Below are positions 1 to 64,000 of a stretch of DNA of 64,000 bases, in pieces. This DNA comes from a virus (Duplodnaviria > Caudoviricetes). The notes below the pieces were generated by a model. It was not told where the DNA came from and made no database searches. It saw nothing but the letters and a program-made list of their open reading frames with translations. Numbering within the stretch: the stretch's first letter is position 1; each line of letters begins with the position of its first letter. The DNA lies in the IMG/VR virus record IMGVR_UViG_3300046779_001841, positions 1-64,000 of that record; one strand, written 5' to 3'. The translations under genes were made by a program, and so were the position numbers.

Positions 1-250
1 CTATAAGATAGAATAAGAGAATAGAGAATAGAATAGAATAAGAGAATAAGATAAGAATAAGAGATAAGAATAAGAGATAAGAATAAGAGATAAGATTTAT
101 TGCCAAAGAAGATTAAAGATAAGATTAAAGATAAGAGAATAAGATATTATAGAAGATAAGATTTATCTGCAGTAAAGAGAAAGAAGATGTTTATTGTAGA
201 TTGAAATCTTATAAGAAAGATAAGAATAAGAGAAAGGATAAGAGAAAGAT
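1..250. repeat. Purine-rich low-complexity tandem array (GATAAGA/GAATAAGA-type units)
   Basis: Positions 2-102 contain no C. The 13-mer GAGATAAGAATAA is tandemly repeated at 61-73 and 74-86 with partial copies either side, and degenerate units continue to about 250. Confidence 0.8.
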
Positions 251-881
251 GATTATTGTTCATCATGGATTAGGTGTAACAAAAGGAATAGAAATCTTTA
301 TAGAAGAAAATTCACTTAAACAAGTGAAACCATCTTATGAGAAACTTAATGCAGAAGAAGTTAAGAATTTAGTCGCAGATTTAAAGATCATCTATCCAGA
401 TAAAAATCCTTGTTTAATAGCAGGACCCTTAGATGAAGCTGATCCATCAAATTTAGATACTCTTTTAAAGATAGTAGAAGAACCACTACCAAATACACCT
501 ACTCTTATTTTATGGGCTTATGACTTTGGTTCAGTGCCTTCCACTATTAGATCACGATGTGGTGAAAAATATTGGTTTGCACCAGAACAAGATCATTCTT
601 TATTATCTAAAGCTAATCTTTATTTGGATGCTATCTTGATTGATAGAAACTTCAATGACTTGATTTCTCTTCTTAAAGAAATACCTAAAGGATCTGAACG
701 ATCTTTTATTGATGCTTGTTGTGAATCTCTTCTTAAAAATGAAAGTTTGGAATATTATCAAAATCGTTTTGTTTTATATCCTATCTTTAAACGACATTTG
801 ATGAATAAGAGAATATCTAAACTTAGTTTATATTCTTTAACTGGAGAACTCATTCAATTAGATCGCTCTAATTTCGCTTAG
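249..881 (+). CDS. holB: DNA polymerase III delta-prime-like clamp loader subunit
   Basis: DTLLKIVEEP...LILW...VPSTIRSRC matches the HolB NALLKTLEEP/PTIRSRC motifs. ATG 249 preferred over TTG 201, which lies in the low-complexity tract. Confidence 0.75.
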   Translation: MIIVHHGLGVTKGIEIFIEENSLKQVKPSYEKLNAEEVKNLVADLKIIYPDKNPCLIAGPLDEADPSNLDTLLKIVEEPLPNTPTLILWAYDFGSVPSTIRSRCGEKYWFAPEQDHSLLSKANLYLDAILIDRNFNDLISLLKEIPKGSERSFIDACCESLLKNESLEYYQNRFVLYPIFKRHLMNKRISKLSLYSLTGELIQLDRSNFA

Positions 882-932
882 GATCGATTTTAAAGGTCGT
901 TCCTATATCAACACATACTAAACTTAAAAAGA

Positions 933-1856
933 GTGCTTAAAATGCGTGTTTTTTTAAATGGTGATTTTGAAGATTATAAAAACTTTAAAGTCCAAGAAAC
1001 CAAACAACAAAAAATCTTAGACGGATATGATATAAGAACAGCAGATGCAACAGATAAAGATCTTAATGTAGATCGTTTAATAGAAACATCTATGTTCGAT
1101 TCTTGTCCAATATTGATTATTGTCTATAATGCACATAAACTTAAAAAAGATGATTGTTTAAAAATAGTAGAGTGCGAACCCAATATCGAAGTGATATTGG
1201 TAGGCAATGGCAAATTAAAAGCAGATAAAGGTTTGACCATCCAAACAATAGACATACCAAAAGATTTAAATGACTGGTGTGCAGGATTTATAGTAGATGT
1301 CTTAAAGAAAGAAGATTTAACAATCAAAGAAGATTTGGCAAAAGCAATCGTGTTGAGAGTAGGTACAGATGTTGGTTATCTATACAGAGAGTGCATGAAA
1401 TATAAATATGCTTGTCAAACAAAAGAAGTTCAACCAAAAGAAGTCGCAGGTGTGATGTCTATTTTAGGTGAAGAAGATGGAACAAAAATAATAGATGCAC
1501 TAAAAAGTTTAGATGTTCGTGCAGTCATAAAAAGTATGGATGATTTACAGAGAACAAGAAAAGATGATCCTACAATGTCATTTGTATCTGGATTGCTAAC
1601 ATATAATTTATGTATGTGGTTTGATATAGCTTGTTTAGTAGAACAGGGAAAAGAAGCTAAGAGCATTGCAGAGAGTTTGAAATTAAATTTCTTTGTTGTA
1701 GAAAAATATCATTTACCTTTTGTGAAAAAAATTTCTTTAAAAAAGATAAGTGAACTAATTAAACTAGCAAATGATTGTGAATATTCCGTGTTGAGTGGAG
1801 AAAGAGATACATGGACAAGATTGAAATGTGGGTTTATTAAAATTTTGATTATTTAA
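933..1856 (+). CDS. holA: DNA polymerase III delta-like clamp loader subunit
   Basis: About 300 aa. IVLRVGTDVGYLYRECMKY resembles the HolA lid motif, the C-terminal region is helical and collar-like, and the gene is adjacent to the holB-like gene. Confidence 0.65.
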   Translation: MLKMRVFLNGDFEDYKNFKVQETKQQKILDGYDIRTADATDKDLNVDRLIETSMFDSCPILIIVYNAHKLKKDDCLKIVECEPNIEVILVGNGKLKADKGLTIQTIDIPKDLNDWCAGFIVDVLKKEDLTIKEDLAKAIVLRVGTDVGYLYRECMKYKYACQTKEVQPKEVAGVMSILGEEDGTKIIDALKSLDVRAVIKSMDDLQRTRKDDPTMSFVSGLLTYNLCMWFDIACLVEQGKEAKSIAESLKLNFFVVEKYHLPFVKKISLKKISELIKLANDCEYSVLSGERDTWTRLKCGFIKILII

Positions 1857-1935
1857 TATCTTCTCTTGTATTTTACATTAAGCCTTTTTGAATTGGTTTA
1901 ATAGTAAAATACATAGCTGGAGAAAAAGAGAAAAA

Positions 1936-3654
1936 ATGTTAAGTTTTTCAGATCATGCGATAAGTCTGTTATCGAATTATTATATGGTGGATGGTGAAAC
2001 CGATCCAAAAGATGCTTTAAAAAGAGCAAGTTTTGCATTTTGTTGTGGTGATGAACCACTGGCAAATCGTATATACGAATATGCTTTAAATGGTTGGTTT
2101 ATGTTTTCAAGTCCAATTTTATCTAATGCAAGACTAGATGATGATAAAAAAGCAGGATTACCTATATCTTGTTTTTTGTCTTATGTAGAAGATTCATTAG
2201 AAGGTCTTATTGATCATTCAAATGAATTAAGATGGATGAGTGTTTTAGGTGGTGGTGTTGGTGGTCATTGGTCTAATGTAAGATCAGTATCTGATAAATC
2301 ACCAGGACCCATTCCATTTATCAAGACGATTGATAGTGATGTAGAAGCCTATCGTCAAGGTAAAACTCGTAAAGGTAGCTATGCTTGTTATTTAGATGTC
2401 AGTCATCCAGATATTCTTGAATTTCTAAATATTCGTGTGCCTACTGGTGGTGATACTAATAGAAAGTGTTTCAATTTAAACAATGCAGTCAATCTTACAG
2501 ATGCTTTTATGACTGCAGTAATAGAAAACAAAGAATGGAATTTAATAGATCCACATTCTAAACAAGTTAAAGAAACACTACAAGCAAGAGATTTATGGCA
2601 AAGAATTTTAGAAGTGAGATTTAGAACAGGCGAACCTTATTTCTTTTTTAGTGATACTGCAAATAAACATTTACCACAAACACTCAAAGATAAGGGTTTA
2701 AAAATTCATGGTTCAAACCTGTGCAATGAGATTTTTTTGCCAACAAGTAAAGATAGAAGTGCAGTGTGTTGTCTATCAAGTTTAAATCTTGAATATTTTG
2801 ATGAATGGAAAGAAACAACTATTATTGAAGATTGCATAACATTCTTGGACAATGTTCTTCAGTATTTTATTGATAATGCACCAAAGCATTTACATAAAGC
2901 GATTTATTCTGCAATACAAGAAAGATCTTTAGGTTTAGGTGCGATGGGTTTTCATTCTTATTTACAAAGAAAGAATATTGCATTTGAATCACCTATTGCC
3001 AAAGGTGTGAATAAAAGAATATTTTCTCTTATCAAAGAAAGAGCAGTTAAACAAACAGAAGTCTTAGCTAAAGAAAGAGGTGAGTATTTAGATGGAATTG
3101 GTTCGGGTAGAAGAAATAGTCATTTACTCGCTATTGCACCTAATGCAAATTCTGCAGTTATCTTAGATACTTCACCAAGCATTGAACCCTGGAAATCAAA
3201 TGCTTTTACACATAGAACAAGAGCAGGTTCTTTTTTATCTAAGAACAAATATCTGGATAAAATCTTGTTAGATATGAAAATGCCAAAAGAAGAATATGAT
3301 GCGATTTGGCAATCTATTATTCTTAATCAAGGTTCTGTGCAACATTTAGATTGTCTTAGAGAATATCAAAAGAATGTATTTAAGACTGCATTTGAATTAG
3401 ATCAAATGTGGCTTATTGAACATGGTGCGGATAGACAAGAGTTTATTTGTCAAGGTCAATCTTTAAATCTGTTTTTTCCAGCTGGTAGTGATAAGGCTTA
3501 TGTAAATGCAGTACATTTAATGGCATGGAAAAAAGGATTGAAAGGTTTGTATTATCTAAGAACCAATACTGGTGTTGTAGCTGAAAAAGTTTCAACCAAG
3601 ATAGAAAGAAAAGCACTTAAAGATTATGATGAGTGCATTGCGTGTCAAGGATAA
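1936..3654 (+). CDS. nrdA: Class Ia ribonucleotide reductase alpha subunit (short form, no ATP cone evident)
   Basis: FSSPILSN, PISCF, GSNLCNEI, VCCLSSLN, AIAPNANS, LYYLR and a C-terminal CIACQG. ATG 1936 used. Confidence 0.95.
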   Translation: MLSFSDHAISLLSNYYMVDGETDPKDALKRASFAFCCGDEPLANRIYEYALNGWFMFSSPILSNARLDDDKKAGLPISCFLSYVEDSLEGLIDHSNELRWMSVLGGGVGGHWSNVRSVSDKSPGPIPFIKTIDSDVEAYRQGKTRKGSYACYLDVSHPDILEFLNIRVPTGGDTNRKCFNLNNAVNLTDAFMTAVIENKEWNLIDPHSKQVKETLQARDLWQRILEVRFRTGEPYFFFSDTANKHLPQTLKDKGLKIHGSNLCNEIFLPTSKDRSAVCCLSSLNLEYFDEWKETTIIEDCITFLDNVLQYFIDNAPKHLHKAIYSAIQERSLGLGAMGFHSYLQRKNIAFESPIAKGVNKRIFSLIKERAVKQTEVLAKERGEYLDGIGSGRRNSHLLAIAPNANSAVILDTSPSIEPWKSNAFTHRTRAGSFLSKNKYLDKILLDMKMPKEEYDAIWQSIILNQGSVQHLDCLREYQKNVFKTAFELDQMWLIEHGADRQEFICQGQSLNLFFPAGSDKAYVNAVHLMAWKKGLKGLYYLRTNTGVVAEKVSTKIERKALKDYDECIACQG

Positions 3655-3659
3655 ACAAA

Positions 3660-3869
3660 ATGTTAAAAATCGTATCTGCATTATTACTTTATGATCTCAA
3701 TCACTTATATTTAGATTCATTAGATATGAATGTAGATGAAGTGGATTTAACACAACCAGTAGTCATTTCAAGACAAGATGGTAAAATTGTATCTGGAGAA
3801 AAAGTTTTATTAAAAGTTTTAAGATCCAAAGATTTAGTGAATGTTTATTTTAAATATGATGATGAGTAA
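3660..3869 (+). CDS. Hypothetical protein
   Basis: 69-aa ORF with AAGGA upstream, packed between nrdA and methyltransferase 1. Confidence 0.55.
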   Translation: MLKIVSALLLYDLNHLYLDSLDMNVDEVDLTQPVVISRQDGKIVSGEKVLLKVLRSKDLVNVYFKYDDE

Positions 3870-3921
3870 GCATTTTTAATATAAATATGTAAAATACATT
3901 TTTTACTCAAAAAGGACAATA

Positions 3922-5031
3922 ATGTTAAGTTATATCTCTTTATTCAGTTGTGGTGGTGTTGGATGCTATGGATTTAAACAACAAGGTTTTGAATGTATCG
4001 CAACTAATGAACTACTTGAAAAAAGGCTAAACATTCAAAAAGCAAACAAGAAATGCAAATATGAAACAGGGTATCTTGGTGGTTCGATTTCAGATCAAAA
4101 AACTAAAGATTTGATCTATCAAGAGATTGAATATTGGAAAGAGCATGAAGGATTAAAAGAAGTAGATGTAGTGATAGCGACACCACCTTGTCAAGGTATG
4201 TCTGTTATGAACCATAAGAAGAAAGGAAAAGAAATTCCTAGAAACAGTTTAGTAGTAGAGGCTATTAAAATGGTAGAGATGGTTAAACCTAAATTTTTTA
4301 TCTTTGAAAATGTACCTCCTTTTTTAACATCTACTTGTTTAGACATAGACAATGAAATTAAACCTATACCACTAGCGATTAAAAACCATTTAGGTGAAGA
4401 ATATGATATTATTTTTGAGAAAGTAAATTTTTTAGCCTATGGTTCAAATTCTTCAAGAATTAGATGTTTAACAATAGGTAAAAGAAGGGATTTACAGAAA
4501 TCTTTTTTTGATTCTATTAGTTTAGATGACTTCTTAAAAAAACAAAAACCTAAAACAATAAGAGAATGTATAGGTCATTTGCCATCACAAGATGGCGGTG
4601 TGTATTATGAAAATGATTTGCTACATTATAGCAATAAATTACCTGATCATCATCTTTTTTGGTTTGAGAAAGTAAAAGAAGGACAAACAGCATTTGAACA
4701 AGAAGATGTTTCAAGAAGACCAAATGTGACAAATATCTTAAGTGGTAAATTTTTTAGATGTTATTGGGGTAAACCTGCACATTGTGTTCATACTATTTCA
4801 AGAAGTTTAGGTAGTCAATATACTGGGCATCCTAAAGACAATAGAACTTTTTCAATTAGAGAACTTATGATATTTCAAACAATACCAGATGAATTTAAAT
4901 GGTTTGAAGAAGAAATGACTAAAGAGAATGTAAAAAAATACAATCATAATATTAGGGAATGTATTGGTGAATCTGTACCAACTGCAATTTTTAGTCAGAT
5001 TGCACAAAACATTAAGAGTATGTTATGTTAA
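3922..5031 (+). CDS. DNA (cytosine-5)-methyltransferase 1
   Basis: Motif I FSCGGVG, motif IV ATPPCQG, motif VI FENV, motif VIII SRIR and motif X IGESVP. Confidence 0.92.
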   Translation: MLSYISLFSCGGVGCYGFKQQGFECIATNELLEKRLNIQKANKKCKYETGYLGGSISDQKTKDLIYQEIEYWKEHEGLKEVDVVIATPPCQGMSVMNHKKKGKEIPRNSLVVEAIKMVEMVKPKFFIFENVPPFLTSTCLDIDNEIKPIPLAIKNHLGEEYDIIFEKVNFLAYGSNSSRIRCLTIGKRRDLQKSFFDSISLDDFLKKQKPKTIRECIGHLPSQDGGVYYENDLLHYSNKLPDHHLFWFEKVKEGQTAFEQEDVSRRPNVTNILSGKFFRCYWGKPAHCVHTISRSLGSQYTGHPKDNRTFSIRELMIFQTIPDEFKWFEEEMTKENVKKYNHNIRECIGESVPTAIFSQIAQNIKSMLC

Positions 5032-6155
5032 GTTATATTTCTTTATTCAGTTGTGGTGGTGTTGGATGTTTTGGTTTCAAACAACAAGGTTTTGAATGTA
5101 TCGCAACTAATGAGATCGAACTTAAAAGACTTAATATTCAAAAAGCAAATAAGAAATGTAAATATGAAACAGGTTATGTTAGTGGTGATATAACTTTAGA
5201 TGAAACTAAATCTCAAATATTCAAAGAGATCGAGTATTGGAAAGAACACGATGGCTTAAAAGAAGTGGATGTTGTGATAGCGACGCCACCTTGTCAAGGT
5301 ATGTCATTATCGAATACTCTAAAGAAAGATGAAACTGATAGAAATAGTTTAGTGGTAGAAGCTATAAAAATGGTAGAGATGATTAAACCTAAATTTTTTA
5401 TCTTTGAAAATGTTCCTGCTTTTCCTTTAACACCTTGTTTAGATACAGACAATACTTTTAAACCAATTAATGTTGCAATACACGAACATCTAAATTCAAA
5501 TTATAATATTGTCTTTGAACAAATCAATTTCTTGGACTATGGTTCAAATTCTGCAAGAAATAGATGTTTAACTTTAGGTGTGAGAAAAGATATGCTTGAC
5601 CAGGATTGTATATTTCAAGATATTAATCTTTTACCTAAGAAACAAAAACCAAAAACAATAAGAGAATGTATTGGACATCTAAAATCTCTAGGTAGAGATG
5701 AGTGGGATGTTAAGGATCTTTTTCATTTTGCATCTAGTGTTTCAGATGAGCATTATTATTGGATAGAAAAAGTAAAAGAAGGTCAATCTGCATTTAATCA
5801 AGATGATGAAACTAGAAGACCGCCTACAACATCATCTAATGAGTGGGCAAATAGAAGATTTGTTAGAGCATATTGGAATAAACCAAGTAACACTATACTC
5901 ACCAATAGTAAAACTTTGACATCTCAAGGTCAAATACATCCAAAAGATCATCGACCATTCTCAATTAGAGAAGTGATGATATTTCAAACAATACCTGAAG
6001 ATTTTATTTGGATTGATGGTGAAATCACTAAAGATAAAATCTTGAAAAATGAAACTCTTATTCGAGCCTGTATAGGCGAATCTGTACCAACTGCAATCTT
6101 TAATCAGATTGCACAAAATATAAAAACAAGAAAGGCAGTTTGGCAAAATGAGTAA
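5025..6155 (+). CDS. DNA (cytosine-5)-methyltransferase 2 (paralog of MTase 1)
   Basis: Same motifs (FSCGGVG, PPCQG, ENV, ARNR, IGESVP). Near-identical N-terminus to MTase 1 and a divergent target-recognition region. Confidence 0.92.
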   Translation: MLSYISLFSCGGVGCFGFKQQGFECIATNEIELKRLNIQKANKKCKYETGYVSGDITLDETKSQIFKEIEYWKEHDGLKEVDVVIATPPCQGMSLSNTLKKDETDRNSLVVEAIKMVEMIKPKFFIFENVPAFPLTPCLDTDNTFKPINVAIHEHLNSNYNIVFEQINFLDYGSNSARNRCLTLGVRKDMLDQDCIFQDINLLPKKQKPKTIRECIGHLKSLGRDEWDVKDLFHFASSVSDEHYYWIEKVKEGQSAFNQDDETRRPPTTSSNEWANRRFVRAYWNKPSNTILTNSKTLTSQGQIHPKDHRPFSIREVMIFQTIPEDFIWIDGEITKDKILKNETLIRACIGESVPTAIFNQIAQNIKTRKAVWQNE

Positions 6156-7122
6156 ATTATTAGAACCAACATTAACATATAAACCTTTTCATTATGCTTG
6201 GGCTATGGAATATGCAGAAAAGCATGAAAAAATTCATTGGGGAACTTGGGAAGCTAAACTCCAAGAAGATGTTAAACAATGGAAAAATGGTGGTCTTACA
6301 GACCAAGAAAGAAAACATATCACTTCTATTCTTAGAATTTTCACACAAAGTGATTGTGCAGTTGCTGGAAATTATTGCGATCAATTTATTCCTGTTTTCA
6401 AGAATAATGAAATCAGGAATATGTTATTAAGTTTTGCCAATCGTGAAGGCACACACCAAAGAGCATATGCTTTATTGAATGATACTTTAGGTTTGGCAGA
6501 AGAAGAATATTCAAGTTTCTTGTCATATACAGAAATGAAAAATAAAATTGAGTTTATGCAAGAAACAGGTATTCATAATGATCATCCTACTTTAAAAGCG
6601 ATAGGTACTTCTTTAGCACAATCTGTATGTAATGAAGGTATGAGTTTGTTTTCTGCTTTTGTGATGCTTTTAAATTATCAGCGATTTGGTAAAATGAAAG
6701 GTATGTGTGAAATTGTTGAATGGTCGATCAAGGATGAAAGCCTTCATGTAGAAGCAATGACAAAATTGTTTCAAACTTTTTGTGAAGAAAACCCAAGAGT
6801 GGTCAATAATGAATTGAAGAAGCAAATCTATACTAACTTTACTAGAGCAGTCGAATTAGAAGATGCTTTGGTAGATTTGATTTATGAGAATGATGAGAAT
6901 GAGATTTGCACTTTGAAAGGTAAAGACATCAAAACCTATATTAGGTATCTTGCAGATCGTAGATTATTACAATTAGGATTGAAACCTATTTTTGAACAAA
7001 AAGAAAATCCATTGGAATGGTTGGATTGGATTGTATCTGGTGATAGTTTCAAGAATTTTTTTGAAGGTGTAGTAACAGATTACAATGCGAGTGGAATGAC
7101 AGGTGAGTGGGGTTGGGATTAA
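6148..7122 (+). CDS. nrdB: Class Ia ribonucleotide reductase beta subunit
   Basis: FTQSD, EGTHQRAY, EGMSLFSAF, IKDESLH di-iron motifs and a C-terminal NFFE. Confidence 0.95.
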   Translation: MSKLLEPTLTYKPFHYAWAMEYAEKHEKIHWGTWEAKLQEDVKQWKNGGLTDQERKHITSILRIFTQSDCAVAGNYCDQFIPVFKNNEIRNMLLSFANREGTHQRAYALLNDTLGLAEEEYSSFLSYTEMKNKIEFMQETGIHNDHPTLKAIGTSLAQSVCNEGMSLFSAFVMLLNYQRFGKMKGMCEIVEWSIKDESLHVEAMTKLFQTFCEENPRVVNNELKKQIYTNFTRAVELEDALVDLIYENDENEICTLKGKDIKTYIRYLADRRLLQLGLKPIFEQKENPLEWLDWIVSGDSFKNFFEGVVTDYNASGMTGEWGWD

Positions 7123-7510
7123 GTGTCAATAATCTATTGATATTCTATTCTTTAAGAAACAAACATTCTTAAAGGATTTCAAATATGTATTTTTCAAAAA
7201 GATCCAGTCTTCAAGCAAGACTTGCTATGATTAATAATCAATTTTCTATCTCTAAAAAGTCCAGCGGAAATAAAAATCAATTTGTCTTAGATTTGGAAAA
7301 AATATTTAAAAAACCATTTTTTCCATATCGCAACGGCTTTAGTCTATCAATTAAAGTTCCATTTGGTCTTTTTCAACTAGTAGTGCAAGAACATAATAAT
7401 AAATATGATGTTACTGTTATTGATACTGAATATGGGGATGAATACACCTTAAAAGGTTTTAAAGAAAACGAAGTTCAAGAATTTATTAAACAATGGAAGA
7501 AAAAAGAAGG
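7113..7510 (+). repeat. About 400-bp direct repeat, copy 1 (copy 2 at 7834-8229)
   Basis: Runs from TTGGGATTAAGT (end of nrdB) through the upstream region and most of the small gene to AAAAAGAAGG, highly similar in both copies. Confidence 0.9.
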
Positions 7511-7550
7511 CTTCTTTAATTGGTTATTTATGTTTTCAAACATTGTATGA
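7185..7550 (+). CDS. Leader-family small protein (MYFSKRSSLQARLAMI), paralog A
   Basis: AAGGA RBS, a variant of the shared N-terminal leader, and paralogy to 7904-8236. Confidence 0.8.
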   Translation: MYFSKRSSLQARLAMINNQFSISKKSSGNKNQFVLDLEKIFKKPFFPYRNGFSLSIKVPFGLFQLVVQEHNNKYDVTVIDTEYGDEYTLKGFKENEVQEFIKQWKKKEGFFNWLFMFSNIV

Positions 7551-7562
7551 AAAGCAACTATA

Positions 7563-7658
7563 TTTATTTTAGAGTAATTTTGTTCCTGTTTGTTTCTCAA
7601 AGATTTTTGCCATTTCTTGACCATCTACACCTAGAAACACTTTTTTGATTTTAGGTGT
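7563..7658 (-). pseudogene. Orphan 3' fragment of the gene at 8503-8865
   Basis: 96 bp matching 8497-8592 with 3 mismatches. Encodes TPKIKKVFLGVDGQEMAKIFEKQTGTKLL plus stop, with no 5' part. Confidence 0.8.
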
Positions 7659-7821
7659 GAGATTTCATTGGGGTATAGATGAAGATATGTATGGTGATGT
7701 AAATCTTGGTATGCCAAGATTTACAGGTGATGCGAAAACTTGGGGATTTGAGAGAACATTTGAGCAAATAGAAAAAGATGTAAAAGAACAGATGTGGCAG
7801 ATTAAAACATACCACTCTTAA
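7657..7821 (+). CDS. Short ORF or gene remnant (VRFHWGIDEDMYG...TYHS)
   Basis: 54-codon open frame from GTG with coding-like composition, starting exactly at the junction of the duplicated fragment. No clear RBS. Confidence 0.3.
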   Translation: MRFHWGIDEDMYGDVNLGMPRFTGDAKTWGFERTFEQIEKDVKEQMWQIKTYHS

Positions 7822-7833
7822 CAGTGATATGTT

Positions 7834-8229
7834 TTGGGATTAAGTCAATATTCTATTGATATTCTCTTCTTTAAGAAACAAACATTCTTAAAGGATTTCA
7901 AATATGTATTTTTCAAAAAGATCCAGTCTTCAAGCAAGACTTGCTATGATTAATAATCAATTTTCTATCTCTAAAAAGTCCAGCGAAGATAAAAACCAAT
8001 TTGTCTTAGGTTTGGAAGAAATATTAAAAAAAGAATTTAAACAAGATCGCAATGGCTTTAGTCTATCAATTAAAGTTCCATTTGGTCTTTTTCAACTAGC
8101 AGTTCAAGAACATAATAATAAATATGATGTTACTGTTACTGATATTCAATATGGTTATGGATACACTTTAAAAGGTTTTAAAGAAAACGAAGTTCAAGAA
8201 TTTATTAAACAATGGAAGAAAAAAGAAGG
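7834..8229 (+). repeat. About 400-bp direct repeat, copy 2
   Basis: Matches 7113-7510 with a 2-bp indel upstream of the gene and clustered substitutions inside it. Confidence 0.9.
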
Positions 8230-8236
8230 TGCTTAG
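7904..8236 (+). CDS. Leader-family small protein, paralog B
   Basis: First 27 aa identical to 7185-7550, with diverged internal patches. Confidence 0.8.
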   Translation: MYFSKRSSLQARLAMINNQFSISKKSSEDKNQFVLGLEEILKKEFKQDRNGFSLSIKVPFGLFQLAVQEHNNKYDVTVTDIQYGYGYTLKGFKENEVQEFIKQWKKKEGA

Positions 8237-8280
8237 ATTTTTTATTGTATCTTTCTCTTAAAAAAGAAAGGTGTCTTAAA

Positions 8281-8511
8281 ATGAAATTACTCGAACCAAG
8301 AGAACATTTTGATCATTGTATTACTGGTCTAAATCATGAAAACACTAAAGCTATTTACGATATAGATAAAGTTATTGAAAAAATAATGTATCTGCAGGAA
8401 ATTGATTATGATGATGCAGTCGATTGGTTTGGTTATAATACTATTAGTGCTTTTGATCCAACAGATGAAGAAGCACCGATCTTTATGTATACCGATTTTA
8501 TTTTAGAGTAA
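8281..8511 (+). CDS. Conserved phage hypothetical protein
   Basis: AAAGGT RBS. The pattern FDHCITG...IYDIDKVIE...DAVDWFGYN...APIF is typical of an unnamed phage family. Confidence 0.7.
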   Translation: MKLLEPREHFDHCITGLNHENTKAIYDIDKVIEKIMYLQEIDYDDAVDWFGYNTISAFDPTDEEAPIFMYTDFILE

Positions 8512-8865
8512 TTTTGTTCCTGTTTGTTTCTCAAAGATTTTTGCCATTTCTTGACCATCTACACCTAGATACATCTTTTTGATTTTAGGTGTAGTTCCTT
8601 TAAGTGGATTGTAAAATTTCAAATCAAATAATCCATCATCATTTAATTCTATTCTAACATTATCTACACCTTTTCCAAAAATAAGCGGTGTCTGTATCAT
8701 CACACCTTTTCCATTTTGAGTTGGTAGAATTGACATACCTGTGGCCGCTAAAATAGATGCTTCACCACCTAAAGTATCTAAAATGACTTGTGCAGATTCA
8801 CTCATACCTGCAAACTTCAATTTAGCTAAACGAGTTTGAAGGGAAGATAGCTTTCTATTAAACAT
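8503..8865 (-). CDS. Leader-family protein (MFNRKLSSLQTRLAKLKFAG) with a phage hypothetical domain
   Basis: Leader variant, AAGGA RBS, body ILDTLGG...FEKQTG. Confidence 0.8.
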   Translation of the reverse strand: MFNRKLSSLQTRLAKLKFAGMSESAQVILDTLGGEASILAATGMSILPTQNGKGVMIQTPLIFGKGVDNVRIELNDDGLFDLKFYNPLKGTTPKIKKMYLGVDGQEMAKIFEKQTGTKLL

Positions 8866-8924
8866 GATGTTTTATCCTTTTGAAAAAAGTTTGTTTTCAA
8901 AAAGAAAAGATTATTTAAAGTTTA

Positions 8925-9719
8925 TTAATCTTCCCAATCATTTTCTGCTTCAGACATTGCACCCCATTTAGTCATGTGTAATTCACTCACACCACCAGCA
9001 GGTCTTTCTGCAATTCTCTTGTGATGTATTTCTTGTTTCAAATTTAAAAAGATACCTGCAAAAGTCTTACTCCATTCTTTGGTTCTTAATCCATTTAAAC
9101 CATAATCCATCCATACTTGTCTAAACACTGGATTTTCAAAACCATCTAATTGATGATATTGATAACCTAACTTATCTAACTTATCTAGGATCAAACTTTC
9201 AAATTTAGTTTCATCATCAAATTCATTAGTTTTGCTAAACAATGGTATGATATGTGTTTCCAAATCACTAAGAATAGATACAAACATTGCTTTCTCTTTA
9301 TTGAGATCTGAAATAATATCTTTCTCAAAATTTGCATTTGGAATATTCCATTTTTGAGCAAGACTACTATATTCATTTTTAGCTTTGTCTGGATCAATCT
9401 CATATATAGTCTTTACTTGAGATTGAACATATTCTGCATTAGTGGAAATATACCAATTTGTAATCTCAATATGTTTCTTATTATTGAGATTAGTAATTTG
9501 AAAACCATCTGCAACATCTTCACAATTATTCTTGTCAAAGATAGAACATGGTATTCTTGAAATTTCATTTGCTTTAGGTGTTTCAGTAAATTTTGAAAGT
9601 TCTAAAGTCAATTTTCTTTTTTCTATTGAACCACCATTATACAATTCATCTGCAAGACTTGGCAAATGCCATATCTTTGCTGGATTTAATCTGCCATTTG
9701 TTATTTGTTTGCTAAACAT
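8925..9719 (-). CDS. Hypothetical protein
   Basis: 264-aa ORF with GGAG RBS, second gene downstream of the 32-bp motif at 10144-10175. Confidence 0.75.
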   Translation of the reverse strand: MFSKQITNGRLNPAKIWHLPSLADELYNGGSIEKRKLTLELSKFTETPKANEISRIPCSIFDKNNCEDVADGFQITNLNNKKHIEITNWYISTNAEYVQSQVKTIYEIDPDKAKNEYSSLAQKWNIPNANFEKDIISDLNKEKAMFVSILSDLETHIIPLFSKTNEFDDETKFESLILDKLDKLGYQYHQLDGFENPVFRQVWMDYGLNGLRTKEWSKTFAGIFLNLKQEIHHKRIAERPAGGVSELHMTKWGAMSEAENDWED

Positions 9720-9730
9720 CTTTTACTCCT

Positions 9731-10102
9731 TTAATCTGTAAATCCAAGATCATTTCTTAAAAATTTAAATTCATCAATGACAAGATTTGGATTATTCATC
9801 AAATCTTCCCATTTGTATGAGATTTCAGAATCTTCAAATCTTTCAGAATCTTTAAAATCTTCATCATCTTCATCTTTTACATACATTCCAATATAAATGC
9901 CATGTCCACCATAAACACTAATGGTGTATTTGTAATTGTGACTTTGAAGACAATTCTTATGAACCATATAGAAACCACCTGCTTTGATTTCATTTTTTAG
10001 AGAAACCTTAGAAGTGTTTAAAACTTCACAAAGCATTTTGGTAGCTTCTTCTAATTGTCCATCATTCCATGATTTGGTATTCATTAAATCTTGCATTGTC
10101 AT
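9731..10102 (-). CDS. Hypothetical protein (putative early gene)
   Basis: AAGGA RBS, first gene downstream of the conserved 32-bp motif. Confidence 0.75.
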   Translation of the reverse strand: MTMQDLMNTKSWNDGQLEEATKMLCEVLNTSKVSLKNEIKAGGFYMVHKNCLQSHNYKYTISVYGGHGIYIGMYVKDEDDEDFKDSERFEDSEISYKWEDLMNNPNLVIDEFKFLRNDLGFTD

Positions 10103-10143
10103 TTGATTTTCCTTTCAAGAAAACTTTTCACTATCGACATATC

Positions 10144-10175
10144 TATAACACTTGTGATCGTGCAACCTTTGCAAC
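10144..10175 (-). promoter_or_regulatory. Class-E conserved element GTTGCAAAG-N14-AGTGTTATA, copy 1
   Basis: One of six copies with identical 9-bp ends and 14-bp spacing, upstream of 9731-10102. Confidence 0.8.
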
Positions 10176-10225
10176 AGAGATTAAATTTTTTTCATGTATT
10201 ATAGAAAAAACGAAAGGATGAAAAA

Positions 10226-10528
10226 ATGAAAGTTCGTATAGTCAAAATTTATGATGATCCAAATGATGATGCTTTTATCTTTATAGAAGCAGATATTTTT
10301 AAATCTAAACACCAGCCAGATCCAGATGAAAGAATTGTAAATCGAATAGAAAAAAAAGAAGCCTATGCTAAAAGCAGTCCAGCTAAAACACTTAAAAACA
10401 ATAATTTGATTTCTCTTGATAAAGAAGAAATCATTGATGATATTGTATATCAAGATCTTGGTATGTTTAATTTTTCATATATGTATTTTTATATGCTACT
10501 GCAAAATTTATTCTCAAGATTGCTTTAA
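10226..10528 (+). CDS. Hypothetical protein
   Basis: 100-aa ORF with AAGGA RBS. Confidence 0.6.
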   Translation: MKVRIVKIYDDPNDDAFIFIEADIFKSKHQPDPDERIVNRIEKKEAYAKSSPAKTLKNNNLISLDKEEIIDDIVYQDLGMFNFSYMYFYMLLQNLFSRLL

Positions 10529-10596
10529 GAAAGAAAAACAAAACACTTATATTATAAGTATCTCAAGTGTTTTCAATTATAAAGAAAGAGAAACAA

Positions 10597-12687
10597 ATGC
10601 CATATTATGTAGCAAAAGTCATGGGACAAATTTTTGCCAATGCACCTTATTATGTTCTTAGATGTCTTGTCCATTCGGATACAAAATCAGAACCAAAAAC
10701 TGTTAAAGGTAAAATCATTGGAAATACAGAAAGAGATAGTTATATTCTTTTTGAAGGCAAAGAAATTCAAGATACTTATCAAGGTGTAACAAAACCTGCT
10801 ATTGAAGTTATTAAATCACCGATTGATCCAAAAATGCTCAAAGGTGTTGCTTTAAATGAATGGCAAAAACAATCAAGTCCAGAAAAGAATAAAACATACT
10901 CGATTGCCAGCAATCTTGTATCTTGTGGTATCAATCCAAAAATCTTAAATTCTATTTGGTCTATCATTTCTAAAAATCCACAAGAGATTTTAGATAATGC
11001 TTGGCTTTTAGTCGATTATGGTATTCCATTCAAGACTGCAGATCAAATTGCACTTACTCTTAATCCAGATTCTTATGATTTGAAAAATATTCATAGAATG
11101 AAAGCCTGTGTTAAAGAAGCTATTCATCAATCTGTTATAGATGGTAATTGCTACCTTGATAGTAAAAGTATCTTTGAAAGTGTTTTATCTAATACTGGTG
11201 AAACAGATCCAAACAAGATTGCTATTCTTATTAAAGAAATGGTTAATGATAAACAAATCATTATTGAAAAAGCACATCATGGCAATGCGATCTATTTACC
11301 TAATATCCATCGTATGGAAACAGAAGCAGTCAATTATTTAACAAATCCAAATAGAAGAAAAGGTCAAAGAGAAACTATTTCTTATATCAAATCTCATAGC
11401 AAATATGATTTAACAGAAGATCAAATTGAAGCTATTCAAAGAGGACTTGAAGAACCTATCTCTATTGTATCTGGATTACCTGGTACAGGCAAAACAACAA
11501 TTTTATCTGTTCTTTGTTCTATCTTAAAAGAAAAGAAAGAAACATTATTGTTAGTCGCACCTACAGGTATTGCGAGTAAAAGACTTGCCAGTGTTGTTAA
11601 AATGGATGCGATGACAATCCATCGTGCATTTGGTGCGGGTGGTCAAGATGATGATAAAAATGTATTAAGCACTTATGAAGGACTTGTGAAAGATACAGAT
11701 AATAGTGTGAGTAGTGTCTTATCAAGAGATAATACTAGAGAACATTGGAATTACACACCAGCAAATCCAAGACAAGAAACTATTTTAATTGTAGATGAAG
11801 CATCTATGGTGGATCTACATTTACTTTGGCGATTATTAAGAGGTGTTACTTTAAATTGTAGGATTATTTTTGTAGGTGATGTTGCACAATTACCACCAGT
11901 AGGTGCAGGTTTCACTTTAGCTGATATGATGGCAAGTAAAATTATTCCATCAATTCATCTTACTAAAATCTTTAGACAAGGTGAAGGTTCTGGAGTAGTG
12001 ATTGCATCACATGATGTTTATAATGGTATTGTTCCTACTTCAAATAATGAATTTGTGTTTTTAGATAACTATTCTAATCATGATATTTTAGAAACACTAA
12101 AATCTTTATGTATGCAGTTAGAAGAAGATGAAATAGATTATCATATTATATCGCCTACTCATCATGGTGATTTAGGTTGTACAAATCTTAATAAAGTTTT
12201 ACGATCTAAACTTAATCCAACACTTTCAACATCTGTATTAAGAATTGGAAATGATGAAATTAGAGAAAATGATAAAGTCATGATCACACAAAACGATTAT
12301 GATTTAGGTGTGTTTAATGGTGATCTTGGTAAAGTCTTTACAATTAGAAAAGATAGTGTAGATATTATTTTAAGAAGTGGTGGTGGAGCATCTTCTATGG
12401 TATCAATACCTAAAGATAAAGTATCAAGTTTAATGAGATTAGCTTATGCAACCACAGTGCATAAATCACAAGGTCAAGAATATCAAGTGATCTTGATGCC
12501 ATTAGTAAGAGAATTTGGCAATTCTTTAATTCAAAGAAACTTGATCTACACTGCGATAACAAGAGCAAAACAAAAAGCCTATTTAATAGGTGATGTGGAT
12601 GCTTTAGCATTAGGTGTTGCGAATACCAGTACTAAACTTAAATATTCAAGATTAAGAGATAAACTTATTGAAAATAAATCTGTTTAA
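10597..12687 (+). CDS. recD2: RecD2-like SF1B helicase
   Basis: Walker A GLPGTGKT, VAPTGIA, IVDEASM, GDVAQLPPVG, IFRQ, AYATTVHKSQG, LIYTAITRA, plus the N-terminal extension typical of RecD2. Confidence 0.92.
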   Translation: MPYYVAKVMGQIFANAPYYVLRCLVHSDTKSEPKTVKGKIIGNTERDSYILFEGKEIQDTYQGVTKPAIEVIKSPIDPKMLKGVALNEWQKQSSPEKNKTYSIASNLVSCGINPKILNSIWSIISKNPQEILDNAWLLVDYGIPFKTADQIALTLNPDSYDLKNIHRMKACVKEAIHQSVIDGNCYLDSKSIFESVLSNTGETDPNKIAILIKEMVNDKQIIIEKAHHGNAIYLPNIHRMETEAVNYLTNPNRRKGQRETISYIKSHSKYDLTEDQIEAIQRGLEEPISIVSGLPGTGKTTILSVLCSILKEKKETLLLVAPTGIASKRLASVVKMDAMTIHRAFGAGGQDDDKNVLSTYEGLVKDTDNSVSSVLSRDNTREHWNYTPANPRQETILIVDEASMVDLHLLWRLLRGVTLNCRIIFVGDVAQLPPVGAGFTLADMMASKIIPSIHLTKIFRQGEGSGVVIASHDVYNGIVPTSNNEFVFLDNYSNHDILETLKSLCMQLEEDEIDYHIISPTHHGDLGCTNLNKVLRSKLNPTLSTSVLRIGNDEIRENDKVMITQNDYDLGVFNGDLGKVFTIRKDSVDIILRSGGGASSMVSIPKDKVSSLMRLAYATTVHKSQGQEYQVILMPLVREFGNSLIQRNLIYTAITRAKQKAYLIGDVDALALGVANTSTKLKYSRLRDKLIENKSV

Positions 12688-12698
12688 TTTTTGTCTTA

Positions 12699-12707
12699 TA
12701 ATATAAG
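12699..12707 (+). promoter_or_regulatory. Class-M motif TAATATAAG
   Basis: Exact copy 33 nt upstream of ATG 12741. Confidence 0.55.
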
Positions 12708-12740
12708 TATTTTTGCCACTAACAACAAAAGGAAAAACAA

Positions 12741-13079
12741 ATGGCAAATCCAGAACAAATTCAAAAGCTAAAAGAAAAATTAGCTGATCTCAAATCCACC
12801 ATTAAAGTAAACCAAATCACTATTTCAAGAGTAGTAAAAGGTCGTGCTGGTGATACCTTCGTTTCTATGAATGCAACTTATGGTAGCAAAGATGATACAG
12901 AAAACACTGAAAGTTTATCTTTATCTGATGCAAAATTAGCTTCTTATCTTTTAGGTATGCAAGTAAATGTTGTTGCACATGAACAGGCTTGTGCATCTGG
13001 TATTATTACATCAGCACAACTTGATAATGCTAAACAACATTTGAAATCAAATTTCAACAAACTTATGACTGGTGAATAA
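12741..13079 (+). CDS. Hypothetical protein
   Basis: AAGGA RBS, within the replication module. Confidence 0.75.
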   Translation: MANPEQIQKLKEKLADLKSTIKVNQITISRVVKGRAGDTFVSMNATYGSKDDTENTESLSLSDAKLASYLLGMQVNVVAHEQACASGIITSAQLDNAKQHLKSNFNKLMTGE

Positions 13080-13081
13080 GA

Positions 13082-13786
13082 ATGATTATTGATCAACAAT
13101 GGATTGAAAAGGTTTATCACGACCTTACAAATATGGATATTCAACTTGACCACGATCCTTTAGAGTTCGGACCCGACCGTCTTAACTTAAAGACTGCAGA
13201 AGTAAGAAACTTGCTTTCAAGAGTGGAAAAGTTATTTATTGATGTTTCTCAAAACCTACACAAATACAAAAGAGATTTACTTGTAAAGAATACAGAATTT
13301 ACAATCTCTAGGAATCGTCTTATGGCAGAAGATCCCCATGTAAGAGCAGGTCGATCACAAAGTGAAAGAGAAACACTTGCAGGTATTCGTTTAACTGATA
13401 TGACAGTAGAAATGAAAAACCTTGAAGTAGCAGTTCAAGATTTGGATGAAATTCTAAAAGTTATCAAAGCAAAACGAACAGACTTGAAAGACATTCAAGG
13501 TAGATTGAAAGATCAACTTAAATTATGTCAAGAAGGTTTAGGTTTAGGTCGCAGATGGGGTAAATCTGATACAGTGGTTAAAGTCATTGAAGAATTTAAT
13601 GATAACTATAAACCACAAATTGATGATACTACTCTTGATGCAGTCTTAAACAGAGAAGAAGTGAAACCATCACCAGCATCTAAACATACTGCACAAGATA
13701 TTGATACCTTCTTTAATAGTGATCTTGAAACCACTAAAAAGAAAATTGATGATTTGAATATTGATGATCTTTGGAATATTGACTAA
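13082..13786 (+). CDS. Coiled-coil hypothetical protein (possible recombination mediator)
   Basis: Heptad-rich central region and acidic tail. Function inferred only from its position between the helicase and the SSB-like gene. Confidence 0.6.
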   Translation: MIIDQQWIEKVYHDLTNMDIQLDHDPLEFGPDRLNLKTAEVRNLLSRVEKLFIDVSQNLHKYKRDLLVKNTEFTISRNRLMAEDPHVRAGRSQSERETLAGIRLTDMTVEMKNLEVAVQDLDEILKVIKAKRTDLKDIQGRLKDQLKLCQEGLGLGRRWGKSDTVVKVIEEFNDNYKPQIDDTTLDAVLNREEVKPSPASKHTAQDIDTFFNSDLETTKKKIDDLNIDDLWNID

Positions 13787-13945
13787 TTTATCGATTTAAT
13801 TCTTATATCTGACTTTACTTATTCAAAATATAATGTTTTTATTGTGACTGCATACAGATTTCAATCATCAGATATAAAGATGAAGAAAAAAAAGAAATAA
13901 AAAAGTTTAAAAAAAATAAAGAATTTGTGTAAAACTTATATACCT

Positions 13946-13954
13946 TAATATAAG
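13946..13954 (+). promoter_or_regulatory. Class-M motif TAATATAAG inside a perfect 8-bp inverted repeat
   Basis: ATACCTTA-ATA-TAAGGTAT (13940-13958), preceded by an A-rich tract, 77 nt upstream of the SSB-like gene. Confidence 0.55.
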
Positions 13955-14031
13955 GTATTATGACGAAGCGAAATAACGAAATGTTAATAAATGCAAAGTC
14001 CAGTTTTTCTTAAACTCTCAAGGAGTTAGCC

Positions 14032-14736
14032 ATGAGCTTTTCTACTTTTGAATTAGGTGGTTCATCCACTATTCTTTCTTCTAAAAATTCACGATGGAAA
14101 CCACAAAAAGGTAAGTATCGTGTGAGTTTTGTAACACTTCCTGGTCTTGAAAATGGTACTCCAGATCACAATGCAAAAGCACCTTTGTTCAAAGGCGGTC
14201 GTAGACTTTATCACAAAGATGTTGGTTATTTTGCTGACAATGGACCCGAATATGCAAAACTCGCTGGTGAACCATCCAAAGTTGCGATTGCAACAGTGAT
14301 TGTTTTGTGGCCTACCGATGCAAATGGTGTTCTTGATATGAATCGTTTGAAAAAAGGTGAATTTGATCCTAAGTCTTGGATTTTCTCTCTTGACAAGTAT
14401 CGTCAACTTGAAGCAATCCAAACAGAATTTCCTTTGACACAACATGATATTACAATCACTGTTACAGATCCACAATTCCACAAGATGTCATTTGCACCAT
14501 GTAAAGATAATCTTTTCACTGCAATCAAAGCAAAAGAACCACAACTTTATGCAAGTGTTGTAGAAGCTACAAAAGATATTTACTCCAGATTGCAAGATGA
14601 TGTTGCTCAAGATTTAACTTTAGATCAAATCAGAGAAAAGTTAAATGGTGGTGGTAATGGATCACCTGTTGCAAAGACTGGATTTTCAAGCAATTTTAGT
14701 GCAGATGATGTATTAAGTAATGTCTTGGATGATTAA
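14032..14736 (+). CDS. Putative single-stranded DNA-binding protein (gp32-like)
   Basis: Aromatic/basic beta-rich body, Gly-rich linker, acidic tail (ADDVLSNVLDD), strong AGGAG RBS, own terminator and replication-module context. Confidence 0.55.
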   Translation: MSFSTFELGGSSTILSSKNSRWKPQKGKYRVSFVTLPGLENGTPDHNAKAPLFKGGRRLYHKDVGYFADNGPEYAKLAGEPSKVAIATVIVLWPTDANGVLDMNRLKKGEFDPKSWIFSLDKYRQLEAIQTEFPLTQHDITITVTDPQFHKMSFAPCKDNLFTAIKAKEPQLYASVVEATKDIYSRLQDDVAQDLTLDQIREKLNGGGNGSPVAKTGFSSNFSADDVLSNVLDD

Positions 14737-14800
14737 GATCTAGTATTCAAAGTTTTGTCTAAAAGCAGAATTTTGTTGTTCGCTAGTTTTTTGTTGGTAG

Positions 14801-14840
14801 AAAAGCCCCTTGCCTCTTTAGGTTTGGGGCTTTTTTATTT
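14801..14840 (+). terminator. Rho-independent terminator
   Basis: AAAAGCCCC...GGGGCTTTT stem with an inner CCT/AGG pair, followed by a T-tract. Confidence 0.85.
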
Positions 14841-14896
14841 TAATAAAAATTAAATGTTTTGTCTTAGATATAAACATATTCTAAAGGATTATTAAA

Positions 14897-15403
14897 ATGA
14901 TCAAATTTGCAAATAATACTAAGACAACAAGCATTGATGAATTACTTTCTGTTTCCAATCTTACAGATAAGAAAAGAAAACAAGCTAAAGAATCTGATCT
15001 TAAAGATGGAACTATTATAGTCGCTTATACTAATAATGGCTTAATTACACCAAGTGGTTATCCAGAACAAGGTACTAAAGGCACTATTTATGCAGTAGAA
15101 ACTATGGCTGGTAAAAAAACTGCTATGGATGGTTCTGCATTTGTTAAATGGGATGGTGCAAATAAAATTACACTCGCACCTTTAACACATATCAAAGTTG
15201 CCAGTAAAAAAGTAGCAAACTTGGATGACTTTTCTTTTCTAAATAATAATTCACTATCTCAATTTATCGTAGCTAAAGGTGATATGAATGATGTTCTTGT
15301 TCATAAATCATCTAAAGATTTATGGTCTTTGAAAGTTGGTGAAGATGGTAGTTATGATATTGAAAGATTATTTGATGATAATGGTGAACCTTTAAAAATT
15401 TAA
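14897..15403 (+). CDS. Hypothetical protein (possible virion protein)
   Basis: AAGGA RBS. Contains KFAN, KVAS and KVAN copies of the [K/R]-x-A-[S/N/G] motif seen in leader-family proteins. Confidence 0.7.
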   Translation: MIKFANNTKTTSIDELLSVSNLTDKKRKQAKESDLKDGTIIVAYTNNGLITPSGYPEQGTKGTIYAVETMAGKKTAMDGSAFVKWDGANKITLAPLTHIKVASKKVANLDDFSFLNNNSLSQFIVAKGDMNDVLVHKSSKDLWSLKVGEDGSYDIERLFDDNGEPLKI

Positions 15404-15452
15404 TTTGTGTTTTATTAAATCCTGTTCTTATGAAAAACTTGAAAGGATTTAT

Positions 15453-15767
15453 ATGAAAATCGATGAAATTTTAAAAACACAAAACCACATGGCATTTCTC
15501 AAATTCTATTTTGAAGAACAAGATCTTAAATCTATAAAGACTAATATGAATATATCACAAGGTATCCGAACATATACTTTTGATTTTGAAAATGACTGGT
15601 TTTTTAAAGTCGTGTATGCAGATAGTGGTATTAGAATTATTACTTTAAAAAGCAAAGAAAAAGATTTTGATTTGGTTTCCAGATTCTTTGGATTGGAATT
15701 AGATTTCAATACGATTAAAACCATCAGTTCTTATGTCAAACAAATTATTTGTTCTGGCAAACTCTAA
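15453..15767 (+). CDS. Hypothetical protein
   Basis: AAGGA RBS before ATG 15453. Confidence 0.65.
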   Translation: MKIDEILKTQNHMAFLKFYFEEQDLKSIKTNMNISQGIRTYTFDFENDWFFKVVYADSGIRIITLKSKEKDFDLVSRFFGLELDFNTIKTISSYVKQIICSGKL

Positions 15768-16146
15768 AACTTGTTAATAAAAGACTATCTCCAATAATAT
15801 CATCTTCACATCTTTCACAATAATCTTCATGTTTCTCAAAATAAGATTCATAATGAATCCATTCTTCAGATGTTAATAATCGAATACCATTCGCACTGGT
15901 GTTCTTTTCATAATACATACCATTTTCATTTTTCCATGCTTCATATACAGGTTGCAATCCATAAATTTCACTTAGTTTATTACAGAACAAAAGATATTCT
16001 GAATTATCAAGAATGTTATGCACTGGCAAATCATCATGTTTATAGATAGAGTGGTCATGATAAGAACCAAGAACTTGTTTAAACAAACTTTGAGAAATCA
16101 ATTTTTTTGTAATAATGATATTAGGAAAAACAATTACATCTAACAT
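15745..16146 (-). CDS. Truncated formylglycine-generating-enzyme-like (FGE/C-type lectin fold) protein
   Basis: ISQSLFKQVLG, DLPVHNI, LFCNKLSEIYGLQPVY, NGIRLLTSEEW resemble the N-terminal half of FGE-sulfatase domains (VTQ..W..VMG, LPVE.V, FCNKLS, GYRLPTEAEW). Confidence 0.5.
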   Translation of the reverse strand: MLDVIVFPNIIITKKLISQSLFKQVLGSYHDHSIYKHDDLPVHNILDNSEYLLFCNKLSEIYGLQPVYEAWKNENGMYYEKNTSANGIRLLTSEEWIHYESYFEKHEDYCERCEDDIIGDSLLLTSFRVCQNK

Positions 16147-16489
16147 AAAGGAACTCGCTATGTTTTCAATGGATCTGGGTAAGCAAATATTGTTACTTCT
16201 TCAACAGGGTAAAACAATAAAAGAAATTGGTGAGATTTTATCTTTACCTAGAATGACTATACATAGATATAAAAAGAAATATCAAGAATTGACAAATATA
16301 GATATGTCAGTCGAATATAATAAACATTTACTCGCATATAAACTTTATGTTGCTGGTATGCCAATAAAAGATATAGCTAGATTTTTAAACTACAAACGAT
16401 ATAACAATGTTTTTCTTATCATTCAAAAATATAAGAAATCCAAAATCAAGATAGATGTTAAAGTACATCAGATTGGAATATTAGAATGA
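16115..16489 (+). CDS. Helix-turn-helix DNA-binding protein (two HTH motifs)
   Basis: GKTIKEIGEILSLPRMTIHRY and GMPIKDIARFL. The true start may be ATG 16160. Confidence 0.65.
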   Translation: MILGKTITSNIKELAMFSMDLGKQILLLLQQGKTIKEIGEILSLPRMTIHRYKKKYQELTNIDMSVEYNKHLLAYKLYVAGMPIKDIARFLNYKRYNNVFLIIQKYKKSKIKIDVKVHQIGILE

Positions 16490-17148
16490 TCACATTAGGT
16501 TTAGATCCTTCTTTAAGAGCATTTGGCTGGACACTCATAAATGATAATGCAGAAATTATTGATAAAGGTTTGTTAGGCACTGATGCAGATATGATCTTTG
16601 TTGAACGATATATGTATTTAAGACAAGAAGTGATTTCTTTGATCCAGAATATTAAGACACAATATCCAAATGAGAATTTAACAATGGCAGTCGAATCACC
16701 TTACTTTAATGATTTGTTTTCTGAAGGTATGTATGGTCTCTTCTTATATGTAAATGAAGCAATCAAGTTATGTGAAATAGATGTGATGTTTTTATCACCA
16801 TTACAAGTGAAAGCACACGCACATAAATTTTTAGGTAGACCAAAAGGTTGGAAAATGCAAAAAACAGATATGGTTTTAGCTTGTAAAAAAGCTAATCCAA
16901 ATGTTAAGAAACTTAACAACCATCAAGCAGATGCTTATTGGGTCGCAAGAACAGGTCAAAGATTTTGGAAATTTGTAAATAACATTATTACTGATGCAGA
17001 TTTGGATGAAATTGAAAAAAGTCAATTTGCAAGACTTGATCTAAATAAGGTTGGTCAAGTGAAAAGCAAAGGCATTATGTATAAAGAAGATGATCGTTGG
17101 TTTAGATGGTCTATTAAAAATGTAGAAAAAAAAGATGAAATAATATAA
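16486..17148 (+). CDS. ruvC: RuvC-like Holliday junction resolvase
   Basis: LGLDPSLRAFGW, MAVESP, KTDMV and HQADAYWVA, containing the RuvC acidic residues. Confidence 0.8.
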   Translation: MITLGLDPSLRAFGWTLINDNAEIIDKGLLGTDADMIFVERYMYLRQEVISLIQNIKTQYPNENLTMAVESPYFNDLFSEGMYGLFLYVNEAIKLCEIDVMFLSPLQVKAHAHKFLGRPKGWKMQKTDMVLACKKANPNVKKLNNHQADAYWVARTGQRFWKFVNNIITDADLDEIEKSQFARLDLNKVGQVKSKGIMYKEDDRWFRWSIKNVEKKDEII

Positions 17149-17149
17149 G
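17141..17149 (+). promoter_or_regulatory. Class-M motif TAATATAAG
   Basis: 35 nt upstream of the recA ATG. Confidence 0.55.
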
Positions 17150-17184
17150 ATGAAATACCTTTCAAGTCCATAGGAGTTTTTAAT

Positions 17185-18408
17185 ATGGCAAAAGCAAACC
17201 TTTCCAAAATCGCTGGTGTTTTAAAAGCATCATTAAAAGAAGATTTTGTAGTTCAACTTGACGATTCTAAAGTCAATTCCACAACACCCCATGTTTCCAC
17301 TGGTTCTATTGCACTCGATTATCTTATTGGTGGCAAAGAAAATGAAAAAGGTGTTAAACCATGTCCAGGACTTCCAAGAGGTCGTATCACTAATATTTAT
17401 GGTAATGCTGGTGCTGGTAAAACAACCATCGCATTACAAACGGCCGCCCAAGTTTGCCAAGCAGGTGGTACTGTTCTTTACATCGATTGGGAAAATGAAG
17501 TCGAACCAAAGTATGCACAAGCACTTGGTGTACCTGTTACAGATAAAGATAAATTCATGCTTGTGCAACCAGATACTTTAGAAACAGGTTTAAAGTATAT
17601 GGCAATGTTTGCCAAAGAAGGTGTTGATCTTATTGTGATTGATAGTGTTGGTGCGGCCGTACCACAAGCTATGTTTGAAAAGCAAGATGGTGAAACACAA
17701 ATGGCAGTTGGTGCAAATGCTCGTGTATGGTCTGTTTATTTACCTAAACTAAAGAACATCATTGCGAAACATAATACTTGTGTTATTGGTATTTCCCAAT
17801 TAAGAGAAGCTATTGGTGGTATGACTTCTTTTGCAGGACCCAAGACTACACCACAAGGTGGTAAAGCATGGCAATATTATTCTACACTACAAATCAAGTT
17901 ATCTGTTATTCAAAAAGAAAAAGGTAAAGTGTGGGATGGTTTACAAGGTAAAATGATTGAAACAGTAACAGGTGCAGTGGTAAGAGCGCATTTAGATAAA
18001 TGTAAAGTTTCTGATAGTGTTCATCATGAAGTCGATTTCTTTCTTATGAGTGGTAAAGGTGTTGACAATGAAAGAACAATTATTGATCTTGCAATCAATA
18101 GTGGTGTAATCAGTAAAAAAGGTGCTTGGTTCTCATGGCAATCACCAAGTGGTGAATTGAGATCACAAGGTCTTGCTGGTTTTAAAGAACAATTACAAAA
18201 TATGGATGGTGGTTTAGTCGCTTTGTTTAATCAAGTTAAACCATTTATTTCTCAAAATAAAGAAGGTGGTTCTGCAACATCTGAAGCACCTGCAGGTGAA
18301 GAAAAAGCACCAGCTAAGTCTAGTAAGTTAGATAAAATGGCAAGTGCAAATCTTGATGATATGTTTGGCGATGATGATGAAGAAGAATTTTTTGATGATG
18401 AAGAATAA
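17185..18408 (+). CDS. recA: RecA recombinase
   Basis: STGSIALD, GLPRGRITNIYGNAGAGKTT, LIVIDSV, ISQLRE, GGKAWQYY, KKGAWF and an acidic tail. Confidence 0.95.
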   Translation: MAKANLSKIAGVLKASLKEDFVVQLDDSKVNSTTPHVSTGSIALDYLIGGKENEKGVKPCPGLPRGRITNIYGNAGAGKTTIALQTAAQVCQAGGTVLYIDWENEVEPKYAQALGVPVTDKDKFMLVQPDTLETGLKYMAMFAKEGVDLIVIDSVGAAVPQAMFEKQDGETQMAVGANARVWSVYLPKLKNIIAKHNTCVIGISQLREAIGGMTSFAGPKTTPQGGKAWQYYSTLQIKLSVIQKEKGKVWDGLQGKMIETVTGAVVRAHLDKCKVSDSVHHEVDFFLMSGKGVDNERTIIDLAINSGVISKKGAWFSWQSPSGELRSQGLAGFKEQLQNMDGGLVALFNQVKPFISQNKEGGSATSEAPAGEEKAPAKSSKLDKMASANLDDMFGDDDEEEFFDDEE

Positions 18409-18439
18409 ATAAATCACAGAAAACTTGCTCAATTTATTA

Positions 18440-18448
18440 TAATATAAG
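18440..18448 (+). promoter_or_regulatory. Class-M motif TAATATAAG
   Basis: 22 nt upstream of ATG 18471. Confidence 0.55.
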
Positions 18449-18470
18449 TGTCTAAAGAGCAGGTAAAATC

Positions 18471-19862
18471 ATGAAAATCAAAGTTGAAAATTTTCAATCT
18501 ATTAGTAAAGCAGAGATTGAAGTCAAAGGATTAACAGTAATCACTGGACAAAATAATACAGGCAAATCTGCATTAGCTAGATCTATTATAGGTGCATTTA
18601 CTAATTTAAGAGGAAATAGTTTTGTAAGACAAGGAACTCAAGTTGCTAAAGTAGATATTTCTTTTGATGATGGTAATCATGTCATTTGGTCTAAAGGTAA
18701 AAATACAAATCAATATGAAATCAATGGCAAACTCATTCAAAAAGTAGGTAGTGATGTTCCAGATGAAATTTTAAATTTAGGTGTCAAATCAGTAGTTGTA
18801 GATGGCAAAGAAATACATCCACAATTTGCCAAACAATTTCAACAAGTATTCTTGATAGATTTACCACCATCTTCTTTAGCAAGTGCTTTATCAGATGTAG
18901 ATGTTATTCAAAAACTAGAACAAGCGACTGCAAATTTAAGATCTGATATAAAGAACCACATCAGTTTAAATAATGCAAAAAGAGATGAATATAATAAAGA
19001 AAAGATAAGACTAGAACAATTTAATGGCTTAGATGATATTGAAGAACAAGCACAAAGAATAGAACTTTTAGAAACACAAATAGAGAATATATCTGTAAAA
19101 ATCTCAATACTGCAAGACATCTTAAATAAGAAACAAAAATTACAAAAACTCATTACTATTCTTAATGATTTATATGGCATCATGTTTTCAAAAGAGAATG
19201 AAAGTATCTTAGATTTAGATGAAAAAATCCATACTGCAACAATATTGAAAAGTAAAAGAGAAGTCTTAGAATATATCTTAAACATGAAAGATGATTTAGA
19301 TGAAATATCATTTTGTAGTTTGAATGTAGATCTTATCGGTATGGTAAATCAATTAAAAGATATGGTGAAAATATCCAGAGTAAAAAATGTCTTAACAAAG
19401 ATGCTAGATTTAGAGAATGATTTAGTAAAAACAGACTTAACGAATATAAGTATAGAACAGATAATGGATAGATTAAATATCCTTGAAACGAACCAAAAAC
19501 AAAGAAAGGTCTTAGATGAAATGTTAAATTATCAATCCGATTTGAACTCAATTTTTTTTAGTGATTTTGATTTTAATATTGTAGAACATTTGGATAACTT
19601 GATCAAGCTAAGGAAAGAAAGAACAAAGATCAAACTTTTAAATTCTATTTTAGAAGTAGGTTTAAGTAATGTTCAAATTAGTGATATTCCAGTGATAGAT
19701 GAAACATTATTTGAGATTAAGAAACAAAAAAATTTTCTATTCAATGAAATTCAAGTCATTCATACAGACTTGATAAGTATAACAGAAGAATTAGAATTAT
19801 TAAAAGAACAAATAGGTGATACTTGTCCATTATGCCAATCATCATGTTTAGAAAGTCATTGA
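18471..19862 (+). CDS. sbcC: SbcC/Rad50 N-terminal half (Walker A, coiled coil, CXXC hook)
   Basis: KVENFQSI, ITGQNNTGKS, Q-loop region QFQQVFL, long coil and a terminal CPLC. No Walker B in this ORF. Confidence 0.85.
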   Translation: MKIKVENFQSISKAEIEVKGLTVITGQNNTGKSALARSIIGAFTNLRGNSFVRQGTQVAKVDISFDDGNHVIWSKGKNTNQYEINGKLIQKVGSDVPDEILNLGVKSVVVDGKEIHPQFAKQFQQVFLIDLPPSSLASALSDVDVIQKLEQATANLRSDIKNHISLNNAKRDEYNKEKIRLEQFNGLDDIEEQAQRIELLETQIENISVKISILQDILNKKQKLQKLITILNDLYGIMFSKENESILDLDEKIHTATILKSKREVLEYILNMKDDLDEISFCSLNVDLIGMVNQLKDMVKISRVKNVLTKMLDLENDLVKTDLTNISIEQIMDRLNILETNQKQRKVLDEMLNYQSDLNSIFFSDFDFNIVEHLDNLIKLRKERTKIKLLNSILEVGLSNVQISDIPVIDETLFEIKKQKNFLFNEIQVIHTDLISITEELELLKEQIGDTCPLCQSSCLESH

Positions 19863-19877
19863 TAAGGATTTGAATAC

Positions 19878-20843
19878 ATGATTAAATTGATTTGGCGAAC
19901 TGATGTACATTTTAGTGATTTTACTCCTACCAAAAGAACAGGTAACTGGACTGATGATGTTTCAGCTAAACTAGCTTGGATTGGAAAATTTACTCATCTC
20001 AATAATATTGATGGTGTGATTGATGGTGGTGATTTCTTTGATATTAAAACACCATCTAAAAATTCACATAGTCTTGTTTCTAAAACTGCTAAAATTCACA
20101 AAGAATATGCTTGTCCTATTTATACTCTTGTTGGCAATCATGATGTTAAATATGGCAATATTGACTATATTGAAGAACAACCTTTAGGTGTTTTATTTAA
20201 TGCTGGTGTCTTTGAACAATTTGGTGGTCTTAAAGAAGTCATCTTTCAAAAAGACGATCTCAAAGTTCGATTGGTAGGTATTGCTTATCATGGTACAAGC
20301 TATGATTGGGATTTAATCCGAAATATCAAGAAACAAGATGAAGATTACTTGCTTGTTGCTTGTCATTTATTGGCAAGTGAAAAAGGTGGTGTTGGTGCAA
20401 TGTATGAAGGTGAAGATATTGTACCGTATAGCGAACTACTACATCAAGGTGTAGATGGATGGTTCTTTGGTCATTGGCATAAAGATCAAGGAATTACAGT
20501 TAAAGGTAATACAACAATAGTGAATACTGGCAGTTTAACTCGTGGTGCTTTACATCTGGATGATTTGGAAAGACAACCATGTATAGTAGAAGTTCAAGCA
20601 ACGAAAGAGAAGATAGAATTTATAAGACATAATATACCAGTTCGTGATGTGTTAGATGCTTTTAAAGTAGAAGAAACAATATCTAAAAGAGAAAATAAAG
20701 ATAAGATGGAAGAAGTCGTTGAGAAAATGAAATCTTTATCTATTGAAGGACATGGATTAAGTTTAAGAGATCGTATTCAACAAGTTAAAGAAGTGGAAGA
20801 TATAATTAAACAGATAGCGATAGAATATATAGAAAAAATATAA
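19878..20843 (+). CDS. sbcD: SbcD/Mre11-like metallophosphoesterase nuclease
   Basis: TDVH, DGGDFFD, GNHD, CHLL and GHWH motifs. Confidence 0.88.
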   Translation: MIKLIWRTDVHFSDFTPTKRTGNWTDDVSAKLAWIGKFTHLNNIDGVIDGGDFFDIKTPSKNSHSLVSKTAKIHKEYACPIYTLVGNHDVKYGNIDYIEEQPLGVLFNAGVFEQFGGLKEVIFQKDDLKVRLVGIAYHGTSYDWDLIRNIKKQDEDYLLVACHLLASEKGGVGAMYEGEDIVPYSELLHQGVDGWFFGHWHKDQGITVKGNTTIVNTGSLTRGALHLDDLERQPCIVEVQATKEKIEFIRHNIPVRDVLDAFKVEETISKRENKDKMEEVVEKMKSLSIEGHGLSLRDRIQQVKEVEDIIKQIAIEYIEKI

Positions 20844-20884
20844 GCACTACACACTCGAATTTTTGAAAAAAAGGTGTATGCTTT

Positions 20885-21886
20885 ATGGATTTAAATAGTA
20901 AAATACTTTCAAGTAGAAATCTTGAAAGTGATAATGATATGAATGTTCTTTACTGGTCGCATTTAAAGGTAATGAGAGAATGTCCACAAAAATTCTTGTG
21001 GTCAAGAGGTAATCCAGAAATTGATCTTGGTGCTGGTCTTGGCAAACCTAAACCTTTACCTGCAGAAGAAGAAAGAGCAAGTGAACATTATGCTTTAATG
21101 GGTTCTGTATTATCAAGAGTAGTCGAATTACTATATAATGATGAATTATGGAAAGAACCAACTTTATTAAAAGATCGTGTTGAAGAAATTGCACGAAAAG
21201 AATTTATCTTGCAAGAACAAGGTAAATATCTTGATTGGCGTTTTATGCCTAGAGAAGAAGCAATCGCAACTTGTGTAACAGGTGCAGTAAATTATCTCAA
21301 GATTATGAAACATAATAAATTGTTGGGTCCTTATGCTAGATCTGAAGTCAAAATGGAAACATGGCTAACACCATCCATTAAAGATTTAAAGATTTGTGGT
21401 ATTGCAGATTTAATCTTTAGAGATAGTAATGATAAAGTACATATCCTTGATGGTAAAAATGCAGGCACTCCAGGTAAATATGAAGATGATGATCAATTAA
21501 GATGGTATGCTTTATGTTATCGACTTGCTTATGGTGTTAATCCAGATCGTTTAGCTTTCTTCTATTTTAGATTCCCACCAAATGAAAAACCAGATATTAA
21601 ATTTGATGGTGATTGGAATGGCATGATCGAAGTATCATTTACAGATGATGATATTAAAAGACTTGCCAAAGAAGCACTGGCAACACAAAAAGCAATTCAA
21701 AATAAAAACTTTGAAGCAAATCCTGTTCCTAAACATTGTGTAAATTGTCCATATGAAAGTGTATGCGAACCAAGAGTAGCACAAAAGAAACATAACTCAG
21801 CTAAAAGAGGATTGGGAAAGACAAATACAACAGATCCATTTGATATAAATAATAGTTTGCCAGTGATTGATTTTGGGAAAAAATAA
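20885..21886 (+). CDS. PD-(D/E)XK RecB/Cas4-like exonuclease
   Basis: CPQKF, GIADLI, ILDGK, QLRWYAL and C-terminal CVNCPYESVC Fe-S-type cysteines. Confidence 0.85.
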   Translation: MDLNSKILSSRNLESDNDMNVLYWSHLKVMRECPQKFLWSRGNPEIDLGAGLGKPKPLPAEEERASEHYALMGSVLSRVVELLYNDELWKEPTLLKDRVEEIARKEFILQEQGKYLDWRFMPREEAIATCVTGAVNYLKIMKHNKLLGPYARSEVKMETWLTPSIKDLKICGIADLIFRDSNDKVHILDGKNAGTPGKYEDDDQLRWYALCYRLAYGVNPDRLAFFYFRFPPNEKPDIKFDGDWNGMIEVSFTDDDIKRLAKEALATQKAIQNKNFEANPVPKHCVNCPYESVCEPRVAQKKHNSAKRGLGKTNTTDPFDINNSLPVIDFGKK

Positions 21887-21893
21887 AACTTAA

Positions 21894-21902
21894 TAATATA
21901 AG
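21894..21902 (+). promoter_or_regulatory. Class-M motif TAATATAAG
   Basis: 36 nt upstream of ATG 21939. Confidence 0.55.
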
Positions 21903-21938
21903 TCATTTTGTCATTATTCTTAGCAAGAAAGGTTGTAT

Positions 21939-22217
21939 ATGACAAATGAAGAAATCAAAGCACTGATAGATAAAAAAACAGAGCTAGAAAGAAAAAAAGA
22001 ACGACTTTTAGGTAAAATGGAAAGTGCAAAAAATGCTTTATCTGAATTAGATGAAAGATTGATTGCAATGAACATTAAACCAAATCAGTTAGAAGAAGAA
22101 ATCAAGAAACTAACTGATTTAAAAGACGAAATGTTAACCACTTTAAACACAGAAGTTCAAGAAGCCGAACTTTCTCTTAACAGAATAGAACAAAGAATTA
22201 AGGAGATTTCACAATGA
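21939..22217 (+). CDS. Small coiled-coil protein
   Basis: Continuous heptad pattern, AAGG RBS, overlaps the clamp gene start. Confidence 0.7.
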   Translation: MTNEEIKALIDKKTELERKKERLLGKMESAKNALSELDERLIAMNIKPNQLEEEIKKLTDLKDEMLTTLNTEVQEAELSLNRIEQRIKEISQ

Positions 22218-23401
22218 AAATTGTAGTGTCTAAAAACGATTTAAAAGAAGCATTAAATCTTGCTCAAAATGTCTTAGGTGCTGGTGTTGATATTACATCT
22301 CACTTTGTATTTGAAATTGATGAAAAAAAGAATGTAAGTATTCTATCTTGCGAACCACCAAGACTGTTCTCTAAAGTTCCTTTATCTGGATCTACTGCAG
22401 AAGGTGAAGGTCAATTTACTCTTGAAGGTAAAAGACTTTTACTCGCAGTGAGTAATATTGCAGATACAGAAACTTTAACTTTCACTGAAAGTCAAGGCAC
22501 TGTTAAACTTGCTACTACTAAAGGTACTTTGACTTTTTCAAGTTTAGATCCAACAACATTCCCAAGCTGGTTATCTCAATATTCTGAAGCTAAAGAAATC
22601 AAAACATTGGCAAGTGAATTATTGCATGAAGGCTTAAATGCAGTTAAGAATTTCATTTCTGTTGATGAAACTAGACGACCTGAATTATGTCAATCTGCAA
22701 TTAAAGATGGTTTACTCTATGCAACAGATAGTTTTTCTATGTGTATCGTAAAAAATCCAGTGTTTGCAGATTTTGAATTGAAAGTTCATTTCAAAGATTA
22801 TCCTGCAGTCTTAAAGTTTTTGAAAACACATCAAGGTTATGATGTTGTTTTAAGTGAAACAGACAAAGCATATTTCTTTACTGTTGATGGTGCTTTACTT
22901 GGATTGATGAAAACACCATTTACACCATTCAAGATTCCTGGTAATTATGCACAATCATTTGATTGGGTGCCAAGAAGAGTATGGATTTTAGATAAACAAG
23001 ATCTTTTACAATCTATCAACTTTTTAGGTGCAGGTGCAGATAAGAATGATTATATCATGTCTTTTGAACATCCAGAAGGTTCAATGACTGAACCAACATT
23101 ATCTATGGATTCATCAAATAGCAATGATCCTTTGGTTGTCAGTATCAATCAAGCTATTCCAGAAACAGAAGCATTAGATTATCCAATGAAAATGTATTTT
23201 GATAGCTTAAAAGCAGAAGATAAGAAAGAAGATGTACCTAAGTTTAAATTCAATTTCTTATATTTGAAGAAAGCGATTGAAAATTTAGGTAATGAAGTTG
23301 TTCTTGGCACAACTAGAGAAGGTAATCATGGTTATATGTTGTTAAGAGAAAAGACTGGTTTGGATACAGATATTGTTTCTATTATTGCATGGGTTAGATA
23401 A
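22214..23401 (+). CDS. dnaN: DNA polymerase III beta-type sliding clamp
   Basis: 395 aa. MKIVVSKNDLKEAL, EGEGQFTLEGKRLL, DETRRPEL and LYATDSF match DnaN patterns. Confidence 0.75.
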   Translation: MKIVVSKNDLKEALNLAQNVLGAGVDITSHFVFEIDEKKNVSILSCEPPRLFSKVPLSGSTAEGEGQFTLEGKRLLLAVSNIADTETLTFTESQGTVKLATTKGTLTFSSLDPTTFPSWLSQYSEAKEIKTLASELLHEGLNAVKNFISVDETRRPELCQSAIKDGLLYATDSFSMCIVKNPVFADFELKVHFKDYPAVLKFLKTHQGYDVVLSETDKAYFFTVDGALLGLMKTPFTPFKIPGNYAQSFDWVPRRVWILDKQDLLQSINFLGAGADKNDYIMSFEHPEGSMTEPTLSMDSSNSNDPLVVSINQAIPETEALDYPMKMYFDSLKAEDKKEDVPKFKFNFLYLKKAIENLGNEVVLGTTREGNHGYMLLREKTGLDTDIVSIIAWVR

Positions 23402-23459
23402 TATTATTGATACTTTCTCTTGATTTCATATAAGAGAGATCAAGAGAAAGGAATTTAAA

Positions 23460-24071
23460 ATGAATATTAAGACAAGACTACATACACTTAAAATCTTAAA
23501 AGAAAATGTAGAAACTAAAATCAATAAACTAGATAAAGAAATTAAAGATAAAGATATTGAAATTTTTAATATGCAGTCTGCAAATTTGCTTTTAGAAAAG
23601 ATTAGTGAAGAAGAAGTAGAAAAAGGTATTAACACATATATCGCTTTACTAGATGAAGGATTAAAAGCTATTTTTCCTGAACAACAAGTTGGATTGAAAG
23701 CTGAGATCGATAAAGTTCGTGGCAAAGTTTCTGTTCGTTTAAAGACAACATTTAAAGGTGCGGATGGTTTAGAAATTGAATCGGAAAGTTTAGATGCTTT
23801 TGGTGGTGCAGTCGCAACAATACAATCTTTATTATTAAGAGTAGCATTGATTTTAAAGCGAGGATTAAGACCATTATTAGTGTTAGATGAAACATTTGCA
23901 CCTGTGGATGAGAATAGAATATCGTTATTGGTGGATTTTTTAAAAGTCTTATGTAGTAAATTAGATATGGATATTCTATGTGTTAGTCATAATTCAATCT
24001 TAACAGAAAATGCAGATATAGCATATAAGATCAAACCTACATCAAATGGTGCGGTGTTTGAGAAGATTTAA
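23460..24071 (+). CDS. sbcC: SbcC/Rad50 C-terminal half (signature-like motif, Walker B, H-loop)
   Basis: Short coil, then AFGGAV, LLVLDETF and CVSH. Confidence 0.85.
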   Translation: MNIKTRLHTLKILKENVETKINKLDKEIKDKDIEIFNMQSANLLLEKISEEEVEKGINTYIALLDEGLKAIFPEQQVGLKAEIDKVRGKVSVRLKTTFKGADGLEIESESLDAFGGAVATIQSLLLRVALILKRGLRPLLVLDETFAPVDENRISLLVDFLKVLCSKLDMDILCVSHNSILTENADIAYKIKPTSNGAVFEKI

Positions 24072-24076
24072 TAATC

Positions 24077-25354
24077 TTATTTTCCATAACTTGCTTTGGT
24101 AGCATTGTAATTATTCAATATCGTTGCATCACTTAGTGTATCATTCCATATATGTAAAGCACCTAATCTAAAATTAGCACCTGCACCACTTCCCATATTT
24201 GTTGCAGTAGGATAACCAAGAGCATAGTATAAACCTTTGGTTTCTGTATTATATGGTGTTTGTCTATTGAGTGTTGCAGAACCAGCTGATTGACCATTAA
24301 CATAAGATCTTAATGTTGTCCCATCATAAGTATAACCTACATAATGCCAAGTATTAAGTGATGCAGATACTGATGATGTAATTGTAGATGATGGATTAAG
24401 TTCGGATGTTTGTAGTGTATAAGAACCTTGAGATGGTCTTTTCCAAGCAACCTTTAAACCTTCACCACCACCATATTCTTGCATTCTAGCTTTAAATGAA
24501 TAAACAGTTCCTGCAGTTAAAGAGATAGTGCCTGTATGTAAAGAGAAGTTATTACTCATACCATGACCACCATACCAAGACACAACAACAGATCCATTTA
24601 TAATTAGATCACTACCATCATCTGAATCAATAGCAAAAGTGTATGTGCCTGTTTCAACTGGAACAAAAGTAGCATTAACTTCAAGAGAAAAATACTCGCC
24701 TGAATTAGGCACCACAGCACCTGCACTAGTTAAAGTAGTATATATAGAATTGTTTAAAGAAGTAGAAGCATTTAAATTACCATTCCAAGCAAGAGTAGTA
24801 TTTGAATATGCAGTATTAAATAATCTATCGAACTCAGATGTTGTTAAAGGATAATTTGCATATTGAGAAGAACTACCATTACCACCATGAGTGCTATATA
24901 TATTAACTCTTGTTTGTCCAGAGTATGGAAACACTGCAAATCTAGGTGTACCACTAATCCATTCAATTTGAGATATATTCCAACCATTAGAACTACTTTG
25001 AGATGTATTTCCTTGTTCTGTTAAGATCACACCATTACTCGTAGGGTAAACCCAAGTAAATACAGAAATCACTTCACTTGTATTCGCAGGAGATAAAGAA
25101 GAATTAAGATTAGTATTCGTTCGTATATAATTAGAAGATCCACTATCTAAAGATAAGTATTTTGGAGAACCACTTGTATAAGGAACAGAACCAACAAGAG
25201 TACCATTATTTGTGCTATCTAAATCAGTTATTGTAGATCCAGAACCACTATAAGAAGAAGTATCTTGAATATTCCAATAAGTGATCATAGAATCGCCAGA
25301 GATAAATGAGTATGTAGTAGTAGGTTTAACAATACCATGAGTAGCTAGAAACAT
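24077..25354 (-). CDS. LamG/ConA-like lectin protein with inserted PA14 domain (putative adhesin)
   Basis: TWHYVGYTYDG..LRSYVNG (LamG), YTFAIDSDDGSDLIING and QEYGGGEGLKVAW (PA14), N-terminal MFLATHGIVKP. Confidence 0.8.
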   Translation of the reverse strand: MFLATHGIVKPTTTYSFISGDSMITYWNIQDTSSYSGSGSTITDLDSTNNGTLVGSVPYTSGSPKYLSLDSGSSNYIRTNTNLNSSLSPANTSEVISVFTWVYPTSNGVILTEQGNTSQSSSNGWNISQIEWISGTPRFAVFPYSGQTRVNIYSTHGGNGSSSQYANYPLTTSEFDRLFNTAYSNTTLAWNGNLNASTSLNNSIYTTLTSAGAVVPNSGEYFSLEVNATFVPVETGTYTFAIDSDDGSDLIINGSVVVSWYGGHGMSNNFSLHTGTISLTAGTVYSFKARMQEYGGGEGLKVAWKRPSQGSYTLQTSELNPSSTITSSVSASLNTWHYVGYTYDGTTLRSYVNGQSAGSATLNRQTPYNTETKGLYYALGYPTATNMGSGAGANFRLGALHIWNDTLSDATILNNYNATKASYGK

Positions 25355-25356
25355 TT

Positions 25357-26115
25357 TTATAAACCATAACTTGCTTTGGTTGCATTATAATTATTAAGAA
25401 TAGTCGCATCACTAATGGCATCATTCCAAACATGAAATGCACCAAGTCTAAAAGATCCATCCGCACCACTACCCATATTTGTACTTGATCTATAACCTAT
25501 GTTATAATAATAACTTGTTGCACCATCATTATAAGGAGTTTGTCTATTGTTCTTAGCAAGAGAACCAGCAGGCTGACCATTAATATAACCTTTTAATGTA
25601 GAACCATCATAGGTGAAACCAATATAATACCAAGTGAAAGTACTAATTGTTAGTGTAGAAAGTAAAGTTTGAGTAGTTATTGATGTATACGGCCAAACAG
25701 CAAATCTTACTTTATTTCCACTTACCATTTCTATTTGAGAATCAAACCAATTAGTATCTGGATTCGTAGAACCTTGTTCGGATAAAACAAGACCAATAGT
25801 AGTTATAGGATATATCCAAATAAAAAGAGAAAGTGTAACACCAGTATTCGCAGGTGAAAGATATGGATTTAAATTTGCAGTATTAATATAGCGATCTTGT
25901 CTATTATCAAAATTAAAATAATTTGGAGAACCACTAACATAAGATAAAGCACCTACAATAGTACCATTAACAGATCCATCAAGGTCAGTAATAGTAGTTC
26001 CAGAACCATTATAGCAAGAAGTGTTTTGAAAATCCCAATAAGTGATCATACTTGCACCAGTAATGAAAGATGAAGTAGATGCAGGTTTGATAATACCATG
26101 AGTAGCTAGAAACAT
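25357..26115 (-). CDS. LamG/ConA-like lectin protein (putative adhesin), paralog without PA14
   Basis: Start at ATG 26115 (MFLATHGIIKP) after AAGGA. TWYYIGFTYDG..LKGYING, with a C-terminus nearly identical to 24077-25354. Confidence 0.8.
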   Translation of the reverse strand: MFLATHGIIKPASTSSFITGASMITYWDFQNTSCYNGSGTTITDLDGSVNGTIVGALSYVSGSPNYFNFDNRQDRYINTANLNPYLSPANTGVTLSLFIWIYPITTIGLVLSEQGSTNPDTNWFDSQIEMVSGNKVRFAVWPYTSITTQTLLSTLTISTFTWYYIGFTYDGSTLKGYINGQPAGSLAKNNRQTPYNDGATSYYYNIGYRSSTNMGSGADGSFRLGAFHVWNDAISDATILNNYNATKASYGL

Positions 26116-26216
26116 TATTCTTTCCTTGTAAAAACCTAACACAATAAATAAAAACAATATAAACAATATTATGTTTTGTATTATAAAAGACAAGAGATGT
26201 CACTTTAAGGTTATTT

Positions 26217-26597
26217 ATGAAAACAGAAGGTTCTATTAAACATAAACTTAAACAAGTTAAGTATCGTATAGTTCAAAAAGCTATTAGAAATTCTTTATCT
26301 AAAAAACCATGTAATTGCAAACATTCAGGTTTGGTAAGAGGTTCGAGTGGTGATGATCTATTCTATGTATGTTTATTAGATAGTGATAAACCTAAATTAT
26401 GGGAAGGCACTATTTGTGATCAATCTGTACCACCAAATTGTCCTTTCTTTAAATCAGAAAAAACAAAAGAAGAAATAGAACAAGAAATAGATGATTTGCT
26501 TCAAAGTGGAGATATGGGAAAAATAGCGAGTGTCTATCCAGATATTGCGGCCTTACTTTGGGTTTTAGATGAAAGTAAAGAAGAAGAAGATGAGTAA
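26217..26597 (+). CDS. Cys-rich hypothetical protein
   Basis: AAGG RBS and several Cys (PCNCKH, VC, IC, NC). Confidence 0.7.
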   Translation: MKTEGSIKHKLKQVKYRIVQKAIRNSLSKKPCNCKHSGLVRGSSGDDLFYVCLLDSDKPKLWEGTICDQSVPPNCPFFKSEKTKEEIEQEIDDLLQSGDMGKIASVYPDIAALLWVLDESKEEEDE

Positions 26598-27036
26598 GAT
26601 ACCTTTTGAAATTGTAAAAATTGAAAACAAAAAAGCACCTTTGTTTTTAGAATTACCAGTACCACCTTATTGTTATCCTATCTTAGTAGGTGGCAGTAAA
26701 ACCACGACTTTAAAATGGATGGAAAAAGCAACTCAAAAACATACTGTTCTTTGTTGGTCTGTTAATAATATATCTTTAGAAGAAGTATCTGAACAATGTA
26801 TTCTAGCTATTAAAGAAAGAGCAAAAAATGATAATTGGAACTCTTTTGCATCTACAGAAGAAGAAGCGATTAAAAGACTTAAATTAGAAGGTATTGAAAA
26901 AGTCAAAAGAATTGATGACATGGTTGTACCACAAGAACATGATCTGTTAGGTACAATTATTATCTTTGAAAACAAGTTTTATCCTGTGATACATAATTCT
27001 ATTCGTGCAATCTGTTTCATAGAAAACAAGGAGTAA
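26590..27036 (+). CDS. Hypothetical protein
   Basis: Overlapping start in an operon-like arrangement. Confidence 0.7.
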   Translation: MSKIPFEIVKIENKKAPLFLELPVPPYCYPILVGGSKTTTLKWMEKATQKHTVLCWSVNNISLEEVSEQCILAIKERAKNDNWNSFASTEEEAIKRLKLEGIEKVKRIDDMVVPQEHDLLGTIIIFENKFYPVIHNSIRAICFIENKE

Positions 27037-27040
27037 ATCA

Positions 27041-27418
27041 ATGCCTATACCTACCGATGAAGTAAAATTTGAAAAAGACTTGAAAGAGATCAAGTTTTAT
27101 TGGGAAGTCTTAAATCAAGTTTATTACTCTACTATGTCCAGACTTCATTTACTTAAAGAAAAAAATCCATATCTCATGCACCAAATTATGTATGGTATTA
27201 ATGTAGCAACAGATTGCATTTTTACTGCATATCAAAAAGATAGTAAAGTGTTCTTATGTAAGCACTGCAAACAATTATATATCCAAGATTTTCCTTGTTT
27301 AAATAATCAAAAATTGCCATGCGAACCTATGGATATTCAATATCATACAGATATGACATTTGAAGAAATGTATGACTACAAAACTCAAAAAAGGAATAAA
27401 AAAAATGAGTCAACTTAA
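27041..27418 (+). CDS. Hypothetical protein with CxxC
   Basis: AGGAG RBS and CKHC. Confidence 0.7.
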   Translation: MPIPTDEVKFEKDLKEIKFYWEVLNQVYYSTMSRLHLLKEKNPYLMHQIMYGINVATDCIFTAYQKDSKVFLCKHCKQLYIQDFPCLNNQKLPCEPMDIQYHTDMTFEEMYDYKTQKRNKKNEST

Positions 27419-27716
27419 AGGCAAACTACTAGATAGTAGATTTATGAAGATTGCAAAAAATTTGGCAAAACTCTTAGAAGCTAAGAACGAAGCCTATGGT
27501 AATGCTTTCACAAAAATTACAGAAATCTTAAAGATTTTGTATCCAGATGGTATTAAACCAGAACAATATCAAGATCTAGGATTAGTGATTAGAATTTTAG
27601 ATAAACTTTCAAGAATTGCCAAAGACAATGATCCTTTAGGTGAATCACCATTTCAAGATATAGCAGGATATGCTATTCTTGCTCAAACAATTAAGAAAGA
27701 ACTAACGAAGGTTTAA
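27405..27716 (+). CDS. Nucleotide-modification-associated domain protein (DUF1599-like)
   Basis: LLEAKNEAYGNAF, RILDKLSRI and ESPFQDIAGYAIL match this small all-alpha phage family. Confidence 0.7.
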   Translation: MSQLKGKLLDSRFMKIAKNLAKLLEAKNEAYGNAFTKITEILKILYPDGIKPEQYQDLGLVIRILDKLSRIAKDNDPLGESPFQDIAGYAILAQTIKKELTKV

Positions 27717-28367
27717 TCGTCTTTCTTCTCTTCTTCTATCTGCATCTCTTTCCATTGACCAAATTGCATCAGGATGCACGAAGTTCTTCTTTAAATAATT
27801 TTTCTCTTTTACATTACCTTTACCCCAATGATCTAAGAATTTTTTCATAATAACTTTATCTTTTCTTAGATCAGTAATCCATTGTTTATTTGTACCATGA
27901 TCTGCAATTACAAAAGCATTGTAACCTTTACGACTTAATAAGAAAGGTAACATATACTTCTCATCTTTAAAGAAATCTGGTGCAAAATTATTGATACGAC
28001 TAAATAGAAACCTATTCAAATCGATTGATGGAGTATTGTTTAGATACTCAGAAAGAAAAGCATGATCTGTTTTTAGATTCTTGGCATATAATAAAAACTC
28101 ACCTGTTGTTGAAAACATTTTAGAGTATTCATCTGTATGATTTAATAAATAATGATAAAATTGCATATCAATCTTAGCACCAAATGGTTTCCAAAAAAGT
28201 TCTTTCATTTCTTGATGAAAATCAGTCGCTTTTGAACGATCTTCCCAGCTTAAACCTTGTGCATTTAAAGTTGCGATCTTTTCTTCATAGGTATCAATTA
28301 AAGAAGAACTTGCTTTTTCAAGTCTAGCAAGTCTTGCTTCAAGAGAAGCAAGTTTAGTAAAATACAT
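27702..28367 (-). CDS. Leader-family protein (MYFTKLASLEARLARLEKAS)
   Basis: Leader motif, AAGG RBS and a class-L motif upstream. Confidence 0.8.
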   Translation of the reverse strand: MYFTKLASLEARLARLEKASSSLIDTYEEKIATLNAQGLSWEDRSKATDFHQEMKELFWKPFGAKIDMQFYHYLLNHTDEYSKMFSTTGEFLLYAKNLKTDHAFLSEYLNNTPSIDLNRFLFSRINNFAPDFFKDEKYMLPFLLSRKGYNAFVIADHGTNKQWITDLRKDKVIMKKFLDHWGKGNVKEKNYLKKNFVHPDAIWSMERDADRRREERRLNLR

Positions 28368-28406
28368 AGTATTAACCTTTCTGTTGTTCTTATTTTAAGA
28401 CAAGAA

Positions 28407-28421
28407 TATAAAAAGATTATT
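28407..28421 (-). promoter_or_regulatory. Class-L motif AATAA-N4-TTTATA
   Basis: AATAATCTTTTTATA, 39 nt upstream of 28367. Confidence 0.5.
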
Positions 28422-28475
28422 ATATCCATTCTATATATGGTGCTTTAGCATATATAAGTGAGAAAGGCATTAATC

Positions 28476-29024
28476 ATGTATAGAAAAAAATCAGATCTTG
28501 AACCAATGCTTGGTTATCCTGCAGGTATTTGCCAAGTTGTAGATCGAATAGATGATAATATTAAAAATGAAGATTTAGAAAAAGATCTTATCAGTAAAGT
28601 AGAAAAAGCAGAAGATTTAGACAATCAAGAAGCATTACTTGTATATCCAAGAATTTTAGAAACACCAATCGAAAACAATAAACTATATAACTTGATCGAA
28701 TTATCAAGTCATGCACAATATCGTATGGATTTACGAGGTGTTACAGTAGGCGATATTAAAGTTGCTCTTAAACATTTTGTTAAGAAATTTTATAATGAGA
28801 AATCTCAAAACACTGCTCAATATATAGTTTGGGAAAAAGCTATTCAAAGAGGTACTGATATGGTGTTTTTAGATACTAGATTAGGTAATCTCTTTTTATC
28901 TTTTGTTATTCTTAAAGGTAAAGTTGTTATCAAAACTTGTTATTTTAAAGATGAGAATAATCCAAGACCAAAGACTTGCAGAAAAAAACTTGCCATGTTG
29001 CGATTTAGATTAAATAATCTCTAA
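28476..29024 (+). CDS. Hypothetical protein with DUF4258-like HAxxRMxxRG motif
   Basis: SSHAQYRMDLRGVT. The C-terminus KKLAMLRFRLNNL resembles the leader motif. Confidence 0.6.
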   Translation: MYRKKSDLEPMLGYPAGICQVVDRIDDNIKNEDLEKDLISKVEKAEDLDNQEALLVYPRILETPIENNKLYNLIELSSHAQYRMDLRGVTVGDIKVALKHFVKKFYNEKSQNTAQYIVWEKAIQRGTDMVFLDTRLGNLFLSFVILKGKVVIKTCYFKDENNPRPKTCRKKLAMLRFRLNNL

Positions 29025-29077
29025 TTCTTCTTTACTTCTATTCTCTTATTTTCTAAAATAACTTATTCCTTTCATCT

Positions 29078-29185
29078 CAATGCCTTGTATATATTATGTG
29101 AAGAAGAAGTGTGTCAACATATACAAGGTGTTGTATTCCAGTGAGTTCTTTAATTTTCACACTTTCTTAAAGAACTAGGATACAA
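29078..29185 (+). ncRNA. Candidate structured RNA or leader (two hairpins with loop-loop complementarity)
   Basis: 15-bp stem 29078-29092/29119-29133, 10-bp stem 29144-29153/29167-29176, and loop AAGTGTG complementary to loop CACACTT. Confidence 0.45.
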
Positions 29186-29204
29186 ATGAAAGGTTTTTTC
29201 TATT

Positions 29205-29528
29205 ATGGATGAAAATGAAGATAAACAAGAATTAGATTTTGATGATCATTCTGAAATTGAATATGATGAACATATCGAAAATGTAGTTGGACACATGGAT
29301 TTTTATCAAGACATTATAATGATCTTAAAAAAAGATGGTACTAATATTGTTATTCCTTCTTTTGATGATAAGATTTCTAAAGACCAACATGATTATATGG
29401 AAAAAATCTTTGTGATTAACGATCCATCTATATTTCTAAGACTTTTTATGTGGATTGAATTGCTTTTAAAATATCTTGTTTTATATATAAGAGAACAAAT
29501 TGATAAATACAATCAAGATGAAACTTAA
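29205..29528 (+). CDS. Hypothetical protein
   Basis: 107-aa acidic ORF with AAAGG upstream. Confidence 0.65.
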   Translation: MDENEDKQELDFDDHSEIEYDEHIENVVGHMDFYQDIIMILKKDGTNIVIPSFDDKISKDQHDYMEKIFVINDPSIFLRLFMWIELLLKYLVLYIREQIDKYNQDET

Positions 29529-29965
29529 CCATGACATCTTTCAATTTCATAGACAAACCAATCTACAAGTTTATCATAATCAATAACTTGATCTTCTTTT
29601 AAATAATCATCAAGTTTTGGATGTAGTGAATCAATACAAATCCAATTTTCAAGATCTTCTTCATTCAAACAAGATTTAAAGCCAACAAAATATTCTACTT
29701 CATCATGGTCCCATATATCTATTTCAAAAGCATAGCTACCATTTTTATTTGAAGCAACAAATTTAATTTTTTGTTGTGTTGCAACAAATCTAAAATCTTT
29801 TAAGTTTCTTTGTTGAAGAAGAGAACCAATATATTCATAAAAATTGAGATCAAAGTTTTGCATTTTTGCATCCTTTTTGAAAAAGTCATTATTGACATAT
29901 AGATAACACTTATCATAATGCAGTCTTTGCAACCAATCTTTAAAAAGTTTTAAAGTATTTATCAT
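29525..29965 (-). CDS. Hypothetical protein
   Basis: The ORF extends to 30013. ATG 29965 (MINTLK) preferred. Confidence 0.6.
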   Translation of the reverse strand: MINTLKLFKDWLQRLHYDKCYLYVNNDFFKKDAKMQNFDLNFYEYIGSLLQQRNLKDFRFVATQQKIKFVASNKNGSYAFEIDIWDHDEVEYFVGFKSCLNEEDLENWICIDSLHPKLDDYLKEDQVIDYDKLVDWFVYEIERCHG

Positions 29966-30013
29966 TTCTCTTTTAATATACTTTACATTCTTTTTTAAAA
30001 AGAGAGATTTCAC

Positions 30014-30328
30014 ATGAAAACTTTACTTCTTGTTATGCTTCTTCTCACTGCTTGTAGTGGTGATGAAAAGAAAGATACTCAAACTCAATCTGATTCTTCT
30101 TTAATTGATATGATGGTAATTGATATGTCTATTACTGCCAGTGATTTAGAAGTACATTCCACTATGGATTTAGAAGTCCAAAGTGACTTGATGATTGATA
30201 TGGAAACACCTGTTGTTGATATGGAAACACCTATGGTTGATATGTCAGTCTTAGATATGTCTAGTTCGGATATGGCATCTGCATCCGATATGAGTGTTGT
30301 TGATATGACAAACACCACGGATATGTAA
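30014..30328 (+). CDS. Putative lipoprotein with Asp-Met repeat tail
   Basis: Signal peptide MKTLLLVMLL plus lipobox LTAC (Cys14), and ten DM dipeptides in the C-terminal 75 aa. Confidence 0.75.
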   Translation: MKTLLLVMLLLTACSGDEKKDTQTQSDSSLIDMMVIDMSITASDLEVHSTMDLEVQSDLMIDMETPVVDMETPMVDMSVLDMSSSDMASASDMSVVDMTNTTDM

Positions 30329-30559
30329 ATGTTGGATCATCCTAATAATAAAGATTATGTTCTTAATGCTGTTAAACAAGATGGTATGCTCCTACAATAT
30401 GCTAACGATCTTTTAAAAGATGATTTTGAAATCGTATATGAAGCAGTCAATCAAAATGTTTTTTCTTATGAATATGCCAGTCTAAGACTTCAATCTGATA
30501 TTGTAATCAAAATGTTTGCATTAAATAAAATTTTCTTAAGTAAGTATCACAATCTTTAA
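30329..30559 (+). CDS. DUF4116-like repeat protein
   Basis: KDYVLNAVKQDGMLLQYANDLLKDDFEIVYEAV. Confidence 0.7.
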   Translation: MLDHPNNKDYVLNAVKQDGMLLQYANDLLKDDFEIVYEAVNQNVFSYEYASLRLQSDIVIKMFALNKIFLSKYHNL

Positions 30560-30593
30560 TATAATATAGACATTCTTTCCCTTTAACAGGATT

Positions 30594-31109
30594 TTGTCTA
30601 TGACATACATTTATTTTAATCTATCTTTTGAAAAAGATGGTATTCGCTATCATTACTATTTCAAACCAACAGACTATTTATCTGATGGTGAACTTAAACC
30701 AGAAATCTTAAGAGATGTTTGTTCGCATTTACAAAAGTTTTCTGATTTTATTCCAGATGAAAGTATCTTTGCTCAACCACATAAAGAAGAAGTCTTATCT
30801 CCATTTTTTGAAAATTTTAATCTTAGTATTGGTTTTGGTCTTTGTTTCTCTTTTGAATGTTTTGAAGAAGAAGGTGAAAGACCAAGATTTATTCAATATA
30901 CTATTGACCCACAAGAAGAAGCAGATAGACGAGCATTAATGCAAGAGTTTATTGCAGATCATGCCAATGATCATTTAGATGAATATTCTTCTTATTCTTA
31001 TGAAGATGATGAAGAAGAGCATGAGATTGATCCAGATTTTAAAGCACTGCACCATAAAGCATTTGAAGAATATACCGAACATGATTATGAAGATGATGAT
31101 GAAGAATAA
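30594..31109 (+). CDS. Hypothetical protein with acidic tail
   Basis: 171-aa ORF, D/E-rich C-terminus. ATG 30600 possible. Confidence 0.7.
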   Translation: MSMTYIYFNLSFEKDGIRYHYYFKPTDYLSDGELKPEILRDVCSHLQKFSDFIPDESIFAQPHKEEVLSPFFENFNLSIGFGLCFSFECFEEEGERPRFIQYTIDPQEEADRRALMQEFIADHANDHLDEYSSYSYEDDEEEHEIDPDFKALHHKAFEEYTEHDYEDDDEE

Positions 31110-32237
31110 TTAAAACAAGCTATCCTGTTTCAATCGTTTCTTATATTTCTTTCCTTTCTTGGTGCTTCCTTTAAGCCAGCCATCAGATAAATAAGTTTCT
31201 AGTTCTTCTTTCTTTACCATTTTAAAAATATCATTTTTAGTAATAGATATAAGACCTTTAAGATTATTGCCTTTAATCCATCCTTCAAATAAATATTGAT
31301 CTAGTTCTTCTTTCTTTACTCTTTTAAAGACACCATCTTTAGATATAAAGATAAGACCTTTACTCGTGCCTCCTTTAATCCAACCTTGAGATAAATAAGT
31401 TTCTAGTTCTTCTTTCTTTACCATTTTAAAAGCACCATCTTTAGAGATCCAAATAAGACCTTTACTATGGTTGGTTTGAACCCAACCTTGAGATAAATAA
31501 GTTTCTAGTTCTTCTTTCTTTACCCTTTTAAAAGCACCGTCTTTAGTAATAGAGATAAGACTTTTACTATGGTTGGTTTGAACCCAGCCATTAGATAAAT
31601 AAGTTTCTAATTCTTCTTTTTTTACCATTTTAAAAGCACCATCTTTAGAGATCCAAATAAGACCTTTAAGATAATTGCCTAAAATCCAACCTTGAGATAA
31701 ATAAGAATCTAGTTCTTCTTTTTTTATCATTTTAAAAATATCATCTTTAGTAATAGAGATAAGACCTTTAAGATAATTGCCTAAAATCCAACCTTGAGAT
31801 AAATAAGTTTCTAGTTCTTCTTTCTTTACTAGTTTAAAAGCATCATCTTTAGTAATAGAAATAAGTCCTTCTACAGAAGAAGAACCAGAACCAAGATTTT
31901 TATTTGCCCACTGATCTTTAAAAAAATCTTTTAAGTATTTGTTTAATCCAATCTCACTCGCACATAACCCTTCTTTGTTTTTACAATATCCCACAACATG
32001 AAACTTATATTCAGATAAGTTTTTCTTAATGGTTTCTTTTTTAAAGAATGGATTGGACGAATTGCCATAGTAATCATTAGCTTGACTTAATGATGTTGCA
32101 GTCTTTTGACCAGAATATCCTAAATGGAAAGAACCATCTGCATTATGGTGAGTAATGACATAAAGAAATCTAACTTTATGATCATCACTAAAATCTAGCA
32201 TTTGTTGAAAATCTTGTTTGGAAATATTAAAAGACAT
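31110..32237 (-). CDS. GIY-YIG (Seg-like) endonuclease-like protein with seven 34-aa repeats
   Basis: FLYVI...GYSGQ, DYYGNS, and conserved Glu in ASEIG. Repeats KGLIxIxKDxxFKxVKKEELxxYLSxGW at 31158-31871. ATG 32237 is 9 nt after AAGGA. Confidence 0.7.
   Translation of the reverse strand: MSFNISKQDFQQMLDFSDDHKVRFLYVITHHNADGSFHLGYSGQKTATSLSQANDYYGNSSNPFFKKETIKKNLSEYKFHVVGYCKNKEGLCASEIGLNKYLKDFFKDQWANKNLGSGSSSVEGLISITKDDAFKLVKKEELETYLSQGWILGNYLKGLISITKDDIFKMIKKEELDSYLSQGWILGNYLKGLIWISKDGAFKMVKKEELETYLSNGWVQTNHSKSLISITKDGAFKRVKKEELETYLSQGWVQTNHSKGLIWISKDGAFKMVKKEELETYLSQGWIKGGTSKGLIFISKDGVFKRVKKEELDQYLFEGWIKGNNLKGLISITKNDIFKMVKKEELETYLSDGWLKGSTKKGKKYKKRLKQDSLF
31158..31871 (-). repeat. 7 x 102-bp coding tandem repeat
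   Basis: Exact 34-aa periodicity: 125 + 7x34 + 15 = 378 aa in the ORF track. Confidence 0.95.
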
Positions 32238-32274
32238 AAAGGTCAATCCTTGAGATGAGATTTATAAAAACTAT

Positions 32275-32283
32275 CTTATATTA
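32275..32283 (-). promoter_or_regulatory. Class-M motif TAATATAAG
   Basis: 37 nt upstream of ATG 32237. Confidence 0.55.
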
Positions 32284-32316
32284 TTTTTGTTCTACCATAT
32301 ATTAAAATAAGCAACA

Positions 32317-33222
32317 CTATTGCAATCGTTTCTTGTATTTCTTTCCTTTGTTATTACCACCTTTAATCCAGCCTTCAGATAAATAAGTTTCTAATTCTTC
32401 TTTCTTTATTTTTTTAAAAGCACCGTCTTTAGTAATAGAGATAAGACTTTTAGCATTACTGCCTTTAATCCAGCCATCAGATAAATAAGTTTCTAGTTCT
32501 TCTTTTCTTACTCTTTTTTCAATATCATTTTTAGTGATAGAGATAAGACCTTTACTGTGATTGCTTTGAAACCATCCTTGAGATAAATAAGTATCTAGTT
32601 CTTCTTTCTTTATCATTTTAAATTCATCATCTTTAGAGATCCAAATAAGACCTTTACTGTGAGTACCTAAAATCCATCCATTAGATAAATAAGTATCTAG
32701 TTCTTCTTTCTTTATTTTTTTAAAAATATCTTCTTTAGAGATCCAAATAAGACCTTTATTATGATTTCCCAAAATCCATCCTTGAGATAAATATTGATCT
32801 AGTTCATCATTCTTCACTCTTTTAAAAGCATCATCTTTATTAATACAAATAAGACCTTCTGGAGAAGAACCAGCACCAAGATTTTTATTTGTCCATTGAT
32901 CTTTAAAAAAATCTTTTAAGTATTTGTTTAATGCAAGTTCACTTGCACATAACTCTTCTTTGTTTTTGCAATATCCTACAATACACATCTTGTATTCAGA
33001 TAAGTTTTTCTTAATGGTTTCTTTTTTGAAAAAAGGATTGGTCGAATTGCCATAGTAGTCATTTGCTTGACTTAATGAAGATGCAGTTTTTTGACCAGAA
33101 TAACCTAAATGGAAAGAACCATCTGGATTATGATGAGTGATGATATAAAGAAATCTAACTTTACAATCTTCGCTGAAATTTAGCATTTGTTGGAAATCTT
33201 GTTTGGAAATATTGAAAGACAT
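32317..33222 (-). CDS. GIY-YIG (Seg-like) endonuclease-like paralog with five 34-aa repeats
   Basis: N-terminal domain highly similar to 31110-32237, repeats at 32350-32859. Confidence 0.7.
   Translation of the reverse strand: MSFNISKQDFQQMLNFSEDCKVRFLYIITHHNPDGSFHLGYSGQKTASSLSQANDYYGNSTNPFFKKETIKKNLSEYKMCIVGYCKNKEELCASELALNKYLKDFFKDQWTNKNLGAGSSPEGLICINKDDAFKRVKNDELDQYLSQGWILGNHNKGLIWISKEDIFKKIKKEELDTYLSNGWILGTHSKGLIWISKDDEFKMIKKEELDTYLSQGWFQSNHSKGLISITKNDIEKRVRKEELETYLSDGWIKGSNAKSLISITKDGAFKKIKKEELETYLSEGWIKGGNNKGKKYKKRLQ
32350..32859 (-). repeat. 5 x 102-bp coding tandem repeat
   Basis: 124 + 5x34 + 10 = 304 aa in the ORF track. Confidence 0.95.
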
Positions 33223-33257
33223 AAAGGTCAATCCTTGAGATAAGATCTAAAATCTAT

Positions 33258-33266
33258 CTTATATTA
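33258..33266 (-). promoter_or_regulatory. Class-M motif TAATATAAG
   Basis: 35 nt upstream of ATG 33222. Confidence 0.55.
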
Positions 33267-33489
33267 TTTACAAGGATTATTTTCTTTATCTTTATCAGTT
33301 TTAATTAGTTTTAAGTCTTTATCATAGATACCAGTGTTAATAAGAACTCTTTTAAATCTTTCTTTATCAGCAACAACAATCTTGATGCTTTCTAAGATGA
33401 TTTCACAATCAGTTTTTTTATTATTCATAGTGAAAATCCTTTTCATATATTATAATACTCTTTGTCTATAGTCATTATGGAGTATAATA

Positions 33490-34578
33490 ATGAATGAACA
33501 AGAAATAGCAAAAGAAATCGCTAAAAAATATGGTTTGAAATTCTTATCTGAAAGTTATAGAGATAACAAAGAAGTAATAATAGAAGCCTTAATGCAAGAT
33601 GCTAGTGATTTTGCATATCTTAGAAAAGACTTGAAAGATGATTGGGAGATCTTACTCACTGCATTAAGATCATCTAATGATCGAAATAAAAAATCTTTCT
33701 TCTCTATTGGAGAACATAGTAGAGATGAAAGATTTTTTAAAAATTTATATGTTCTAAGCTATTTAGAACATAATTCTAAATATTTAGATGCAGATTCAAT
33801 AACAAAATTCTGTTGTACAGAATCTCTTTTGGAAGTCTTTTTACATTTACCACGATGTGTAATAGATACTTTAAAATATGAAAAAGCTATTTTTGATAAT
33901 CCCTTGATGAAAATCCGATACTCTAAGACAAGAGAAGATGTTCTTAAACTTAAAAATAAAATTTGGTGTGATAGATTTAAAGAAAGAAGATATTGGAGAG
34001 AAAATTATCAAGAATATATGTCACCAGATATAGAAACATATTGTTCTATCTTTAGTGATGATAGAGATGTTGCTGAAGTTTTGGTTCTAGGTGCAGGTAG
34101 CTGGATAAGTCATTTCTCAAGTGAAATATCAAGTGATCCTGAAATTTATGCTTTAGCTTCTTATGAATATGAAGATTTAATACATAAAATAGATGTTGAA
34201 GATCGTGGAAGGATATATCAAACTGAAAATTGGAGATTCTTTAATAATAAAGAAATATACCTGAAGAACCTAGATCAATGGTTAAAAATAGAATTTTCAT
34301 CAAAAGATTTATATCTAATACAATCTAAAAATATAGGTAGTATTAAAATAGGTATTGCACAAGATTGTAATGCTAGACTTAAACAATTACAAACAGCCAA
34401 TCCTTATGAACTAAAATTAGTTCATGTTTTTAAAGGTATGGGGAACTTAGAAAAATACTTGCATAAAGAATTAGATGCCTTCAAATTACAAGGAGAGTGG
34501 TTTTCTTTTGATTGTAAAGAACATTTACCCAAAGTTTTATTAAATTTAATACCAGAAAATCAATGGTGTATTCTTTAA
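33490..34578 (+). CDS. DUF4116-like repeats fused to a T5orf172/MUG113-type GIY-YIG domain
   Basis: DNKEVIIEALMQD...DDWEILLTAL at the N-terminus, and LYLIQ...IKIG...RLKQLQTANP...LEKYLH...LQGEWF at the C-terminus. Confidence 0.8.
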   Translation: MNEQEIAKEIAKKYGLKFLSESYRDNKEVIIEALMQDASDFAYLRKDLKDDWEILLTALRSSNDRNKKSFFSIGEHSRDERFFKNLYVLSYLEHNSKYLDADSITKFCCTESLLEVFLHLPRCVIDTLKYEKAIFDNPLMKIRYSKTREDVLKLKNKIWCDRFKERRYWRENYQEYMSPDIETYCSIFSDDRDVAEVLVLGAGSWISHFSSEISSDPEIYALASYEYEDLIHKIDVEDRGRIYQTENWRFFNNKEIYLKNLDQWLKIEFSSKDLYLIQSKNIGSIKIGIAQDCNARLKQLQTANPYELKLVHVFKGMGNLEKYLHKELDAFKLQGEWFSFDCKEHLPKVLLNLIPENQWCIL

Positions 34579-35588
34579 AATAAAGAATACATTTGCCTTT
34601 TTTCACAAAAAAAAAGATCTTTCACTTTATCTTCTAAAAGACTTTGACATCCTATTATATAACCATTCTCTAAATGTTTTATTAGAGTTTTATGTTGTCT
34701 TTCTATATCAAGATCCTTTCTATTTAAGATTAGTAATTTAACATCTTTATTGATTGGATGTTTTAATGTTATGGTTCTAGCTTTTAATTTCCAACATAAA
34801 TATAATTTTTCAAGCATATTGTCTTTATGCACCAAAATAGTATTACCAGCTAAATCTATCATAGGCTTATTTGATTTTCCTAATATCACTGAATTTCTTA
34901 GTTTTTCTTTTACTTCAAGTCTAGCTAAAGATTTTCTTGATGCTTGTCTTTGTCTTTCTTTTACTTCAGATGTAGCTAATGCTTCTTTCATTCTTTTCTT
35001 TTTTAATTCTCTATGTTCAATATTTTCCCAACTTTTTTTAGTAGCATTTGATCTTTTTAACTTATGTTCTTCTGTGGCAAAAGCCTTTTTTTGACTTAAA
35101 GTTTTTTTCTTTTTAGTTTCTTCACTTTGTTTAAAACCACTCATGCCACCTTTTCCACCTACCTTAATATTATAACAAATCTTAAGACCCTTAACAACAC
35201 AACCATATTGTTGAATAAAGTTAATATCTAAAAGAGTAGCTTCTTCTTGATATGCAGATACCGAATCTTTAAAGAATTTTAAGATAAACTTTTTGAAATT
35301 CTTTTTTCCATATTTCTCAATAGCTAAATTAAAAGGGCAAATGTCTTTTCTATTCCTATTACCACTGCCTATATAAGAATTGACATTATTAACATGGGTG
35401 TGTTTACCTATATAGAACTTCTTAGTGATTAAGTTTTGTGTTAAGTAAATATAATGGTATCTACCATCATCACCTTTTTTAGGTTTAAGATTTTCTACAT
35501 CATACTTAGTAAAAATCTCATTTACTATTTGATTTGCTTTTTCTTCTTGACCATCAATAGAAATAGATGTATCTTGAGCATAACTCAT
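34575..35588 (-). CDS. Free-standing GIY-YIG (Seg-type) homing endonuclease with NUMOD3-like motif
   Basis: YIYLTQNLITKKFYIGKH, YIGSG, YNIKVGGKGG and QSEETKKK. Confidence 0.85.
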   Translation of the reverse strand: MSYAQDTSISIDGQEEKANQIVNEIFTKYDVENLKPKKGDDGRYHYIYLTQNLITKKFYIGKHTHVNNVNSYIGSGNRNRKDICPFNLAIEKYGKKNFKKFILKFFKDSVSAYQEEATLLDINFIQQYGCVVKGLKICYNIKVGGKGGMSGFKQSEETKKKKTLSQKKAFATEEHKLKRSNATKKSWENIEHRELKKKRMKEALATSEVKERQRQASRKSLARLEVKEKLRNSVILGKSNKPMIDLAGNTILVHKDNMLEKLYLCWKLKARTITLKHPINKDVKLLILNRKDLDIERQHKTLIKHLENGYIIGCQSLLEDKVKDLFFCEKRQMYSLF

Positions 35589-35689
35589 ATAGACCTCGCT
35601 TTGTTTTTAAGGTTTATTTGGGATGTGCCTATATAGGTTCTCGCAAAACTTATTTAGGCTTCTTTTAATTCTTATACTCTAATAAAAAT

Positions 35690-35704
35690 TATAAAACAAT
35701 TATT
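35690..35704 (-). promoter_or_regulatory. Class-L motif AATAA-N4-TTTATA
   Basis: AATAATTGTTTTATA, 101 nt upstream of 35588. Confidence 0.4.
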
Positions 35705-35707
35705 AAA

Positions 35708-36166
35708 CTAACCATTCCATCTAGCACGACCAGTTGGAAATCCTTCGACTTTAATTGCTGTCCTCGAATCATAGTGAACCCAACCTTCCTCTGGAGTGGA
35801 TCTTGGATAAATTCCCAATCCGCCTTCAGTCATTTTACCTTCTTTAATTAACTTCTCAATTAAAGAAGCAACATCTTCAGGTTTCATACCTTTGACTTTA
35901 ATATCGGCCGCACCTGCTGTTTGGTGAATGGATTTCTCAGCACCACCCACTGCTTTATTTCTATCAGGACTTCTATATCCACTCATGATGGTGATAGGTT
36001 TGCCACAAGCATCTCTTAATACTTGAAGATTTTTCAATAGCTTTTCAGCATTTGGTAATAATTCAGCAGGAATACGGTCATAGTATTCACATTCTGCATA
36101 GGAGAAATTGGTGACACCAGCTGGTTTACCTGGTGTCTTTTCATTAGCAGTCAATAACTTTGCCAT
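35708..36166 (-). CDS. Peptidase M15A family (cell-wall peptidase, endolysin-like)
   Basis: LQVLRDACGKPITIMSGYRS, SIHQTAGAADI and WVHYDSR zinc ligands. Confidence 0.9.
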   Translation of the reverse strand: MAKLLTANEKTPGKPAGVTNFSYAECEYYDRIPAELLPNAEKLLKNLQVLRDACGKPITIMSGYRSPDRNKAVGGAEKSIHQTAGAADIKVKGMKPEDVASLIEKLIKEGKMTEGGLGIYPRSTPEEGWVHYDSRTAIKVEGFPTGRARWNG

Positions 36167-36171
36167 GATGC

Positions 36172-36423
36172 TTATCCTTTCATAGATCTTTGAATGAGAT
36201 TACATTTCTTTTCTAAGTTCTTTGCCATTTCATATATATCATAGAGATCAGAATCTATTTGTTTCTTCAAAGAACGAATTGATGAATTTTCTACCAATTC
36301 TGTTTTGAGTTCTTTATCTCTTTCAATAATATTAGAACCTTGTTCTACCATAGCTTGAATTTTTTCTGCCATATCGGAAACTTTGGCATAGGTGTCCATT
36401 GGACTTGCAAATCGTCTAAACAT
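36172..36423 (-). CDS. Small helical protein (MFRRFAS...)
   Basis: Class-L motif upstream, N-terminal RFAS motif. Confidence 0.7.
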   Translation of the reverse strand: MFRRFASPMDTYAKVSDMAEKIQAMVEQGSNIIERDKELKTELVENSSIRSLKKQIDSDLYDIYEMAKNLEKKCNLIQRSMKG

Positions 36424-36464
36424 TTTTATATCTCTTTGTTAGATTTTATTAAAACATAGTAAAA

Positions 36465-36479
36465 TATAAATGGATTATT
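36465..36479 (-). promoter_or_regulatory. Class-L motif AATAA-N4-TTTATA
   Basis: AATAATCCATTTATA, 41 nt upstream of 36423. Confidence 0.5.
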
Positions 36480-36493
36480 AAAGAGAACAGAAC

Positions 36494-37807
36494 ATGATGA
36501 AAAATTTAGATAAAGACATTAAAGAAATCGCAACACTACTCGCAATATCTCATGGTTCAAACCATAAAAATATTGCTCTTTATAGAAACGATGAGATTTT
36601 TCTAAATCCATCTGCAAAGAGTACGATACTCGCTTGGAAATCTAATCCTATTCTTCAATATTTTCTTTTTCAAACTTGTGGTGAAGGTGATGGTTCAAAA
36701 ACTGCAGTCTTTATTTTAGCTAGTCTTATCCTATCTTATATCAAATGTCCTTTTGATAATTTGCCAGTGCATGACATAGATTTACCTGCAACATATCCAA
36801 ACAAAGATGATCTGAAAGTAATGACTAAAGAAGTGTTGAATGATGAATTGCCAGAAATCGTATATGACTTTTTACTTGGTGATAGTAATGCACATATCTC
36901 AATAGAAATAGGTGAGAATACAAGTTTTGAAGTTCTACATAGTGAAGCATTTATAACAAAGACTACATATAGTGGATATACAGAAGATAAGAATGTTAAA
37001 GGTGCAATGTTGGCTTTCTTTACTTATCCACTTTTAACAATAGATGATGTTAAAGATTGTTTAGAAAATCAAATTGAAGGACGACCTGTTATCATCATTG
37101 CACCTATAATATTAGGTGAAGCATTAAAGACAATAAATCTAAATCGCAACAAAGGTATTATTGAATGTTATGCAGTCGAGTGTCCAAAAATATTTGATCA
37201 AGGTGCATGGCTTGAAGATTTGGCATCTTTCACTGGTGGGAAAATTGTAACAAGACTAAAGAAATTTGATTACCAAGAAGATTTTGGATCTGCATTAGAA
37301 ATTTGTTTTAAAGAAAAAGAAATGCTTGTTGAACAATATGAAGATCATTTAGAGAATACAGTGAAAAGAATAGAGCAACTACAATATGAATTATCGCAAG
37401 AGAAAATCTTTTATAAAGCAGAGCAACTTCAACAAAGAATAAGTAATCTACAAGGCAGTTTATTAAGATTAAAGGTAGGTGGAATAACACAACTTGAAGC
37501 AAAACATAGGAGATCAATTTGTGAAAAGTTAATCATTTCATTAGTGCAGTCAGTAAGGTCTGGCATTTTACCAGATGGTTTGATTTTAAGTTTGGCAAGA
37601 ATAGAAACAGAAAATGAGATATTGAATAAAGCATTGAGATCGAGTTTAGAGATTGTGAAAAAGAATAGCAATATGAAAGTAGATGAAAGTAAATTGAAAA
37701 TACCATTTCCAAAAAGTAGAGCAATCGAAATAATCAATAATGCAGTTTCTATAGCTACTCTTTTAACAAGTGTAGAAAGAGTAGTGAATGGAAAGACTAA
37801 GATTTAA
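36494..37807 (+). CDS. groEL: Divergent GroEL-like chaperonin
   Basis: GDGSKTA (cf. GDGTTTA), RPVIIIAP..GEAL, LEDLASFTGG, LQQRISNL...LKVGGIT and NAVSIATLLTSVE. Confidence 0.8.
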   Translation: MMKNLDKDIKEIATLLAISHGSNHKNIALYRNDEIFLNPSAKSTILAWKSNPILQYFLFQTCGEGDGSKTAVFILASLILSYIKCPFDNLPVHDIDLPATYPNKDDLKVMTKEVLNDELPEIVYDFLLGDSNAHISIEIGENTSFEVLHSEAFITKTTYSGYTEDKNVKGAMLAFFTYPLLTIDDVKDCLENQIEGRPVIIIAPIILGEALKTINLNRNKGIIECYAVECPKIFDQGAWLEDLASFTGGKIVTRLKKFDYQEDFGSALEICFKEKEMLVEQYEDHLENTVKRIEQLQYELSQEKIFYKAEQLQQRISNLQGSLLRLKVGGITQLEAKHRRSICEKLIISLVQSVRSGILPDGLILSLARIETENEILNKALRSSLEIVKKNSNMKVDESKLKIPFPKSRAIEIINNAVSIATLLTSVERVVNGKTKI

Positions 37808-38204
37808 GTTTTTTCAATTCTTCATTGAAATCTAAGATATTGGTGTTTTCTGTTACACTATCAAAAAGATCACCAAGTTTCTTTGCAAAATCTCTAAGTT
37901 TGATAGGAAACTCATTTTCCCAATACATGAAGTTATCTATGTTATCACATTCTAACACACCATAGATACTATGGTAGGGAATAAAAACATCTTTGATCCT
38001 ACCACCAAAACTTAATTTGGTTTGAATGCCATCATCAGTAAAGAAGATAGGATTAGGATATTTATTGCTTAATGTAATTCTAACAACATCTTTATGTTGC
38101 AAATGTGTTGGAAGGATAACACCATCTTGAGTACCATCAATAAGTACAAGAATTTTGCCAAAAGACAAGAAAGATTGGATTGTTGTTTGTTTTGTGTTTT
38201 GCAT
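37797..38204 (-). CDS. sspB: SspB-like ClpXP adaptor
   Basis: VLIDGTQDGVILPTHL, ITLS, FTDDGIQTKLSFGG and FIPYHSIYGV. Confidence 0.75.
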   Translation of the reverse strand: MQNTKQTTIQSFLSFGKILVLIDGTQDGVILPTHLQHKDVVRITLSNKYPNPIFFTDDGIQTKLSFGGRIKDVFIPYHSIYGVLECDNIDNFMYWENEFPIKLRDFAKKLGDLFDSVTENTNILDFNEELKKLKS

Positions 38205-38248
38205 TTGGTTTTTCCTTTTTTGTTAGGTTTAGTTTTTTCTTACAATCA

Positions 38249-38280
38249 TATAACACTTGTCATCATGCTATCTTTGCAAC
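38249..38280 (-). promoter_or_regulatory. Class-E element, copy 2
   Basis: GTTGCAAAG-ATAGCATGATGACA-AGTGTTATA, upstream of the sspB-like gene. Confidence 0.8.
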
Positions 38281-38717
38281 AGACTTGAAATATTTTCTAA
38301 AATAGCATTAAAGCCTTCTTCATAATTGATAGCTTTAACTTCTTCAATGGTATCTGTATCTATAAGAAAAGCATTTTCAGATCCAGATTTAGTTCCCATT
38401 TTCCATAATCTAAAATCTTCATTCCAAAGACCATTATCTGATTTAGTGCATACAGAAAGACTGGAATCACCTTCTTCAAACAAGCCACCAACTTCTATAA
38501 TAGAAATTTTTGGATTATCTTTAGATGTATAGATTTGAGTTAAAGCACCATTCTCATTTGTAGATTCTGTTACAAGTTCAAAATCAATTTCTTTTAAGAA
38601 ATCAGAAATGCAAACATCAATATTGTTATGTTCAACATTCTTAGCTTGTACATATTCATAATCAATGATGAAATTTGCCAAAGACATTCTTTTACCATTT
38701 TCAATTTTTGTAATCAT
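38268..38717 (-). CDS. Hypothetical protein (putative early gene)
   Basis: AAGGA RBS, downstream of class-E copy 3. Confidence 0.75.
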   Translation of the reverse strand: MITKIENGKRMSLANFIIDYEYVQAKNVEHNNIDVCISDFLKEIDFELVTESTNENGALTQIYTSKDNPKISIIEVGGLFEEGDSSLSVCTKSDNGLWNEDFRLWKMGTKSGSENAFLIDTDTIEEVKAINYEEGFNAILENISSLLQR

Positions 38718-38759
38718 GGTTTCTTTTCCTTTTTTAGGTTAAGTCGTTATCGACAAAGT

Positions 38760-38791
38760 TATAACACTTCTGGATAAGCTATCTTTGCAAC
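38760..38791 (-). promoter_or_regulatory. Class-E element, copy 3
   Basis: GTTGCAAAG-ATAGCTTATCCAGA-AGTGTTATA. Confidence 0.8.
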
Positions 38792-38796
38792 CAACA

Positions 38797-39114
38797 TTAA
38801 TCTTTTTTGTTGGTTTCATTGAGATCATTGATAGCAAACTGGATTTGTGTTTTAATCCAATTAAAGATTGTATTTTCAAGATCTTGATCATTTTTTGAGA
38901 AAGCATAAGTGCCTTCAACAATAGTTTCTTCATCATAATTCACTTGAATATCTGATTGAACACTTTTTTCTCTTTCAACAATAGAAAGAAAAACATCAAG
39001 ACCATTTTCTAAACAATAAATTTGTGCAGTCAAATGACCATGCTCTACATGGATTTCACATTCCCAACCTTTTTGAGATTGGATTATGTTTTTAATTGTG
39101 TCAAAGTTATACAT
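38797..39114 (-). CDS. Hypothetical protein (putative early gene)
   Basis: ATG 39114 after AAGGA. Confidence 0.7.
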   Translation of the reverse strand: MYNFDTIKNIIQSQKGWECEIHVEHGHLTAQIYCLENGLDVFLSIVEREKSVQSDIQVNYDEETIVEGTYAFSKNDQDLENTIFNWIKTQIQFAINDLNETNKKD

Positions 39115-39133
39115 GGATAATTTCCTTTCTTTG

Positions 39134-39319
39134 TTAAGAACATTTTCTATTGATGATTTCAACATCTCTAGTAGGTTCAATGTAAAAGGTGTCAATAAGA
39201 ACACCTTGAGAAGACCAAACTTTGTATCCAGCTTGGTTAAGGATTAAAGACAAACCACCTTTGGCAAACAAGTTATCACCAAAAGAAGTCCAACCACTTG
39301 CAATCAATAAGTCTTTCAT
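39134..39319 (-). CDS. Small hypothetical protein (putative early gene)
   Basis: AAGGA RBS, immediately downstream of class-E copy 4. Confidence 0.7.
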   Translation of the reverse strand: MKDLLIASGWTSFGDNLFAKGGLSLILNQAGYKVWSSQGVLIDTFYIEPTRDVEIINRKCS

Positions 39320-39360
39320 TTGATTTTCCTTTCAAGAAAACTTTTCACTACCGACATAAC

Positions 39361-39392
39361 TATAACACTTGTCATTAAGCTACCTTTGCAAC
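39361..39392 (-). promoter_or_regulatory. Class-E element, copy 4
   Basis: GTTGCAAAG-GTAGCTTAATGACA-AGTGTTATA. The downstream leader is nearly identical to that of copy 1. Confidence 0.8.
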
Positions 39393-39450
39393 GAATGTAA
39401 AAAATTTTATAATCTTTTTATAAAGTATTGTTTTTAAAAAGGATTGAAAC

Positions 39451-39723
39451 ATGAAACACAAATTCAATAAGAAACAAAAAGAGTATCATCTAAAACGAGG
39501 TGAGTATTTATATATACCATGTAATTTATCAAACTACTTATCGGAATATAAGATAAGCAGTAATCGTTCTTTAGGTTGCATATATATAAAGATGAATGGT
39601 CGAATAGAAAAAGTGCAATGTGGTTTAGAGATAACATTAAAAAGAACAGATGATAAATTTGAGATTGTGTATAATATATTTACAGATGTAACAGAAGATG
39701 AAGTAAGATTTGATATAGAATAA
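39451..39723 (+). CDS. Hypothetical protein
   Basis: AAGGA RBS. Confidence 0.65.
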   Translation: MKHKFNKKQKEYHLKRGEYLYIPCNLSNYLSEYKISSNRSLGCIYIKMNGRIEKVQCGLEITLKRTDDKFEIVYNIFTDVTEDEVRFDIE

Positions 39724-39729
39724 TATAAG
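39721..39729 (+). promoter_or_regulatory. Class-M motif TAATATAAG
   Basis: 34 nt upstream of ATG 39764. Confidence 0.55.
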
Positions 39730-39763
39730 ATAGGTAGTGTTTTTATTTTTAAAAGGAAAAACT

Positions 39764-40348
39764 ATGTATGAGATAACAAACAAGTCGATCTTTAATGCTG
39801 GAACTCAAGTGATTGTTAATGCAGTGAATACAGTTGGTGTAATGAGTGCAGGAATTGCATTAGAATTTAAATTAAGATACCCAGAAATGTATAAAGATTA
39901 TTATGATCGTTGTGCAAAGGGTCAAGTAGAACTTGGTAAAGTTTATCTGTATGAAAATATCTTAAATTTTCCAACCAAAGATCATTGGCGAACACCATCT
40001 AAAACAGAATGGATAGATCAAGGATTACATCATTTTGCCAGAAACTATAAAGCACTTGGTATCAAATCCATAGCATTTCCCAAATTAGGTTGTGGTCATG
40101 GTGGTTTAGATTGGGTTAAAATTCAAAAGATGATGATCCATTATTTTGAACCACTGCAAGATATAGATATTAAGATTTGTCTGGATAGTGCAGAACCAGA
40201 AGGTTTAGAAAAGAAGATGATTGATTATGTAGTGAGTAAAAATCCAACACTACAATTAGAAAGATTTAAAGATTTAAGATTCATTTTAAATGATCGCAAT
40301 GCTTACGAACAGATTTTTCAAAAAGCATATGAAAAGAGTATTATTTAA
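39764..40348 (+). CDS. DarG-like macrodomain protein
   Basis: IVNAVNTVGVMSAGIALEFK, NFPTKDHWR and IAFPKLGCGHGGLDW. Confidence 0.88.
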   Translation: MYEITNKSIFNAGTQVIVNAVNTVGVMSAGIALEFKLRYPEMYKDYYDRCAKGQVELGKVYLYENILNFPTKDHWRTPSKTEWIDQGLHHFARNYKALGIKSIAFPKLGCGHGGLDWVKIQKMMIHYFEPLQDIDIKICLDSAEPEGLEKKMIDYVVSKNPTLQLERFKDLRFILNDRNAYEQIFQKAYEKSII

Positions 40349-40766
40349 TCCAAACATATTCCAAATTGGCTGGTGTTTCTTTAAATAAGTCTGCATAGTG
40401 TTCTGGTTTCTTTTGAATAAGTTTTGATCTATGGCTTAAATGAAATTCTTCATTGCCTAACCATGATGGCATATTTTTATTGTCAAAACTTTCCATTTTA
40501 GAAACAAAGAAATTCTTTAAATTATCTTTATAACCTCTTGCAATCCATTCATCACAAATCGCAATAGCATATAGACAAAGAGCATATTCATAACCATTCC
40601 ACATAAGAACAATAGGATGGTTGAACCAAGCACCAGTATTTTCAGTTTGTCTTTTAAGATTTGTTAAAAGAATTTGATATGCTTCAACTCTTTGTTTTCC
40701 AAGTCTTTGTCTATCAAGAGATTTAGCAGTAGCAGTAAAATCTGCATAAGGTAAAAAAGTTTGCAT
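40341..40766 (-). CDS. Pyrimidine-dimer DNA glycosylase / endonuclease V-like protein
   Basis: MQTFLPY, LDRQRLGKQRVEAYQIL, HPIVLMW and HLSHRSKLIQK. Confidence 0.85.
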   Translation of the reverse strand: MQTFLPYADFTATAKSLDRQRLGKQRVEAYQILLTNLKRQTENTGAWFNHPIVLMWNGYEYALCLYAIAICDEWIARGYKDNLKNFFVSKMESFDNKNMPSWLGNEEFHLSHRSKLIQKKPEHYADLFKETPANLEYVWIK

Positions 40767-40780
40767 AATATTTTCCTTTA

Positions 40781-41110
40781 TTAAGCATTAAACTTTGCAT
40801 AGGTATCTAATAAGTAGGTTCTCATTTCAGAGATTTGCCTAATATCAAACTCTTTACTATCTGATTTCTTATTAAAAAAGATTTCAAAATGTAGAATATG
40901 TGGTTTAACAAAAGAAAACATCACATATCCATTTTCACTGGCAATAAATTTTGCTCTAGCAAGATCTTGATTAAAAATTGGTGATTCTGCATCTGTGAGA
41001 ATATCACCTAATTTATCTTTGATAAAAGATAATAAGACAATAAATTTGCCATTGTATGTATACATAGCATCAAATTTGGCATTGATCTTTTTTATCTGGT
41101 TTTCATCCAT
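40781..41110 (-). CDS. Hypothetical protein (putative early gene)
   Basis: AAGGA RBS, downstream of class-E copy 5. Confidence 0.7.
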   Translation of the reverse strand: MDENQIKKINAKFDAMYTYNGKFIVLLSFIKDKLGDILTDAESPIFNQDLARAKFIASENGYVMFSFVKPHILHFEIFFNKKSDSKEFDIRQISEMRTYLLDTYAKFNA

Positions 41111-41148
41111 TTGTGTTTTCCTTTTGGATTAGTCATTATTGACAATCA

Positions 41149-41180
41149 TATAACACTTCTCATTAAGCAACCTTTGCAAC
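41149..41180 (-). promoter_or_regulatory. Class-E element, copy 5
   Basis: GTTGCAAAG-GTTGCTTAATGAGA-AGTGTTATA. Confidence 0.8.
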
Positions 41181-41193
41181 ATAGGATAAAAAA

Positions 41194-41571
41194 ATGAAAT
41201 TCAAACATTGTTTAGAAATCATACTTTCAAATCTCAATCTGGATTATGTAATTTCTTTAGAAGCCAATCCTATTCCAAAAGATGAAGTCCAAGACTTAGA
41301 AAAATTTTATAAAGATGAGATAGATGAAGAAGAAACAATACCTACATATTTGGTTCTGTTTGAAGATATTCCAATTCAAATATATTGTACATCTCATGTA
41401 GATATGTTTAAAGATGATGAAGCAGAAGAAGGTCAAATTCCATATTTATTTCAAAACATTTATGAGATTAGTATATATGATTATAGCAATAATTTTATAG
41501 ATGGTATGATAAGTTATAGTATAGATGAGATTGAAACTTTAATAAAGAAAAGTGTAAGGACTGACAAATGA
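41194..41571 (+). CDS. Hypothetical protein
   Basis: AGGA RBS, acidic. Confidence 0.7.
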   Translation: MKFKHCLEIILSNLNLDYVISLEANPIPKDEVQDLEKFYKDEIDEEETIPTYLVLFEDIPIQIYCTSHVDMFKDDEAEEGQIPYLFQNIYEISIYDYSNNFIDGMISYSIDEIETLIKKSVRTDK

Positions 41572-41939
41572 AAAAGAAAATCATTGAAGTAAATAATAAG
41601 AAAGAGATGGATGCTTGGACAACATATTCTTATGTAACAGAACCATCACATGAAATTAAATATTTAAAGGGTGTAGAAGACACAGTGTTTTTTCAAGGTA
41701 GTGGTGCAAGTAGGAGGAGAGTAGCACCTTATTATATACCACCACTTAAAAATACAGATCCAGAAGTTTTAAATTTGATAGATGAATATCATGCGAGTGT
41801 TTTTAAATTAGAAGAAGCATATAAAGAATGGGATCTGAAAAGAGTAGAGATGTTAGGCAAATTGCGAGTGATGTCTGGCATTTTACCAAAGCCATATGAA
41901 GATATAGCAGTGATGATGAAAGACATCACTAAATCTTAA
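41568..41939 (+). CDS. Hypothetical protein
   Basis: AAGGA RBS, ATGA overlap with the previous gene. Confidence 0.7.
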   Translation: MKKKIIEVNNKKEMDAWTTYSYVTEPSHEIKYLKGVEDTVFFQGSGASRRRVAPYYIPPLKNTDPEVLNLIDEYHASVFKLEEAYKEWDLKRVEMLGKLRVMSGILPKPYEDIAVMMKDITKS

Positions 41940-41952
41940 TAAATCATTTATA
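41938..41952 (+). promoter_or_regulatory. Class-L motif AATAA-N4-TTTATA
   Basis: AATAAATCATTTATA, 50 nt upstream of 42003. Confidence 0.5.
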
Positions 41953-42002
41953 CTTATAGTATTAAGGAATGTAATAATTTTCTAAACAAAAGGATCATTA
42001 AA

Positions 42003-42380
42003 ATGATTAGTCAAAAATTAGCTTCTTTAGAAGCAAGAATCGCTAAGTTAGAGCAATCTAGTGTATCCACTAAAAAAGCATCTACTTCTTTAGATCTTCG
42101 ATCTATTATAGTTGCTCTTAAGAGTGTAACTAAAGGTAAAAACTGGAAATGGAAGATTCAAGGTAGTGATAAAATCACAGGATTTTATTTCGATGAGATG
42201 ATAGATGGTGCAGTATTTGTTGAGTTTAAAGATCAAGGTACAAAAACCTTAATCGTTCTTGATACAGGTGATTACGACCAACATACTGTGCTTGTAGATA
42301 CTGATGCTGATGTAATGGTTATTGCTAAAACAATTATTAAAGCTATTTACAACTATGATCTGTTGGGTAAATTCTTTTAA
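42003..42380 (+). CDS. Leader-family protein (MISQKLASLEARIAKLEQSS..KKAS)
   Basis: Leader motif, AAGGA RBS. Confidence 0.85.
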   Translation: MISQKLASLEARIAKLEQSSVSTKKASTSLDLRSIIVALKSVTKGKNWKWKIQGSDKITGFYFDEMIDGAVFVEFKDQGTKTLIVLDTGDYDQHTVLVDTDADVMVIAKTIIKAIYNYDLLGKFF

Positions 42381-42406
42381 TAAGTCATAACAAAAGGATC
42401 ATTAAA

Positions 42407-42814
42407 ATGATTAGTCAAAAATTAGCTTCTTTAGAAGCAAGAATCGCTAAGTTAGAGCAATCTAGTTTAACCACTAAAAAAGCATCCGCTTTTAATATTC
42501 GTGAAGTTAAAGATTATGTGAAAAACCAAATCAAGAATTGGGGATTTAGTGTTTCACAACCTTCAAAAAATGAAATCTATGCTACAAATGAAGGTAGCAG
42601 AATCAGTGCAGGTATTCCAAAAGAATATTGGTCTTTTACCTTTACTCCAAAACAGGATGGCATTAAGATGGATTATGTAACTGAAGGTTTAAATGATTAC
42701 GATAATTCAAGTTATGATGAGAGTATTTTATTTGAATTTGACGATCCAGAAATTTCTGCTGATATTAATATGTATATTGGTGAATATATTGTTTTAAGAG
42801 TGACTAGATCCTAG
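42407..42814 (+). CDS. Leader-family protein (MISQKLASLEARIAKLEQSS..KKAS)
   Basis: First 20 codons and RBS identical to 42003, with an unrelated body. Confidence 0.85.
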   Translation: MISQKLASLEARIAKLEQSSLTTKKASAFNIREVKDYVKNQIKNWGFSVSQPSKNEIYATNEGSRISAGIPKEYWSFTFTPKQDGIKMDYVTEGLNDYDNSSYDESILFEFDDPEISADINMYIGEYIVLRVTRS

Positions 42815-43790
42815 TATACTTATAAAACCATGTAAAAAATTCATGATATGCTTTCATATTTACAGATAGACCATCTATACTATCTTTTGTAATTAAGACA
42901 CCAGTACCTTCCATTACTTTCAAAAAAACATTTCGATATTCAATTTTATTGTCATTACTCATAAAAATGTTTTTAAGCCACCACTTATACATCTCTTTCA
43001 ATTCTTGTTCTTTCATTTCTACTGAAAGTGCATCAATATACTTATCAAATAAAGTAAAGTTGTAAGGTGCATAAGTTAAGACCTTGTTCTCATTGAAATA
43101 AGCAAAATCACATTTTCTTGCGAGTGTGAAAAGTGTTGGCAATTCGGATTTGAATTTTAAATCACCAGTCAAAAAGAGTTTAAAGTTTTCAGCTTTGTCT
43201 TTTAAGAAATTAAGTCCATCCAGATTATTGATAGAAACATTTAAAACTTTCTCTTGATAGTATGTAAAGATATATTTCTTATTGTCATAACCTTGTCTGT
43301 AATCATTGATCATAGATATTAAAGCAGTAAATGGATCTTGATCTATTTGAAAGACAAAGTACAGATATTTCTTGATCAATGGTATCAATTCTTGATATAG
43401 CTTACCTTCTTTTTTAAACATATCAGATGGTGCTTTACCCCAATCAATATCAACTTTCATGAGTAGATGTAAAAAAATGGTAGTTGGGAAAAGAACAAAA
43501 GTATTCTTCTCAACCAAAAGAACAAGATCTGGAATATGATCAAATCGTTTTAAATAGAAAAGAACTTGTTGTAGAACAGAAGCAATATTTTCTCTATTTA
43601 AGAGAGAGTAATCTGCTTTAGCTTCGATAAGAATTTTATAACCATCATCTAAAGTTAAAAGACCATCACATTGATGTGGTTTAGACCATTCACCACCAAG
43701 ATGGTGTCTTAATTCATTACGATAAACAGTTTCAATAAGAGATTCATTATTAGATGCAGATTCAATTTGTTTGATAAGTTGAGTGTTCAT
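42804..43790 (-). CDS. Putative PD-(D/E)XK nuclease-fold protein
   Basis: CDGLL...ILIEAKADY...QVLFYL resembles restriction-enzyme-like N-terminal domains. Confidence 0.5.
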   Translation of the reverse strand: MNTQLIKQIESASNNESLIETVYRNELRHHLGGEWSKPHQCDGLLTLDDGYKILIEAKADYSLLNRENIASVLQQVLFYLKRFDHIPDLVLLVEKNTFVLFPTTIFLHLLMKVDIDWGKAPSDMFKKEGKLYQELIPLIKKYLYFVFQIDQDPFTALISMINDYRQGYDNKKYIFTYYQEKVLNVSINNLDGLNFLKDKAENFKLFLTGDLKFKSELPTLFTLARKCDFAYFNENKVLTYAPYNFTLFDKYIDALSVEMKEQELKEMYKWWLKNIFMSNDNKIEYRNVFLKVMEGTGVLITKDSIDGLSVNMKAYHEFFTWFYKYTRI

Positions 43791-43818
43791 TGGTTTCCTT
43801 ATGAAAGAGAATATCTTT

Positions 43819-43827
43819 CTTATATTA
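43819..43827 (-). promoter_or_regulatory. Class-M motif TAATATAAG
   Basis: 28 nt upstream of 43790. Confidence 0.55.
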
Positions 43828-43855
43828 TTTTATATACCAATGAACTTAATTTTTT

Positions 43856-44353
43856 TTATTCTTCATCATCAATCAAAGATGTTTGTTTGCCCTTTTTAGC
43901 TTTCTTTTCTTCATCTTTCTTCTTTTGATCTTCATCAAATAAAGCATAGACTTCAGATTTCCAATTACCATTGCGATCAATTTCTTCAGAAAAATAAGAA
44001 ACATCTGGTGTTCGCATACTATATGTCATTTCACCATTTTGATCATTTTCTTCAGCAACGATATGACAAAGTAAATGATCAATCAAAGAGATTTGATGTT
44101 TTTGATCTAAACTGCACCAAAGATCATAACCAATTTCAAGAATGAATTGATATTCTTTATCACCAAGAACAGTAAGAATACCAGGTGCTTTAATGATCTT
44201 GCCAAGATTATATTTGCCACCTGTTTTACCTGCTTTGTCTTTAAAGACAATTTGAATTTCGGAAAGAATATCTACTAATTTTGGATGACAGTTGCCAACC
44301 ACATATTCGACTACACTTTGATCTTCTTTTTCTGCTTTCCATTTATTTTGCAT
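43856..44353 (-). CDS. Putative phage metallopeptidase-family protein (degenerate HExxH)
   Basis: LGKIIKA, FILEIGYDLW, LIDHLLCH and PDVSYFSEEIDRNG. ATG 44353 after AAGGA. Confidence 0.6.
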   Translation of the reverse strand: MQNKWKAEKEDQSVVEYVVGNCHPKLVDILSEIQIVFKDKAGKTGGKYNLGKIIKAPGILTVLGDKEYQFILEIGYDLWCSLDQKHQISLIDHLLCHIVAEENDQNGEMTYSMRTPDVSYFSEEIDRNGNWKSEVYALFDEDQKKKDEEKKAKKGKQTSLIDDEE

Positions 44354-44432
44354 AATGCACAATCCTTTTTTTAATTTGGAAAAGTATGAATGAACAATAC
44401 ACAATATCTTATAAGATCTTTAACAAGATTTA

Positions 44433-44798
44433 CTATCTAATTCTTCTTTTTGCATTTCTCATGATTTTATTTTGAATATATTGATCTACACTTTCTTGTT
44501 CTTCTTCTAATGCGCGATCACTCATATTTTGAATGAAGAATTTTTTGGTTTCTGCAATATCTTTTAGTGCTTTCTTTTTTCCCATATTATAATAGATTTG
44601 ATCATCTAAAACGAGTTTAGATGTAGAAACTAAAGCACTAAAGAAACGAAGTCTAAAGAATTGTGGAATTTGGCTTTTCATTTCATTAAAATAAGAGATA
44701 CCAATTTCATTCGCATCTTCAAATTGACCTGCGATAATAAGTTTCTCAATGTCATTTAAAGCACTGAGTATTTTTTTAAGTATGATACTTGTTTTCAT
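44433..44798 (-). CDS. Hypothetical helical protein
   Basis: ATG 44798 after AAGGA. Confidence 0.65.
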   Translation of the reverse strand: MKTSIILKKILSALNDIEKLIIAGQFEDANEIGISYFNEMKSQIPQFFRLRFFSALVSTSKLVLDDQIYYNMGKKKALKDIAETKKFFIQNMSDRALEEEQESVDQYIQNKIMRNAKRRIR

Positions 44799-44925
44799 TT
44801 TTTTGTCCTTGTATCTTGAATGGAACACATACATAGAACAGAGATATAAATTTAATATTTATTAAATAGATAGATAGGTAGATAGATGAGTGTTTAATAT
44901 TTTTCTAAACAAAAGGATCATTAAA

Positions 44926-45429
44926 ATGATTAGTCAAAAATTAGCTTCTTTAGAAGCAAGAATCGTCAAGTTAGAACAATCTGGCAACAAACAAGCAAGT
45001 CAAACTCGAAATGCAGGTTGGACACCAGGTTCTGGTGCTATGCCAACAGCTAAAGATCTTTTTAAGAGTATTGGTTTATATTTAGACAAAAGACATAACA
45101 TTAGCTGGGAATTAAAACATGATAAGTCACAAGGTAATTCTGGCAATGGTATGATTGAAATCAAATTTGGTGAAGACTATTCTGTTGGTGATCCTGGTTA
45201 TACTGCAAGTGCAATATATGACTTTCGAGTAAGAACAGATTTGATGTCAGGTGAAACACAACTTATTTTTAATATTACACCAACAAAAGAATTTAGAGGA
45301 TTTGCTTCTAGTAAGACTTTTGTCCTTGATTTTTATCAAGGACAACCACAAAGAGAATGGGATATGCAAATCATTCAAATTACAGAATGGCTACAAAAAT
45401 TTCATGATAATTTAGAATCAAACTATTGA
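44926..45429 (+). CDS. Leader-family protein (MISQKLASLEARIVKLEQSGNKQAS..RNAG)
   Basis: Leader motif, with RBS region identical to 42003. Confidence 0.85.
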   Translation: MISQKLASLEARIVKLEQSGNKQASQTRNAGWTPGSGAMPTAKDLFKSIGLYLDKRHNISWELKHDKSQGNSGNGMIEIKFGEDYSVGDPGYTASAIYDFRVRTDLMSGETQLIFNITPTKEFRGFASSKTFVLDFYQGQPQREWDMQIIQITEWLQKFHDNLESNY

Positions 45430-45761
45430 TATTTTTTAATCCATTCATGTTCTGTACCTAGACCACAACAATATTTACTATCTTCTATCGTCCATTGTGT
45501 TCTTGATTTTCCTCTTTTAGATTTAAGTGCTTTCTCAGCTTTCATTGCAGTTGAACGATCTGGATATGTTCCATATAATGCTTTTGGCACCCAAGGTCTA
45601 TATTTAGAGGTATAGGTGGCTCCACCATGTATCTCTCCATTATGTTGCCTTAATCTTCTTTCATAATCTGTAGTGCATCCTACATAATAAAAGCCTTCAA
45701 GTTCTTTACCTGTTTTACTATATCTCTTCTGTTGAGATTGAAGTACATATACATACCACAT
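45423..45761 (-). CDS. SLX1-like GIY-YIG endonuclease
   Basis: WYVYVL, YYVGCTTDYERRLRQHNG, GGATYT..RPW and AMKAEKALK. Confidence 0.88.
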   Translation of the reverse strand: MWYVYVLQSQQKRYSKTGKELEGFYYVGCTTDYERRLRQHNGEIHGGATYTSKYRPWVPKALYGTYPDRSTAMKAEKALKSKRGKSRTQWTIEDSKYCCGLGTEHEWIKKYQ

Positions 45762-45778
45762 AGTCCATATCCTTTGTG

Positions 45779-45793
45779 AATAAATGATTTATA
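45779..45793 (+). promoter_or_regulatory. Class-L motif AATAA-N4-TTTATA
   Basis: AATAAATGATTTATA, 52 nt upstream of 45846. Confidence 0.5.
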
Positions 45794-45845
45794 CTTATAT
45801 CATTTGTGTGAATGTTTAATAATTTTTCTAAAAAGGATCAATAAA

Positions 45846-46388
45846 ATGATTAGTCAAAAACTCGCTTCTTTAGAAGCAAGGATCGCTAAACTCGAAAGTA
45901 AAAAAGCAGGTGTTGGATTAAGACCTAAGTCACCATCTCAAATTAATTATGTAACACCAAATGTTGAAGATGTTGCACACATGATTCAACTTATTCTTGG
46001 CAATACTTTTCATCGTTTTATGTCTAAACAAAATAGTGGTAGTGGTCTAATAGTTATTATGGATAGTTCATTCTATAAAGATGAAGATTTTTTCTTTCAT
46101 CCAGAAGATACTATCGAACAACACAATAATGTCATAGCAAATATGACTGTTAATATTGTTCTTGAAGAAGGTGTGATGGATGATGAAATGTCTTACATTA
46201 GTCCTTATGGAGATGAAATGGATGATTATGCCTTAGAACTAAAACCTGTTACTACTTTTGCTACTATCACTTTTAAAGCCTTAGGTAAAGTTAAAACAGT
46301 TGAAGTTTCTTTTGGAATTGGAAGTACTTTAAAAAAAGTTCAAGCACAAATGAAACCACTTGTAGCTTTTTATAATTCATTTAGATAA
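45846..46388 (+). CDS. Leader-family protein (MISQKLASLEARIAKLESKKAG)
   Basis: Leader motif, AAGGA RBS. Confidence 0.85.
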   Translation: MISQKLASLEARIAKLESKKAGVGLRPKSPSQINYVTPNVEDVAHMIQLILGNTFHRFMSKQNSGSGLIVIMDSSFYKDEDFFFHPEDTIEQHNNVIANMTVNIVLEEGVMDDEMSYISPYGDEMDDYALELKPVTTFATITFKALGKVKTVEVSFGIGSTLKKVQAQMKPLVAFYNSFR

Positions 46389-46425
46389 AAATCTCTATTG
46401 AAAAAGCTATTATCTTTTGTTTGTG

Positions 46426-46440
46426 AATAAATCATTTATA
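46426..46440 (+). promoter_or_regulatory. Class-L motif AATAA-N4-TTTATA
   Basis: AATAAATCATTTATA, 51 nt upstream of 46492. Confidence 0.5.
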
Positions 46441-46491
46441 CTTGATGATTTATATGAATGTTTAATAATTTTAATAAAAGGATAATCTAAA

Positions 46492-47016
46492 ATGATTAGT
46501 CAAAAAATCGCTTCTCTTGAAGACCGTCTTGCTAGATTAGATCGATCTAACTTAACAAACAAAAAATCTTCTTTTCGTGATAAGACTTCTTCAAGTTTTA
46601 CACCTCCAGATATTTACAATATTTGTCATATTGATTTTGATTTCTTAAAGAAAGAATTAGAAAAAACTTATTCAGATTATGACCTTACACTTTCTAAGCT
46701 AGAATCTAATTTTCCTGGACATTACGATGTTCTTTTTTTCCTAGAATATGGAAAACATGAATTTTTACAGGTTCTTATTTCTTTAAGAGTGGGAAAAGGT
46801 GATGAAAAAATTACTGTTGGTGTTGATCTAAAATTTGAACATGACGATCCAGATGCTCAATTCTCAGAAAGTACTGCGAAAGATTATAAATTAAAGGATA
46901 TAGATTCTACTATAAATCATAAAATAATTAAGTATGTAAAAGAAACATATACTGATAGTTTGAATCTTTTAAATTTCAAAATTGAACTCGCAGAAGAATA
47001 CCATCCTAAATATTGA
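46492..47016 (+). CDS. Leader-family protein (MISQKIASLEDRLARLD)
   Basis: Leader variant, AAGGA RBS. Confidence 0.85.
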   Translation: MISQKIASLEDRLARLDRSNLTNKKSSFRDKTSSSFTPPDIYNICHIDFDFLKKELEKTYSDYDLTLSKLESNFPGHYDVLFFLEYGKHEFLQVLISLRVGKGDEKITVGVDLKFEHDDPDAQFSESTAKDYKLKDIDSTINHKIIKYVKETYTDSLNLLNFKIELAEEYHPKY

Positions 47017-47064
47017 TTTTATAATCATCTCTATTAAAAAATCTATATATCATTGGAGATGATT

Positions 47065-48852
47065 ATGAAACCTACTTTATCAGAATTTATTGATTCAGCT
47101 AAAGAATCACTACTTGCTATTATTGAACAATCTAAAAGATTAAAGAAAACTTTCAACACTGAAAGAACTTTTGTTGCAGAATTGAAAACAAAAGCAAATT
47201 TTAAGAAATTTATGAAAGACTATGCAGGTAAAAAAAACCTAGAAACTAGAATCAATCCACTATCATATATTGTTAGAGATGCTTTATTTGACCCAACTTA
47301 TGATTTAAATGCTAAACTTATTGATTTGGAATCTTTCCTAAGAATGTCTTATAAAGAAACTTATCCAGAAGATACAAAAGCAGAAAGAGAAAGAGAAAAA
47401 AGAAGTAAAGCATTTGAAAAAGATGTTCGTGGAACACAAAAAGCAGAAACACAAGCTAAGAAAGATTATGTTGCGATCTTTACTACAATGAACTCTGTAT
47501 TACAAACAGATTTTACACAATCAAATGGTAACAGTCGAGTATTTACAAGTAAATTGAAAGCCTATGGTCAAAGTTCAAATAATGCTATTGGCAAATTCAT
47601 TGAAACATATTTTGCAGGTAGTGATAATGCAGAAAGCAGGATTAACACTTTTATCTATGCAATAAGAGATAACTACTTTCCATCCACATCACCAGATGCA
47701 CCTAAAAATCCAAGAGCAATGTTTGATAAAAAACTTGCAGGTATTGTTAAGTCATCACATAAAAATAGAGTGTTAAATGAAGAAAGAGAAGCACTAGAAT
47801 CTGTTATTCCAGAATCCTTTTTGCAATATTTACCAAGTACTTTAATCGTTGAAGTAGATAAGAACAGTAAAATCACAAAGATCCGATCTAAATTTGCAGA
47901 AAGAATTAATGACATTGGTGCAAAAATTGAAAGACAAAAAGATTTACTCAAGAACTTAACTAAACTTGAATTGAAAATCAAAAAAGATCTTAAAAGCACT
48001 GATCATGATACTAAGATGAAAGCACTTATTATCTATTTAATGCTAGATACTGGTATTCGACCTGGTGCAGAACAAAATAAGATTAGAAATCCTGATTTTG
48101 AAGTCGATGCTCTTACAGATGAAGATGATGAAGATGAATATGATGAATTTTTAGAAACTTATGGTGCGACCACTCTTAATAAACAACATATTCTTTTTGT
48201 TAGAGAGAATTTTATATCTTTAAAGTTTAGAGGTAAAAAAGGTACAATCAATTTGGCAGATATAAGTGATGCAACTTTAGTTAAAGCCATTAAAGATCTT
48301 GTAGAGAAAACACGAAATGTGGAAAGAAGTAATTATCTTTTCTTAGATAGTGCAGGTCAAATTTTTGACCAACCAAAAATCACTGCATATTTAAGAGCAA
48401 TTATTCCTGGTCTTAATTTAACAGATTTTAGAAAATTGAAATCATCAAGAGTTCTTTTAGATGCTTTAAGAGAGAAACAAGAAATTCTTTTACAAAAGAT
48501 TTATGATTTGAACCAACAACAAGTAGAAGATTTAAAAGAACAAGTCATTTCTTTAATTGAAGAAGTTGTTGAAGAATCTTTTGAACAATCTATGGTTGCA
48601 TTAAGTCATCAGAATATGAACACTACTATTAAATCTTATATCAATCCACAAGTCTTACTTAATTTCTTATCCACTGGTAAAGTAGCAGATAAACTTGAAG
48701 ATATTGTTTTAAATCAACAAAATTTGAAATTTGACCCACAAGTCTTTATTACATCTGCAATAGCTTATGGTAGTGCTATTGGTGAATTGACACAAGGTGC
48801 ATCAACAACAAGGACTGCATCTTTAAGAGAATTGTTTAGAATGATAGCTTAA
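47065..48852 (+). CDS. DNA topoisomerase IB with long N-terminal extension
   Basis: TGIRPG (catalytic R), YGATTL, FRGKKG, DFRKL and LSH...KSYINP (catalytic H and Y). ATG 47065 is 7 nt after GGAG. Confidence 0.85.
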   Translation: MKPTLSEFIDSAKESLLAIIEQSKRLKKTFNTERTFVAELKTKANFKKFMKDYAGKKNLETRINPLSYIVRDALFDPTYDLNAKLIDLESFLRMSYKETYPEDTKAEREREKRSKAFEKDVRGTQKAETQAKKDYVAIFTTMNSVLQTDFTQSNGNSRVFTSKLKAYGQSSNNAIGKFIETYFAGSDNAESRINTFIYAIRDNYFPSTSPDAPKNPRAMFDKKLAGIVKSSHKNRVLNEEREALESVIPESFLQYLPSTLIVEVDKNSKITKIRSKFAERINDIGAKIERQKDLLKNLTKLELKIKKDLKSTDHDTKMKALIIYLMLDTGIRPGAEQNKIRNPDFEVDALTDEDDEDEYDEFLETYGATTLNKQHILFVRENFISLKFRGKKGTINLADISDATLVKAIKDLVEKTRNVERSNYLFLDSAGQIFDQPKITAYLRAIIPGLNLTDFRKLKSSRVLLDALREKQEILLQKIYDLNQQQVEDLKEQVISLIEEVVEESFEQSMVALSHQNMNTTIKSYINPQVLLNFLSTGKVADKLEDIVLNQQNLKFDPQVFITSAIAYGSAIGELTQGASTTRTASLRELFRMIA

Positions 48853-48924
48853 TAAAATTTTTGTAAAAATAAAAAAGAAAACTTATAAGCATAAGTGCAT
48901 TCTCACAACAAAAGGAAAAATGAA

Positions 48925-49500
48925 ATGCACTCATTAATCAAAATCAAAAAAGATCGTGTGTCTTTAGATGTTACTGGCAAGACATTGACATTAGGATTTA
49001 ATTCTTTTCGTATTGGTGTTAATATGAATATTCCATCATCATTGGATATTATTGATAACAATATTTGTGTGTCTTTTGAAAATCAAACATATTCGTTCGC
49101 TGGTTTAAATTTAAAAGAGATTGAGATCAGTCCAACACCTGTTAAACAAGAACCACCTAAAATTGTAAAAAAACAAAAGCCTACTCTCAATGCAAAAAGA
49201 TATTGTTTAGATGTTGAAAGATTACATCCTTTGACTGCATCTGTATTACTCGCTTGTTCAAAAGAAAACTTATCAAGAACTGAAATTTTTCAAAAAATCT
49301 TAGATAAGAAGAATTATGAGAAATTTCTAAATTTGGAAAAGTATCGTAGAAGTTATGATTACTATCGTCCACTACTTTGGGCTTTGGAAAAAGAAGGTAT
49401 GTTAGCTTGTGATTATACTGCTGGCAGACAAGCGAAGCAACATCGTTTTGCGACTACACAAAAAGGTATGGATTTTCTTCTTCAAATTAGATCAAAATAA
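48925..49500 (+). CDS. Hypothetical protein with C-terminal winged-helix-like domain
   Basis: SRTEIFQKI...LLWALEKEGML...RFATTQKG resembles a PadR/wHTH pattern. Confidence 0.55.
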   Translation: MHSLIKIKKDRVSLDVTGKTLTLGFNSFRIGVNMNIPSSLDIIDNNICVSFENQTYSFAGLNLKEIEISPTPVKQEPPKIVKKQKPTLNAKRYCLDVERLHPLTASVLLACSKENLSRTEIFQKILDKKNYEKFLNLEKYRRSYDYYRPLLWALEKEGMLACDYTAGRQAKQHRFATTQKGMDFLLQIRSK

Positions 49501-49511
49501 ATTTCATAATC

Positions 49512-49543
49512 GTTGCAAAGATTGCTAATCCATAAGTGTTATA
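49512..49543 (+). promoter_or_regulatory. Class-E element, copy 6
   Basis: GTTGCAAAG-ATTGCTAATCCATA-AGTGTTATA. Confidence 0.8.
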
Positions 49544-49582
49544 TGTATGTCAATAATGACTAACACTTAAAGGATTTGAAAA

Positions 49583-50125
49583 ATGAATATTCAAGATTTC
49601 AAAAATAATGCTAATGCTCTTCTCATGGTAACAAGTGATGATTGGTCTAAAAATTTTATCCAATCTTTACTTGATCAAGTAAATGCAGGTAGGACTTTAA
49701 GTGAAAAACAATTAAATCTCTTTAACAAGAAGTTGGATAATATGTTAAATCCACCAGAACCTGTAGAAGTAGATCAAGAGTTCTTAAAGCAAATAAATCT
49801 CTTGAAAACAAAAACAAAGTCTGCATGGCTTTTAGGTTTTTGTGATTCAATCACTACTCAACTTAAAGGTGGTAAAACATTAAGTGGAAAACAAATGGAT
49901 ATTTTTAAAGCTAAATATGACAAATTGGTTTTAAAGATTAAACCACCAAAAGAAATCCAATCTCTTGAAGAAGAAAGAAGAAATGATAGTGGTTGGAATG
50001 TATCCATTTCCACTGAATGGAATCATAGTTGGATTTGTGAAAGAGAAGATAGTGGTTGGGGTGGTGAGAGAGAAGATTCTGGTTGGGAAGGTGATGGTTG
50101 GGGTGGTAGTGATGGTGAATGGTAA
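49583..50125 (+). CDS. Hypothetical protein with duplicated helical module and Trp/Gly/acidic tail
   Basis: W..F..S+..Q...G+TLS.KQ occurs twice, and DSGW occurs three times near the C-terminus. Confidence 0.75.
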   Translation: MNIQDFKNNANALLMVTSDDWSKNFIQSLLDQVNAGRTLSEKQLNLFNKKLDNMLNPPEPVEVDQEFLKQINLLKTKTKSAWLLGFCDSITTQLKGGKTLSGKQMDIFKAKYDKLVLKIKPPKEIQSLEEERRNDSGWNVSISTEWNHSWICEREDSGWGGEREDSGWEGDGWGGSDGEW

Positions 50126-50158
50126 AAACAAAACACTTTCAAAACAAAGGAAAAACAA

Positions 50159-50491
50159 ATGACAAATTTAGTAAATTGCACACCACATGATGTTAAAATT
50201 CTTGTAAATGATAAAGAATTGGTTATCAAACCATCTGGTATTTTACCAAGAGTAGATCAAAAGAAAGAAGTTGGTCAAACACTTTCTTTTGGTGGTTTAG
50301 ATATTCCTACTATCACTACAAAAATAGGTGGTATTGTAGGATTGCCAGATCAAACAGAAAACACTTACTTAATTGTATCTGTTTTTGTTTTAGAAGAAGG
50401 CAAGAAAGCTGGTAGAACAGATTTACTTGCTCCAGATACTCTAAGAGATAGTGCAGGTAATATAATTGGTTGTAAAGGTTTCATATCTTAA
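50159..50491 (+). CDS. Conserved phage hypothetical protein
   Basis: NCTPHDV...PSG...GLP...LIVS...RTDLLAPD..RDSAGNIIGC is a pattern common in phages. Confidence 0.75.
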   Translation: MTNLVNCTPHDVKILVNDKELVIKPSGILPRVDQKKEVGQTLSFGGLDIPTITTKIGGIVGLPDQTENTYLIVSVFVLEEGKKAGRTDLLAPDTLRDSAGNIIGCKGFIS

Positions 50492-50497
50492 TATAAG
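50489..50497 (+). promoter_or_regulatory. Class-M motif TAATATAAG
   Basis: 30 nt upstream of 50528. Confidence 0.55.
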
Positions 50498-50527
50498 TAT
50501 ATACCTACACATAAAAGGGAAAAACAC

Positions 50528-51271
50528 ATGGAAGATTTTATCTGCAGTATTTGTGGTGAAAAACCACAAGAGATAGCAATCAAATGGAATCAAGACCTTA
50601 AAAAAGGTTGGTGTCTTTGTACAGAATGTAGAGATAAATATCGTGGTGTTAAACAACATAAAAATAGAATAGAGAAAGATAGCTATAATTATTTCACAAC
50701 CACTATCAGACAATTATTGCTTAGACATGGCTTTACTTTAAATGAAAGAACCACTGGCAGTTTAAGAATGGAAAATTTTGTTGCATGGTCTTTAAGAGCA
50801 ACTGCACCTAATGATTACTTTCTTAAAATCTCTTTAAATGTAGAAAGAAAAGAAGAAAGAGATTATCTTTATCAATGGACTATCAAGACATTTGATCCAA
50901 ATGATAATTATCTTAAACAGATAGAATCTGATAGACCAAATGTACCTATGATGAAAGATTTTTTAAATGAGTTTTTAACATATATCGGTAGCAATCCATA
51001 TGAATATTTTAGATCAACATTTAAATCCATTTTGACTAAACATAACATACCCATAGATGAAAAATCTGAAGATAGTGAAGTATCTACATATAAAGGAATG
51101 TATACAAGTAATCGGTATCGTTGGGAAGCAAAAATAGAAAAAGATTTTAAATGGAATGTAAAATTCTATGCACTCAAAGGAAAATCAAAGATACTAGAAG
51201 AATATTCTGGCAATTCCTTTGTCATTACACCATTGAAAGAATTTTTTAACAAGGTCGTTAAAAAATATTGA
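50528..51271 (+). CDS. Hypothetical protein with N-terminal zinc finger
   Basis: CSIC...CTEC. Confidence 0.7.
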   Translation: MEDFICSICGEKPQEIAIKWNQDLKKGWCLCTECRDKYRGVKQHKNRIEKDSYNYFTTTIRQLLLRHGFTLNERTTGSLRMENFVAWSLRATAPNDYFLKISLNVERKEERDYLYQWTIKTFDPNDNYLKQIESDRPNVPMMKDFLNEFLTYIGSNPYEYFRSTFKSILTKHNIPIDEKSEDSEVSTYKGMYTSNRYRWEAKIEKDFKWNVKFYALKGKSKILEEYSGNSFVITPLKEFFNKVVKKY

Positions 51272-51281
51272 GAGATTTTAA

Positions 51282-51527
51282 ATGTTAAAAGTTTTGTTTG
51301 TTGTGAAGAATGAAGAAATCATATCTATTCTAAATGAATCCATAGAAATGGTCTTACCTGTAGAATATGATTATATTGTATGGTTGCCTATGAATATTTG
51401 GTTTGGCAATCATGTTCGATTTATTAGTGATCGTAAAGTAGAAAGAATAAAAGATTTAAATCCAAAGAGATACATATATATCAAAGAAGTATGGGATAAA
51501 TTTAAAGAAGATATAAAACAAGATTAA
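51282..51527 (+). CDS. Hypothetical protein
   Basis: 81-aa ORF in the same orientation, GAGA upstream. Confidence 0.55.
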   Translation: MLKVLFVVKNEEIISILNESIEMVLPVEYDYIVWLPMNIWFGNHVRFISDRKVERIKDLNPKRYIYIKEVWDKFKEDIKQD

Positions 51528-51529
51528 AC

Positions 51530-51904
51530 TTATCCAATAAAACTTTCCCAAGTATCTACAATATCTTCTAAAAATTTTTTAGCAACATCTAGCTTAATTT
51601 CTGTTGTTTTACTTGCTTTAAAATTATGATTTAGATCTTTAGTTTTACCTTCTGCATTCTTAAAGATAACTTTAATAACACCATCACGATGTTTTTTCAT
51701 AGAAATAACAGCAGAACCTGAACCATCTTTAGCAATAATTTCATAATCTCTTTCTGCTTTAATATCATAGTTTTTTTTAGGAAACTTAGTAGGTAGAAAT
51801 TCATCAAAAAATTCAATATAGTCTTCATATTCTTCTTTTGCAATACGAAGTGTTTGAATTTTTGCAAGACGGGCTTCAAGAGATGCGAGTTTACGATTAA
51901 ACAT
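51530..51904 (-). CDS. Leader-family protein (MFNRKLASLEARLAKIQTLRIA)
   Basis: Leader motif, AGGA RBS. Confidence 0.85.
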   Translation of the reverse strand: MFNRKLASLEARLAKIQTLRIAKEEYEDYIEFFDEFLPTKFPKKNYDIKAERDYEIIAKDGSGSAVISMKKHRDGVIKVIFKNAEGKTKDLNHNFKASKTTEIKLDVAKKFLEDIVDTWESFIG

Positions 51905-51959
51905 TTTTTATGTCCTATTAAAGAGTTTGTTTATTAAGAAGAAAAAAATTAAATAAATA

Positions 51960-52664
51960 TTAAACCATAGTTTGTGCAAACGCTTGCCAAGTCACATTAC
52001 TAAAAGTACCTGTTCTACCTGTAGCAGTATCTGTAGTTAAAGTTCCACTACTTGTAGCGAGTAATAATAATCTTGAACCAGAGATATTAGATAATGGTGA
52101 AGAAGGTCTAGTGAAAGCAGTAGTATAAACAGGATCACCTTTAACCCATCTAAAATTAGTCATCCATCCACCAAAAGAAGCACCTGCTGATGGTGTAGAT
52201 TCATTACCGATAACAAGATTGTTGCTTGTATTGTTGAAGTTATAGCTATTAACTACGGTACTACCTAATTGAGTACCATCTTTCCAAACTTTAATATTAT
52301 TACTAGCATCTCTAGTCACTGCGAAATGAACCCATTTATTTTTATATGCAGAATCAGCCATAGCACTACCAAAAGTATTAGCACCACCATTAATCCAAAA
52401 ATAGAATTGACCTCCTTCAATACTAACACCCATAAAAGTAGATGGATAATTACCTATCGCCCAACATCTAGGAAAGCTATTGCTATCTGTTTGATATTGA
52501 AACCATTCAATACAAAAAGCACCTGTTTGTGGATACATATTACTATCTTGAGCATACGAAATATTAGAAGTGGAAAGACCTGTAAATTTCATAGTTCCTA
52601 CAAGAGCAAGATCAAAAGCTGGTGCAGAAGAAGGTTTTAAAATACCATGAGTGGCTTTAAACAT
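51960..52664 (-). CDS. LamG/ConA-like lectin protein, putative fibre-tip adhesin
   Basis: MFKATHGILKP N-terminus, WVHFAVTRD...VWKDG, LVIG and FGGWMTNFRWVKG. Lies directly downstream of the fibre gene. Confidence 0.8.
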   Translation of the reverse strand: MFKATHGILKPSSAPAFDLALVGTMKFTGLSTSNISYAQDSNMYPQTGAFCIEWFQYQTDSNSFPRCWAIGNYPSTFMGVSIEGGQFYFWINGGANTFGSAMADSAYKNKWVHFAVTRDASNNIKVWKDGTQLGSTVVNSYNFNNTSNNLVIGNESTPSAGASFGGWMTNFRWVKGDPVYTTAFTRPSSPLSNISGSRLLLLATSSGTLTTDTATGRTGTFSNVTWQAFAQTMV

Positions 52665-52676
52665 AAAAAAATCCTA

Positions 52677-55670
52677 TCAAGTAGCAGAAAGATCACCAAA
52701 AAGATACCATTCAGTAGATGTTCTTTTAACAAGAGTTGCACCTGAATATTGACTTGCTAAAAATCTATTACTTGAAGCTGATCGTAAAGTATCTGTAGTT
52801 ATCAATACTTGAACTGTACCTGTACCATACCTAGAAATCAAGATTTGTGTTCCAACAGGGAAAGCAACAGATGAATTAGCAGGTATTGTTAAAGTCAAAT
52901 TACTTGCAGAGTTAAACTCAATCATTTTACCTTCATCACCAATAACAAGAGTATAACTTGTAGTTTGAGTATTAACAGCAACTCTAGTCGCAGTTTGAAC
53001 ATAAGCAGTCGTTGCGATCTTTGTTGAATTATCTAATGCAGTTTGTGTAGTAGCAGTTGATGTTGAAGATAGTGTAATAGCACCACTACCACTAAAAGCA
53101 ATACTACCTGTAAAAGTCTTAGTTCCTCCTATGGATTGACTACTTGAAGTATCTACTGCATCAGTTATTCCATATCCAGATAAAGTAGTAGGATTTGTTC
53201 CAGCAGTAACACGACCATAAGTATCTACTGTAACAGATTTATATGTTCCTGCAGTAGCAATACCACTTGTTAAAGCAATAGTTGGTGTAGCACCTTCACC
53301 TGTATTATTAGTTAATGTGATACCCGCACCAGCAACAAGATTTGTAACATAATCACCAGTGGTATCTGTACCTAAAGCAACACTATTACTTGCAATAGTT
53401 GCAGTTATGGTTATATCTGCACTACCATTAAAAGATGCAGATCCAGATAAATCACCACCTAAAGAAATTGTTCTTGATGTTGTTAATGTAGATGCAGAAC
53501 CACTTACCGATCCAGAAATAGTATTTGATACTGTTAAATCTGTAAAAGTTCCACTACCAAATTTAACATTACCAACAGTACCACTAAAGACTTCACTTGT
53601 ATTAGTAGCATCAGGAATAAAGGTAAAGACACTTAAACTATCATCATAACCAAAGAAACCAACTTTGGCAGAAGTACCATTATGCCATCTAAATTCAACA
53701 CCACGATCTTTATTATCATCAGTAGAAGGTGCAGTATCACCACCTAAAGTAATAATAGGATCATCTAAAGTCATTGTAGTGCTATTTACTGTAGTTGTTG
53801 TACCATTCACTGTTAAATTGCCAGTGATTGCAACATTGTCAGATAAAGTAGTCGTCCCACCTGTAGAACTGATTGTTAAATTACCTGATGAAGTAGAAAT
53901 ATTTGCATTAGCATATAAAATACTAGAAAAAGTTTTTTCACCACTAATAGATTGATTACCTGTAGTAGCAACGAAAGTAGATGTATCTAAAGACCAAGTG
54001 TTTGCACCAGTCTTTTGTAAATAACCTGTACCACCATCAGCCAAAGAAGCAATAGCATTTAAATCACCATCATATGCTTGAACATCAGTGCCAATAACAA
54101 GACTTAAATTAGTTTTAAGTGCAGAAGCATCTGCAAGACCAATAAGAGTTCTACCATAAGAAGTTAAATCGGTAGTAGTGAAAGTATCATCACCAGTGGC
54201 ATAAATCACTTTATTCGCACTTGTTGAAACACCAGCTAAAGCAGTTAATGTTGCATCTAAAGGTTGTCCATCAATGATATTATATCCAGATAAAGTAGTA
54301 GGATTTGAACCAGCAGTTACTCTACCATAAGTATCCACTGTAACAGATTGATAAGTGCCAATAGTAGCAACATTACTTTCAAGACCAATCGTGTGAATAG
54401 CACCTTCACCACTATCACCACTTAAAGAAATACCATTACCTGCAGAAATACTTGCAACATAATCACCAGTGGTATCATTACCTAAAGCAATAATAATTTC
54501 ATCAAGAGAAGTAGCAATATCAACATCAGCAGAACCATCAAAAGCAACAGAACCTGTAAGAACACCACTTAAAGAAATAGTTCTTGAATTAGTTAAAGTA
54601 TCAGCACTTTGAATAGAACCTGTAATAGTGTTGGTAACAGAAAGATCAGTAAATTCACCACCACCAAAAATAACATTTCCAGCATTACCACTAAAAACAT
54701 CATTGAGATTAGTAGCATCTTCAATAAAAATGAATTTACCTGTGCTATTGTCATAACCAAAGAAACCTATTTTAGATGCACTAGAAATAACACCAGTACC
54801 TGTTGTACCAGCTTGGGAAAGATCACCATTATATGTAAAACTTAAACCTACTGTATTAGAATCTGCACCAATTTGAGTGAAGTCAGTATTGCCTATTGTT
54901 ACGATATAGTAAGATTGACCCATGACCATAGTGTCTGGAGTAATAGCAGAAGTACCATCATGCCATCTAAATTCGATACCACGATCTTTGCTATCATTAA
55001 GTAAAGGAGGATTATCACCACCAAGAACAAAGATAGGATCATCAATAACAACAACATTGCTATTAATAGTAGCAGTTTCACCTTGAATAGTAAAATTACC
55101 AGTAATGTTAATATCACCTTCGATATTCATATTATCTTGAATAGTGATTTGACCTGTTTGGCTGGATAAGACAAGATCACCATTATGTGTACTGATACCA
55201 ATATCTGCATAAACAGTACCATCAACATGAGCGCTACCAGCAACATATAAATCACCATCAGTATTAATATCACCAGAAGCACTATCAACAGAAAAAGTAG
55301 TATTAGAATCATGTATAGTGGAAATGGAATAAGAATCTGATGTTTCACTAACAAGTTGAATATTATTTTGAGCAACAAGACCACTTAGGAAAGTAGCGAG
55401 TTGATCAAAATCTGTATCACTAAGCATAATAAGATTACCACCATTAGATGAAATATTATTAACACCAGTAATGTCATTGCCATTGAGATCAATATTTGTG
55501 ATAGGTGCAGTATTACTTAGGTTAGCAAGAGCAACTTCAAAACCACCAATGGTTGTACCATCATGTATTCTTAGTGTCTTTAAAGTGGTATCAATGGTAA
55601 GTTCACCATTTTGACCTTTATATAGATTATTTTGAGCAGTAGTGCCTTTTTTAAAAGTGACAATAGCCAT
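52677..55670 (-). CDS. Tail fibre protein (997 aa)
   Basis: Mtd/hyaluronidase-type N-terminus (FKKGT...GELTIDT...RIHDG..GG), Thr/Gly-rich shaft with an internal duplication, and a C-terminal TLTIP...FPVGTQI...WYLFGDL domain. Confidence 0.85.
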   Translation of the reverse strand: MAIVTFKKGTTAQNNLYKGQNGELTIDTTLKTLRIHDGTTIGGFEVALANLSNTAPITNIDLNGNDITGVNNISSNGGNLIMLSDTDFDQLATFLSGLVAQNNIQLVSETSDSYSISTIHDSNTTFSVDSASGDINTDGDLYVAGSAHVDGTVYADIGISTHNGDLVLSSQTGQITIQDNMNIEGDINITGNFTIQGETATINSNVVVIDDPIFVLGGDNPPLLNDSKDRGIEFRWHDGTSAITPDTMVMGQSYYIVTIGNTDFTQIGADSNTVGLSFTYNGDLSQAGTTGTGVISSASKIGFFGYDNSTGKFIFIEDATNLNDVFSGNAGNVIFGGGEFTDLSVTNTITGSIQSADTLTNSRTISLSGVLTGSVAFDGSADVDIATSLDEIIIALGNDTTGDYVASISAGNGISLSGDSGEGAIHTIGLESNVATIGTYQSVTVDTYGRVTAGSNPTTLSGYNIIDGQPLDATLTALAGVSTSANKVIYATGDDTFTTTDLTSYGRTLIGLADASALKTNLSLVIGTDVQAYDGDLNAIASLADGGTGYLQKTGANTWSLDTSTFVATTGNQSISGEKTFSSILYANANISTSSGNLTISSTGGTTTLSDNVAITGNLTVNGTTTTVNSTTMTLDDPIITLGGDTAPSTDDNKDRGVEFRWHNGTSAKVGFFGYDDSLSVFTFIPDATNTSEVFSGTVGNVKFGSGTFTDLTVSNTISGSVSGSASTLTTSRTISLGGDLSGSASFNGSADITITATIASNSVALGTDTTGDYVTNLVAGAGITLTNNTGEGATPTIALTSGIATAGTYKSVTVDTYGRVTAGTNPTTLSGYGITDAVDTSSSQSIGGTKTFTGSIAFSGSGAITLSSTSTATTQTALDNSTKIATTAYVQTATRVAVNTQTTSYTLVIGDEGKMIEFNSASNLTLTIPANSSVAFPVGTQILISRYGTGTVQVLITTDTLRSASSNRFLASQYSGATLVKRTSTEWYLFGDLSAT

Positions 55671-55727
55671 TTAGATGTCCTTGTTTGTAAAAATATGAAT
55701 ACTAAACAAGATAAACATATTTAATAT

Positions 55728-56060
55728 TTAAAGAATGGTTTTATTTATAATGAACCAAGTATTGCCAAGTGGTGATGTACTGCAAATTAAGGATGTTGAA
55801 CTATACAATCCAAGTTCAAGAGATATAACACTATTATCAATTAAAGTGTTTCCCACACCTGCTTGTACATTAAGGATGTTTGGTGTTGACCATTCTTCAA
55901 CATTTACTTTTATAATAAATAGCTTACCTATGAGATTATCATCCGATGGATTAGGTAGTGTAATTGTTGCACCATTAACAGTGACTAGATAAATAGTATC
56001 ATCTTTGGTTAGTGTGTAAGCACCACCATATTTAACAGGGTATCTAAAATATGCACTCAT
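55728..56060 (-). CDS. Small fibre-associated protein (stand-alone fibre-end module)
   Basis: YTLTKDD..Y...TITLP...GKLFIIK...WFI, similar to fibre termini. Confidence 0.7.
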   Translation of the reverse strand: MSAYFRYPVKYGGAYTLTKDDTIYLVTVNGATITLPNPSDDNLIGKLFIIKVNVEEWSTPNILNVQAGVGNTLIDNSVISLELGLYSSTSLICSTSPLGNTWFIINKTIL

Positions 56061-56116
56061 TTTTTTTCATCTCTTTGTAAATTTACTTATAAAGAAGAGA
56101 TTTTATATAAAAAATA

Positions 56117-56446
56117 TTAAACAATGATCATCCAAGTGGCAGATCCTGCATTATTTTTACCTGCAATGAACCTATGAAATCCCCAACTTGTATTGATAGT
56201 ATGTGTTGCATTACTTTCAATATTTCCACCACCAGCAACATTAATAGTGACATCATCACCACTACCACCATGTGTAGATCCTAATTTAATTGTATATGTT
56301 TGACCAATACAAGTAGATGGATTTGGTAATGTGATAGTTTGACCTGCATATGCAACATAGATAGAATCATCTAAAGTCAAGACATAGGTTGTAGTATTTG
56401 TTGCTGATTTAATGGTGTTTCTACCATTTCTAAAAAATAAAGACAT
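56117..56446 (-). CDS. Small fibre-associated protein (stand-alone fibre-end module)
   Basis: YVLTLDD.IY...TITLPNP...GQTYTIK...WMI. ATG 56446 after AAGGG. Confidence 0.7.
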   Translation of the reverse strand: MSLFFRNGRNTIKSATNTTTYVLTLDDSIYVAYAGQTITLPNPSTCIGQTYTIKLGSTHGGSGDDVTINVAGGGNIESNATHTINTSWGFHRFIAGKNNAGSATWMIIV

Positions 56447-56518
56447 ATTATTACCCTTTATGTAAAAATAATAAGACATGGGTTATAATAAGTGTAAATA
56501 TATTAAATAGTTATTAAA

Positions 56519-59500
56519 TTAAAGAACCCACCATCCAATACCATTTGCAACTAAAGTAACACTACCAAAAGCAGTAGATATTGTTAAATCATCAGTAGAT
56601 CCTTCAATCGTATTACTATGTGTGCTATTTGGATGAATTGTGATAGTACCAGTACCATCATCGATTTTCTTGATAATAACTTTATAACCGTTGTAGTCGC
56701 TATTAATATCAAAAAGATTAATCACAATCGCAGTATTACTATTGGCAACAAGATAAATCTTTTCAAATTCACCTTTAGCATTGCCTGTTAAGGTAACAGG
56801 TGTTGAAGTAGTAATGCTAGTATCAATAGGACTAGCTAAAACTAAAGGTCTAGCAGTACCTGTAGCATTATCAGCAGACCATAAAGTATTAGTATTATCC
56901 CATTTTAATTGAGCATCAGTACCACTACCTCGTTCAACAGAAATCACAGCATCTTGGTGTCCTGTAGATGTAGTATCACTATTAAGGATAATTAAAGGAT
57001 CAGAAGCACTTGTTGCTTTGTTAATAAGTAAACTGCTATCTGTTTGGATAGTGGTATCACCTTTAATAGTAGTATTACCTGTTACATTATCAATAGAGAA
57101 AGTAGTCATAGAACTTACAGGATCAGAAACTCTATTATAAATAGTCACTGGTGCATCTGTAGCAGTATAAGCCCAAGAAGTACTATCAACTAGAAGAGTA
57201 TATTTATTATCTTCACCATCAGAAGAGAAACCACCACCATAAGGCAAAACATCATTATATGTAAAACCATTATGTGCATTACTTGTAGAAACATATGCTT
57301 GGAAATCTTTATTTGGTGTAGTATCATCAGAATCTGTTCTAATAATAAAATAATAAGTTTTACTTGGATCTATAATAAAAGAAGCATTTGGAGTACCTGG
57401 AAGAGTATTTGCATAAGCAGATGCTTGATTAGCAATATATCTCTTAAAACCTAAGCTAGTATCTTCTTGAAGATGATCAAGATTTGTTAAAGGAACTACT
57501 TCTCTAGTAGCACCACCATCAGAAGAACTGAATACATAAAAATATTCATTATCTGTTTGAGATGTGGCATTATATTTAACATATAAATATAAAGTTTGAA
57601 CTACAAGATCTGCTTTGTCTTGAACAACAATATCATCTATGGTTTTTAGTGTTTTACTAAAAAGAACTTTTTCAGAACTATTAGTGGTAATAAACTTCAA
57701 ATATGAGTTAGAACCTTCAGTAATATCTAAAGCACTAGATTGGTTATCTACTAGACTAATAGTAGTCGCAAGACCTAAAGTAGAACCTGTAATAGCTAAA
57801 TTAGATAAAGCTAAAGTCCCACCTAATGCTAAATCATAAGAACCGCCAATAGAAACAGAATCATATTGAAGTTTAGCATTAGCAATAGTTCCAAGACTTG
57901 CACTTAAAGTAGAACCTGTTACTCCTAGAGTAATATAACTATCTCCAGCTACATTTAAAGTACCACCTAAAGCTAGACTATAACCATCAATATTAACAGA
58001 ATCATATTCAAGACTAGCATTAGAAACTGTACCTAAAGTTGTGTTTAATGTTACTGCACTTGTTTGATTATTAAGATCAATAGTTCCAGTAATTGCACCT
58101 GCAAGATTAATGGTCTTAGCTAAAGCAATCGCACCTGCAGAATAAACAGATAAAGTACCACCTAAAACAAGAGTACCACCATCAAGAGCAAAATCGTTAG
58201 ATAAAGCTAAAGTACCACCTAAAGCAAAATCACTAGTGCCAATATGAATAGAATCATATTGTAATTGAGCATTAGTGATTGTGCCTAAAGTAGCATTTAA
58301 AGTAACTGCACTAGACCCATTAAATGCAACAGAACCTGTTAAATCTCCACCAAGATTTAAAGTCATTGCAGTTAACCATGCAGAAGAAGTATCAGCATTA
58401 CCTATTAAGTTACCAGTAACAGATAAAGTACTCGCACCAATACCACCAATAGAATTGGCTTCTAAACTACCAAGTCTAACAGCACTATAAGTAATAGTTC
58501 CACCAGCAGTTAAGATATTACCAGAGAAATCTGAGTTTAAGCTAGTAGCAGTCGCAAAGACAAATTTATCATTAGCTTCATTCCAAAACAAACTTGCATT
58601 GTTTTCATCACCACGAGCAATAATAAAACCAGCATCATTAGTTGGTGCGCCTGTAGTACCATCAGCTAATTGAATAAGACTATCAGTCACATTAAGATTA
58701 ACAGTGTTAATAGTAGTAGTAGAACCATTAACGATAAGGCTACCTGTAACAGTTAAATCTCCACTAATAGTAGTATCTCCATTATTGCTATCAATAGTGA
58801 ATACTGTATTTAGATCTGCATCTTTAACATTGAAAGCTAAAGTTCCTCCAATAACAGATAAATCACTAAGGACTTCAACTTTTTGACTAGCAACAATCTT
58901 TTCTGCATTATCAGTAGTGACAAAATTCAAATAAGAATCATTATAGACTTTAAAATCTAAGGCTGATGCTTGATTATCAGTCATACTAATAACAGGAACA
59001 CTCAAGCTCTCTGTAACATTAAAATAACCTTGAACTTCAACATACCCAGCACCTGCATCATTACCTGCATCACCTGGATTAAGAATAATGTTTCCTGCAT
59101 TATTACCTGCTCCAAAACCAGTACCTGTTTGAAGAGTTAAATTCCCACCATTACCTGCAGTCATAGCAGAACCTGTTTGTATACCAATACTACCACCATT
59201 GCCTGTGTATGTTGAACCTGCATTAATATTAACATTACCACCTGTGCCAGTATTACCCACACCAGCAGTAATATCCACAGTACCACCATCTGTACCATTT
59301 GTAGATGTTCCTGCAAGTAAATTGATACCACCACCTGCACTATTTACAGAAGCACCAGCAGTTAGATTAATAGCACCGCCGTCACCATTTGTAGATGTTC
59401 CTGCAGTAGCGTCAAAAGAACCACCCAGACCACCATTAGAACTACCCATATCAAATACAATACTACCACCATCACCTGTACCACCTTGACCAAGAGTAAA

Positions 59501-61570
59501 AGTTATTTGACCACCATCAATAGTGCCTGATCCTGTATTAATATTTACATTACCACCATTACCACTAATAAGAGAATTGCCTGTAGTTAAAGAAAAAGCA
59601 CCACCATTAGCAGTATCGGGTCCTGCAACATTTGTACTTGCATTACCTGTGTTAAGAGTAATAGCACCACCATTACTATTGGCTTGATCGGAATTACTAT
59701 CACCTGCAGTAAGAGTGATAGCACCGCCAAGTCTAGCACCATTCATAGTAACAGTATTACCAGAAGCACCAGCAGTAATATCAATATTACCTGCATTACC
59801 ATCATTATCAGCATTAGGTGTTGTTATAACAACACTACCTACAATAGCACCAGCTATTGCACCTATTTCACCTGATGAAATATATACAGAACCGCTAGTA
59901 TTTCCTGCACCACTTCCATAACCGCCTTCAATAGTTACACTACCACCATCAGAATTAGTTCCAGTACCACCATGAATAGTTACACTACCACCACTTGTAT
60001 TACCTGTACCAGCAGTAAGACTAAAATCACCACCTTGACCATTACCACCATCGCCTAAAACAATAGTCATATCACCACCATTGCCATTATCAATACTTTG
60101 TCCTGTAGTAATAGTTAAAGCACCACCATCACCAAGAAGACCAACACCAAGAACAATATCTAAATTACCACCATGTCCTAGATCTGAACTTTGTCCTGTG
60201 GTGATACTAATACCACCTGCATCACCTTCAAGTGCATCACCAGTGATAATATCTAAATTACCACCATGTCCAAGACTAGAACTTTGACCTGTGGTTAAGC
60301 TAAAACCACCACCATTTCCTGCACTCGCCAAACCTGTTTGGATAACTAGATTACCACCATCACCTGTAGCATTGCTATTACCTGTATTGAGAGTGAAACC
60401 ACCACCATTTCCATTGTCACCTAAACCAAGACTAATAGTCATATTACCACCATGACCATTATCAATACTTTGTCCTGTAGTGATACTAATATCACCACCA
60501 TTACCACTAGTGCCACCACCTGTTTGAATAGTGAATAGACCACCATTACCTGTAGTGGTAGAATCACCAGTGGTTAAAGTCATAGAACCACCATTATCTA
60601 TTCCACCATTACCTGTTGTAAGGTCTAAATTACCACCTGCATTGTCACTATTTGTAGTTAAAGAAAGATCATTTACATTAGCTACAAAATAAGAATCACC
60701 TTTAGAAGCGATCAAAGTCCAATCAGCATTTTCAAAGGGAGGTGAATTATTATTAGCACCTACTGCATACCAAGTTTGTCCTTGATATGTAACAATATCA
60801 CCAGTTACATAATTATCTACATTTGACCAAGCACCTTGAAAATACCATACAGCATCAGCACCATTAGTACCATCTGCACCTACAACATGACCCACATTCG
60901 TTGGATTGAGTGGGTCATTAGAAAATTCAATAAGAAGGTCACCATTAAGATCAATAGTTGCAGATAAAATAGAAATACCATCAGCACCTGGTAAACCATC
61001 AGCACCAGTCGCACCATCCATACCAGGTAGACCATCAGCACCAGGCGCACCATCAGCACCTTGTAGACCATCTTGACCTTTAGCAACAATCAAAGTCCAA
61101 TCAGCACTTTCAGCAGGTGTTGAATTTGTACTTGTTTGTAATGCTAACCATGATGAACCATCATAAACAACAACATCATTTGCAACATATTCAGTAGCAC
61201 CATTCCAAGTGCCTTGATGTGTCCAAGTTGCTTCAGTAACATAAGTAGTAGTTGCAATTTGAGATACTTGAATAGCATCAGCAAGAACAACCCAGTCAGT
61301 ACCATTAGAAATGATATTGACTGTACCATAATCTTTATTGATTGTGTAATAAGTGGTTTGTTGATCTAAAGACTGAACAAGAATACCATTGGTAAAAGCA
61401 CCATTAAGTTTAATTGTATATGTTCTACCTGTTGCAGTAGTTGGATCGGGTAATAAAACAGATTGATTATCTTGTGCAAGATAAATCTCATCTGTAGCAG
61501 TTAAAATATAAGTGTTTGTATTTTCAGATACTTTCACATTATTGACATTGACATCTATTAAATATGACAT
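56519..61570 (-). CDS. Giant fibre/spike protein (1683 aa) with collagen-like, CBM5/12-like and Gly-rich beta-helix repeats
   Basis: 11 consecutive G-X-Y triplets at about 60978-61080, two GxW...Y..GDxVxYxG..W.A modules, and a long GG-x-hydrophobic-x-hydrophobic-T-x-G repeat tract at about 59050-60640. Confidence 0.85.
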   Translation of the reverse strand: MSYLIDVNVNNVKVSENTNTYILTATDEIYLAQDNQSVLLPDPTTATGRTYTIKLNGAFTNGILVQSLDQQTTYYTINKDYGTVNIISNGTDWVVLADAIQVSQIATTTYVTEATWTHQGTWNGATEYVANDVVVYDGSSWLALQTSTNSTPAESADWTLIVAKGQDGLQGADGAPGADGLPGMDGATGADGLPGADGISILSATIDLNGDLLIEFSNDPLNPTNVGHVVGADGTNGADAVWYFQGAWSNVDNYVTGDIVTYQGQTWYAVGANNNSPPFENADWTLIASKGDSYFVANVNDLSLTTNSDNAGGNLDLTTGNGGIDNGGSMTLTTGDSTTTGNGGLFTIQTGGGTSGNGGDISITTGQSIDNGHGGNMTISLGLGDNGNGGGFTLNTGNSNATGDGGNLVIQTGLASAGNGGGFSLTTGQSSSLGHGGNLDIITGDALEGDAGGISITTGQSSDLGHGGNLDIVLGVGLLGDGGALTITTGQSIDNGNGGDMTIVLGDGGNGQGGDFSLTAGTGNTSGGSVTIHGGTGTNSDGGSVTIEGGYGSGAGNTSGSVYISSGEIGAIAGAIVGSVVITTPNADNDGNAGNIDITAGASGNTVTMNGARLGGAITLTAGDSNSDQANSNGGAITLNTGNASTNVAGPDTANGGAFSLTTGNSLISGNGGNVNINTGSGTIDGGQITFTLGQGGTGDGGSIVFDMGSSNGGLGGSFDATAGTSTNGDGGAINLTAGASVNSAGGGINLLAGTSTNGTDGGTVDITAGVGNTGTGGNVNINAGSTYTGNGGSIGIQTGSAMTAGNGGNLTLQTGTGFGAGNNAGNIILNPGDAGNDAGAGYVEVQGYFNVTESLSVPVISMTDNQASALDFKVYNDSYLNFVTTDNAEKIVASQKVEVLSDLSVIGGTLAFNVKDADLNTVFTIDSNNGDTTISGDLTVTGSLIVNGSTTTINTVNLNVTDSLIQLADGTTGAPTNDAGFIIARGDENNASLFWNEANDKFVFATATSLNSDFSGNILTAGGTITYSAVRLGSLEANSIGGIGASTLSVTGNLIGNADTSSAWLTAMTLNLGGDLTGSVAFNGSSAVTLNATLGTITNAQLQYDSIHIGTSDFALGGTLALSNDFALDGGTLVLGGTLSVYSAGAIALAKTINLAGAITGTIDLNNQTSAVTLNTTLGTVSNASLEYDSVNIDGYSLALGGTLNVAGDSYITLGVTGSTLSASLGTIANAKLQYDSVSIGGSYDLALGGTLALSNLAITGSTLGLATTISLVDNQSSALDITEGSNSYLKFITTNSSEKVLFSKTLKTIDDIVVQDKADLVVQTLYLYVKYNATSQTDNEYFYVFSSSDGGATREVVPLTNLDHLQEDTSLGFKRYIANQASAYANTLPGTPNASFIIDPSKTYYFIIRTDSDDTTPNKDFQAYVSTSNAHNGFTYNDVLPYGGGFSSDGEDNKYTLLVDSTSWAYTATDAPVTIYNRVSDPVSSMTTFSIDNVTGNTTIKGDTTIQTDSSLLINKATSASDPLIILNSDTTSTGHQDAVISVERGSGTDAQLKWDNTNTLWSADNATGTARPLVLASPIDTSITTSTPVTLTGNAKGEFEKIYLVANSNTAIVINLFDINSDYNGYKVIIKKIDDGTGTITIHPNSTHSNTIEGSTDDLTISTAFGSVTLVANGIGWWVL

Positions 61571-61578
61571 TTCAAGCC

Positions 61579-61614
61579 TCTCTTGATATAAAGTTGGTCT
61601 TTCATATCAAGAGA
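61579..61614 (-). promoter_or_regulatory. Hairpin overlapping the RBS of the giant fibre gene
   Basis: TCTCTTGATAT (61579-61589) / ATATCAAGAGA (61604-61614) perfect 11-bp inverted repeat with an inner AAAG/CTTT pair. Confidence 0.45.
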
Positions 61615-61639
61615 TTTAATAAAATAAATATTGCAGAGA

Positions 61640-64000
61640 TTACATAATATACCAAGAAGTTCCTCTTGCCATAATGGTCAAACAACCACCAGGTAAAATA
61701 CTCTTACTATTAGAACCACCGATAGTTTGAATACCATCACCAAAAATAGTCATAGATGCAGTAAGATCAGTATTAAATAAAGCTAAAACATAACCATCAT
61801 AGTCATTATTTGTTAAAGCAAAAAGATAAACATCACCAGCCACACCACCATTTTCAATAAAATAAGCATCTTTAGAAACACTAACTAAAGGTGCATCGAT
61901 AGTCCATTCATCATTTAAGAAGTCTGAATCTGTGGTAGTATAACGAGTTTCACCAGCACCTGCGACTGCAAGATCAACATAAGCAGTAGTAGCAAGTTTA
62001 GTAGAATTATCATTAGGATCTTGTGTAGTAGCAACAACATTACCACTTAAAGTTAAAGTACCTCCAATAAAAGAAGAAATTTCAACAGCTTCTAAAATAC
62101 CACTAGCATTATTAAGTTTTAATTTATCAACAAGATTGGTATCTTGTATAGAAAAATCACCACCTAGAATTGTAACATTTGCTTGGTTATCGACATTAAA
62201 AGTATTATCGTTAATAACACCATTATTCCAAACTTTTAAAAGTCCATTAATGTAAAGAATACCATCACCACCTAGATCATTAGGTTGTGCCATAAAGAAA
62301 TTTTCATTTCCATTAACACCACCATTGATATAGAAACCATCTGTATTACCATTCGCACCATAAATGTTAATATTAACATTATTAGATGCAACATTTAAGA
62401 AACTAGCACCATTAGAATTTTTTACATCTAAATCATAAGATGAAACTGCACCAGCAACATCAACATCACCAGTAGAAGAATTTACTGAAACAACAGGTGA
62501 AACTTGATTGAAAGTAGAGATCGCACCAAAATTAACTGCATTTTGTAAAGCATCATCATAAGAAATAAGATATTCAGTGTTATAAGCACTAGCATCATTT
62601 GCAGTATATAAAATATTATATGTAGGTGCAGGATTAGCATTATCTAAAGAAAATGCCATTTCAAATTCAACACCATCATCATTGCTAGTATATGCTCTTA
62701 ATTGATATGTATATGTACCACCTTCTGTATCTACTACAAAAGAAGCATTAGGAACATTATCTACATTAGAATAAGCACCTGCGACTGCTTGGTATTCATA
62801 AATACCACTAGGTTTAACAGCAAGTTTATTCAAACCAGCATCTTGTAATAAAGTCAAAGGAATGACTTGTCTTATATTACCATTATCTGATGTTTTAAAG
62901 ACATGAAAGTATTCACCATTAGCAAGAGAATCCGCACCATATTTTACATAAATGTAAACAGTAGTCCCATTTACCAAAGCACCTGTAGGATTAAGAATGG
63001 TAAGATCGGAATAAACAGAAGTATTATCTTGAAGATTAATACCAGCACCATTAGATGCTTCAGCTATAGTGCTTACATTTAAAGAACCTGTAACAGTGGT
63101 ATCGCCTGTACTAGAATCTACAGAGAAAGTGTAAGCATTTTCATGTTGAACACCTAAAATAAAACTATCTGGATTAAAACTTGAAACAATAGCATTGCCA
63201 TTAAAAGTAGTATTCTCATTAATAGATAAAGCACTATCTATTGTGAGTTGAGCATCAGCAGAAATAGATAGTGTACTACCTGTAATCAAATTAGCAATAA
63301 TAGAATTAGCTTTGAAATCTGCATAAGCTAAATTATTTGCTTGTGTAACAACATTACTTGTAGTTGAACCAATACTATCAGCAGTAATAACTGCAAAATG
63401 AGATTCGCTTTCATCCCAGAAAAGAGATGCGGATGGTTGAGTATTACCTCTTTCAATAATAAAACCTGCATCATTTGTTGCAGTAGGATTAGCACTTGTA
63501 CCAGATCCTAAAAGAATAATGCTATCTGTAACATCTAAATTAACAGTATTGATAGATGTAATCGAACCATTAACAGTAAGAGTACCACCTACGATTAAAT
63601 TACCTTGAATGTCAACATTTTCTGCAAGTCCAATATTAACTTCACCACCTAAAACAAAGACTGAAGTTTCATTCTCTACACCTAAGAAAGTAATTGTTCC
63701 ACCTAAAGGTATATTTTCTGAACTATCTGAATCAGAGAAAGCTATCGTCTTAGTAGAGAGATTATCTACACTAATAGTTCCTAAACCAATAGTCATAGTA
63801 CTATTGGGTTCATCCATTGTTACAGATACACCATTAGCACCTACAACATCAAGATTATTACCAAGATCGATTTGGAAATCATTGATTGCAATAAAGCTAT
63901 GTTGTAATTGACCATTGGTGATAGTTCCCAAAGTAGCAGTCAAAGTAACAGAAGCTAAGGCATTATCTAAACTTACTGATCCTGTTAAATTACCTGCAAG
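61640..64000 (-). CDS. Fibre protein, 5' end outside window
   Basis: The frame stays open from TTG 63943 to the window edge (LAGNLTGSVSLDNALASVTL). Shares shaft and insert domains with the 1683-aa fibre. Confidence 0.85.
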   Translation of the reverse strand, partial: LAGNLTGSVSLDNALASVTLTATLGTITNGQLQHSFIAINDFQIDLGNNLDVVGANGVSVTMDEPNSTMTIGLGTISVDNLSTKTIAFSDSDSSENIPLGGTITFLGVENETSVFVLGGEVNIGLAENVDIQGNLIVGGTLTVNGSITSINTVNLDVTDSIILLGSGTSANPTATNDAGFIIERGNTQPSASLFWDESESHFAVITADSIGSTTSNVVTQANNLAYADFKANSIIANLITGSTLSISADAQLTIDSALSINENTTFNGNAIVSSFNPDSFILGVQHENAYTFSVDSSTGDTTVTGSLNVSTIAEASNGAGINLQDNTSVYSDLTILNPTGALVNGTTVYIYVKYGADSLANGEYFHVFKTSDNGNIRQVIPLTLLQDAGLNKLAVKPSGIYEYQAVAGAYSNVDNVPNASFVVDTEGGTYTYQLRAYTSNDDGVEFEMAFSLDNANPAPTYNILYTANDASAYNTEYLISYDDALQNAVNFGAISTFNQVSPVVSVNSSTGDVDVAGAVSSYDLDVKNSNGASFLNVASNNVNINIYGANGNTDGFYINGGVNGNENFFMAQPNDLGGDGILYINGLLKVWNNGVINDNTFNVDNQANVTILGGDFSIQDTNLVDKLKLNNASGILEAVEISSFIGGTLTLSGNVVATTQDPNDNSTKLATTAYVDLAVAGAGETRYTTTDSDFLNDEWTIDAPLVSVSKDAYFIENGGVAGDVYLFALTNNDYDGYVLALFNTDLTASMTIFGDGIQTIGGSNSKSILPGGCLTIMARGTSWYIM

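Follow-up and report, generated by a model that had tools for sequence, protein, structure and literature searches.

A shared N-terminal leader on sequence-unlike small proteins of a huge phage: a candidate removable tag for capsid cargo

Introduction

Ten small proteins encoded in the window (the whole 64,000-nucleotide stretch of Caudoviricetes DNA considered here) begin with variants of one short peptide and then diverge. What could the same leader be doing on so many different proteins? A sequence-only reading of the window had proposed a modular zip-code that loads variable effectors into the phage head, by analogy with the internal proteins of T4. Here, the leader, the bodies behind it, the promoter-like sites in front of it and the head proteins of the same phage were analysed.

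Results

A strictly N-terminal leader

The leader (M-x3-K-L-A-S-L-E-A-R-L-A-K-L) was present at the start of all ten window ORFs for which it had been reported. On the plus strand, the leader genes, named here by their start positions, were located at 7185..7550 (121 aa), 7904..8236 (110 aa), 42003..42380 (125 aa), 42407..42814 (135 aa), 44926..45429 (167 aa), 45846..46388 (180 aa), and 46492..47016 (174 aa). Those on the minus strand were located at 8503..8865 (120 aa), 27702..28367 (221 aa), and 51530..51904 (124 aa), the last at the end of a minus-strand row of tail-fibre genes. In 44926 and 45846 the leader is read from an ATG 3' of an AAAGGA ribosome site, and the longer GTG/TTG ORFs at these positions are upstream extensions of the ATG-started genes.

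Three elements made up the leader, namely an amphipathic helix of two heptads (K-L-A-S-L-E-A / R-L-A-K-L-E-x), a linker that is short and polar, and, at approximately residues 21–27, a [KR]-x-[AS]-[SGA] site. In 42003, residues 1–17 are followed by the linker and by KKAS at residues 24–27. The corresponding sites were KKSS at residues 24–27 in both 46492 and 7185 (variant leader MYFSKRSSLQARLAMI), KQAS at 22–25 in 44926, KKAG at 19–22 in 45846, and KFAG after the leader MFNRKLSSLQTRLAKL in 8865. Within the helix, S-L-E carried Q in three members and was not present in the class 2 leaders.

A six-frame scan of the 316,221-bp phage genome with the strict leader pattern gave 12 matches, every one at residue 5 of an ORF. 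The leader HMM, a search that the sequence-only reading had called for, likewise gave 12 genomic matches at E<1e-10 plus one at 85232+ (0.002), and nothing else in the whole genome scored below 0.29. The looser core [KR][LIVM][AS]S[LIVM] occurred within the first 35 residues of 21 called genes (0.9 in shuffles), which brings the leader genes of this 316-kb genome to 13, or 21 with looser variants, where about one would be expected by chance. Among 1.84 billion protein representatives, the profile matched 48, of which 45 matched from residue 1 and were nearly all 100–200 aa in length, while the remaining three were long repetitive proteins. The profile had no match in LR745208, phage G, and Tunturi_5, which have different leaders. 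The exact degenerate DNA pattern of the leader matched no other IMG/VR contig, megablast of the 41–47 kb cluster against the phage collection gave no match, and a literature string search with the leader sequence was also negative.

The codon examples cited earlier for distant leader copies were correct, and synonymous change was common while the residues were kept. Between 42003 and 152536, for example, dN was 0.13 and dS 1.31, and the median dN/dS was 0.41 (57 pairs). Overall, the leader is supported as a protein-level, strictly N-terminal module carried by bodies of unlike sequence.

Divergent bodies and turnover of the loci

As previously described, the window bodies were dissimilar apart from one pair: BLASTP linked only 7185 and its paralogue 7904 (83% identity) within the window, and a weak link was seen between 42407 and 152536 (E 0.001). 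Iterative profile search placed 54 bodies in 38 groups, to which hhalign added few links. The bodies were mostly acidic (pI 4.5–5.4), and family searches on them (Pfam, PHROGs, and NCBIfam) returned nothing above threshold. The 190-aa body of 28367, which is probably helical, matched only helical-repeat proteins, weakly. The body of 44926 forms a small family with P0014, P0021, and P0029; only close orthologues were found for it, and no homologues without the leader.

One usable AF2 model was obtained, that of 51904 (pLDDT 72), which consists of a helix (residues 3–40), five strands and a C-terminal helix, with the leader helix continuing straight into the body helix. Fold searches with this model against the PDB and BFVD libraries gave nothing at E<=0.001. 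The low-confidence model of 45846 (pLDDT 49.5) had a roughly similar layout, in which the leader is followed by unstructured residues 23–39. A helix-strands-helix pattern was also discerned by eye in several other body sequences. Given the roughly similar layout of the models and this pattern, some of the bodies may be related to one another, though very diverged.

In 12 of 14 homologous pairs, the leader was clearly better conserved than the body; between 45846 and its orthologue P0017, the leader was identical at 17/17 residues and the body at 42%. The first 80 nt of 42003 and 42407 were 98% identical, and immediately beyond the leader the sequences were unrelated, a pattern indicative of cassette exchange. 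In the relative G001, the flanking genes were 86–95% identical, whereas the genes between them differed and still started with leader variants ending in K-K-A-x. Exchange of the leader between bodies and loci is thus supported.

Two relatives, including the cultivable phage G, have leader families of their own. LR745208 carries its leader on 7 proteins, ending in K-E-A-[AG], and phage G carries MKRLIKKA[SN] on 17–25 proteins (0.01 expected), among them a ferritin-like protein, a nucleoside deoxyribosyltransferase-like protein and a protein with a weak PARP-like match. One tagged phage G protein, gp346, has been reported in the particle proteome; this lends weak support to packaging, because that proteome also lists many replication enzymes.

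A promoter-like class shared with virion genes

An exact AATAA-N4-TTTATA motif preceded four of the window leader genes. Upstream of 28367, the site AATAATCTTTTTATATTCTT (28402..28421, minus strand) lies 34 nt before the ATG and has the top score of its class. The plus-strand sites are AATAAATCATTTATACTTAT (41938..41957) before 42003, 45779..45798 before 45846, and 46426..46445 before 46492, their coordinates being derived from distance. Variants of the motif preceded 7185 and 7904; gene 42407, which lies after 42003, has no site of its own. The whole placement given in the sequence-only reading was recovered.

The leader genes scored highest in a third, AT-rich promoter-like class (class L). 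Class L sites were found before 18% of the genes without early or replication-gene motifs, were not found on early and replication genes, and did not occur in shuffled or intragenic controls. Most members are unannotated, and the annotated ones include genes for a tail-fibre-like protein and a virion structural protein, along with genes of the head module. A [KR].A[SG] motif occurred within the first 45 residues of 19/50 class L products (1.8 expected), in contrast to 0/47 early-class products. From this shared class, we infer that the leader genes are transcribed together with virion genes. Several window members adjoin tail-fibre genes, a position also compatible with docking on the outside of the virion.

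The boundary site and the head maturation proteins

Similarity between members ended at the [KR]-x-[AS]-[SGA] site. This motif was found at residues 17–28 (mostly 21–24) of 37/46 leaders, compared with 6.7 in shuffles, and only 3 were found in the control region (residues 46–74) of the same 46 proteins. The 28367 protein and its homologues P0002 and P0003 have different leaders and linker lengths, yet in all three [KR]-x-A-S stands directly before the body, the forms before 28367-type bodies being R-R-A-S or K-A-S.

The scaffold and the protease itself are proteins known to be cut by head maturation proteases, and the site motif recurred in both places, as expected of head-protease substrates. 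The scaffold of this phage contained 12 [KR].A[SGA] motifs where 3.4 were expected, no protein in the proteome having a higher z-score, and 9 of these 12 sites were kept in five relatives. The LR745208 scaffold and Tunturi_5 gp332 contained 11 and 9 (2.95 and 2.3 expected, respectively). The capsid, portal and terminase proteins were not enriched. No enrichment was observed in gp20 and gp21 of phage G either, and this latter result counts against the reading favoured below. After the catalytic domain of the protease, K-V-A-S was present in this phage, phage G, and Tunturi_5. The protease matched phrog_18299, and no solved relative was found by sequence; the capsid protein was assigned to the HK97 fold by NCBIfam NF042927, above the cut-off.

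Two further candidates were rejected. A K-L-A-S in the capsid protein was not counted as a cut site, because it belongs to an N-arm that is conserved (G-R-x-K-L-A in relatives) and has another sequence in phage G (R-V-A-L-A). The C-terminal tail of the protease was considered as a copy of the leader of its own phage, and cognate pairs were no better than non-cognate pairs (empirical p 0.07–0.17). Complex prediction of the capsid protein with leader residues 1–45 scored 0.00, which is no answer either way.

Comparison with known systems

In T4, the capsid-targeting sequence (CTS) of IPI, IPII, IPIII, and Alt is a short N-terminal propeptide on proteins whose mature parts diverge; it directs them to the core of the scaffold, and the prohead protease takes it off. 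T4-related phages have variable sets of CTS-bearing proteins, and the T4 internal proteins are basic (PMC9026906). The present system is similar in that one short N-terminal peptide stands on bodies of unlike sequence, with a boundary site and hypervariable loci. It differs from that of T4 in the leader, which is 22–27 aa long and has a helix of two heptads, in the candidate cut site, which is K-x-A-(S/G/A) instead of L/I-x-E, in the bodies, whose acidic character is a point against a CTS-like role, and in the number of members per genome (13–21 versus four). Searches of the whole genome for a T4 gp21-type protease (PF03420) and a gp23-type capsid protein (PF07068) gave no match. The earlier zip-code proposal is partly supported: the N-terminal module is retained, and exchange, the shared promoter class and the boundary site are added to it, whereas its T4 analogy is limited to function, since the phage lacks both T4-type head proteins and the candidate cut site is K-x-A-S, not L-x-E.

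The N-terminal propeptides on head and ejection proteins of phiKZ-like giant phages are cut at (S/A/G)-x-E. They do not share one sequence, in contrast to the near-identical module on many bodies seen here, and their protease is of the T4 gp21 lineage. In SPN3US, many head proteins are substrates of the gp245 protease and lose N-terminal propeptides, some of 20–24 residues, and gp245 trims its own C-terminal side (PMC10052503). A counterpart in our phage may be the K-V-A-S after the protease domain. Encapsulin cargo-loading peptides and the C-terminal capsid-targeting tail of the HK97 protease are cases in which a short terminal cargo peptide loads an HK97-fold shell. Our capsid protein has the same fold; those peptides differ from the leader in being mostly C-terminal and not cut off.

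Discussion

Alternative explanations

The heptad pattern of the leader is that of a classic coiled coil, the late-type promoter class is shared with fibre genes, which several leader genes adjoin, and the leader helix of the 51904 model runs straight into the body helix. These features would suit an uncut zipper that plugs interchangeable small proteins onto one shared part of the virion (a fibre, a whisker or the capsid surface, for example), or oligomerises them, and leaves them outside the capsid. We consider such a docking helix unlikely, as it leaves unexplained both the conserved [KR]-x-[AS]-[SGA] site after a polar linker of variable length and the [KR]-x-A-[SGA] marking of scaffolds and protease boundaries, and the low-confidence 45846 model places unstructured residues after the leader. 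The strands flanked by helices in the 51904 model and, roughly, in the low-confidence 45846 model, together with the by-eye pattern in other bodies, could instead indicate one old paralogous family of a diverged helix-sheet-helix protein, whose N-terminal helix is simply its best-kept part and not a modular tag; growth by duplication is indeed seen in tandem arrays and in the 7185/7904 duplicates. This is rather improbable, given that the 28367 body has only weak helical-repeat matches, homologous bodies bear different leaders, profile comparison joined few groups, the analogous phage G tag stands on proteins as different as its ferritin-like, nucleoside deoxyribosyltransferase-like and weakly PARP-like carriers, and DNA identity between 42003 and 42407 collapses after the leader.

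A tag for turnover or folding, read by a phage proteostasis set (a putative ClpP-like protease, an SspB-like adaptor and a GroEL-like chaperonin), would time degradation or assist folding. A GroEL-like gene lies within the window, a related contig carries a gene called as SspB-like, phage G encodes ClpXP, and some of the signals that ClpX recognises at N-termini are short, basic and hydrophobic. Nothing ties this set to the K-x-A-S motif in scaffolds, and the SspB-like gene has an early-class promoter whereas the leader genes have the late class, which makes this role very unlikely. Recognition by a modifying enzyme, in the manner of a RiPP leader with one radical-SAM maturase for many precursors, is largely refuted: no radical-SAM domain was found in the whole genome by a search that detected it in 14/14 control genomes, and the bodies are folded proteins of 80–190 aa rather than short core peptides.

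A proposed removable tag for varied capsid cargo

Judged from sequence comparison, the most likely function of the leader is that of a removable tag loading varied cargo into the capsid, because approximately 20 mostly unrelated, small, late proteins share a helix and a Lys-x-Ala-Ser site of the kind that fills the scaffold. We give a probability of about 0.5 to its being a targeting propeptide like the T4 CTS, but one cut by an unrelated head protease of the HK97 type. In such a scheme, the leader genes would be transcribed alongside virion genes, and each protein would be brought into the prohead during assembly by its helix, which would most likely join the coiled-coil core of the scaffold. 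Removal of the leader would follow, by the head maturation protease that would also cut the scaffold at sites of this kind. The free body of 80–190 aa would be left inside the capsid and might be delivered to the cell along with the DNA. New bodies could be recruited by recombination inside the leader DNA, resulting in hypervariable loci.

More tentatively, and with considerable doubt, the lineage of phage G and other huge phages sharing the HK97-type capsid and protease might use a general 'address plus cut' code, in which an N-terminal amphipathic [KR]-L-x-x-L helix is followed by K-x-A-(S/G/A). The helix would be phage-specific (KLASLEARLAKLE here, MKRLIKKA in phage G, and MTTLRSKLIRLAH... 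in LR745208) and the cut site common. If this were true, the packaged and possibly injected set could be predicted from sequence, with dozens of proteins in phage G, including enzymes, and cargo could be loaded into large HK97-fold capsids.

The boundary site, the link to head maturation, the promoter class, the turnover of the loci and the leader families in two relatives are new. The removable-tag reading is already amenable to testing, as phage G can be grown in the laboratory and mass-spectrometry data on virions exist. If it holds, the packaged proteins of a huge-phage lineage that includes phage G, the only cultivated megaphage, could be listed by a simple sequence rule, and the approximately 20 fast-changing small proteins per genome would be candidates for counter-defence or for taking over the host early in infection. 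Capsid address tags that are clipped off, as in T4, would then have arisen separately with another protease and another cut site.

Genome context and head module

The 64-kb window forms the start of the complete 316,221-bp genome (~30% G+C) of an uncultured jumbo phage. The head module is located at 280–301 kb and encodes a large terminase, a portal, a 1266-aa protein, a head maturation protease (assigned by phrog_18299), an acidic, coiled-coil scaffold of 690 aa, and an HK97-fold capsid protein of 293 aa (NCBIfam NF042927). The protease gene spans 289836–291320, with the protease domain at about residues 1–275 of its product. Neither a gp21-type protease nor a gp23-type capsid protein, both characteristic of T4, was found in the genome. 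Relatives were selected by capsid protein and protease, and comprised LR745208.1 (485 kb, uncultured, 55% G+C), Tunturiibacter phage Tunturi_5, and Bacillus phage G, with the cluster C mycobacteriophages as more distant relatives. The capsid protein (285973–286854, minus strand) shared 87.5% identity with its LR745208.1 counterpart (396421–397287) despite the difference in G+C content (30% vs 55%), while the identity of the proteases was only 41%. Either an unusually constrained shell or a recent exchange of the capsid gene would explain this level of capsid identity.

A shared leader under selection

The sequence-only reading had proposed that ten ORFs in the window, starting at 7185, 7904, 8865(-), 28367(-), 42003, 42407, 44926, 45846, 46492, and 51904(-), begin with a common N-terminal leader, and all ten do. 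The strict leader pattern had 12 matches across the genome, every one at ORF residue 5. An HMM scan of the genome, proposed in the same reading, yielded 12 matches with E<1e-10 and a divergent one (85232, E 0.002), clear of noise. A looser leader core was present within the first 35 residues of 21 genes (0.9 expected), and an unbiased all-against-all comparison of N-termini recovered a single 21-gene family, whose bodies (the remainder of each protein) lacked similarity in 64 of 66 links. Four of its genes, on the minus strand at 149825–152353, start with M(Y/F)(S/T)QR, continue with one or two R-L-A-S-L-R units, and then have K-K-A-S or R-K-S-S. They alternate with two plus-strand genes carrying the main two-heptad leader, forming a duplicated divergent unit.

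Synonymous changes in the leader were frequent and the residues were kept (median dN/dS 0.41; 0.13/1.31 for 42003 vs 152536); thus, the claim that selection acts on the leader peptide itself was borne out. The youngest copies were 42003, 42407, and 44926, in which the ribosome site and leader DNA were near-exactly alike, a likeness that points to cassette exchange. The exact degenerate DNA pattern of the leader matched no other IMG/VR contig.

Leader anatomy and boundary site

The leader consists of Met and three variable residues, the heptads K-L-A-S-L-E-A and R-L-A-K-L-E-x, a short polar linker, and a boundary site, [KR]-x-[AS]-[SGA]. Of 46 leaders from this genome and metagenomes, 37 had this site at residues 17–28 (mostly 21–24), compared with 6.7 in shuffles and 3 in residues 46–74 of the same proteins; the other leaders had K-x-A-x instead. 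Similarity between members ends at the site. A related contig encodes two homologues of the 28367 body, of which one has a longer linker and the other a different leader; in all three proteins, R-R-A-S or K-A-S immediately preceded the conserved body. Orthologue pairs of larger tagged proteins shared with the 196-kb relative G001 showed the same retention of leader core and site, as in the 130290 gene, where the leader core and K-A-S were kept and the linker was altered, with an indel.

Promoter-like classes

Three promoter-like classes were identified in the genome. The first, a long sigma-70-like element (TTGCAAAG ... AAGTGTTATA) that often continues with GTC-AT-AATGAC, lies upstream of ~47 small genes of no assigned role; the second (ATAATATAAG) precedes replication and recombination genes (recombinase, exonuclease, and clamp). 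The third is AT-rich (AATA-N-T-N3-TTTATA) and is located 30–56 nt upstream of the start codon. Examples of these classes in the window are found at 10145(-), 38250(-), and 49534(+), and at 17141(+) and 18440(+). The AT-rich element reached the cut-off for 2% of the sigma-70-like class, none of the second class, and 18% of the genes in neither, with no occurrence at or above the cut-off in shuffled or intragenic controls. Leader genes occupied its top ranks. Most members were unannotated, and the annotated ones included a tail-fibre-like gene, a virion structural gene, and head-module genes. Within residues 1–45, the motif [KR].A[SG] occurred in 19 of 50 AT-rich-class products (1.8 expected) vs 0 of 47 sigma-70-like-class products.

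A possible link to head maturation

What ties the leader to the head is a motif akin to the boundary site, [KR].A[SGA]. It was enriched in the phage's own scaffold (12 vs 3.4 expected), giving the top z-score of the proteome, as well as in the LR745208 scaffold (11 vs 2.95) and the scaffold-like gp332 of Tunturi_5 (9 vs 2.3). Three of four proteases contained 3–4 motifs (about 1 expected); the count in the fourth, from Tunturi_5, was not significant (2 vs 0.73). No enrichment was detected in the capsid protein, portal, terminase, or 1266-aa protein. Nine of the 12 scaffold sites were retained in five relatives, with a conservation of 0.94 at motif positions vs 0.79 for the rest of the scaffold, and in three phages (this one, phage G, and Tunturi_5) the catalytic domain of the protease is directly followed by K-V-A-S. 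Prohead proteases typically cut the scaffold many times and trim themselves, as described for T4 (PMC9026906) and SPN3US (PMC10052503), and on this basis we infer that [KR].A[SGA] is a candidate cut site of the head maturation protease.

The second-highest motif density (9 vs 1.6 expected) belonged to a 967-aa helical protein (306638–309541, minus strand) with an internal repeat, h-x-x-A-G-L-I-x-x-x-E-A; it is possibly a large head or ejection protein that undergoes processing. Separately, several head-module proteins (280–296 kb and 272598–273926) have a C-terminal tail of the type [KR]-[LIV]-A-x-x-[LY], including the protease (...RLAKILSLK), the 280678 gene product (...KLAKLY...), a HAD/kinase-like protein (...RVASRLATLKKK...), and others with RIANRY or KVARRWY. 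These tails may mirror the leader at the C-terminus; the similarity of the protease tail to the leader was not significant.

Leaders and their turnover in relatives

G001 encodes a protease and a capsid protein with 84 and 99% identity, respectively, to those of the phage. The flanks of the 150-kb leader cluster were kept in G001 at 86–95% identity, and between them lie different genes, starting with leader variants that end in K-K-A-x. Elsewhere, the 295134 gene has an orthologue in G001 (~7678) whose product is extended at the N-terminus by a stretch containing a leader-like peptide, R-L-S-S-L-K-T-R-I-K-R-A-S. A run of ~11 A at 295718–295760 breaks the frame of this extension in our genome, and an upstream HAD-like gene terminates there; the break may reflect a genuine difference, a frameshift, or an error in sequencing.

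We also ran the N-terminus comparison on the other relatives. LR745208.1 had an unlike leader of 29 residues, MTTLRSKLIRLAH...LLPLLKEA[AG], on seven proteins of 93–351 aa without body similarity (e.g., 398173–398575 on the minus strand and 351543–351824 on the plus strand), and one leader gene lies in the head module between the scaffold gene and a decoration-like gene. In phage G (NC_023719.1), MKRLIKKA[SN] opens 17 (strict) to 25 otherwise dissimilar proteins (0.01 expected by shuffling), such as 28218–28733 (gp38) and 255160–255879 (gp346). They include one ferritin-like protein (gp346), one nucleoside deoxyribosyltransferase-like protein, and one with a weak PARP-domain match, and in several of them an H-G-T-S motif directly follows the tag. 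The phage G particle proteome reportedly includes gp346; since many replication enzymes are listed there too, this detection provides weak support. Tunturi_5 had a three-member family only. In the window itself, three virion-structural-like proteins (24077–25354, 25357–26115, and 51960–52664, all on the minus strand) have another N-terminus in common, M-F-(L/K)-A-T-H-G-I-x-K-P, with two of three links lacking body similarity.

Protein bodies and the role of the leader

A 30-column profile of the leader, run against 1.84 billion protein representatives (E<=0.001), retrieved 48 matches, 45 of which begin at residue 1 of proteins that are nearly all 100–200 aa long; the remaining three fall in long proteins with repetitive sequence. 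The matches that were traced lay on a small number of related contigs from freshwater metagenomes. BLASTP sorted the 54 collected leader proteins into 41 clusters, iterative profile search brought these down to 38 groups, and hhalign added only one small superfamily, around 44926. The leader was clearly better kept than the body in 12 of 14 homologous pairs, and the bodies had no match in Pfam, PHROGs, or NCBIfam. The 51904 model (pLDDT 72) comprised a helix, five strands, and a helix, with no significant neighbour in a structural search; the Atlas model of 28367 matched helical-repeat proteins only, and weakly. In the poor model of 45846, the leader helix precedes an unstructured stretch. A helix-sheet-helix pattern read by eye in several other bodies suggests that part of the set may represent one very diverged fold, which cannot cover the whole.

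An external docking role of the leader is a less probable alternative, favoured by the position of several leader genes next to fibre genes. The acidic bodies count against a role like that of the T4 capsid-targeting sequence, and a complex prediction of the capsid protein with leader residues 1–45 (score 0.00) gave no answer either way. A radical-SAM partner was excluded, as the whole genome contains no such domain. If the leader docks within the head, the scaffold or the protease is a likelier partner than the shell, because the phage and LR745208 have unlike leaders and diverged proteases (41%) but nearly the same capsid protein (87.5%). Overall, the likeliest reading, to which we assign a probability of roughly one half, is that the leader is a removable address tag like the T4 capsid-targeting sequence, which in this phage would be cut off by an HK97-type head protease unrelated to that of T4.

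Follow-up and report, generated by a model that had tools for sequence, protein, structure and literature searches.

The window, a stretch of 64,000 nucleotides (64 kb) that corresponds to bases 1–64000 of an IMG/VR virus record (316,221 bp, about 30% G+C), derives from an uncultured jumbo phage (316 kb), and its genes include a ribonucleotide reductase, a RecD-like helicase and tail-fibre-like genes. The element described here sits in a 180-nt gap between two + strand genes, 28458–29024 and 29205–29528, the second of which is followed by a convergent − strand gene (29525–30013). Neither of the two flanking proteins, of 188 and 107 aa, respectively, matches a Pfam family or a PHROG; homologs of both were found in protein searches. 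The 107-aa protein has homologs at 65–72% identity, with 13 clusters among 1.8 billion representatives, and its AF2 model is poor (pLDDT 54). No terminator-like site was called in 28000–30500, and the sole promoter-like site (29031–29059) agrees at 9 of 12 positions, which is the level of chance; no promoter conserved among the relatives was seen by eye, and the repeated promoter core of this genome, AGTGTTATA, does not occur close to the element. A mini-ORF running from ATG to TGA (29186–29212, MKGFFYYG), with AGGA 5 nt upstream, overlaps the start of gene 29205; it was considered as a leader peptide and dropped, as it has no counterpart among the relatives.

The preliminary description of this locus had proposed two intergenic hairpins, in positions 29078–29185, whose loops could pair with each other. 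Both stems were recovered exactly: the first (29078–29092/29119–29133) has 15 pairs, including U29081–G29130 and G29082–U29129, and the second (29144–29153/29167–29176) has ten Watson–Crick pairs around UUUUCACACUUUC. RNAfold returned these two hairpins together with an outer third stem, which, when more flanking sequence was included, corresponds to 29068–29075/29186–29193. The true span of the element is thus 29068–29193, with a closing stem, P1, that had been overlooked, and the element does not end just before the RBS of gene 29205, as had been thought: the RBS-like AAAGG falls within P1. The features of the locus are as follows:

28458–29024, +: upstream gene, 188 aa, conserved hypothetical; outside the element, and replaced by a different neighbour in the relatives
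29068–29193, +: whole RNA element, a three-way junction of about 126 nt (MFE folds; covariance model R1)
29068–29075, +: P1 5′ strand, CCUUUCAU, paired with 29186–29193 in the MFE fold
29078–29092, +: P2 5′ strand (stem 1 of the preliminary description), with the conserved base CAAUGCC at 29078–29084
29100–29116, +: loop L2, GAAGAAGAAGUGUGUCA, 17 nt, nearly invariant in the family
29107–29113, +: kissing segment of L2, AAGUGUG, pairing with 29158–29164 and covarying in homologs
29119–29133, +: P2 3′ strand, with the conserved base GGUGUUG at 29127–29133
29134–29136, +: junction J2/3, UAU here and UAA(U) in most members; unpaired in the MFE fold, conserved columns
29137–29139, +: P3a 5′ strand, UCC, base of arm 3, pairing with GGA 29178–29180
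29140–29143, +: asymmetric internal loop of P3, here AGUG; in the family, the corresponding alignment columns keep a U-G-A
29144–29153, +: P3b 5′ strand (stem 2 of the preliminary description); MFE fold, family helix 6
29154–29166, +: loop L3, UUUUCACACUUUC, 13 nt, nearly invariant, with the kissing segment CACACUU at 29158–29164
29167–29176, +: P3b 3′ strand; MFE fold, family helix 6
29178–29180, +: P3a 3′ strand, GGA; MFE fold, family helix 5
29181–29185, +: junction J3/1, UACAA here and AAC(G) in most members
29186–29193, +: P1 3′ strand, AUGAAAGG, holding the Shine-Dalgarno-like AAAGG (29189–29193), 11 nt before the ATG
29205–29528, +: downstream gene for a conserved hypothetical protein of 107 aa, whose N-terminus is acidic and whose C-terminal helix is long

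A basal stem had also been proposed between 29131–29139 and 29178–29185, in competition with the end of the first stem. Its UCC/GGA part is conserved as the base of P3, whereas the rest of this pairing, and with it the competition, is not. Taken alone, the window sequence is weak evidence for structure: in a single-sequence test on 29070–29195, the fold has a z-score of −1.43 for the + strand and of −2.83 for the − strand. The − strand of the window thus folds better by itself, and the strand is settled only by the G–U pairs conserved across the family.

Relatives of the element were collected by several routes. Six loci were obtained by scanning metagenomes with an alignment of the 107-aa homologs, and further members came from DNA-pattern scans of IMG/VR based on the conserved loops and from a search via GIY-YIG proteins, so that the collection comprises 34 homologous elements, 31 of them distinct, in phage and lake-metagenome contigs of 27–51% G+C. 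A covariance model, R1, was built from ten of the sequences; it scores all 34 candidates at E 4e-9 or lower and matches the window at 29061–29207 with 122.9 bits (E 1e-26). Five phage records, among them the 316-kb genome of the window, each have exactly one R1 copy, and the carriers range from a 37-kb genome, complete and bounded by terminal repeats, up to contigs of 275–340 kb. In the genome of the window, no second copy was detected by BLAST or by R1, and a genome repeat or promoter element of this phage was rejected on account of the single copy. The records of cultured phages yielded no family member and no close relatives, and no IMG/VR loci were found via the two flanking proteins. Thirty pattern matches in bacterial and archaeal genomes, obtained in a scan that fixed the UGUG core only, were dismissed as chance, since they lie inside coding sequences and lack the flanking motif.

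The earlier failure to match the element to a known family holds against Rfam 15 (4227 models), which gave no match at the gathering threshold in the 64-kb window or in 16 related loci; for 28950–29300, at E values up to 10, only chance matches to snoRNA, sRNA and leader models of 13–20 bits were obtained. Full-text searching of the literature, which was not exhaustive, gave no description of such an RNA family. The window displays all the features by which the family is recognized, namely the P1–P2–P3 junction, GAAGAANAAGNNUGUCA in L2, UUUUCANNCUUUC in L3 and complementary NN positions in the two loops, and the element is a member of a previously uncatalogued phage RNA family of about 125 bases.

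The strongest support for the fold comes from covariation. In a model-guided alignment of the 31 distinct rows (A9), standard pairs occupy 89.3% of the pair cells, compared with 37.6–49.1% when the partners are slid by one to three columns; the alignment is fitted to the model and so somewhat favours the structure, but the margin is large. Changes on both sides are seen in 43 of the 52 pairs, and none of 500 shuffles matches the observed values. The homolog collection called for by the preliminary description shows pairing that is kept through compensation. Such changes occur at 15 of the 16 pairs of P1 and in P2 (helices 2 and 3), where the tandem U–G/G–U becomes C–G/A–U in some members; P3a (helix 5) is 85.8% paired, with both-side changes at four pairs, and P3b (helix 6) is 98.3% paired, with both-side changes at eight of eight. 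Almost all of the homologs, when folded singly, again give the three-way junction, and RNAalifold recovers the junction as well.

Four G–U positions are conserved, at the last pair of P1, in the tandem U–G/G–U at the base of P2 and at one pair of P3b, and they are replaced by Watson–Crick pairs in some members. Since the complementary strand would have A–C mismatches at these positions, it is the + strand that folds, and the suggestion of a + strand structured RNA with a loop–loop contact is borne out by the 34 homologs. Some 45 positions vary little or not at all, among them GAAGAANAAGNNUGUCA of L2, UUUUCANNCUUUC of L3, UAAU of J2/3, UGA of the P3 internal loop and AAC of J3/1. The loops and the junction are thus nearly invariant while the stems drift, and the lengths of the arms are conserved. 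P1 varies from 6 to about 23 bp across the family, and the junction strands are very short, of 0–2, 3 and 2–5 nt.

The two arms are joined by a loop–loop helix. The pairing of AAGUGUG (29107–29113) with CACACUU (29158–29164) lies where the preliminary description had placed it, and its two central pairs covary in the homologs. The second pairing proposed between the loops (29097–29104/29154–29161) is not conserved, and it borrows bases of an apical stem that is specific to the window. In the window, the loop–loop duplex has an energy of −9.7 kcal/mol, which is equalled in 236 of 5000 composition-preserving shuffles (4.7%); this frequency is explained by the composition of the loops, rich in purines in one and in pyrimidines in the other. 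Across the family, the 7-bp helix is 99.1% paired, and the two central pairs change from U–A to G–C in eight rows and from G–C to A–U in 12, with G–U in one. The kissing segments of the members are as follows:

AAGUAUG/CAUACUU: 11 members
AAGUGUG/CACACUU: 10 members
AAGGGUG/CACCCUU: 9 members
AAGUGUG/AACACUU: 2 members, with one terminal mismatch
AAGGAUG/CAUCCUU: 1 member
AAGGGUG/CAUCCUU: 1 member, with one G–U pair

Five complementary core variants are therefore present (UG/CA, UA/UA, GG/CC, GA/UC and, with a G–U pair, GG/UC). The closely related GIY-YIG loci alone hold four core variants, which can be linked via the G–U intermediate. In a pattern scan that left the four core letters free, all 26 matches were complementary, and when four loop pairs were tested in all combinations, the cognate one had the best energy every time. 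Covariation of this kind does not reveal whether the two loops that pair belong to the same molecule or to different ones.

The unpaired 5′ part of L2 (29100–29109 in the window, aligned columns of A9) is built of AAN triplets, AAG-AAN-AAG, in which N (G, C or U) is the only variable base; L003 departs from this pattern. AAN triplets are a pattern that the distal face of Hfq binds. Two roles considered for the element were abandoned: mimicry of Shine-Dalgarno and anti-Shine-Dalgarno sequences by L2 and L3, as the likeness is confined to the GGUG/CACC variant, and antisense pairing to rRNA, as comparison with three 23S and two 16S sequences gave chance 8–12-mers that leave the conserved loops uncovered.

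In the window, AAAGG (29189–29193) is the sole Shine-Dalgarno-like sequence of gene 29205–29528, and it is base-paired in P1. The relatives L002–L007 carry the same AAAGG within a 14-bp P1, with a series of G–C, G–U and A–U replacements, and in the GIY-YIG loci L011, L012, L059, L062 and L068, whose P1 sequences are quite unlike those of the window group, GGAGG lies inside P1; in L008 and L062, the AUG is paired as well. A Shine-Dalgarno sequence or start codon paired in a stable leader stem, as in RBS-sequestering leaders, is accordingly found in the window, L002–L007, L008, L011, L012, L059 and L062. The start region is outside P1 in the terS loci (L064–L069), in L065, in an AT-rich subgroup and in L086, where the Shine-Dalgarno-like AAGGA is left free. 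The idea of a leader fits the window and its group, with the RBS in P1, and does not extend to at least two members, which have no downstream gene on the same strand.

The genes around the element, taken from mechanical ORF calls, differ from locus to locus. The element stands directly upstream of the 107-aa homolog in six of the six metagenome loci that encode one, with about 140 nt before the gene that align with the window, and the gene on its other side is unrelated to the 188-aa gene. A more distant case is L086, a phage contig of 43% G+C, in which a 95-aa protein, 32–36% identical to the 107-aa family, is encoded 3′ of a divergent copy of the element, the two forming a unit (4480–4905) flanked by two opposite-strand genes. 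At six other loci, the element precedes URI-domain GIY-YIG genes with products of 84–130 aa (PF01541 was confirmed in three of them, at E about 1e-18, and the other three were assigned by BLASTP homology). Altogether, 10 of the 34 matches precede small GIY-YIG genes or the 107-aa family. In four loci, the element is found just before a likely small terminase gene (terS, assigned by eye from the N-terminal sequence), which is followed by a likely large terminase (terL) of 523 aa. Other downstream genes encode a radical-SAM-like protein, small membrane proteins and unrelated small proteins. At 20 of 27 loci, an ORF starting with ATG begins 28–53 nt after L3. In L083 and L085, the element ends its transcription unit and faces only a convergent gene; in L088, no ORF on the strand of the element lies within 200 nt of it, and in L089 the element heads an operon in a divergent intergenic region.

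The genome of the window itself has a gene (45423–45761, −) for a small GIY-YIG protein homologous (E 2e-12) to those found 3′ of the element elsewhere, and this gene has no element upstream. A polymorphism for the presence of the element was observed between L057 (1440–1510) and L059 (1300–1513), which share the same upstream end (...DYLH) and the same GIY-YIG gene: in L057 the gene pair is joined by a TGATG stop/start overlap, without an element, and in L059 the pair is parted by a spacer and the element with its own GGAGG. In L009, ARAGORN reports a "tRNA-???" (11825–11896, −), unusual in its anticodon loop, about 4 nt after the model match (11900–12043); the sequence is below the threshold of the Rfam tRNA model, which makes the call doubtful, and the AGGAGG and ATG that precede it open only a 26-codon frame overlapping the tRNA-like sequence. 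Because the upstream neighbour varies in both the window and the GIY-YIG groups, the element and the small gene that follows it look like a movable cassette.

On these grounds, we tentatively regard the window element as a cassette-borne 5′ leader that gates the translation of gene 29205–29528, a reading that is plausible if not quite probable. The RNA would fold as a three-way junction in which the loops of P2 and P3 join in the 7-bp helix and P1 closes the fold, and P1 would thereby pair the only Shine-Dalgarno-like sequence of the gene. By clamping the two arms, the loop–loop helix would stabilize the closed form, and ribosomes would start only on molecules with an open fold, or with a fold that something engaging the conserved loops has opened. 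The invariant loops would be the obvious site for whatever opens or reads the fold; we infer that translation is reduced or gated and that a trans-acting partner or a condition acts on the loops. Three observations stand against such a gate: occlusion of the RBS is not universal in the family, two or three members lack a downstream gene, and about 45 near-invariant nucleotides in phages of 27–51% G+C exceed the need of a simple RBS lock. Because occlusion is patchy and conservation excessive, the function at the level of the family may differ, the RBS overlap being an added use.

One such function would be that of an autonomous non-coding RNA, whose loops and junction bind a conserved host or phage factor, or whose copies join hand in hand via L2 and L3, like those of the phi29 pRNA, the RBS overlap being a side effect because phage genomes are compact. 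This is consistent with the single copy per record in five phage records, with the unrelated neighbours (the 107-aa gene, GIY-YIG, terS–terL, radical-SAM-like, membrane proteins or none), and with near-invariant loops and junction combined with drifting stems and conserved arm lengths; pairing between molecules fits the covariation as well as pairing within one, and the AAN triplets of L2, in which N alone varies, agree with it too. It is nevertheless rather unlikely for the element, which is nearly always co-oriented with, and near, a downstream start codon, whose tie to one protein family holds down to 32% identity, and whose P1 reaches over the Shine-Dalgarno sequence or AUG in three lineages with a co-adapted 5′ strand; the lack of a terminator-like site in 28000–30500 also argues against a separate RNA. 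The wider possibility of a new autonomous class of phage RNA, in which the loop–loop core is the working part of a single-copy module present in very different phages, be it a ribozyme, a ring-assembling RNA or an RNA binding a universally conserved host factor, is somewhat unlikely. A new class of self-cleaving ribozyme that processes the polycistronic transcripts of phages is improbable. Its distribution would be that of phage ribozymes (single copy, intergenic, on the gene strand, beside arbitrary neighbours and once by a tRNA-like gene), and a three-way junction clamped by a loop–loop contact in the manner of hammerheads, with many unpaired invariant nucleotides, fits the idea; no known ribozyme family matches, however, the hammerhead core (CUGANGA, GAAA) is missing from the junction strands, the prior for catalysis in any new motif is low, and cleavage alone would not release an RBS held in P1.

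The remaining explanations have less in their favour than the translational leader. The element had been called riboswitch-like, and a small ligand bound at the junction or at the loop–loop complex could stabilize P1 and turn translation off, in keeping with the purine/lysine-like architecture (a three-way junction with parallel arms joined by their loops), the conserved junction nucleotides and the RBS in P1 of several lineages. However, the junction strands are very short (0–2, 3 and 2–5 nt), the length of P1, from 6 to about 23 bp, is not that of a stem tuned to a ligand and at its upper end makes P1 too stable for ligand dependence, the controlled genes have no metabolic theme and some members lack a downstream gene, so that a ligand-driven switch is quite improbable and a classical riboswitch unlikely. 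A conformational switch, also suggested previously, finds no support in the competing basal stem and the alternative loop pairing, which are not conserved. An element acting on RNA polymerase, either a put-like processive antiterminator or a branched leaky terminator, is very improbable: the complete 37-kb genome G002, where the element lies just before terS–terL, L089, where it heads an operon in a divergent region, and the run of U4–U6 after P1 in the window group and several GIY-YIG loci would agree with it, but in the window and GIY-YIG groups one small gene is followed by a convergent gene, some members lack the U-run, no site resembling a terminator was called and no similarity to Rfam was seen. 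As for a signal in the DNA (operator, origin or packaging site) or chance inverted repeats, the slightly better folding of the − strand of the window in the single-sequence test and the lack of significance of the window's own fold are what could be quoted for them. Such explanations are extremely improbable in view of the compensatory changes at 43 of 52 pairs, the G–U pairs valid on one strand only, the lack of recurrence within the genome and a position relative to terS that is not conserved, and strand-specific covariation rules out the DNA-level signal.

The architecture is closest to those of the purine and lysine riboswitch aptamers, the phi29 pRNA and the hammerheads, and by the testable features that define membership it belongs to none of them. 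In the purine and lysine riboswitch aptamers, a three-way or multi-way junction bears arms joined by a loop–loop helix. The phage element shares with them a closing P1 able to hold the RBS and arms of conserved length with pairing loops; its loop–loop helix has 7 bp, compared with 6 bp in the lysine riboswitch, and the internal loops of its arms could supply the bends that are needed. It differs in being found in phages only, in its far shorter junction strands and in a P1 that is very long in some members; no match to RF00167 or RF00168 was obtained, and its downstream genes are heterogeneous. The phi29 pRNA (RF00044) is a phage-encoded RNA with paired ends, a three-way junction and mutually complementary loops that covary. 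The likeness extends to the length of about 120 nt, the paired 5′ and 3′ ends, the junction with two arms ending in complementary loops and the phage origin. Unlike the pRNA, which is a separately transcribed gene and has four complementary bases, the phage element has seven and is embedded in an mRNA leader; its carriers, which are not phi29-like, have terS/terL terminases (the 37-kb phage) or are jumbo phages (275–340 kb), and Rfam gave no match to RF00044.

Hairpins that sequester the RBS precede homing-endonuclease and late genes of T-even phages (I-TevI, mobE and gene e). As in these leaders, a folded leader pairs the RBS of a small gene, often for a nuclease, and moves with that gene, whereas the kissing loops of the phage element are invariant and unrelated to the RBS, the RBS lies in the closing stem, and many members precede genes that do not encode nucleases. 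The hammerhead ribozyme has a three-way junction with a tertiary loop–loop contact and is common at arbitrary intergenic sites of phages, and three helices, two of them hairpins with interacting loops, are shared with it. Membership of the hammerheads was rejected, as the core is absent: the sequences of the junction strands are U or CU, UAA(U)... and AAC(G), and only UGA is kept before P3b; no Rfam match to the hammerhead was found at E values up to 10.

The element represents a new RNA family, and its architecture follows known principles, matching that of the best-studied RNA switches and of the phi29 pRNA. This well-supported family, absent from Rfam 15, comprises 34 members with 43 covarying pairs and a tertiary loop–loop helix backed by covariation, and it is present as one copy per genome in uncultured phages of 37 kb to more than 300 kb. 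Its size of about 125 nt, its defined pseudoknot and the compensatory variants that occur in nature make it a tractable target for experiments. Each of the readings would, if true, add to the picture of how phage transcripts are controlled or processed, be it by a gate that accompanies small and perhaps harmful genes, by a ribozyme, or by an RNA that assembles with itself or binds a factor.

Elsewhere in the window, a 76-aa protein (30329–30559) consists of a single DUF4116 repeat (PF13475, E 2e-17), a 599-aa protein (47053–48852) has the catalytic core of a eukaryotic-type topoisomerase IB (PF01028, E 1e-11) and a 997-aa protein (52677–55670) carries an Mtd_N domain, the N-terminus of the major tropism determinant (E 4.5e-7).

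Follow-up and report, generated by a model that had tools for sequence, protein, structure and literature searches.

Tandem phage genes for probable SegE-like GIY-YIG homing endonucleases carrying arrays of an uncatalogued 34-residue module

Two neighboring genes on the minus strand of a large-phage genome, here called A and B, are in our judgement probably tandemly duplicated, free-standing homing endonuclease genes located in a variable island of selfish nucleases, with proteins that combine a SegE-like GIY-YIG catalytic domain with an array of an uncatalogued DNA-tethering module. The stretch analyzed, referred to as the window, comprises 64,000 nucleotides (positions 1 to 64,000 of IMG/VR record IMGVR_UViG_3300046779_001841). 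Gene structure, repeat anatomy, the family of the N-terminal domain, the predicted autonomy of the units, the co-occurrence of module and nuclease domains, and the mosaicism of the units were observed or computed. In the proposed mechanism, the array would lie along the DNA and tether the nuclease beside a long degenerate target, by analogy with the tails of I-TevI-type enzymes. Number and make-up of the units would set the length and the sequence preference of the site, and the arrays would evolve via unequal crossing-over and gene conversion between units as well as by allele exchange between related phages.

Gene structure and the N-terminal domain

The following features were assigned to the two genes, with the supporting evidence in brackets:

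31110..32237, minus strand: gene A, predicted GIY-YIG-type endonuclease of 375 aa with seven repeat units and a basic tail (open reading frame and translation)
31884..32237, minus strand: N-domain of A, aa 1–118, assigned as divergent SegE-like GIY-YIG domain (hhalign; fold of the paralog)
31158..31871, minus strand: array of A, seven exact 34-aa units, aa 123–360 (Tandem Repeats Finder, GW spacing, seven unit-HMM matches)
31110..31157, minus strand: lysine-rich C-terminal tail of A with stop codon (translation)
32238..32290, minus strand: upstream element of A, about 50 nt, with an A/T-rich box and an AAGGA ribosome-binding site
32317..33222, minus strand: gene B, 301-aa paralog of A with five repeat units (open reading frame and translation)
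32872..33222, minus strand: N-domain of B, aa 1–117 (AF2 model; VIA-align)
32350..32859, minus strand: array of B, five exact 34-aa units, aa 122–291 (Tandem Repeats Finder, GW spacing, AF2)
33223..33275, minus strand: upstream element of B, matching that of A

Both open reading frames begin at TTG (31110–32246 for A and 32317–33231 for B), while the ATG codons at 32237 and 33222 correspond to the starts in the metagenomic relatives P0003 and P0004. A near-identical string of about 50 nt precedes both genes at the 5′ side and was duplicated together with the gene. The N-domains share 322 of 360 nt (89%). The tail of A ends in a QDSLF-type motif, and that of B is shortened by a TAG at the position of a CAG in A. 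Values of dN/dS were 0.16 for the N-domain of A versus B (range for the N-domain 0.15–0.24) and 0.07 for the unit scaffold. A and B are tandem paralogs, both under purifying selection.

GIY-YIG domains are characterized by Tyr motifs (GIY and YIG) on the first two strands, 10–15 residues apart, an Arg on the first helix (R27 in I-TevI), a metal-binding Glu after the third strand (E75 in I-TevI), and a downstream Asn. The initial annotation had described the N-domain as nuclease-like and the proteins as GIY-YIG-like, which is supported by profile-profile comparison with SegE-like domains (hhalign, 84%, E 7e-6) and by fold matches to I-TevI, UvrC, and EndoII. In the hhalign pairing, Y26, Y41, G43, and E95 are aligned, and R23 and K45 stand opposite the two His residues of the SegE-like domains. 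The two Tyr residues and G43 in FLY(26)...LGY(41)SG are invariant in the nine-member family and aligned with the SegE-like Tyr-Tyr-Gly, and E95, likewise invariant, is aligned with the family's metal-binding Glu. N112 within a W-x-N-K motif is kept in those members that reach it, its assignment as the hallmark Asn being by position only. This subfamily comprised nine representatives at 50% identity among 1.8 billion proteins, and a pattern scan of viral contigs for the N-domain gave no further loci.

The AF2 model of the N-domain of B (pLDDT about 80–90) has the order helix, strand, strand, helices, strand, helix; strands 22–31, 37–47, and 77–85, with helices between and after them, form a predicted three-stranded antiparallel sheet. 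VIA-align of this domain gave PD-T4-3 (Z 6.0), I-TevI (1ln0, Z 5.9), UvrC (Z 4.6), and EndoII (Z 4.0), with HIGLE, Eco29kI, and Slx1 lower in the list; GIY-YIG structures took ranks 1–3 and at least seven of the first 30 places out of 48,161 chains, at Z scores of only 4–6. Top matches in BFVD were phage GIY-YIG, HNH, and SegE-like homing endonucleases (best E 8.7e-12), and neighbours in the ESM Atlas bear SegE_GIY-YIG. Taken together, alignments and predicted structures support the assignment of the N-domain as a divergent SegE-like GIY-YIG nuclease domain.

A catalytically dead domain, with A and B acting as sequence-specific DNA binders such as repressors or site markers, is very improbable. 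Such a role would fit the missing Pfam matches: neither GIY-YIG (PF01541) nor SegE (PF19835) matched A or B at E < 1, and as the curated models miss both proteins, detection of the GIY-YIG domain requires profile-profile comparison. It would also fit the replacement of the two His residues of SegE-like domains and an R27 equivalent that is not recognizable, since neither an R27-type Arg on the first helix nor the following His was found in the aligned stretch. However, Y26, Y41, E95, and N112 have been retained, all nine members share R23 and K45, and the domain evolves at a dN/dS of 0.15–0.24, a pattern consistent with an active site that is preserved with other basic residues as substitutes. 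Nuclease activity of A and B is what we infer, and the unrecognized R27 equivalent and the missing Pfam matches count against the preferred explanation.

Repeat units and their variation

Tandem Repeats Finder gave a period of 102 nt for both arrays, with 6.9 copies, 82% matches, and a score of 830 at 31168–31870 for A, and 5.0 copies and a score of 479 at 32345–32858 for B. A GW dipeptide is found at intervals of exactly 34 residues, seven times in A and five times in B. The conserved N-domain followed by exact 34-aa units, seven versus five, which the initial annotation had proposed, was thus verified by reading frames, repeat finding, and GW spacing. The paralogs do differ in the order and number of their units.

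Thirteen columns are invariant across the 12 units, among them L3, I4, I6, K8, K13, E19, L20, Y23, L24, G27, and W28. The other side of the picture is variation in 18 of the 34 columns, 11 of them strongly varying and six of them linker positions. Position 5 is S, W, F, or C and position 7 is T, S, or N, with S paired to T in six of six units and W to S in four of four; position 14 is L, M, R, or K. Tabulated by column, the 12 units hence reproduced the near-invariant scaffold and the residues given earlier for positions 5, 7, and 14. Positions 29–34 differ in blocks, and all eight tail strings listed before were found together with two more. The facts underlying the motif of the initial annotation held, while its written string was garbled as a regular expression.

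A lone unit is predicted to fold as a beta-hairpin, a helix, and a short strand (pLDDT 86.8). The same elements appear in the units of the AF2 model of B (pLDDT 70–79, linkers below 50, pTM 0.39), and the arrays are predicted to resemble beads on a string, with flexible linkers and no fixed geometry between units. The module core reads GxIxIxKxGxxKxIxxxELxxYLxxGWxxG, roughly 30 residues. The beta-beta-alpha form of the unit and its lack of relation to TALE, as suggested earlier, agree with the predicted fold and the fold searches.

Neither the whole proteins nor the N-domain profile nor a 107-unit profile brought up a significant family for the unit in Pfam, NCBIfam, or the PDB sequences. The NUMOD1/3/4 and IENR models gave no NUMOD match on A or B, and Cys2-His2 zinc ligands were not found, as the unit has no conserved Cys or His. 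Its sole entry among the catalogues searched is a PHROG of unknown function. Candidate matches to SH3_2, HTH_17, Tn916-Xis, and GSU3473 were weak and were rejected as incomplete and sub-threshold, their scores being sums over several repeats; the HTH_17 and excisionase models covered the wing-plus-last-helix part only. Fold matches of the single unit to ribosomal protein N-domains, BRK, and the GINS B-domain (Z ≤ 3.5, E ≥ 2.5) were regarded as generic beta-beta-alpha likeness and not as homology. Foldseek of the whole model against the PDB was uninformative due to the flexible multi-domain chain.

Tails of GIY-YIG and HNH homing endonucleases from uncultivated phages contain this module as well, in many cases interspersed with NUMOD3. 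Matches in 30 distant module-bearing proteins were to GIY-YIG (12), SegE_GIY-YIG (8), HNH (2), and NUMOD3 (10). With a module-only protein as query, a word-indexed protein search returned four relatives, a number that is not an estimate of abundance. No description of the module was found in the literature on GIY-YIG and homing endonucleases, repeats, NUMOD2 and NUMOD3, and jumbo phages, nor in the 2006 phylogenomic survey of GIY-YIG proteins (PMC1564403). The module is a so far uncatalogued mini-domain of phage homing endonucleases, and it probably binds DNA. The array of B carries hardly any charge (net +1, pI 8.0), and that of A is only mildly basic (net +7); this is little charge for a DNA-binding array and counts against the preferred explanation.

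The initial annotation had also raised the idea of a programmable nuclease, in which each unit would read one short DNA step via positions 5, 7, 14, and the unit end, the order of units would spell the target, and shuffling would re-program it. The fixed period, the near-invariant scaffold with variation focused in few columns, the predicted autonomy of the units, and the fact that paralogs and alleles differ in how many units they have and how these are ordered would all suit such a code. Also, positions 5, 7, and 14 are expected on the solvent face of the hairpin from the alternation of conserved hydrophobics, and family-wide W, N, H, R, K, and Y, which are typical DNA-contact residues, are frequent there. 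However, the covariation of positions 5 and 7, noted in the initial annotation, reflects inheritance in blocks: it corresponds to a common 12-nt haplotype including two synonymous sites, and it is gone in 112 distant units (MI z = 1.0). The variable last residues speak against the code as well, as positions 30–34 fall in the predicted flexible, disordered linker. Variation in 18 of 34 columns goes beyond the one or two specificity positions of TALE or PPR repeats, and the AF2 model has no continuous superhelical packing of units. Across the family, 101 residue triplets at positions 5, 7, and 14 were counted in 132 units and therefore do not form a small alphabet. Class-wise Nei-Gojobori counts, with the variable codons chosen a posteriori, gave dN/dS values of 0.96 within the arrays and 0.40 versus the P0003 allele; positive selection at these codons was not found, and the values give no sign of diversifying selection. 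The Mtd_N domain of a tail-fibre protein encoded in the window had suggested a diversity-generating retroelement, which was rejected since the variable codons are not adenine-specific.

A simple DNA-reading code in the arrays is not supported so far, and we regard the programmable reading as unlikely. Equally doubtful is the broader proposal that the GW mini-domain array would be a third natural solution for modular recognition of double-stranded DNA after zinc fingers and TALEs, with metal-free units reading via the hairpin face (positions 5, 7, and 14) and phages retargeting the nuclease by reassorting units.

The variable island and turnover of the arrays

Two further genes belong to the same variable island:

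33490..34578, plus strand: protein with DUF4116 and T5orf172/MUG113 matches (Pfam E 4e-12, 2e-10, 4e-9)
34575..35588, minus strand: Seg-like GIY-YIG homing endonuclease with NUMOD3-like tail (phrog_314 E 8e-27; GIY-YIG E 1e-3)

The start and the upstream DNA of the latter gene are common to P0031, an A/B-type gene of a related phage. The related contig L003 carries one different gene at the same island, and by tblastx its positions 7894–8043 match 35695–35546 of the window. Contig L005, from a near-identical phage, matches the end of B at about 99% identity and has at the A locus a five-unit allele with 62–73% identity in the array, this being a 1.3-kb metagenome contig that spans repeats and may be a chimeric assembly. 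Replacement between related genomes (L003, L005) fits the patchy presence expected of a free-standing homing endonuclease gene. Heads and tails of units are reassorted among the units, pointing to a mosaic history, and together with the change in copy number this bears out the earlier suggestion that the arrays change through repeat shuffling. An empty target site was not found, as the related contigs L003, L005, and L006 all bear a nuclease gene here; homing is therefore deduced from family and context only. The genome carrying A and B is that of an uncultivated 316-kb phage, and its ribonucleotide reductase gene allowed no inference on the host.

As a non-homing alternative, A and B could be nucleases of loose specificity directed against host DNA or rival phages, with the array as a general DNA clamp or as a binder of another polymer or a protein. 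The low net charge of the arrays, the weak, chance-level likeness to SH3-like and excisionase-wing profiles, and the clamp-binding-like tail on A point that way, and purely selfish genes would not usually be present as two neighboring, intact paralogs under selection. Nevertheless, we see little likelihood in it, as in every other protein found the module is joined to a GIY-YIG or an HNH domain, in many cases along with NUMOD3, alleles are replaced within this variable island, and one relative, MA9V2_138, lies between nrdB and nrdA, a classic homing-endonuclease site.

Significance and comparison with known systems

Nucleases assembled from interchangeable DNA-binding modules are classically exemplified by homing endonucleases, whose modules (NUMOD1-4, zinc fingers, AP2, HTH) were catalogued long ago. 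To these the locus adds a compact, metal-free module with a predicted ability to fold by itself, which both GIY-YIG and HNH enzymes of large uncultivated phages use. Arrays are unusually regular here, and paralogs as well as near-identical phages differ in the number and composition of their units. Should the module bind DNA sequence-specifically, A, B, and the five-unit (P0003) and three-unit (P0004) alleles would represent a natural series for mapping array composition to target sites, and the scaffold could be of interest to genome engineers; if the reading as a third recognition solution were true, it would be engineerable. With non-specific binding, it would still be an unannotated domain whose description would improve the annotation of phage nucleases.

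The 34-aa length is shared with TALE repeats by coincidence, and the units of A and B have neither the helical solenoid packing nor the single hypervariable di-residue of these repeats. With C2H2 zinc-finger arrays they share tandem small units, a predicted beta-beta-alpha form, and short flexible linkers, but they differ in having neither metal ligands nor a conserved linker. Homology of the unit to zinc-finger or TALE repeats was not detectable by profile and fold searches.

In I-TevI a nuclease is linked to a long DNA-binding region made of several modules, an architecture resembling that of A and B, for which DNA binding would be expected by analogy. The catalytic fold of I-TevI (PDB 1LN0) was matched to B with Z 5.9 and an rmsd of 3.1 over 80 residues. 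In contrast, the zinc finger, NUMOD3 helix, and helix-turn-helix of I-TevI occur once each, whereas A and B use one mini-domain five to seven times, and the canonical Arg and His of I-TevI have no recognizable counterpart in them.

Among 50,697 deposited phages, the best match was MA9V2_138 of Chryseobacterium phage MA9V-2 (OR513085.1; 30% identity, E 3e-25). Like A and B, this protein has a GIY-YIG domain and about seven copies of the same module; its N-domain, however, is an ordinary SegE-like one, and its units are spaced by about 33–45 aa versus exactly 34.

By profile and predicted structure, the SegE-like family is the nearest to A and B. The T4 SegE type (PF19835) differs by its two conserved His residues, which are Arg and Lys in A and B, and the tail of A and B repeats, strictly every 34 aa, a module not present in Pfam. 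In common with A and B, it is a free-standing phage gene encoding a short SegE-like GIY-YIG N-domain and a modular C-terminal tail, and the shared form of the domain is Y-x-G-x-[basic], Y-x-G-S-[GS], Glu, and then Asn before a glycine turn.

Gene pair and neighbouring genes

The virus record (316,221 bp, rated complete), of which the window covers the first 64 kb, comes from an uncultivated jumbo phage. The window has a G+C content of ~30% and also encodes a ribonucleotide reductase, a RecD-like helicase, a RecA/UvsX-like protein, an SbcC-like ATPase, a type IB topoisomerase and a tail-fibre protein with an Mtd_N domain. The following genes and ORFs are relevant here:

30014-30328: small lipoprotein-like ORF, signal peptide ending in Cys, low-complexity repeat region rich in D, M, S and V
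31110-32237 (from ATG), minus strand: A, 375 aa, seven units, adjoining B
32317-33222, minus strand: B, 301 aa, five units, adjoining A
33490-34578: protein with DUF4116 and T5orf172/MUG113, between the nuclease genes; 4-nt overlap with the stop of the Seg-like gene, opposite strand
34575-35588, minus strand: Seg-like neighbour, a GIY-YIG homing endonuclease gene
47053-48852: 599-aa phage protein with a eukaryotic or poxvirus-type topoisomerase IB domain (E 1e-11)

The N-domain (~118 aa) is common to A and B, with 322 of 360 nt identical. Since both genes are preceded by a nearly identical 50-nt element with an AAGGA ribosome-binding site, the duplication took in the expression signals. No other gene of the 316-kb genome carries the repeat unit. 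The best explanation for A and B is a tandem duplication of a free-standing GIY-YIG homing endonuclease gene from a divergent SegE-like clade, the presumed DNA-binding region being a regular array of one mini-domain. The initial annotation, tandem GIY-YIG-like proteins with modular 34-aa arrays, was confirmed by ORFs, Tandem Repeats Finder, GW spacing, unit alignment, and profile and fold matches of the N-domain.

The gene with DUF4116 and T5orf172/MUG113 adds to this island a further candidate for a selfish or DNA-binding gene. The first 14 codons and upstream region of the Seg-like gene recur at P0031, a metagenome relative of A and B (contig L003:7894-8043), which suggests a common promoter-leader cassette ahead of different nuclease genes. 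The protein ends of A (KQDSLF, 31110-31130), the Seg-like neighbour (QMYSLF, 34575-34600) and P0031 (GMESLF) resemble sliding-clamp-binding motifs; to our knowledge, such a tail would be unusual for homing endonucleases. In B (32296-32325), TAG stands where the aligned codon of A is CAG, so that the tail is lost, and the DNA past the stop still reads CCLF.

Assignment of the N-domain

Neither A nor B was matched by the Pfam models GIY-YIG and SegE_GIY-YIG, not even at E < 1, and only nine relatives of the N-domain turned up when 1.8 billion representatives were searched exhaustively with HMMER. The profile of these nine sequences matched a profile of SegE-like GIY-YIG domains, built from other proteins bearing the A/B-type repeats, with 84% probability (E 7e-6). 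In this alignment, Y26 and Y41 stand at the positions of both motif tyrosines, G43 at that of the glycine and E95 at that of the catalytic glutamate, while a conserved W-x-N-K occupies the place of the SegE-like Y-N. Where SegE-like domains typically have two histidines, the family has invariant R23 and K45, and no counterpart of R27 of I-TevI was recognisable.

In the AlphaFold2 model of B, the N-domain (pLDDT ~80-90) forms a three-stranded sheet with flanking helices. Best matches among 48,161 solved chains were PD-T4-3, a GIY-YIG-type restriction enzyme (Z 6.0), I-TevI (1LN0; Z 5.9), UvrC (Z 4.6) and T4 EndoII (Z 4.0), followed at lower ranks by HIGLE, R.Eco29kI and Slx1; despite moderate Z values, these matches of the predicted fold are mutually consistent. 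Top matches among predicted viral structures were phage GIY-YIG, HNH and SegE-like homing endonucleases (best E 8.7e-12), and ESM Atlas neighbours bear SegE_GIY-YIG. Among four alleles, a dN/dS of 0.15-0.24 indicates purifying selection. The proposed nuclease-like N-domain is therefore a divergent, probably active SegE-like GIY-YIG domain.

On contig L006 (850-1686), next to the relative P0004, lies a 278-aa protein similar to the metagenome protein P0038, in which NUMOD3-like motifs and a finger rich in Cys come after a shortened A/B-type N-domain lacking the Glu region. This protein could be a relative that has decayed or that lacks the nuclease.

Repeat arrays and the proposed reading as a DNA code

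Tandem Repeats Finder detected a period of 102 nt in A (6.9 copies, score 830) and B (5.0 copies, score 479), and GW dipeptides are spaced by 34 residues without exception. Column-wise alignment of the 12 units reproduced the described exact units, scaffold and variable positions: L3, I4, I6, K8, K13, E19, L20, Y23, L24, G27 and W28 are invariant, position 5 (S/W/F/C) is paired with position 7 (T/S/N; six S-T and four W-S pairs), L, M, R or K is found at position 14, and variation at positions 29-34 is blockwise. The arrays are weakly basic (net +7 in A, +1 in B) and the C-terminal tail strongly so. In the full-length model, a beta-hairpin is followed in each unit by a helix of nine residues and, at GW, by a short strand (pLDDT 70-79); the five residues that separate the units have pLDDT < 50, and the inter-unit geometry is not fixed (pTM 0.39). 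A single unit modelled alone with a 107-unit alignment reached pLDDT 86.8 and thus looks like an autonomous mini-domain.

That the units spell the DNA target, and that reshuffling re-programs the nuclease, was proposed initially and appears improbable to us. The alternating pattern of conserved hydrophobic positions would place residues 5, 7 and 14 on the open hairpin face, and across the family W, N, H, R, K and Y are common there, similar to beta-sheet DNA readers; however, 132 units contain 101 different triplets at these positions. The pairing of positions 5 and 7 is real in A and B, but not as co-adaptation: all four W-S units have the 12-nt string ATT TGG ATC TCT, including synonymous states at both flanking Ile codons, and S-T units mostly ATC TCT ATT ACT, indicating a haplotype inherited by duplication, and in 112 units of distant proteins mutual information was at chance (z = 1.0). 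The blockwise-variable residues at the end of each unit coincide with the predicted flexible linker. Within the 12 units, dN/dS was 0.07 for the scaffold and 0.96 for the eleven most variable codons, picked after the fact; between A and its P0003 allele it was 0.40 at variable codons and 0.26 at presumed exposed hairpin positions, a pattern more in keeping with relaxed constraint than with diversifying selection. Covariation and hypervariable blocks, the arguments for a code, thus have simpler explanations.

The claimed changes in unit order and number are evident. Units are mosaics: A3 and A5 share 50/51 nt in the first 17 codons and 8/18 in the last six, A3 and A4 share 42/51 and 18/18, and the heads of A4 and B5 share 48/51. 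Synonymous divergence is ~0.4 between units and 0.40 between the paralogs' N-domains, so the arrays date back to the gene duplication. Over the last three B units, the stretch between the genes and the initial 60 nt of A, metagenome contig L005 and the window are ~99% identical; farther on, identity declines across the N-domain and reaches 62-73% in the array. At the A locus, L005 has an allele (P0003) with five units where A has seven, although this contig is short and spans repeats, making a chimeric assembly possible. P0004 has three units. On L003, from a more distant phage, the single gene P0031 adjoins the same peptidase gene as the window island and fuses the beginning of the Seg-like gene and its upstream DNA to an A/B-type domain with six units. 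From these comparisons, we infer a hot spot of nuclease-gene exchange, with arrays replaced between near-identical genomes.

The module in other phages and known systems

A search of 5.8 billion proteins yielded 28 relatives with a common core motif in 1-8 copies at variable spacing (~33-130 residues). Thirty distant module-bearing proteins contained GIY-YIG (12/30), SegE_GIY-YIG (8/30), HNH (2/30) and NUMOD3 (10/30), and several further ones an HHI-P motif, HNH-like by eye. Because of this constant association with homing-type nuclease domains and NUMOD3, the module is a putative DNA-binding element. The module is present in only three of 50,697 deposited phage genomes, those of two Chryseobacterium phages and of an uncultured 485-kb phage. 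In Chryseobacterium phage MA9V-2, the protein, annotated only as "GIY-YIG superfamily protein", is encoded in the gap separating nrdB from nrdA, where homing endonucleases are classically located.

The strict 34-residue period is limited to a small clade with R23/K45 N-domains (A, B, P0003, P0004, P0031, P0032). In P0033, P0035 and P0036 of the same N-domain clade, one GW unit is followed by a different, longer repeat (~110 aa, three or four copies); such joining of one N-domain to differing repeats is ordinary domain shuffling for homing-type enzymes.

Against solved structures, the unit had no match by sequence (best E 0.34) and only generic small beta-beta-alpha motifs by fold (Z at most 3.5). 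Pfam and NCBIfam contain no model for it; HTH_17 and excisionase models matched partially and below threshold, over their wing and last helix, which could point to a remote origin. In PHROGs it corresponds to phrog_1175, function unknown (E 1.5e-23). Hence, the homing-endonuclease type is known, and new here is the mini-domain, undescribed in the domain catalogues and literature searched, with NUMOD2 of Sitbon and Pietrokovski outside the comparison. As initially annotated, the modelled beta-beta-alpha unit is not TALE-related: unlike the TALE solenoid, the predicted array resembles beads on a string, as in zinc-finger arrays.
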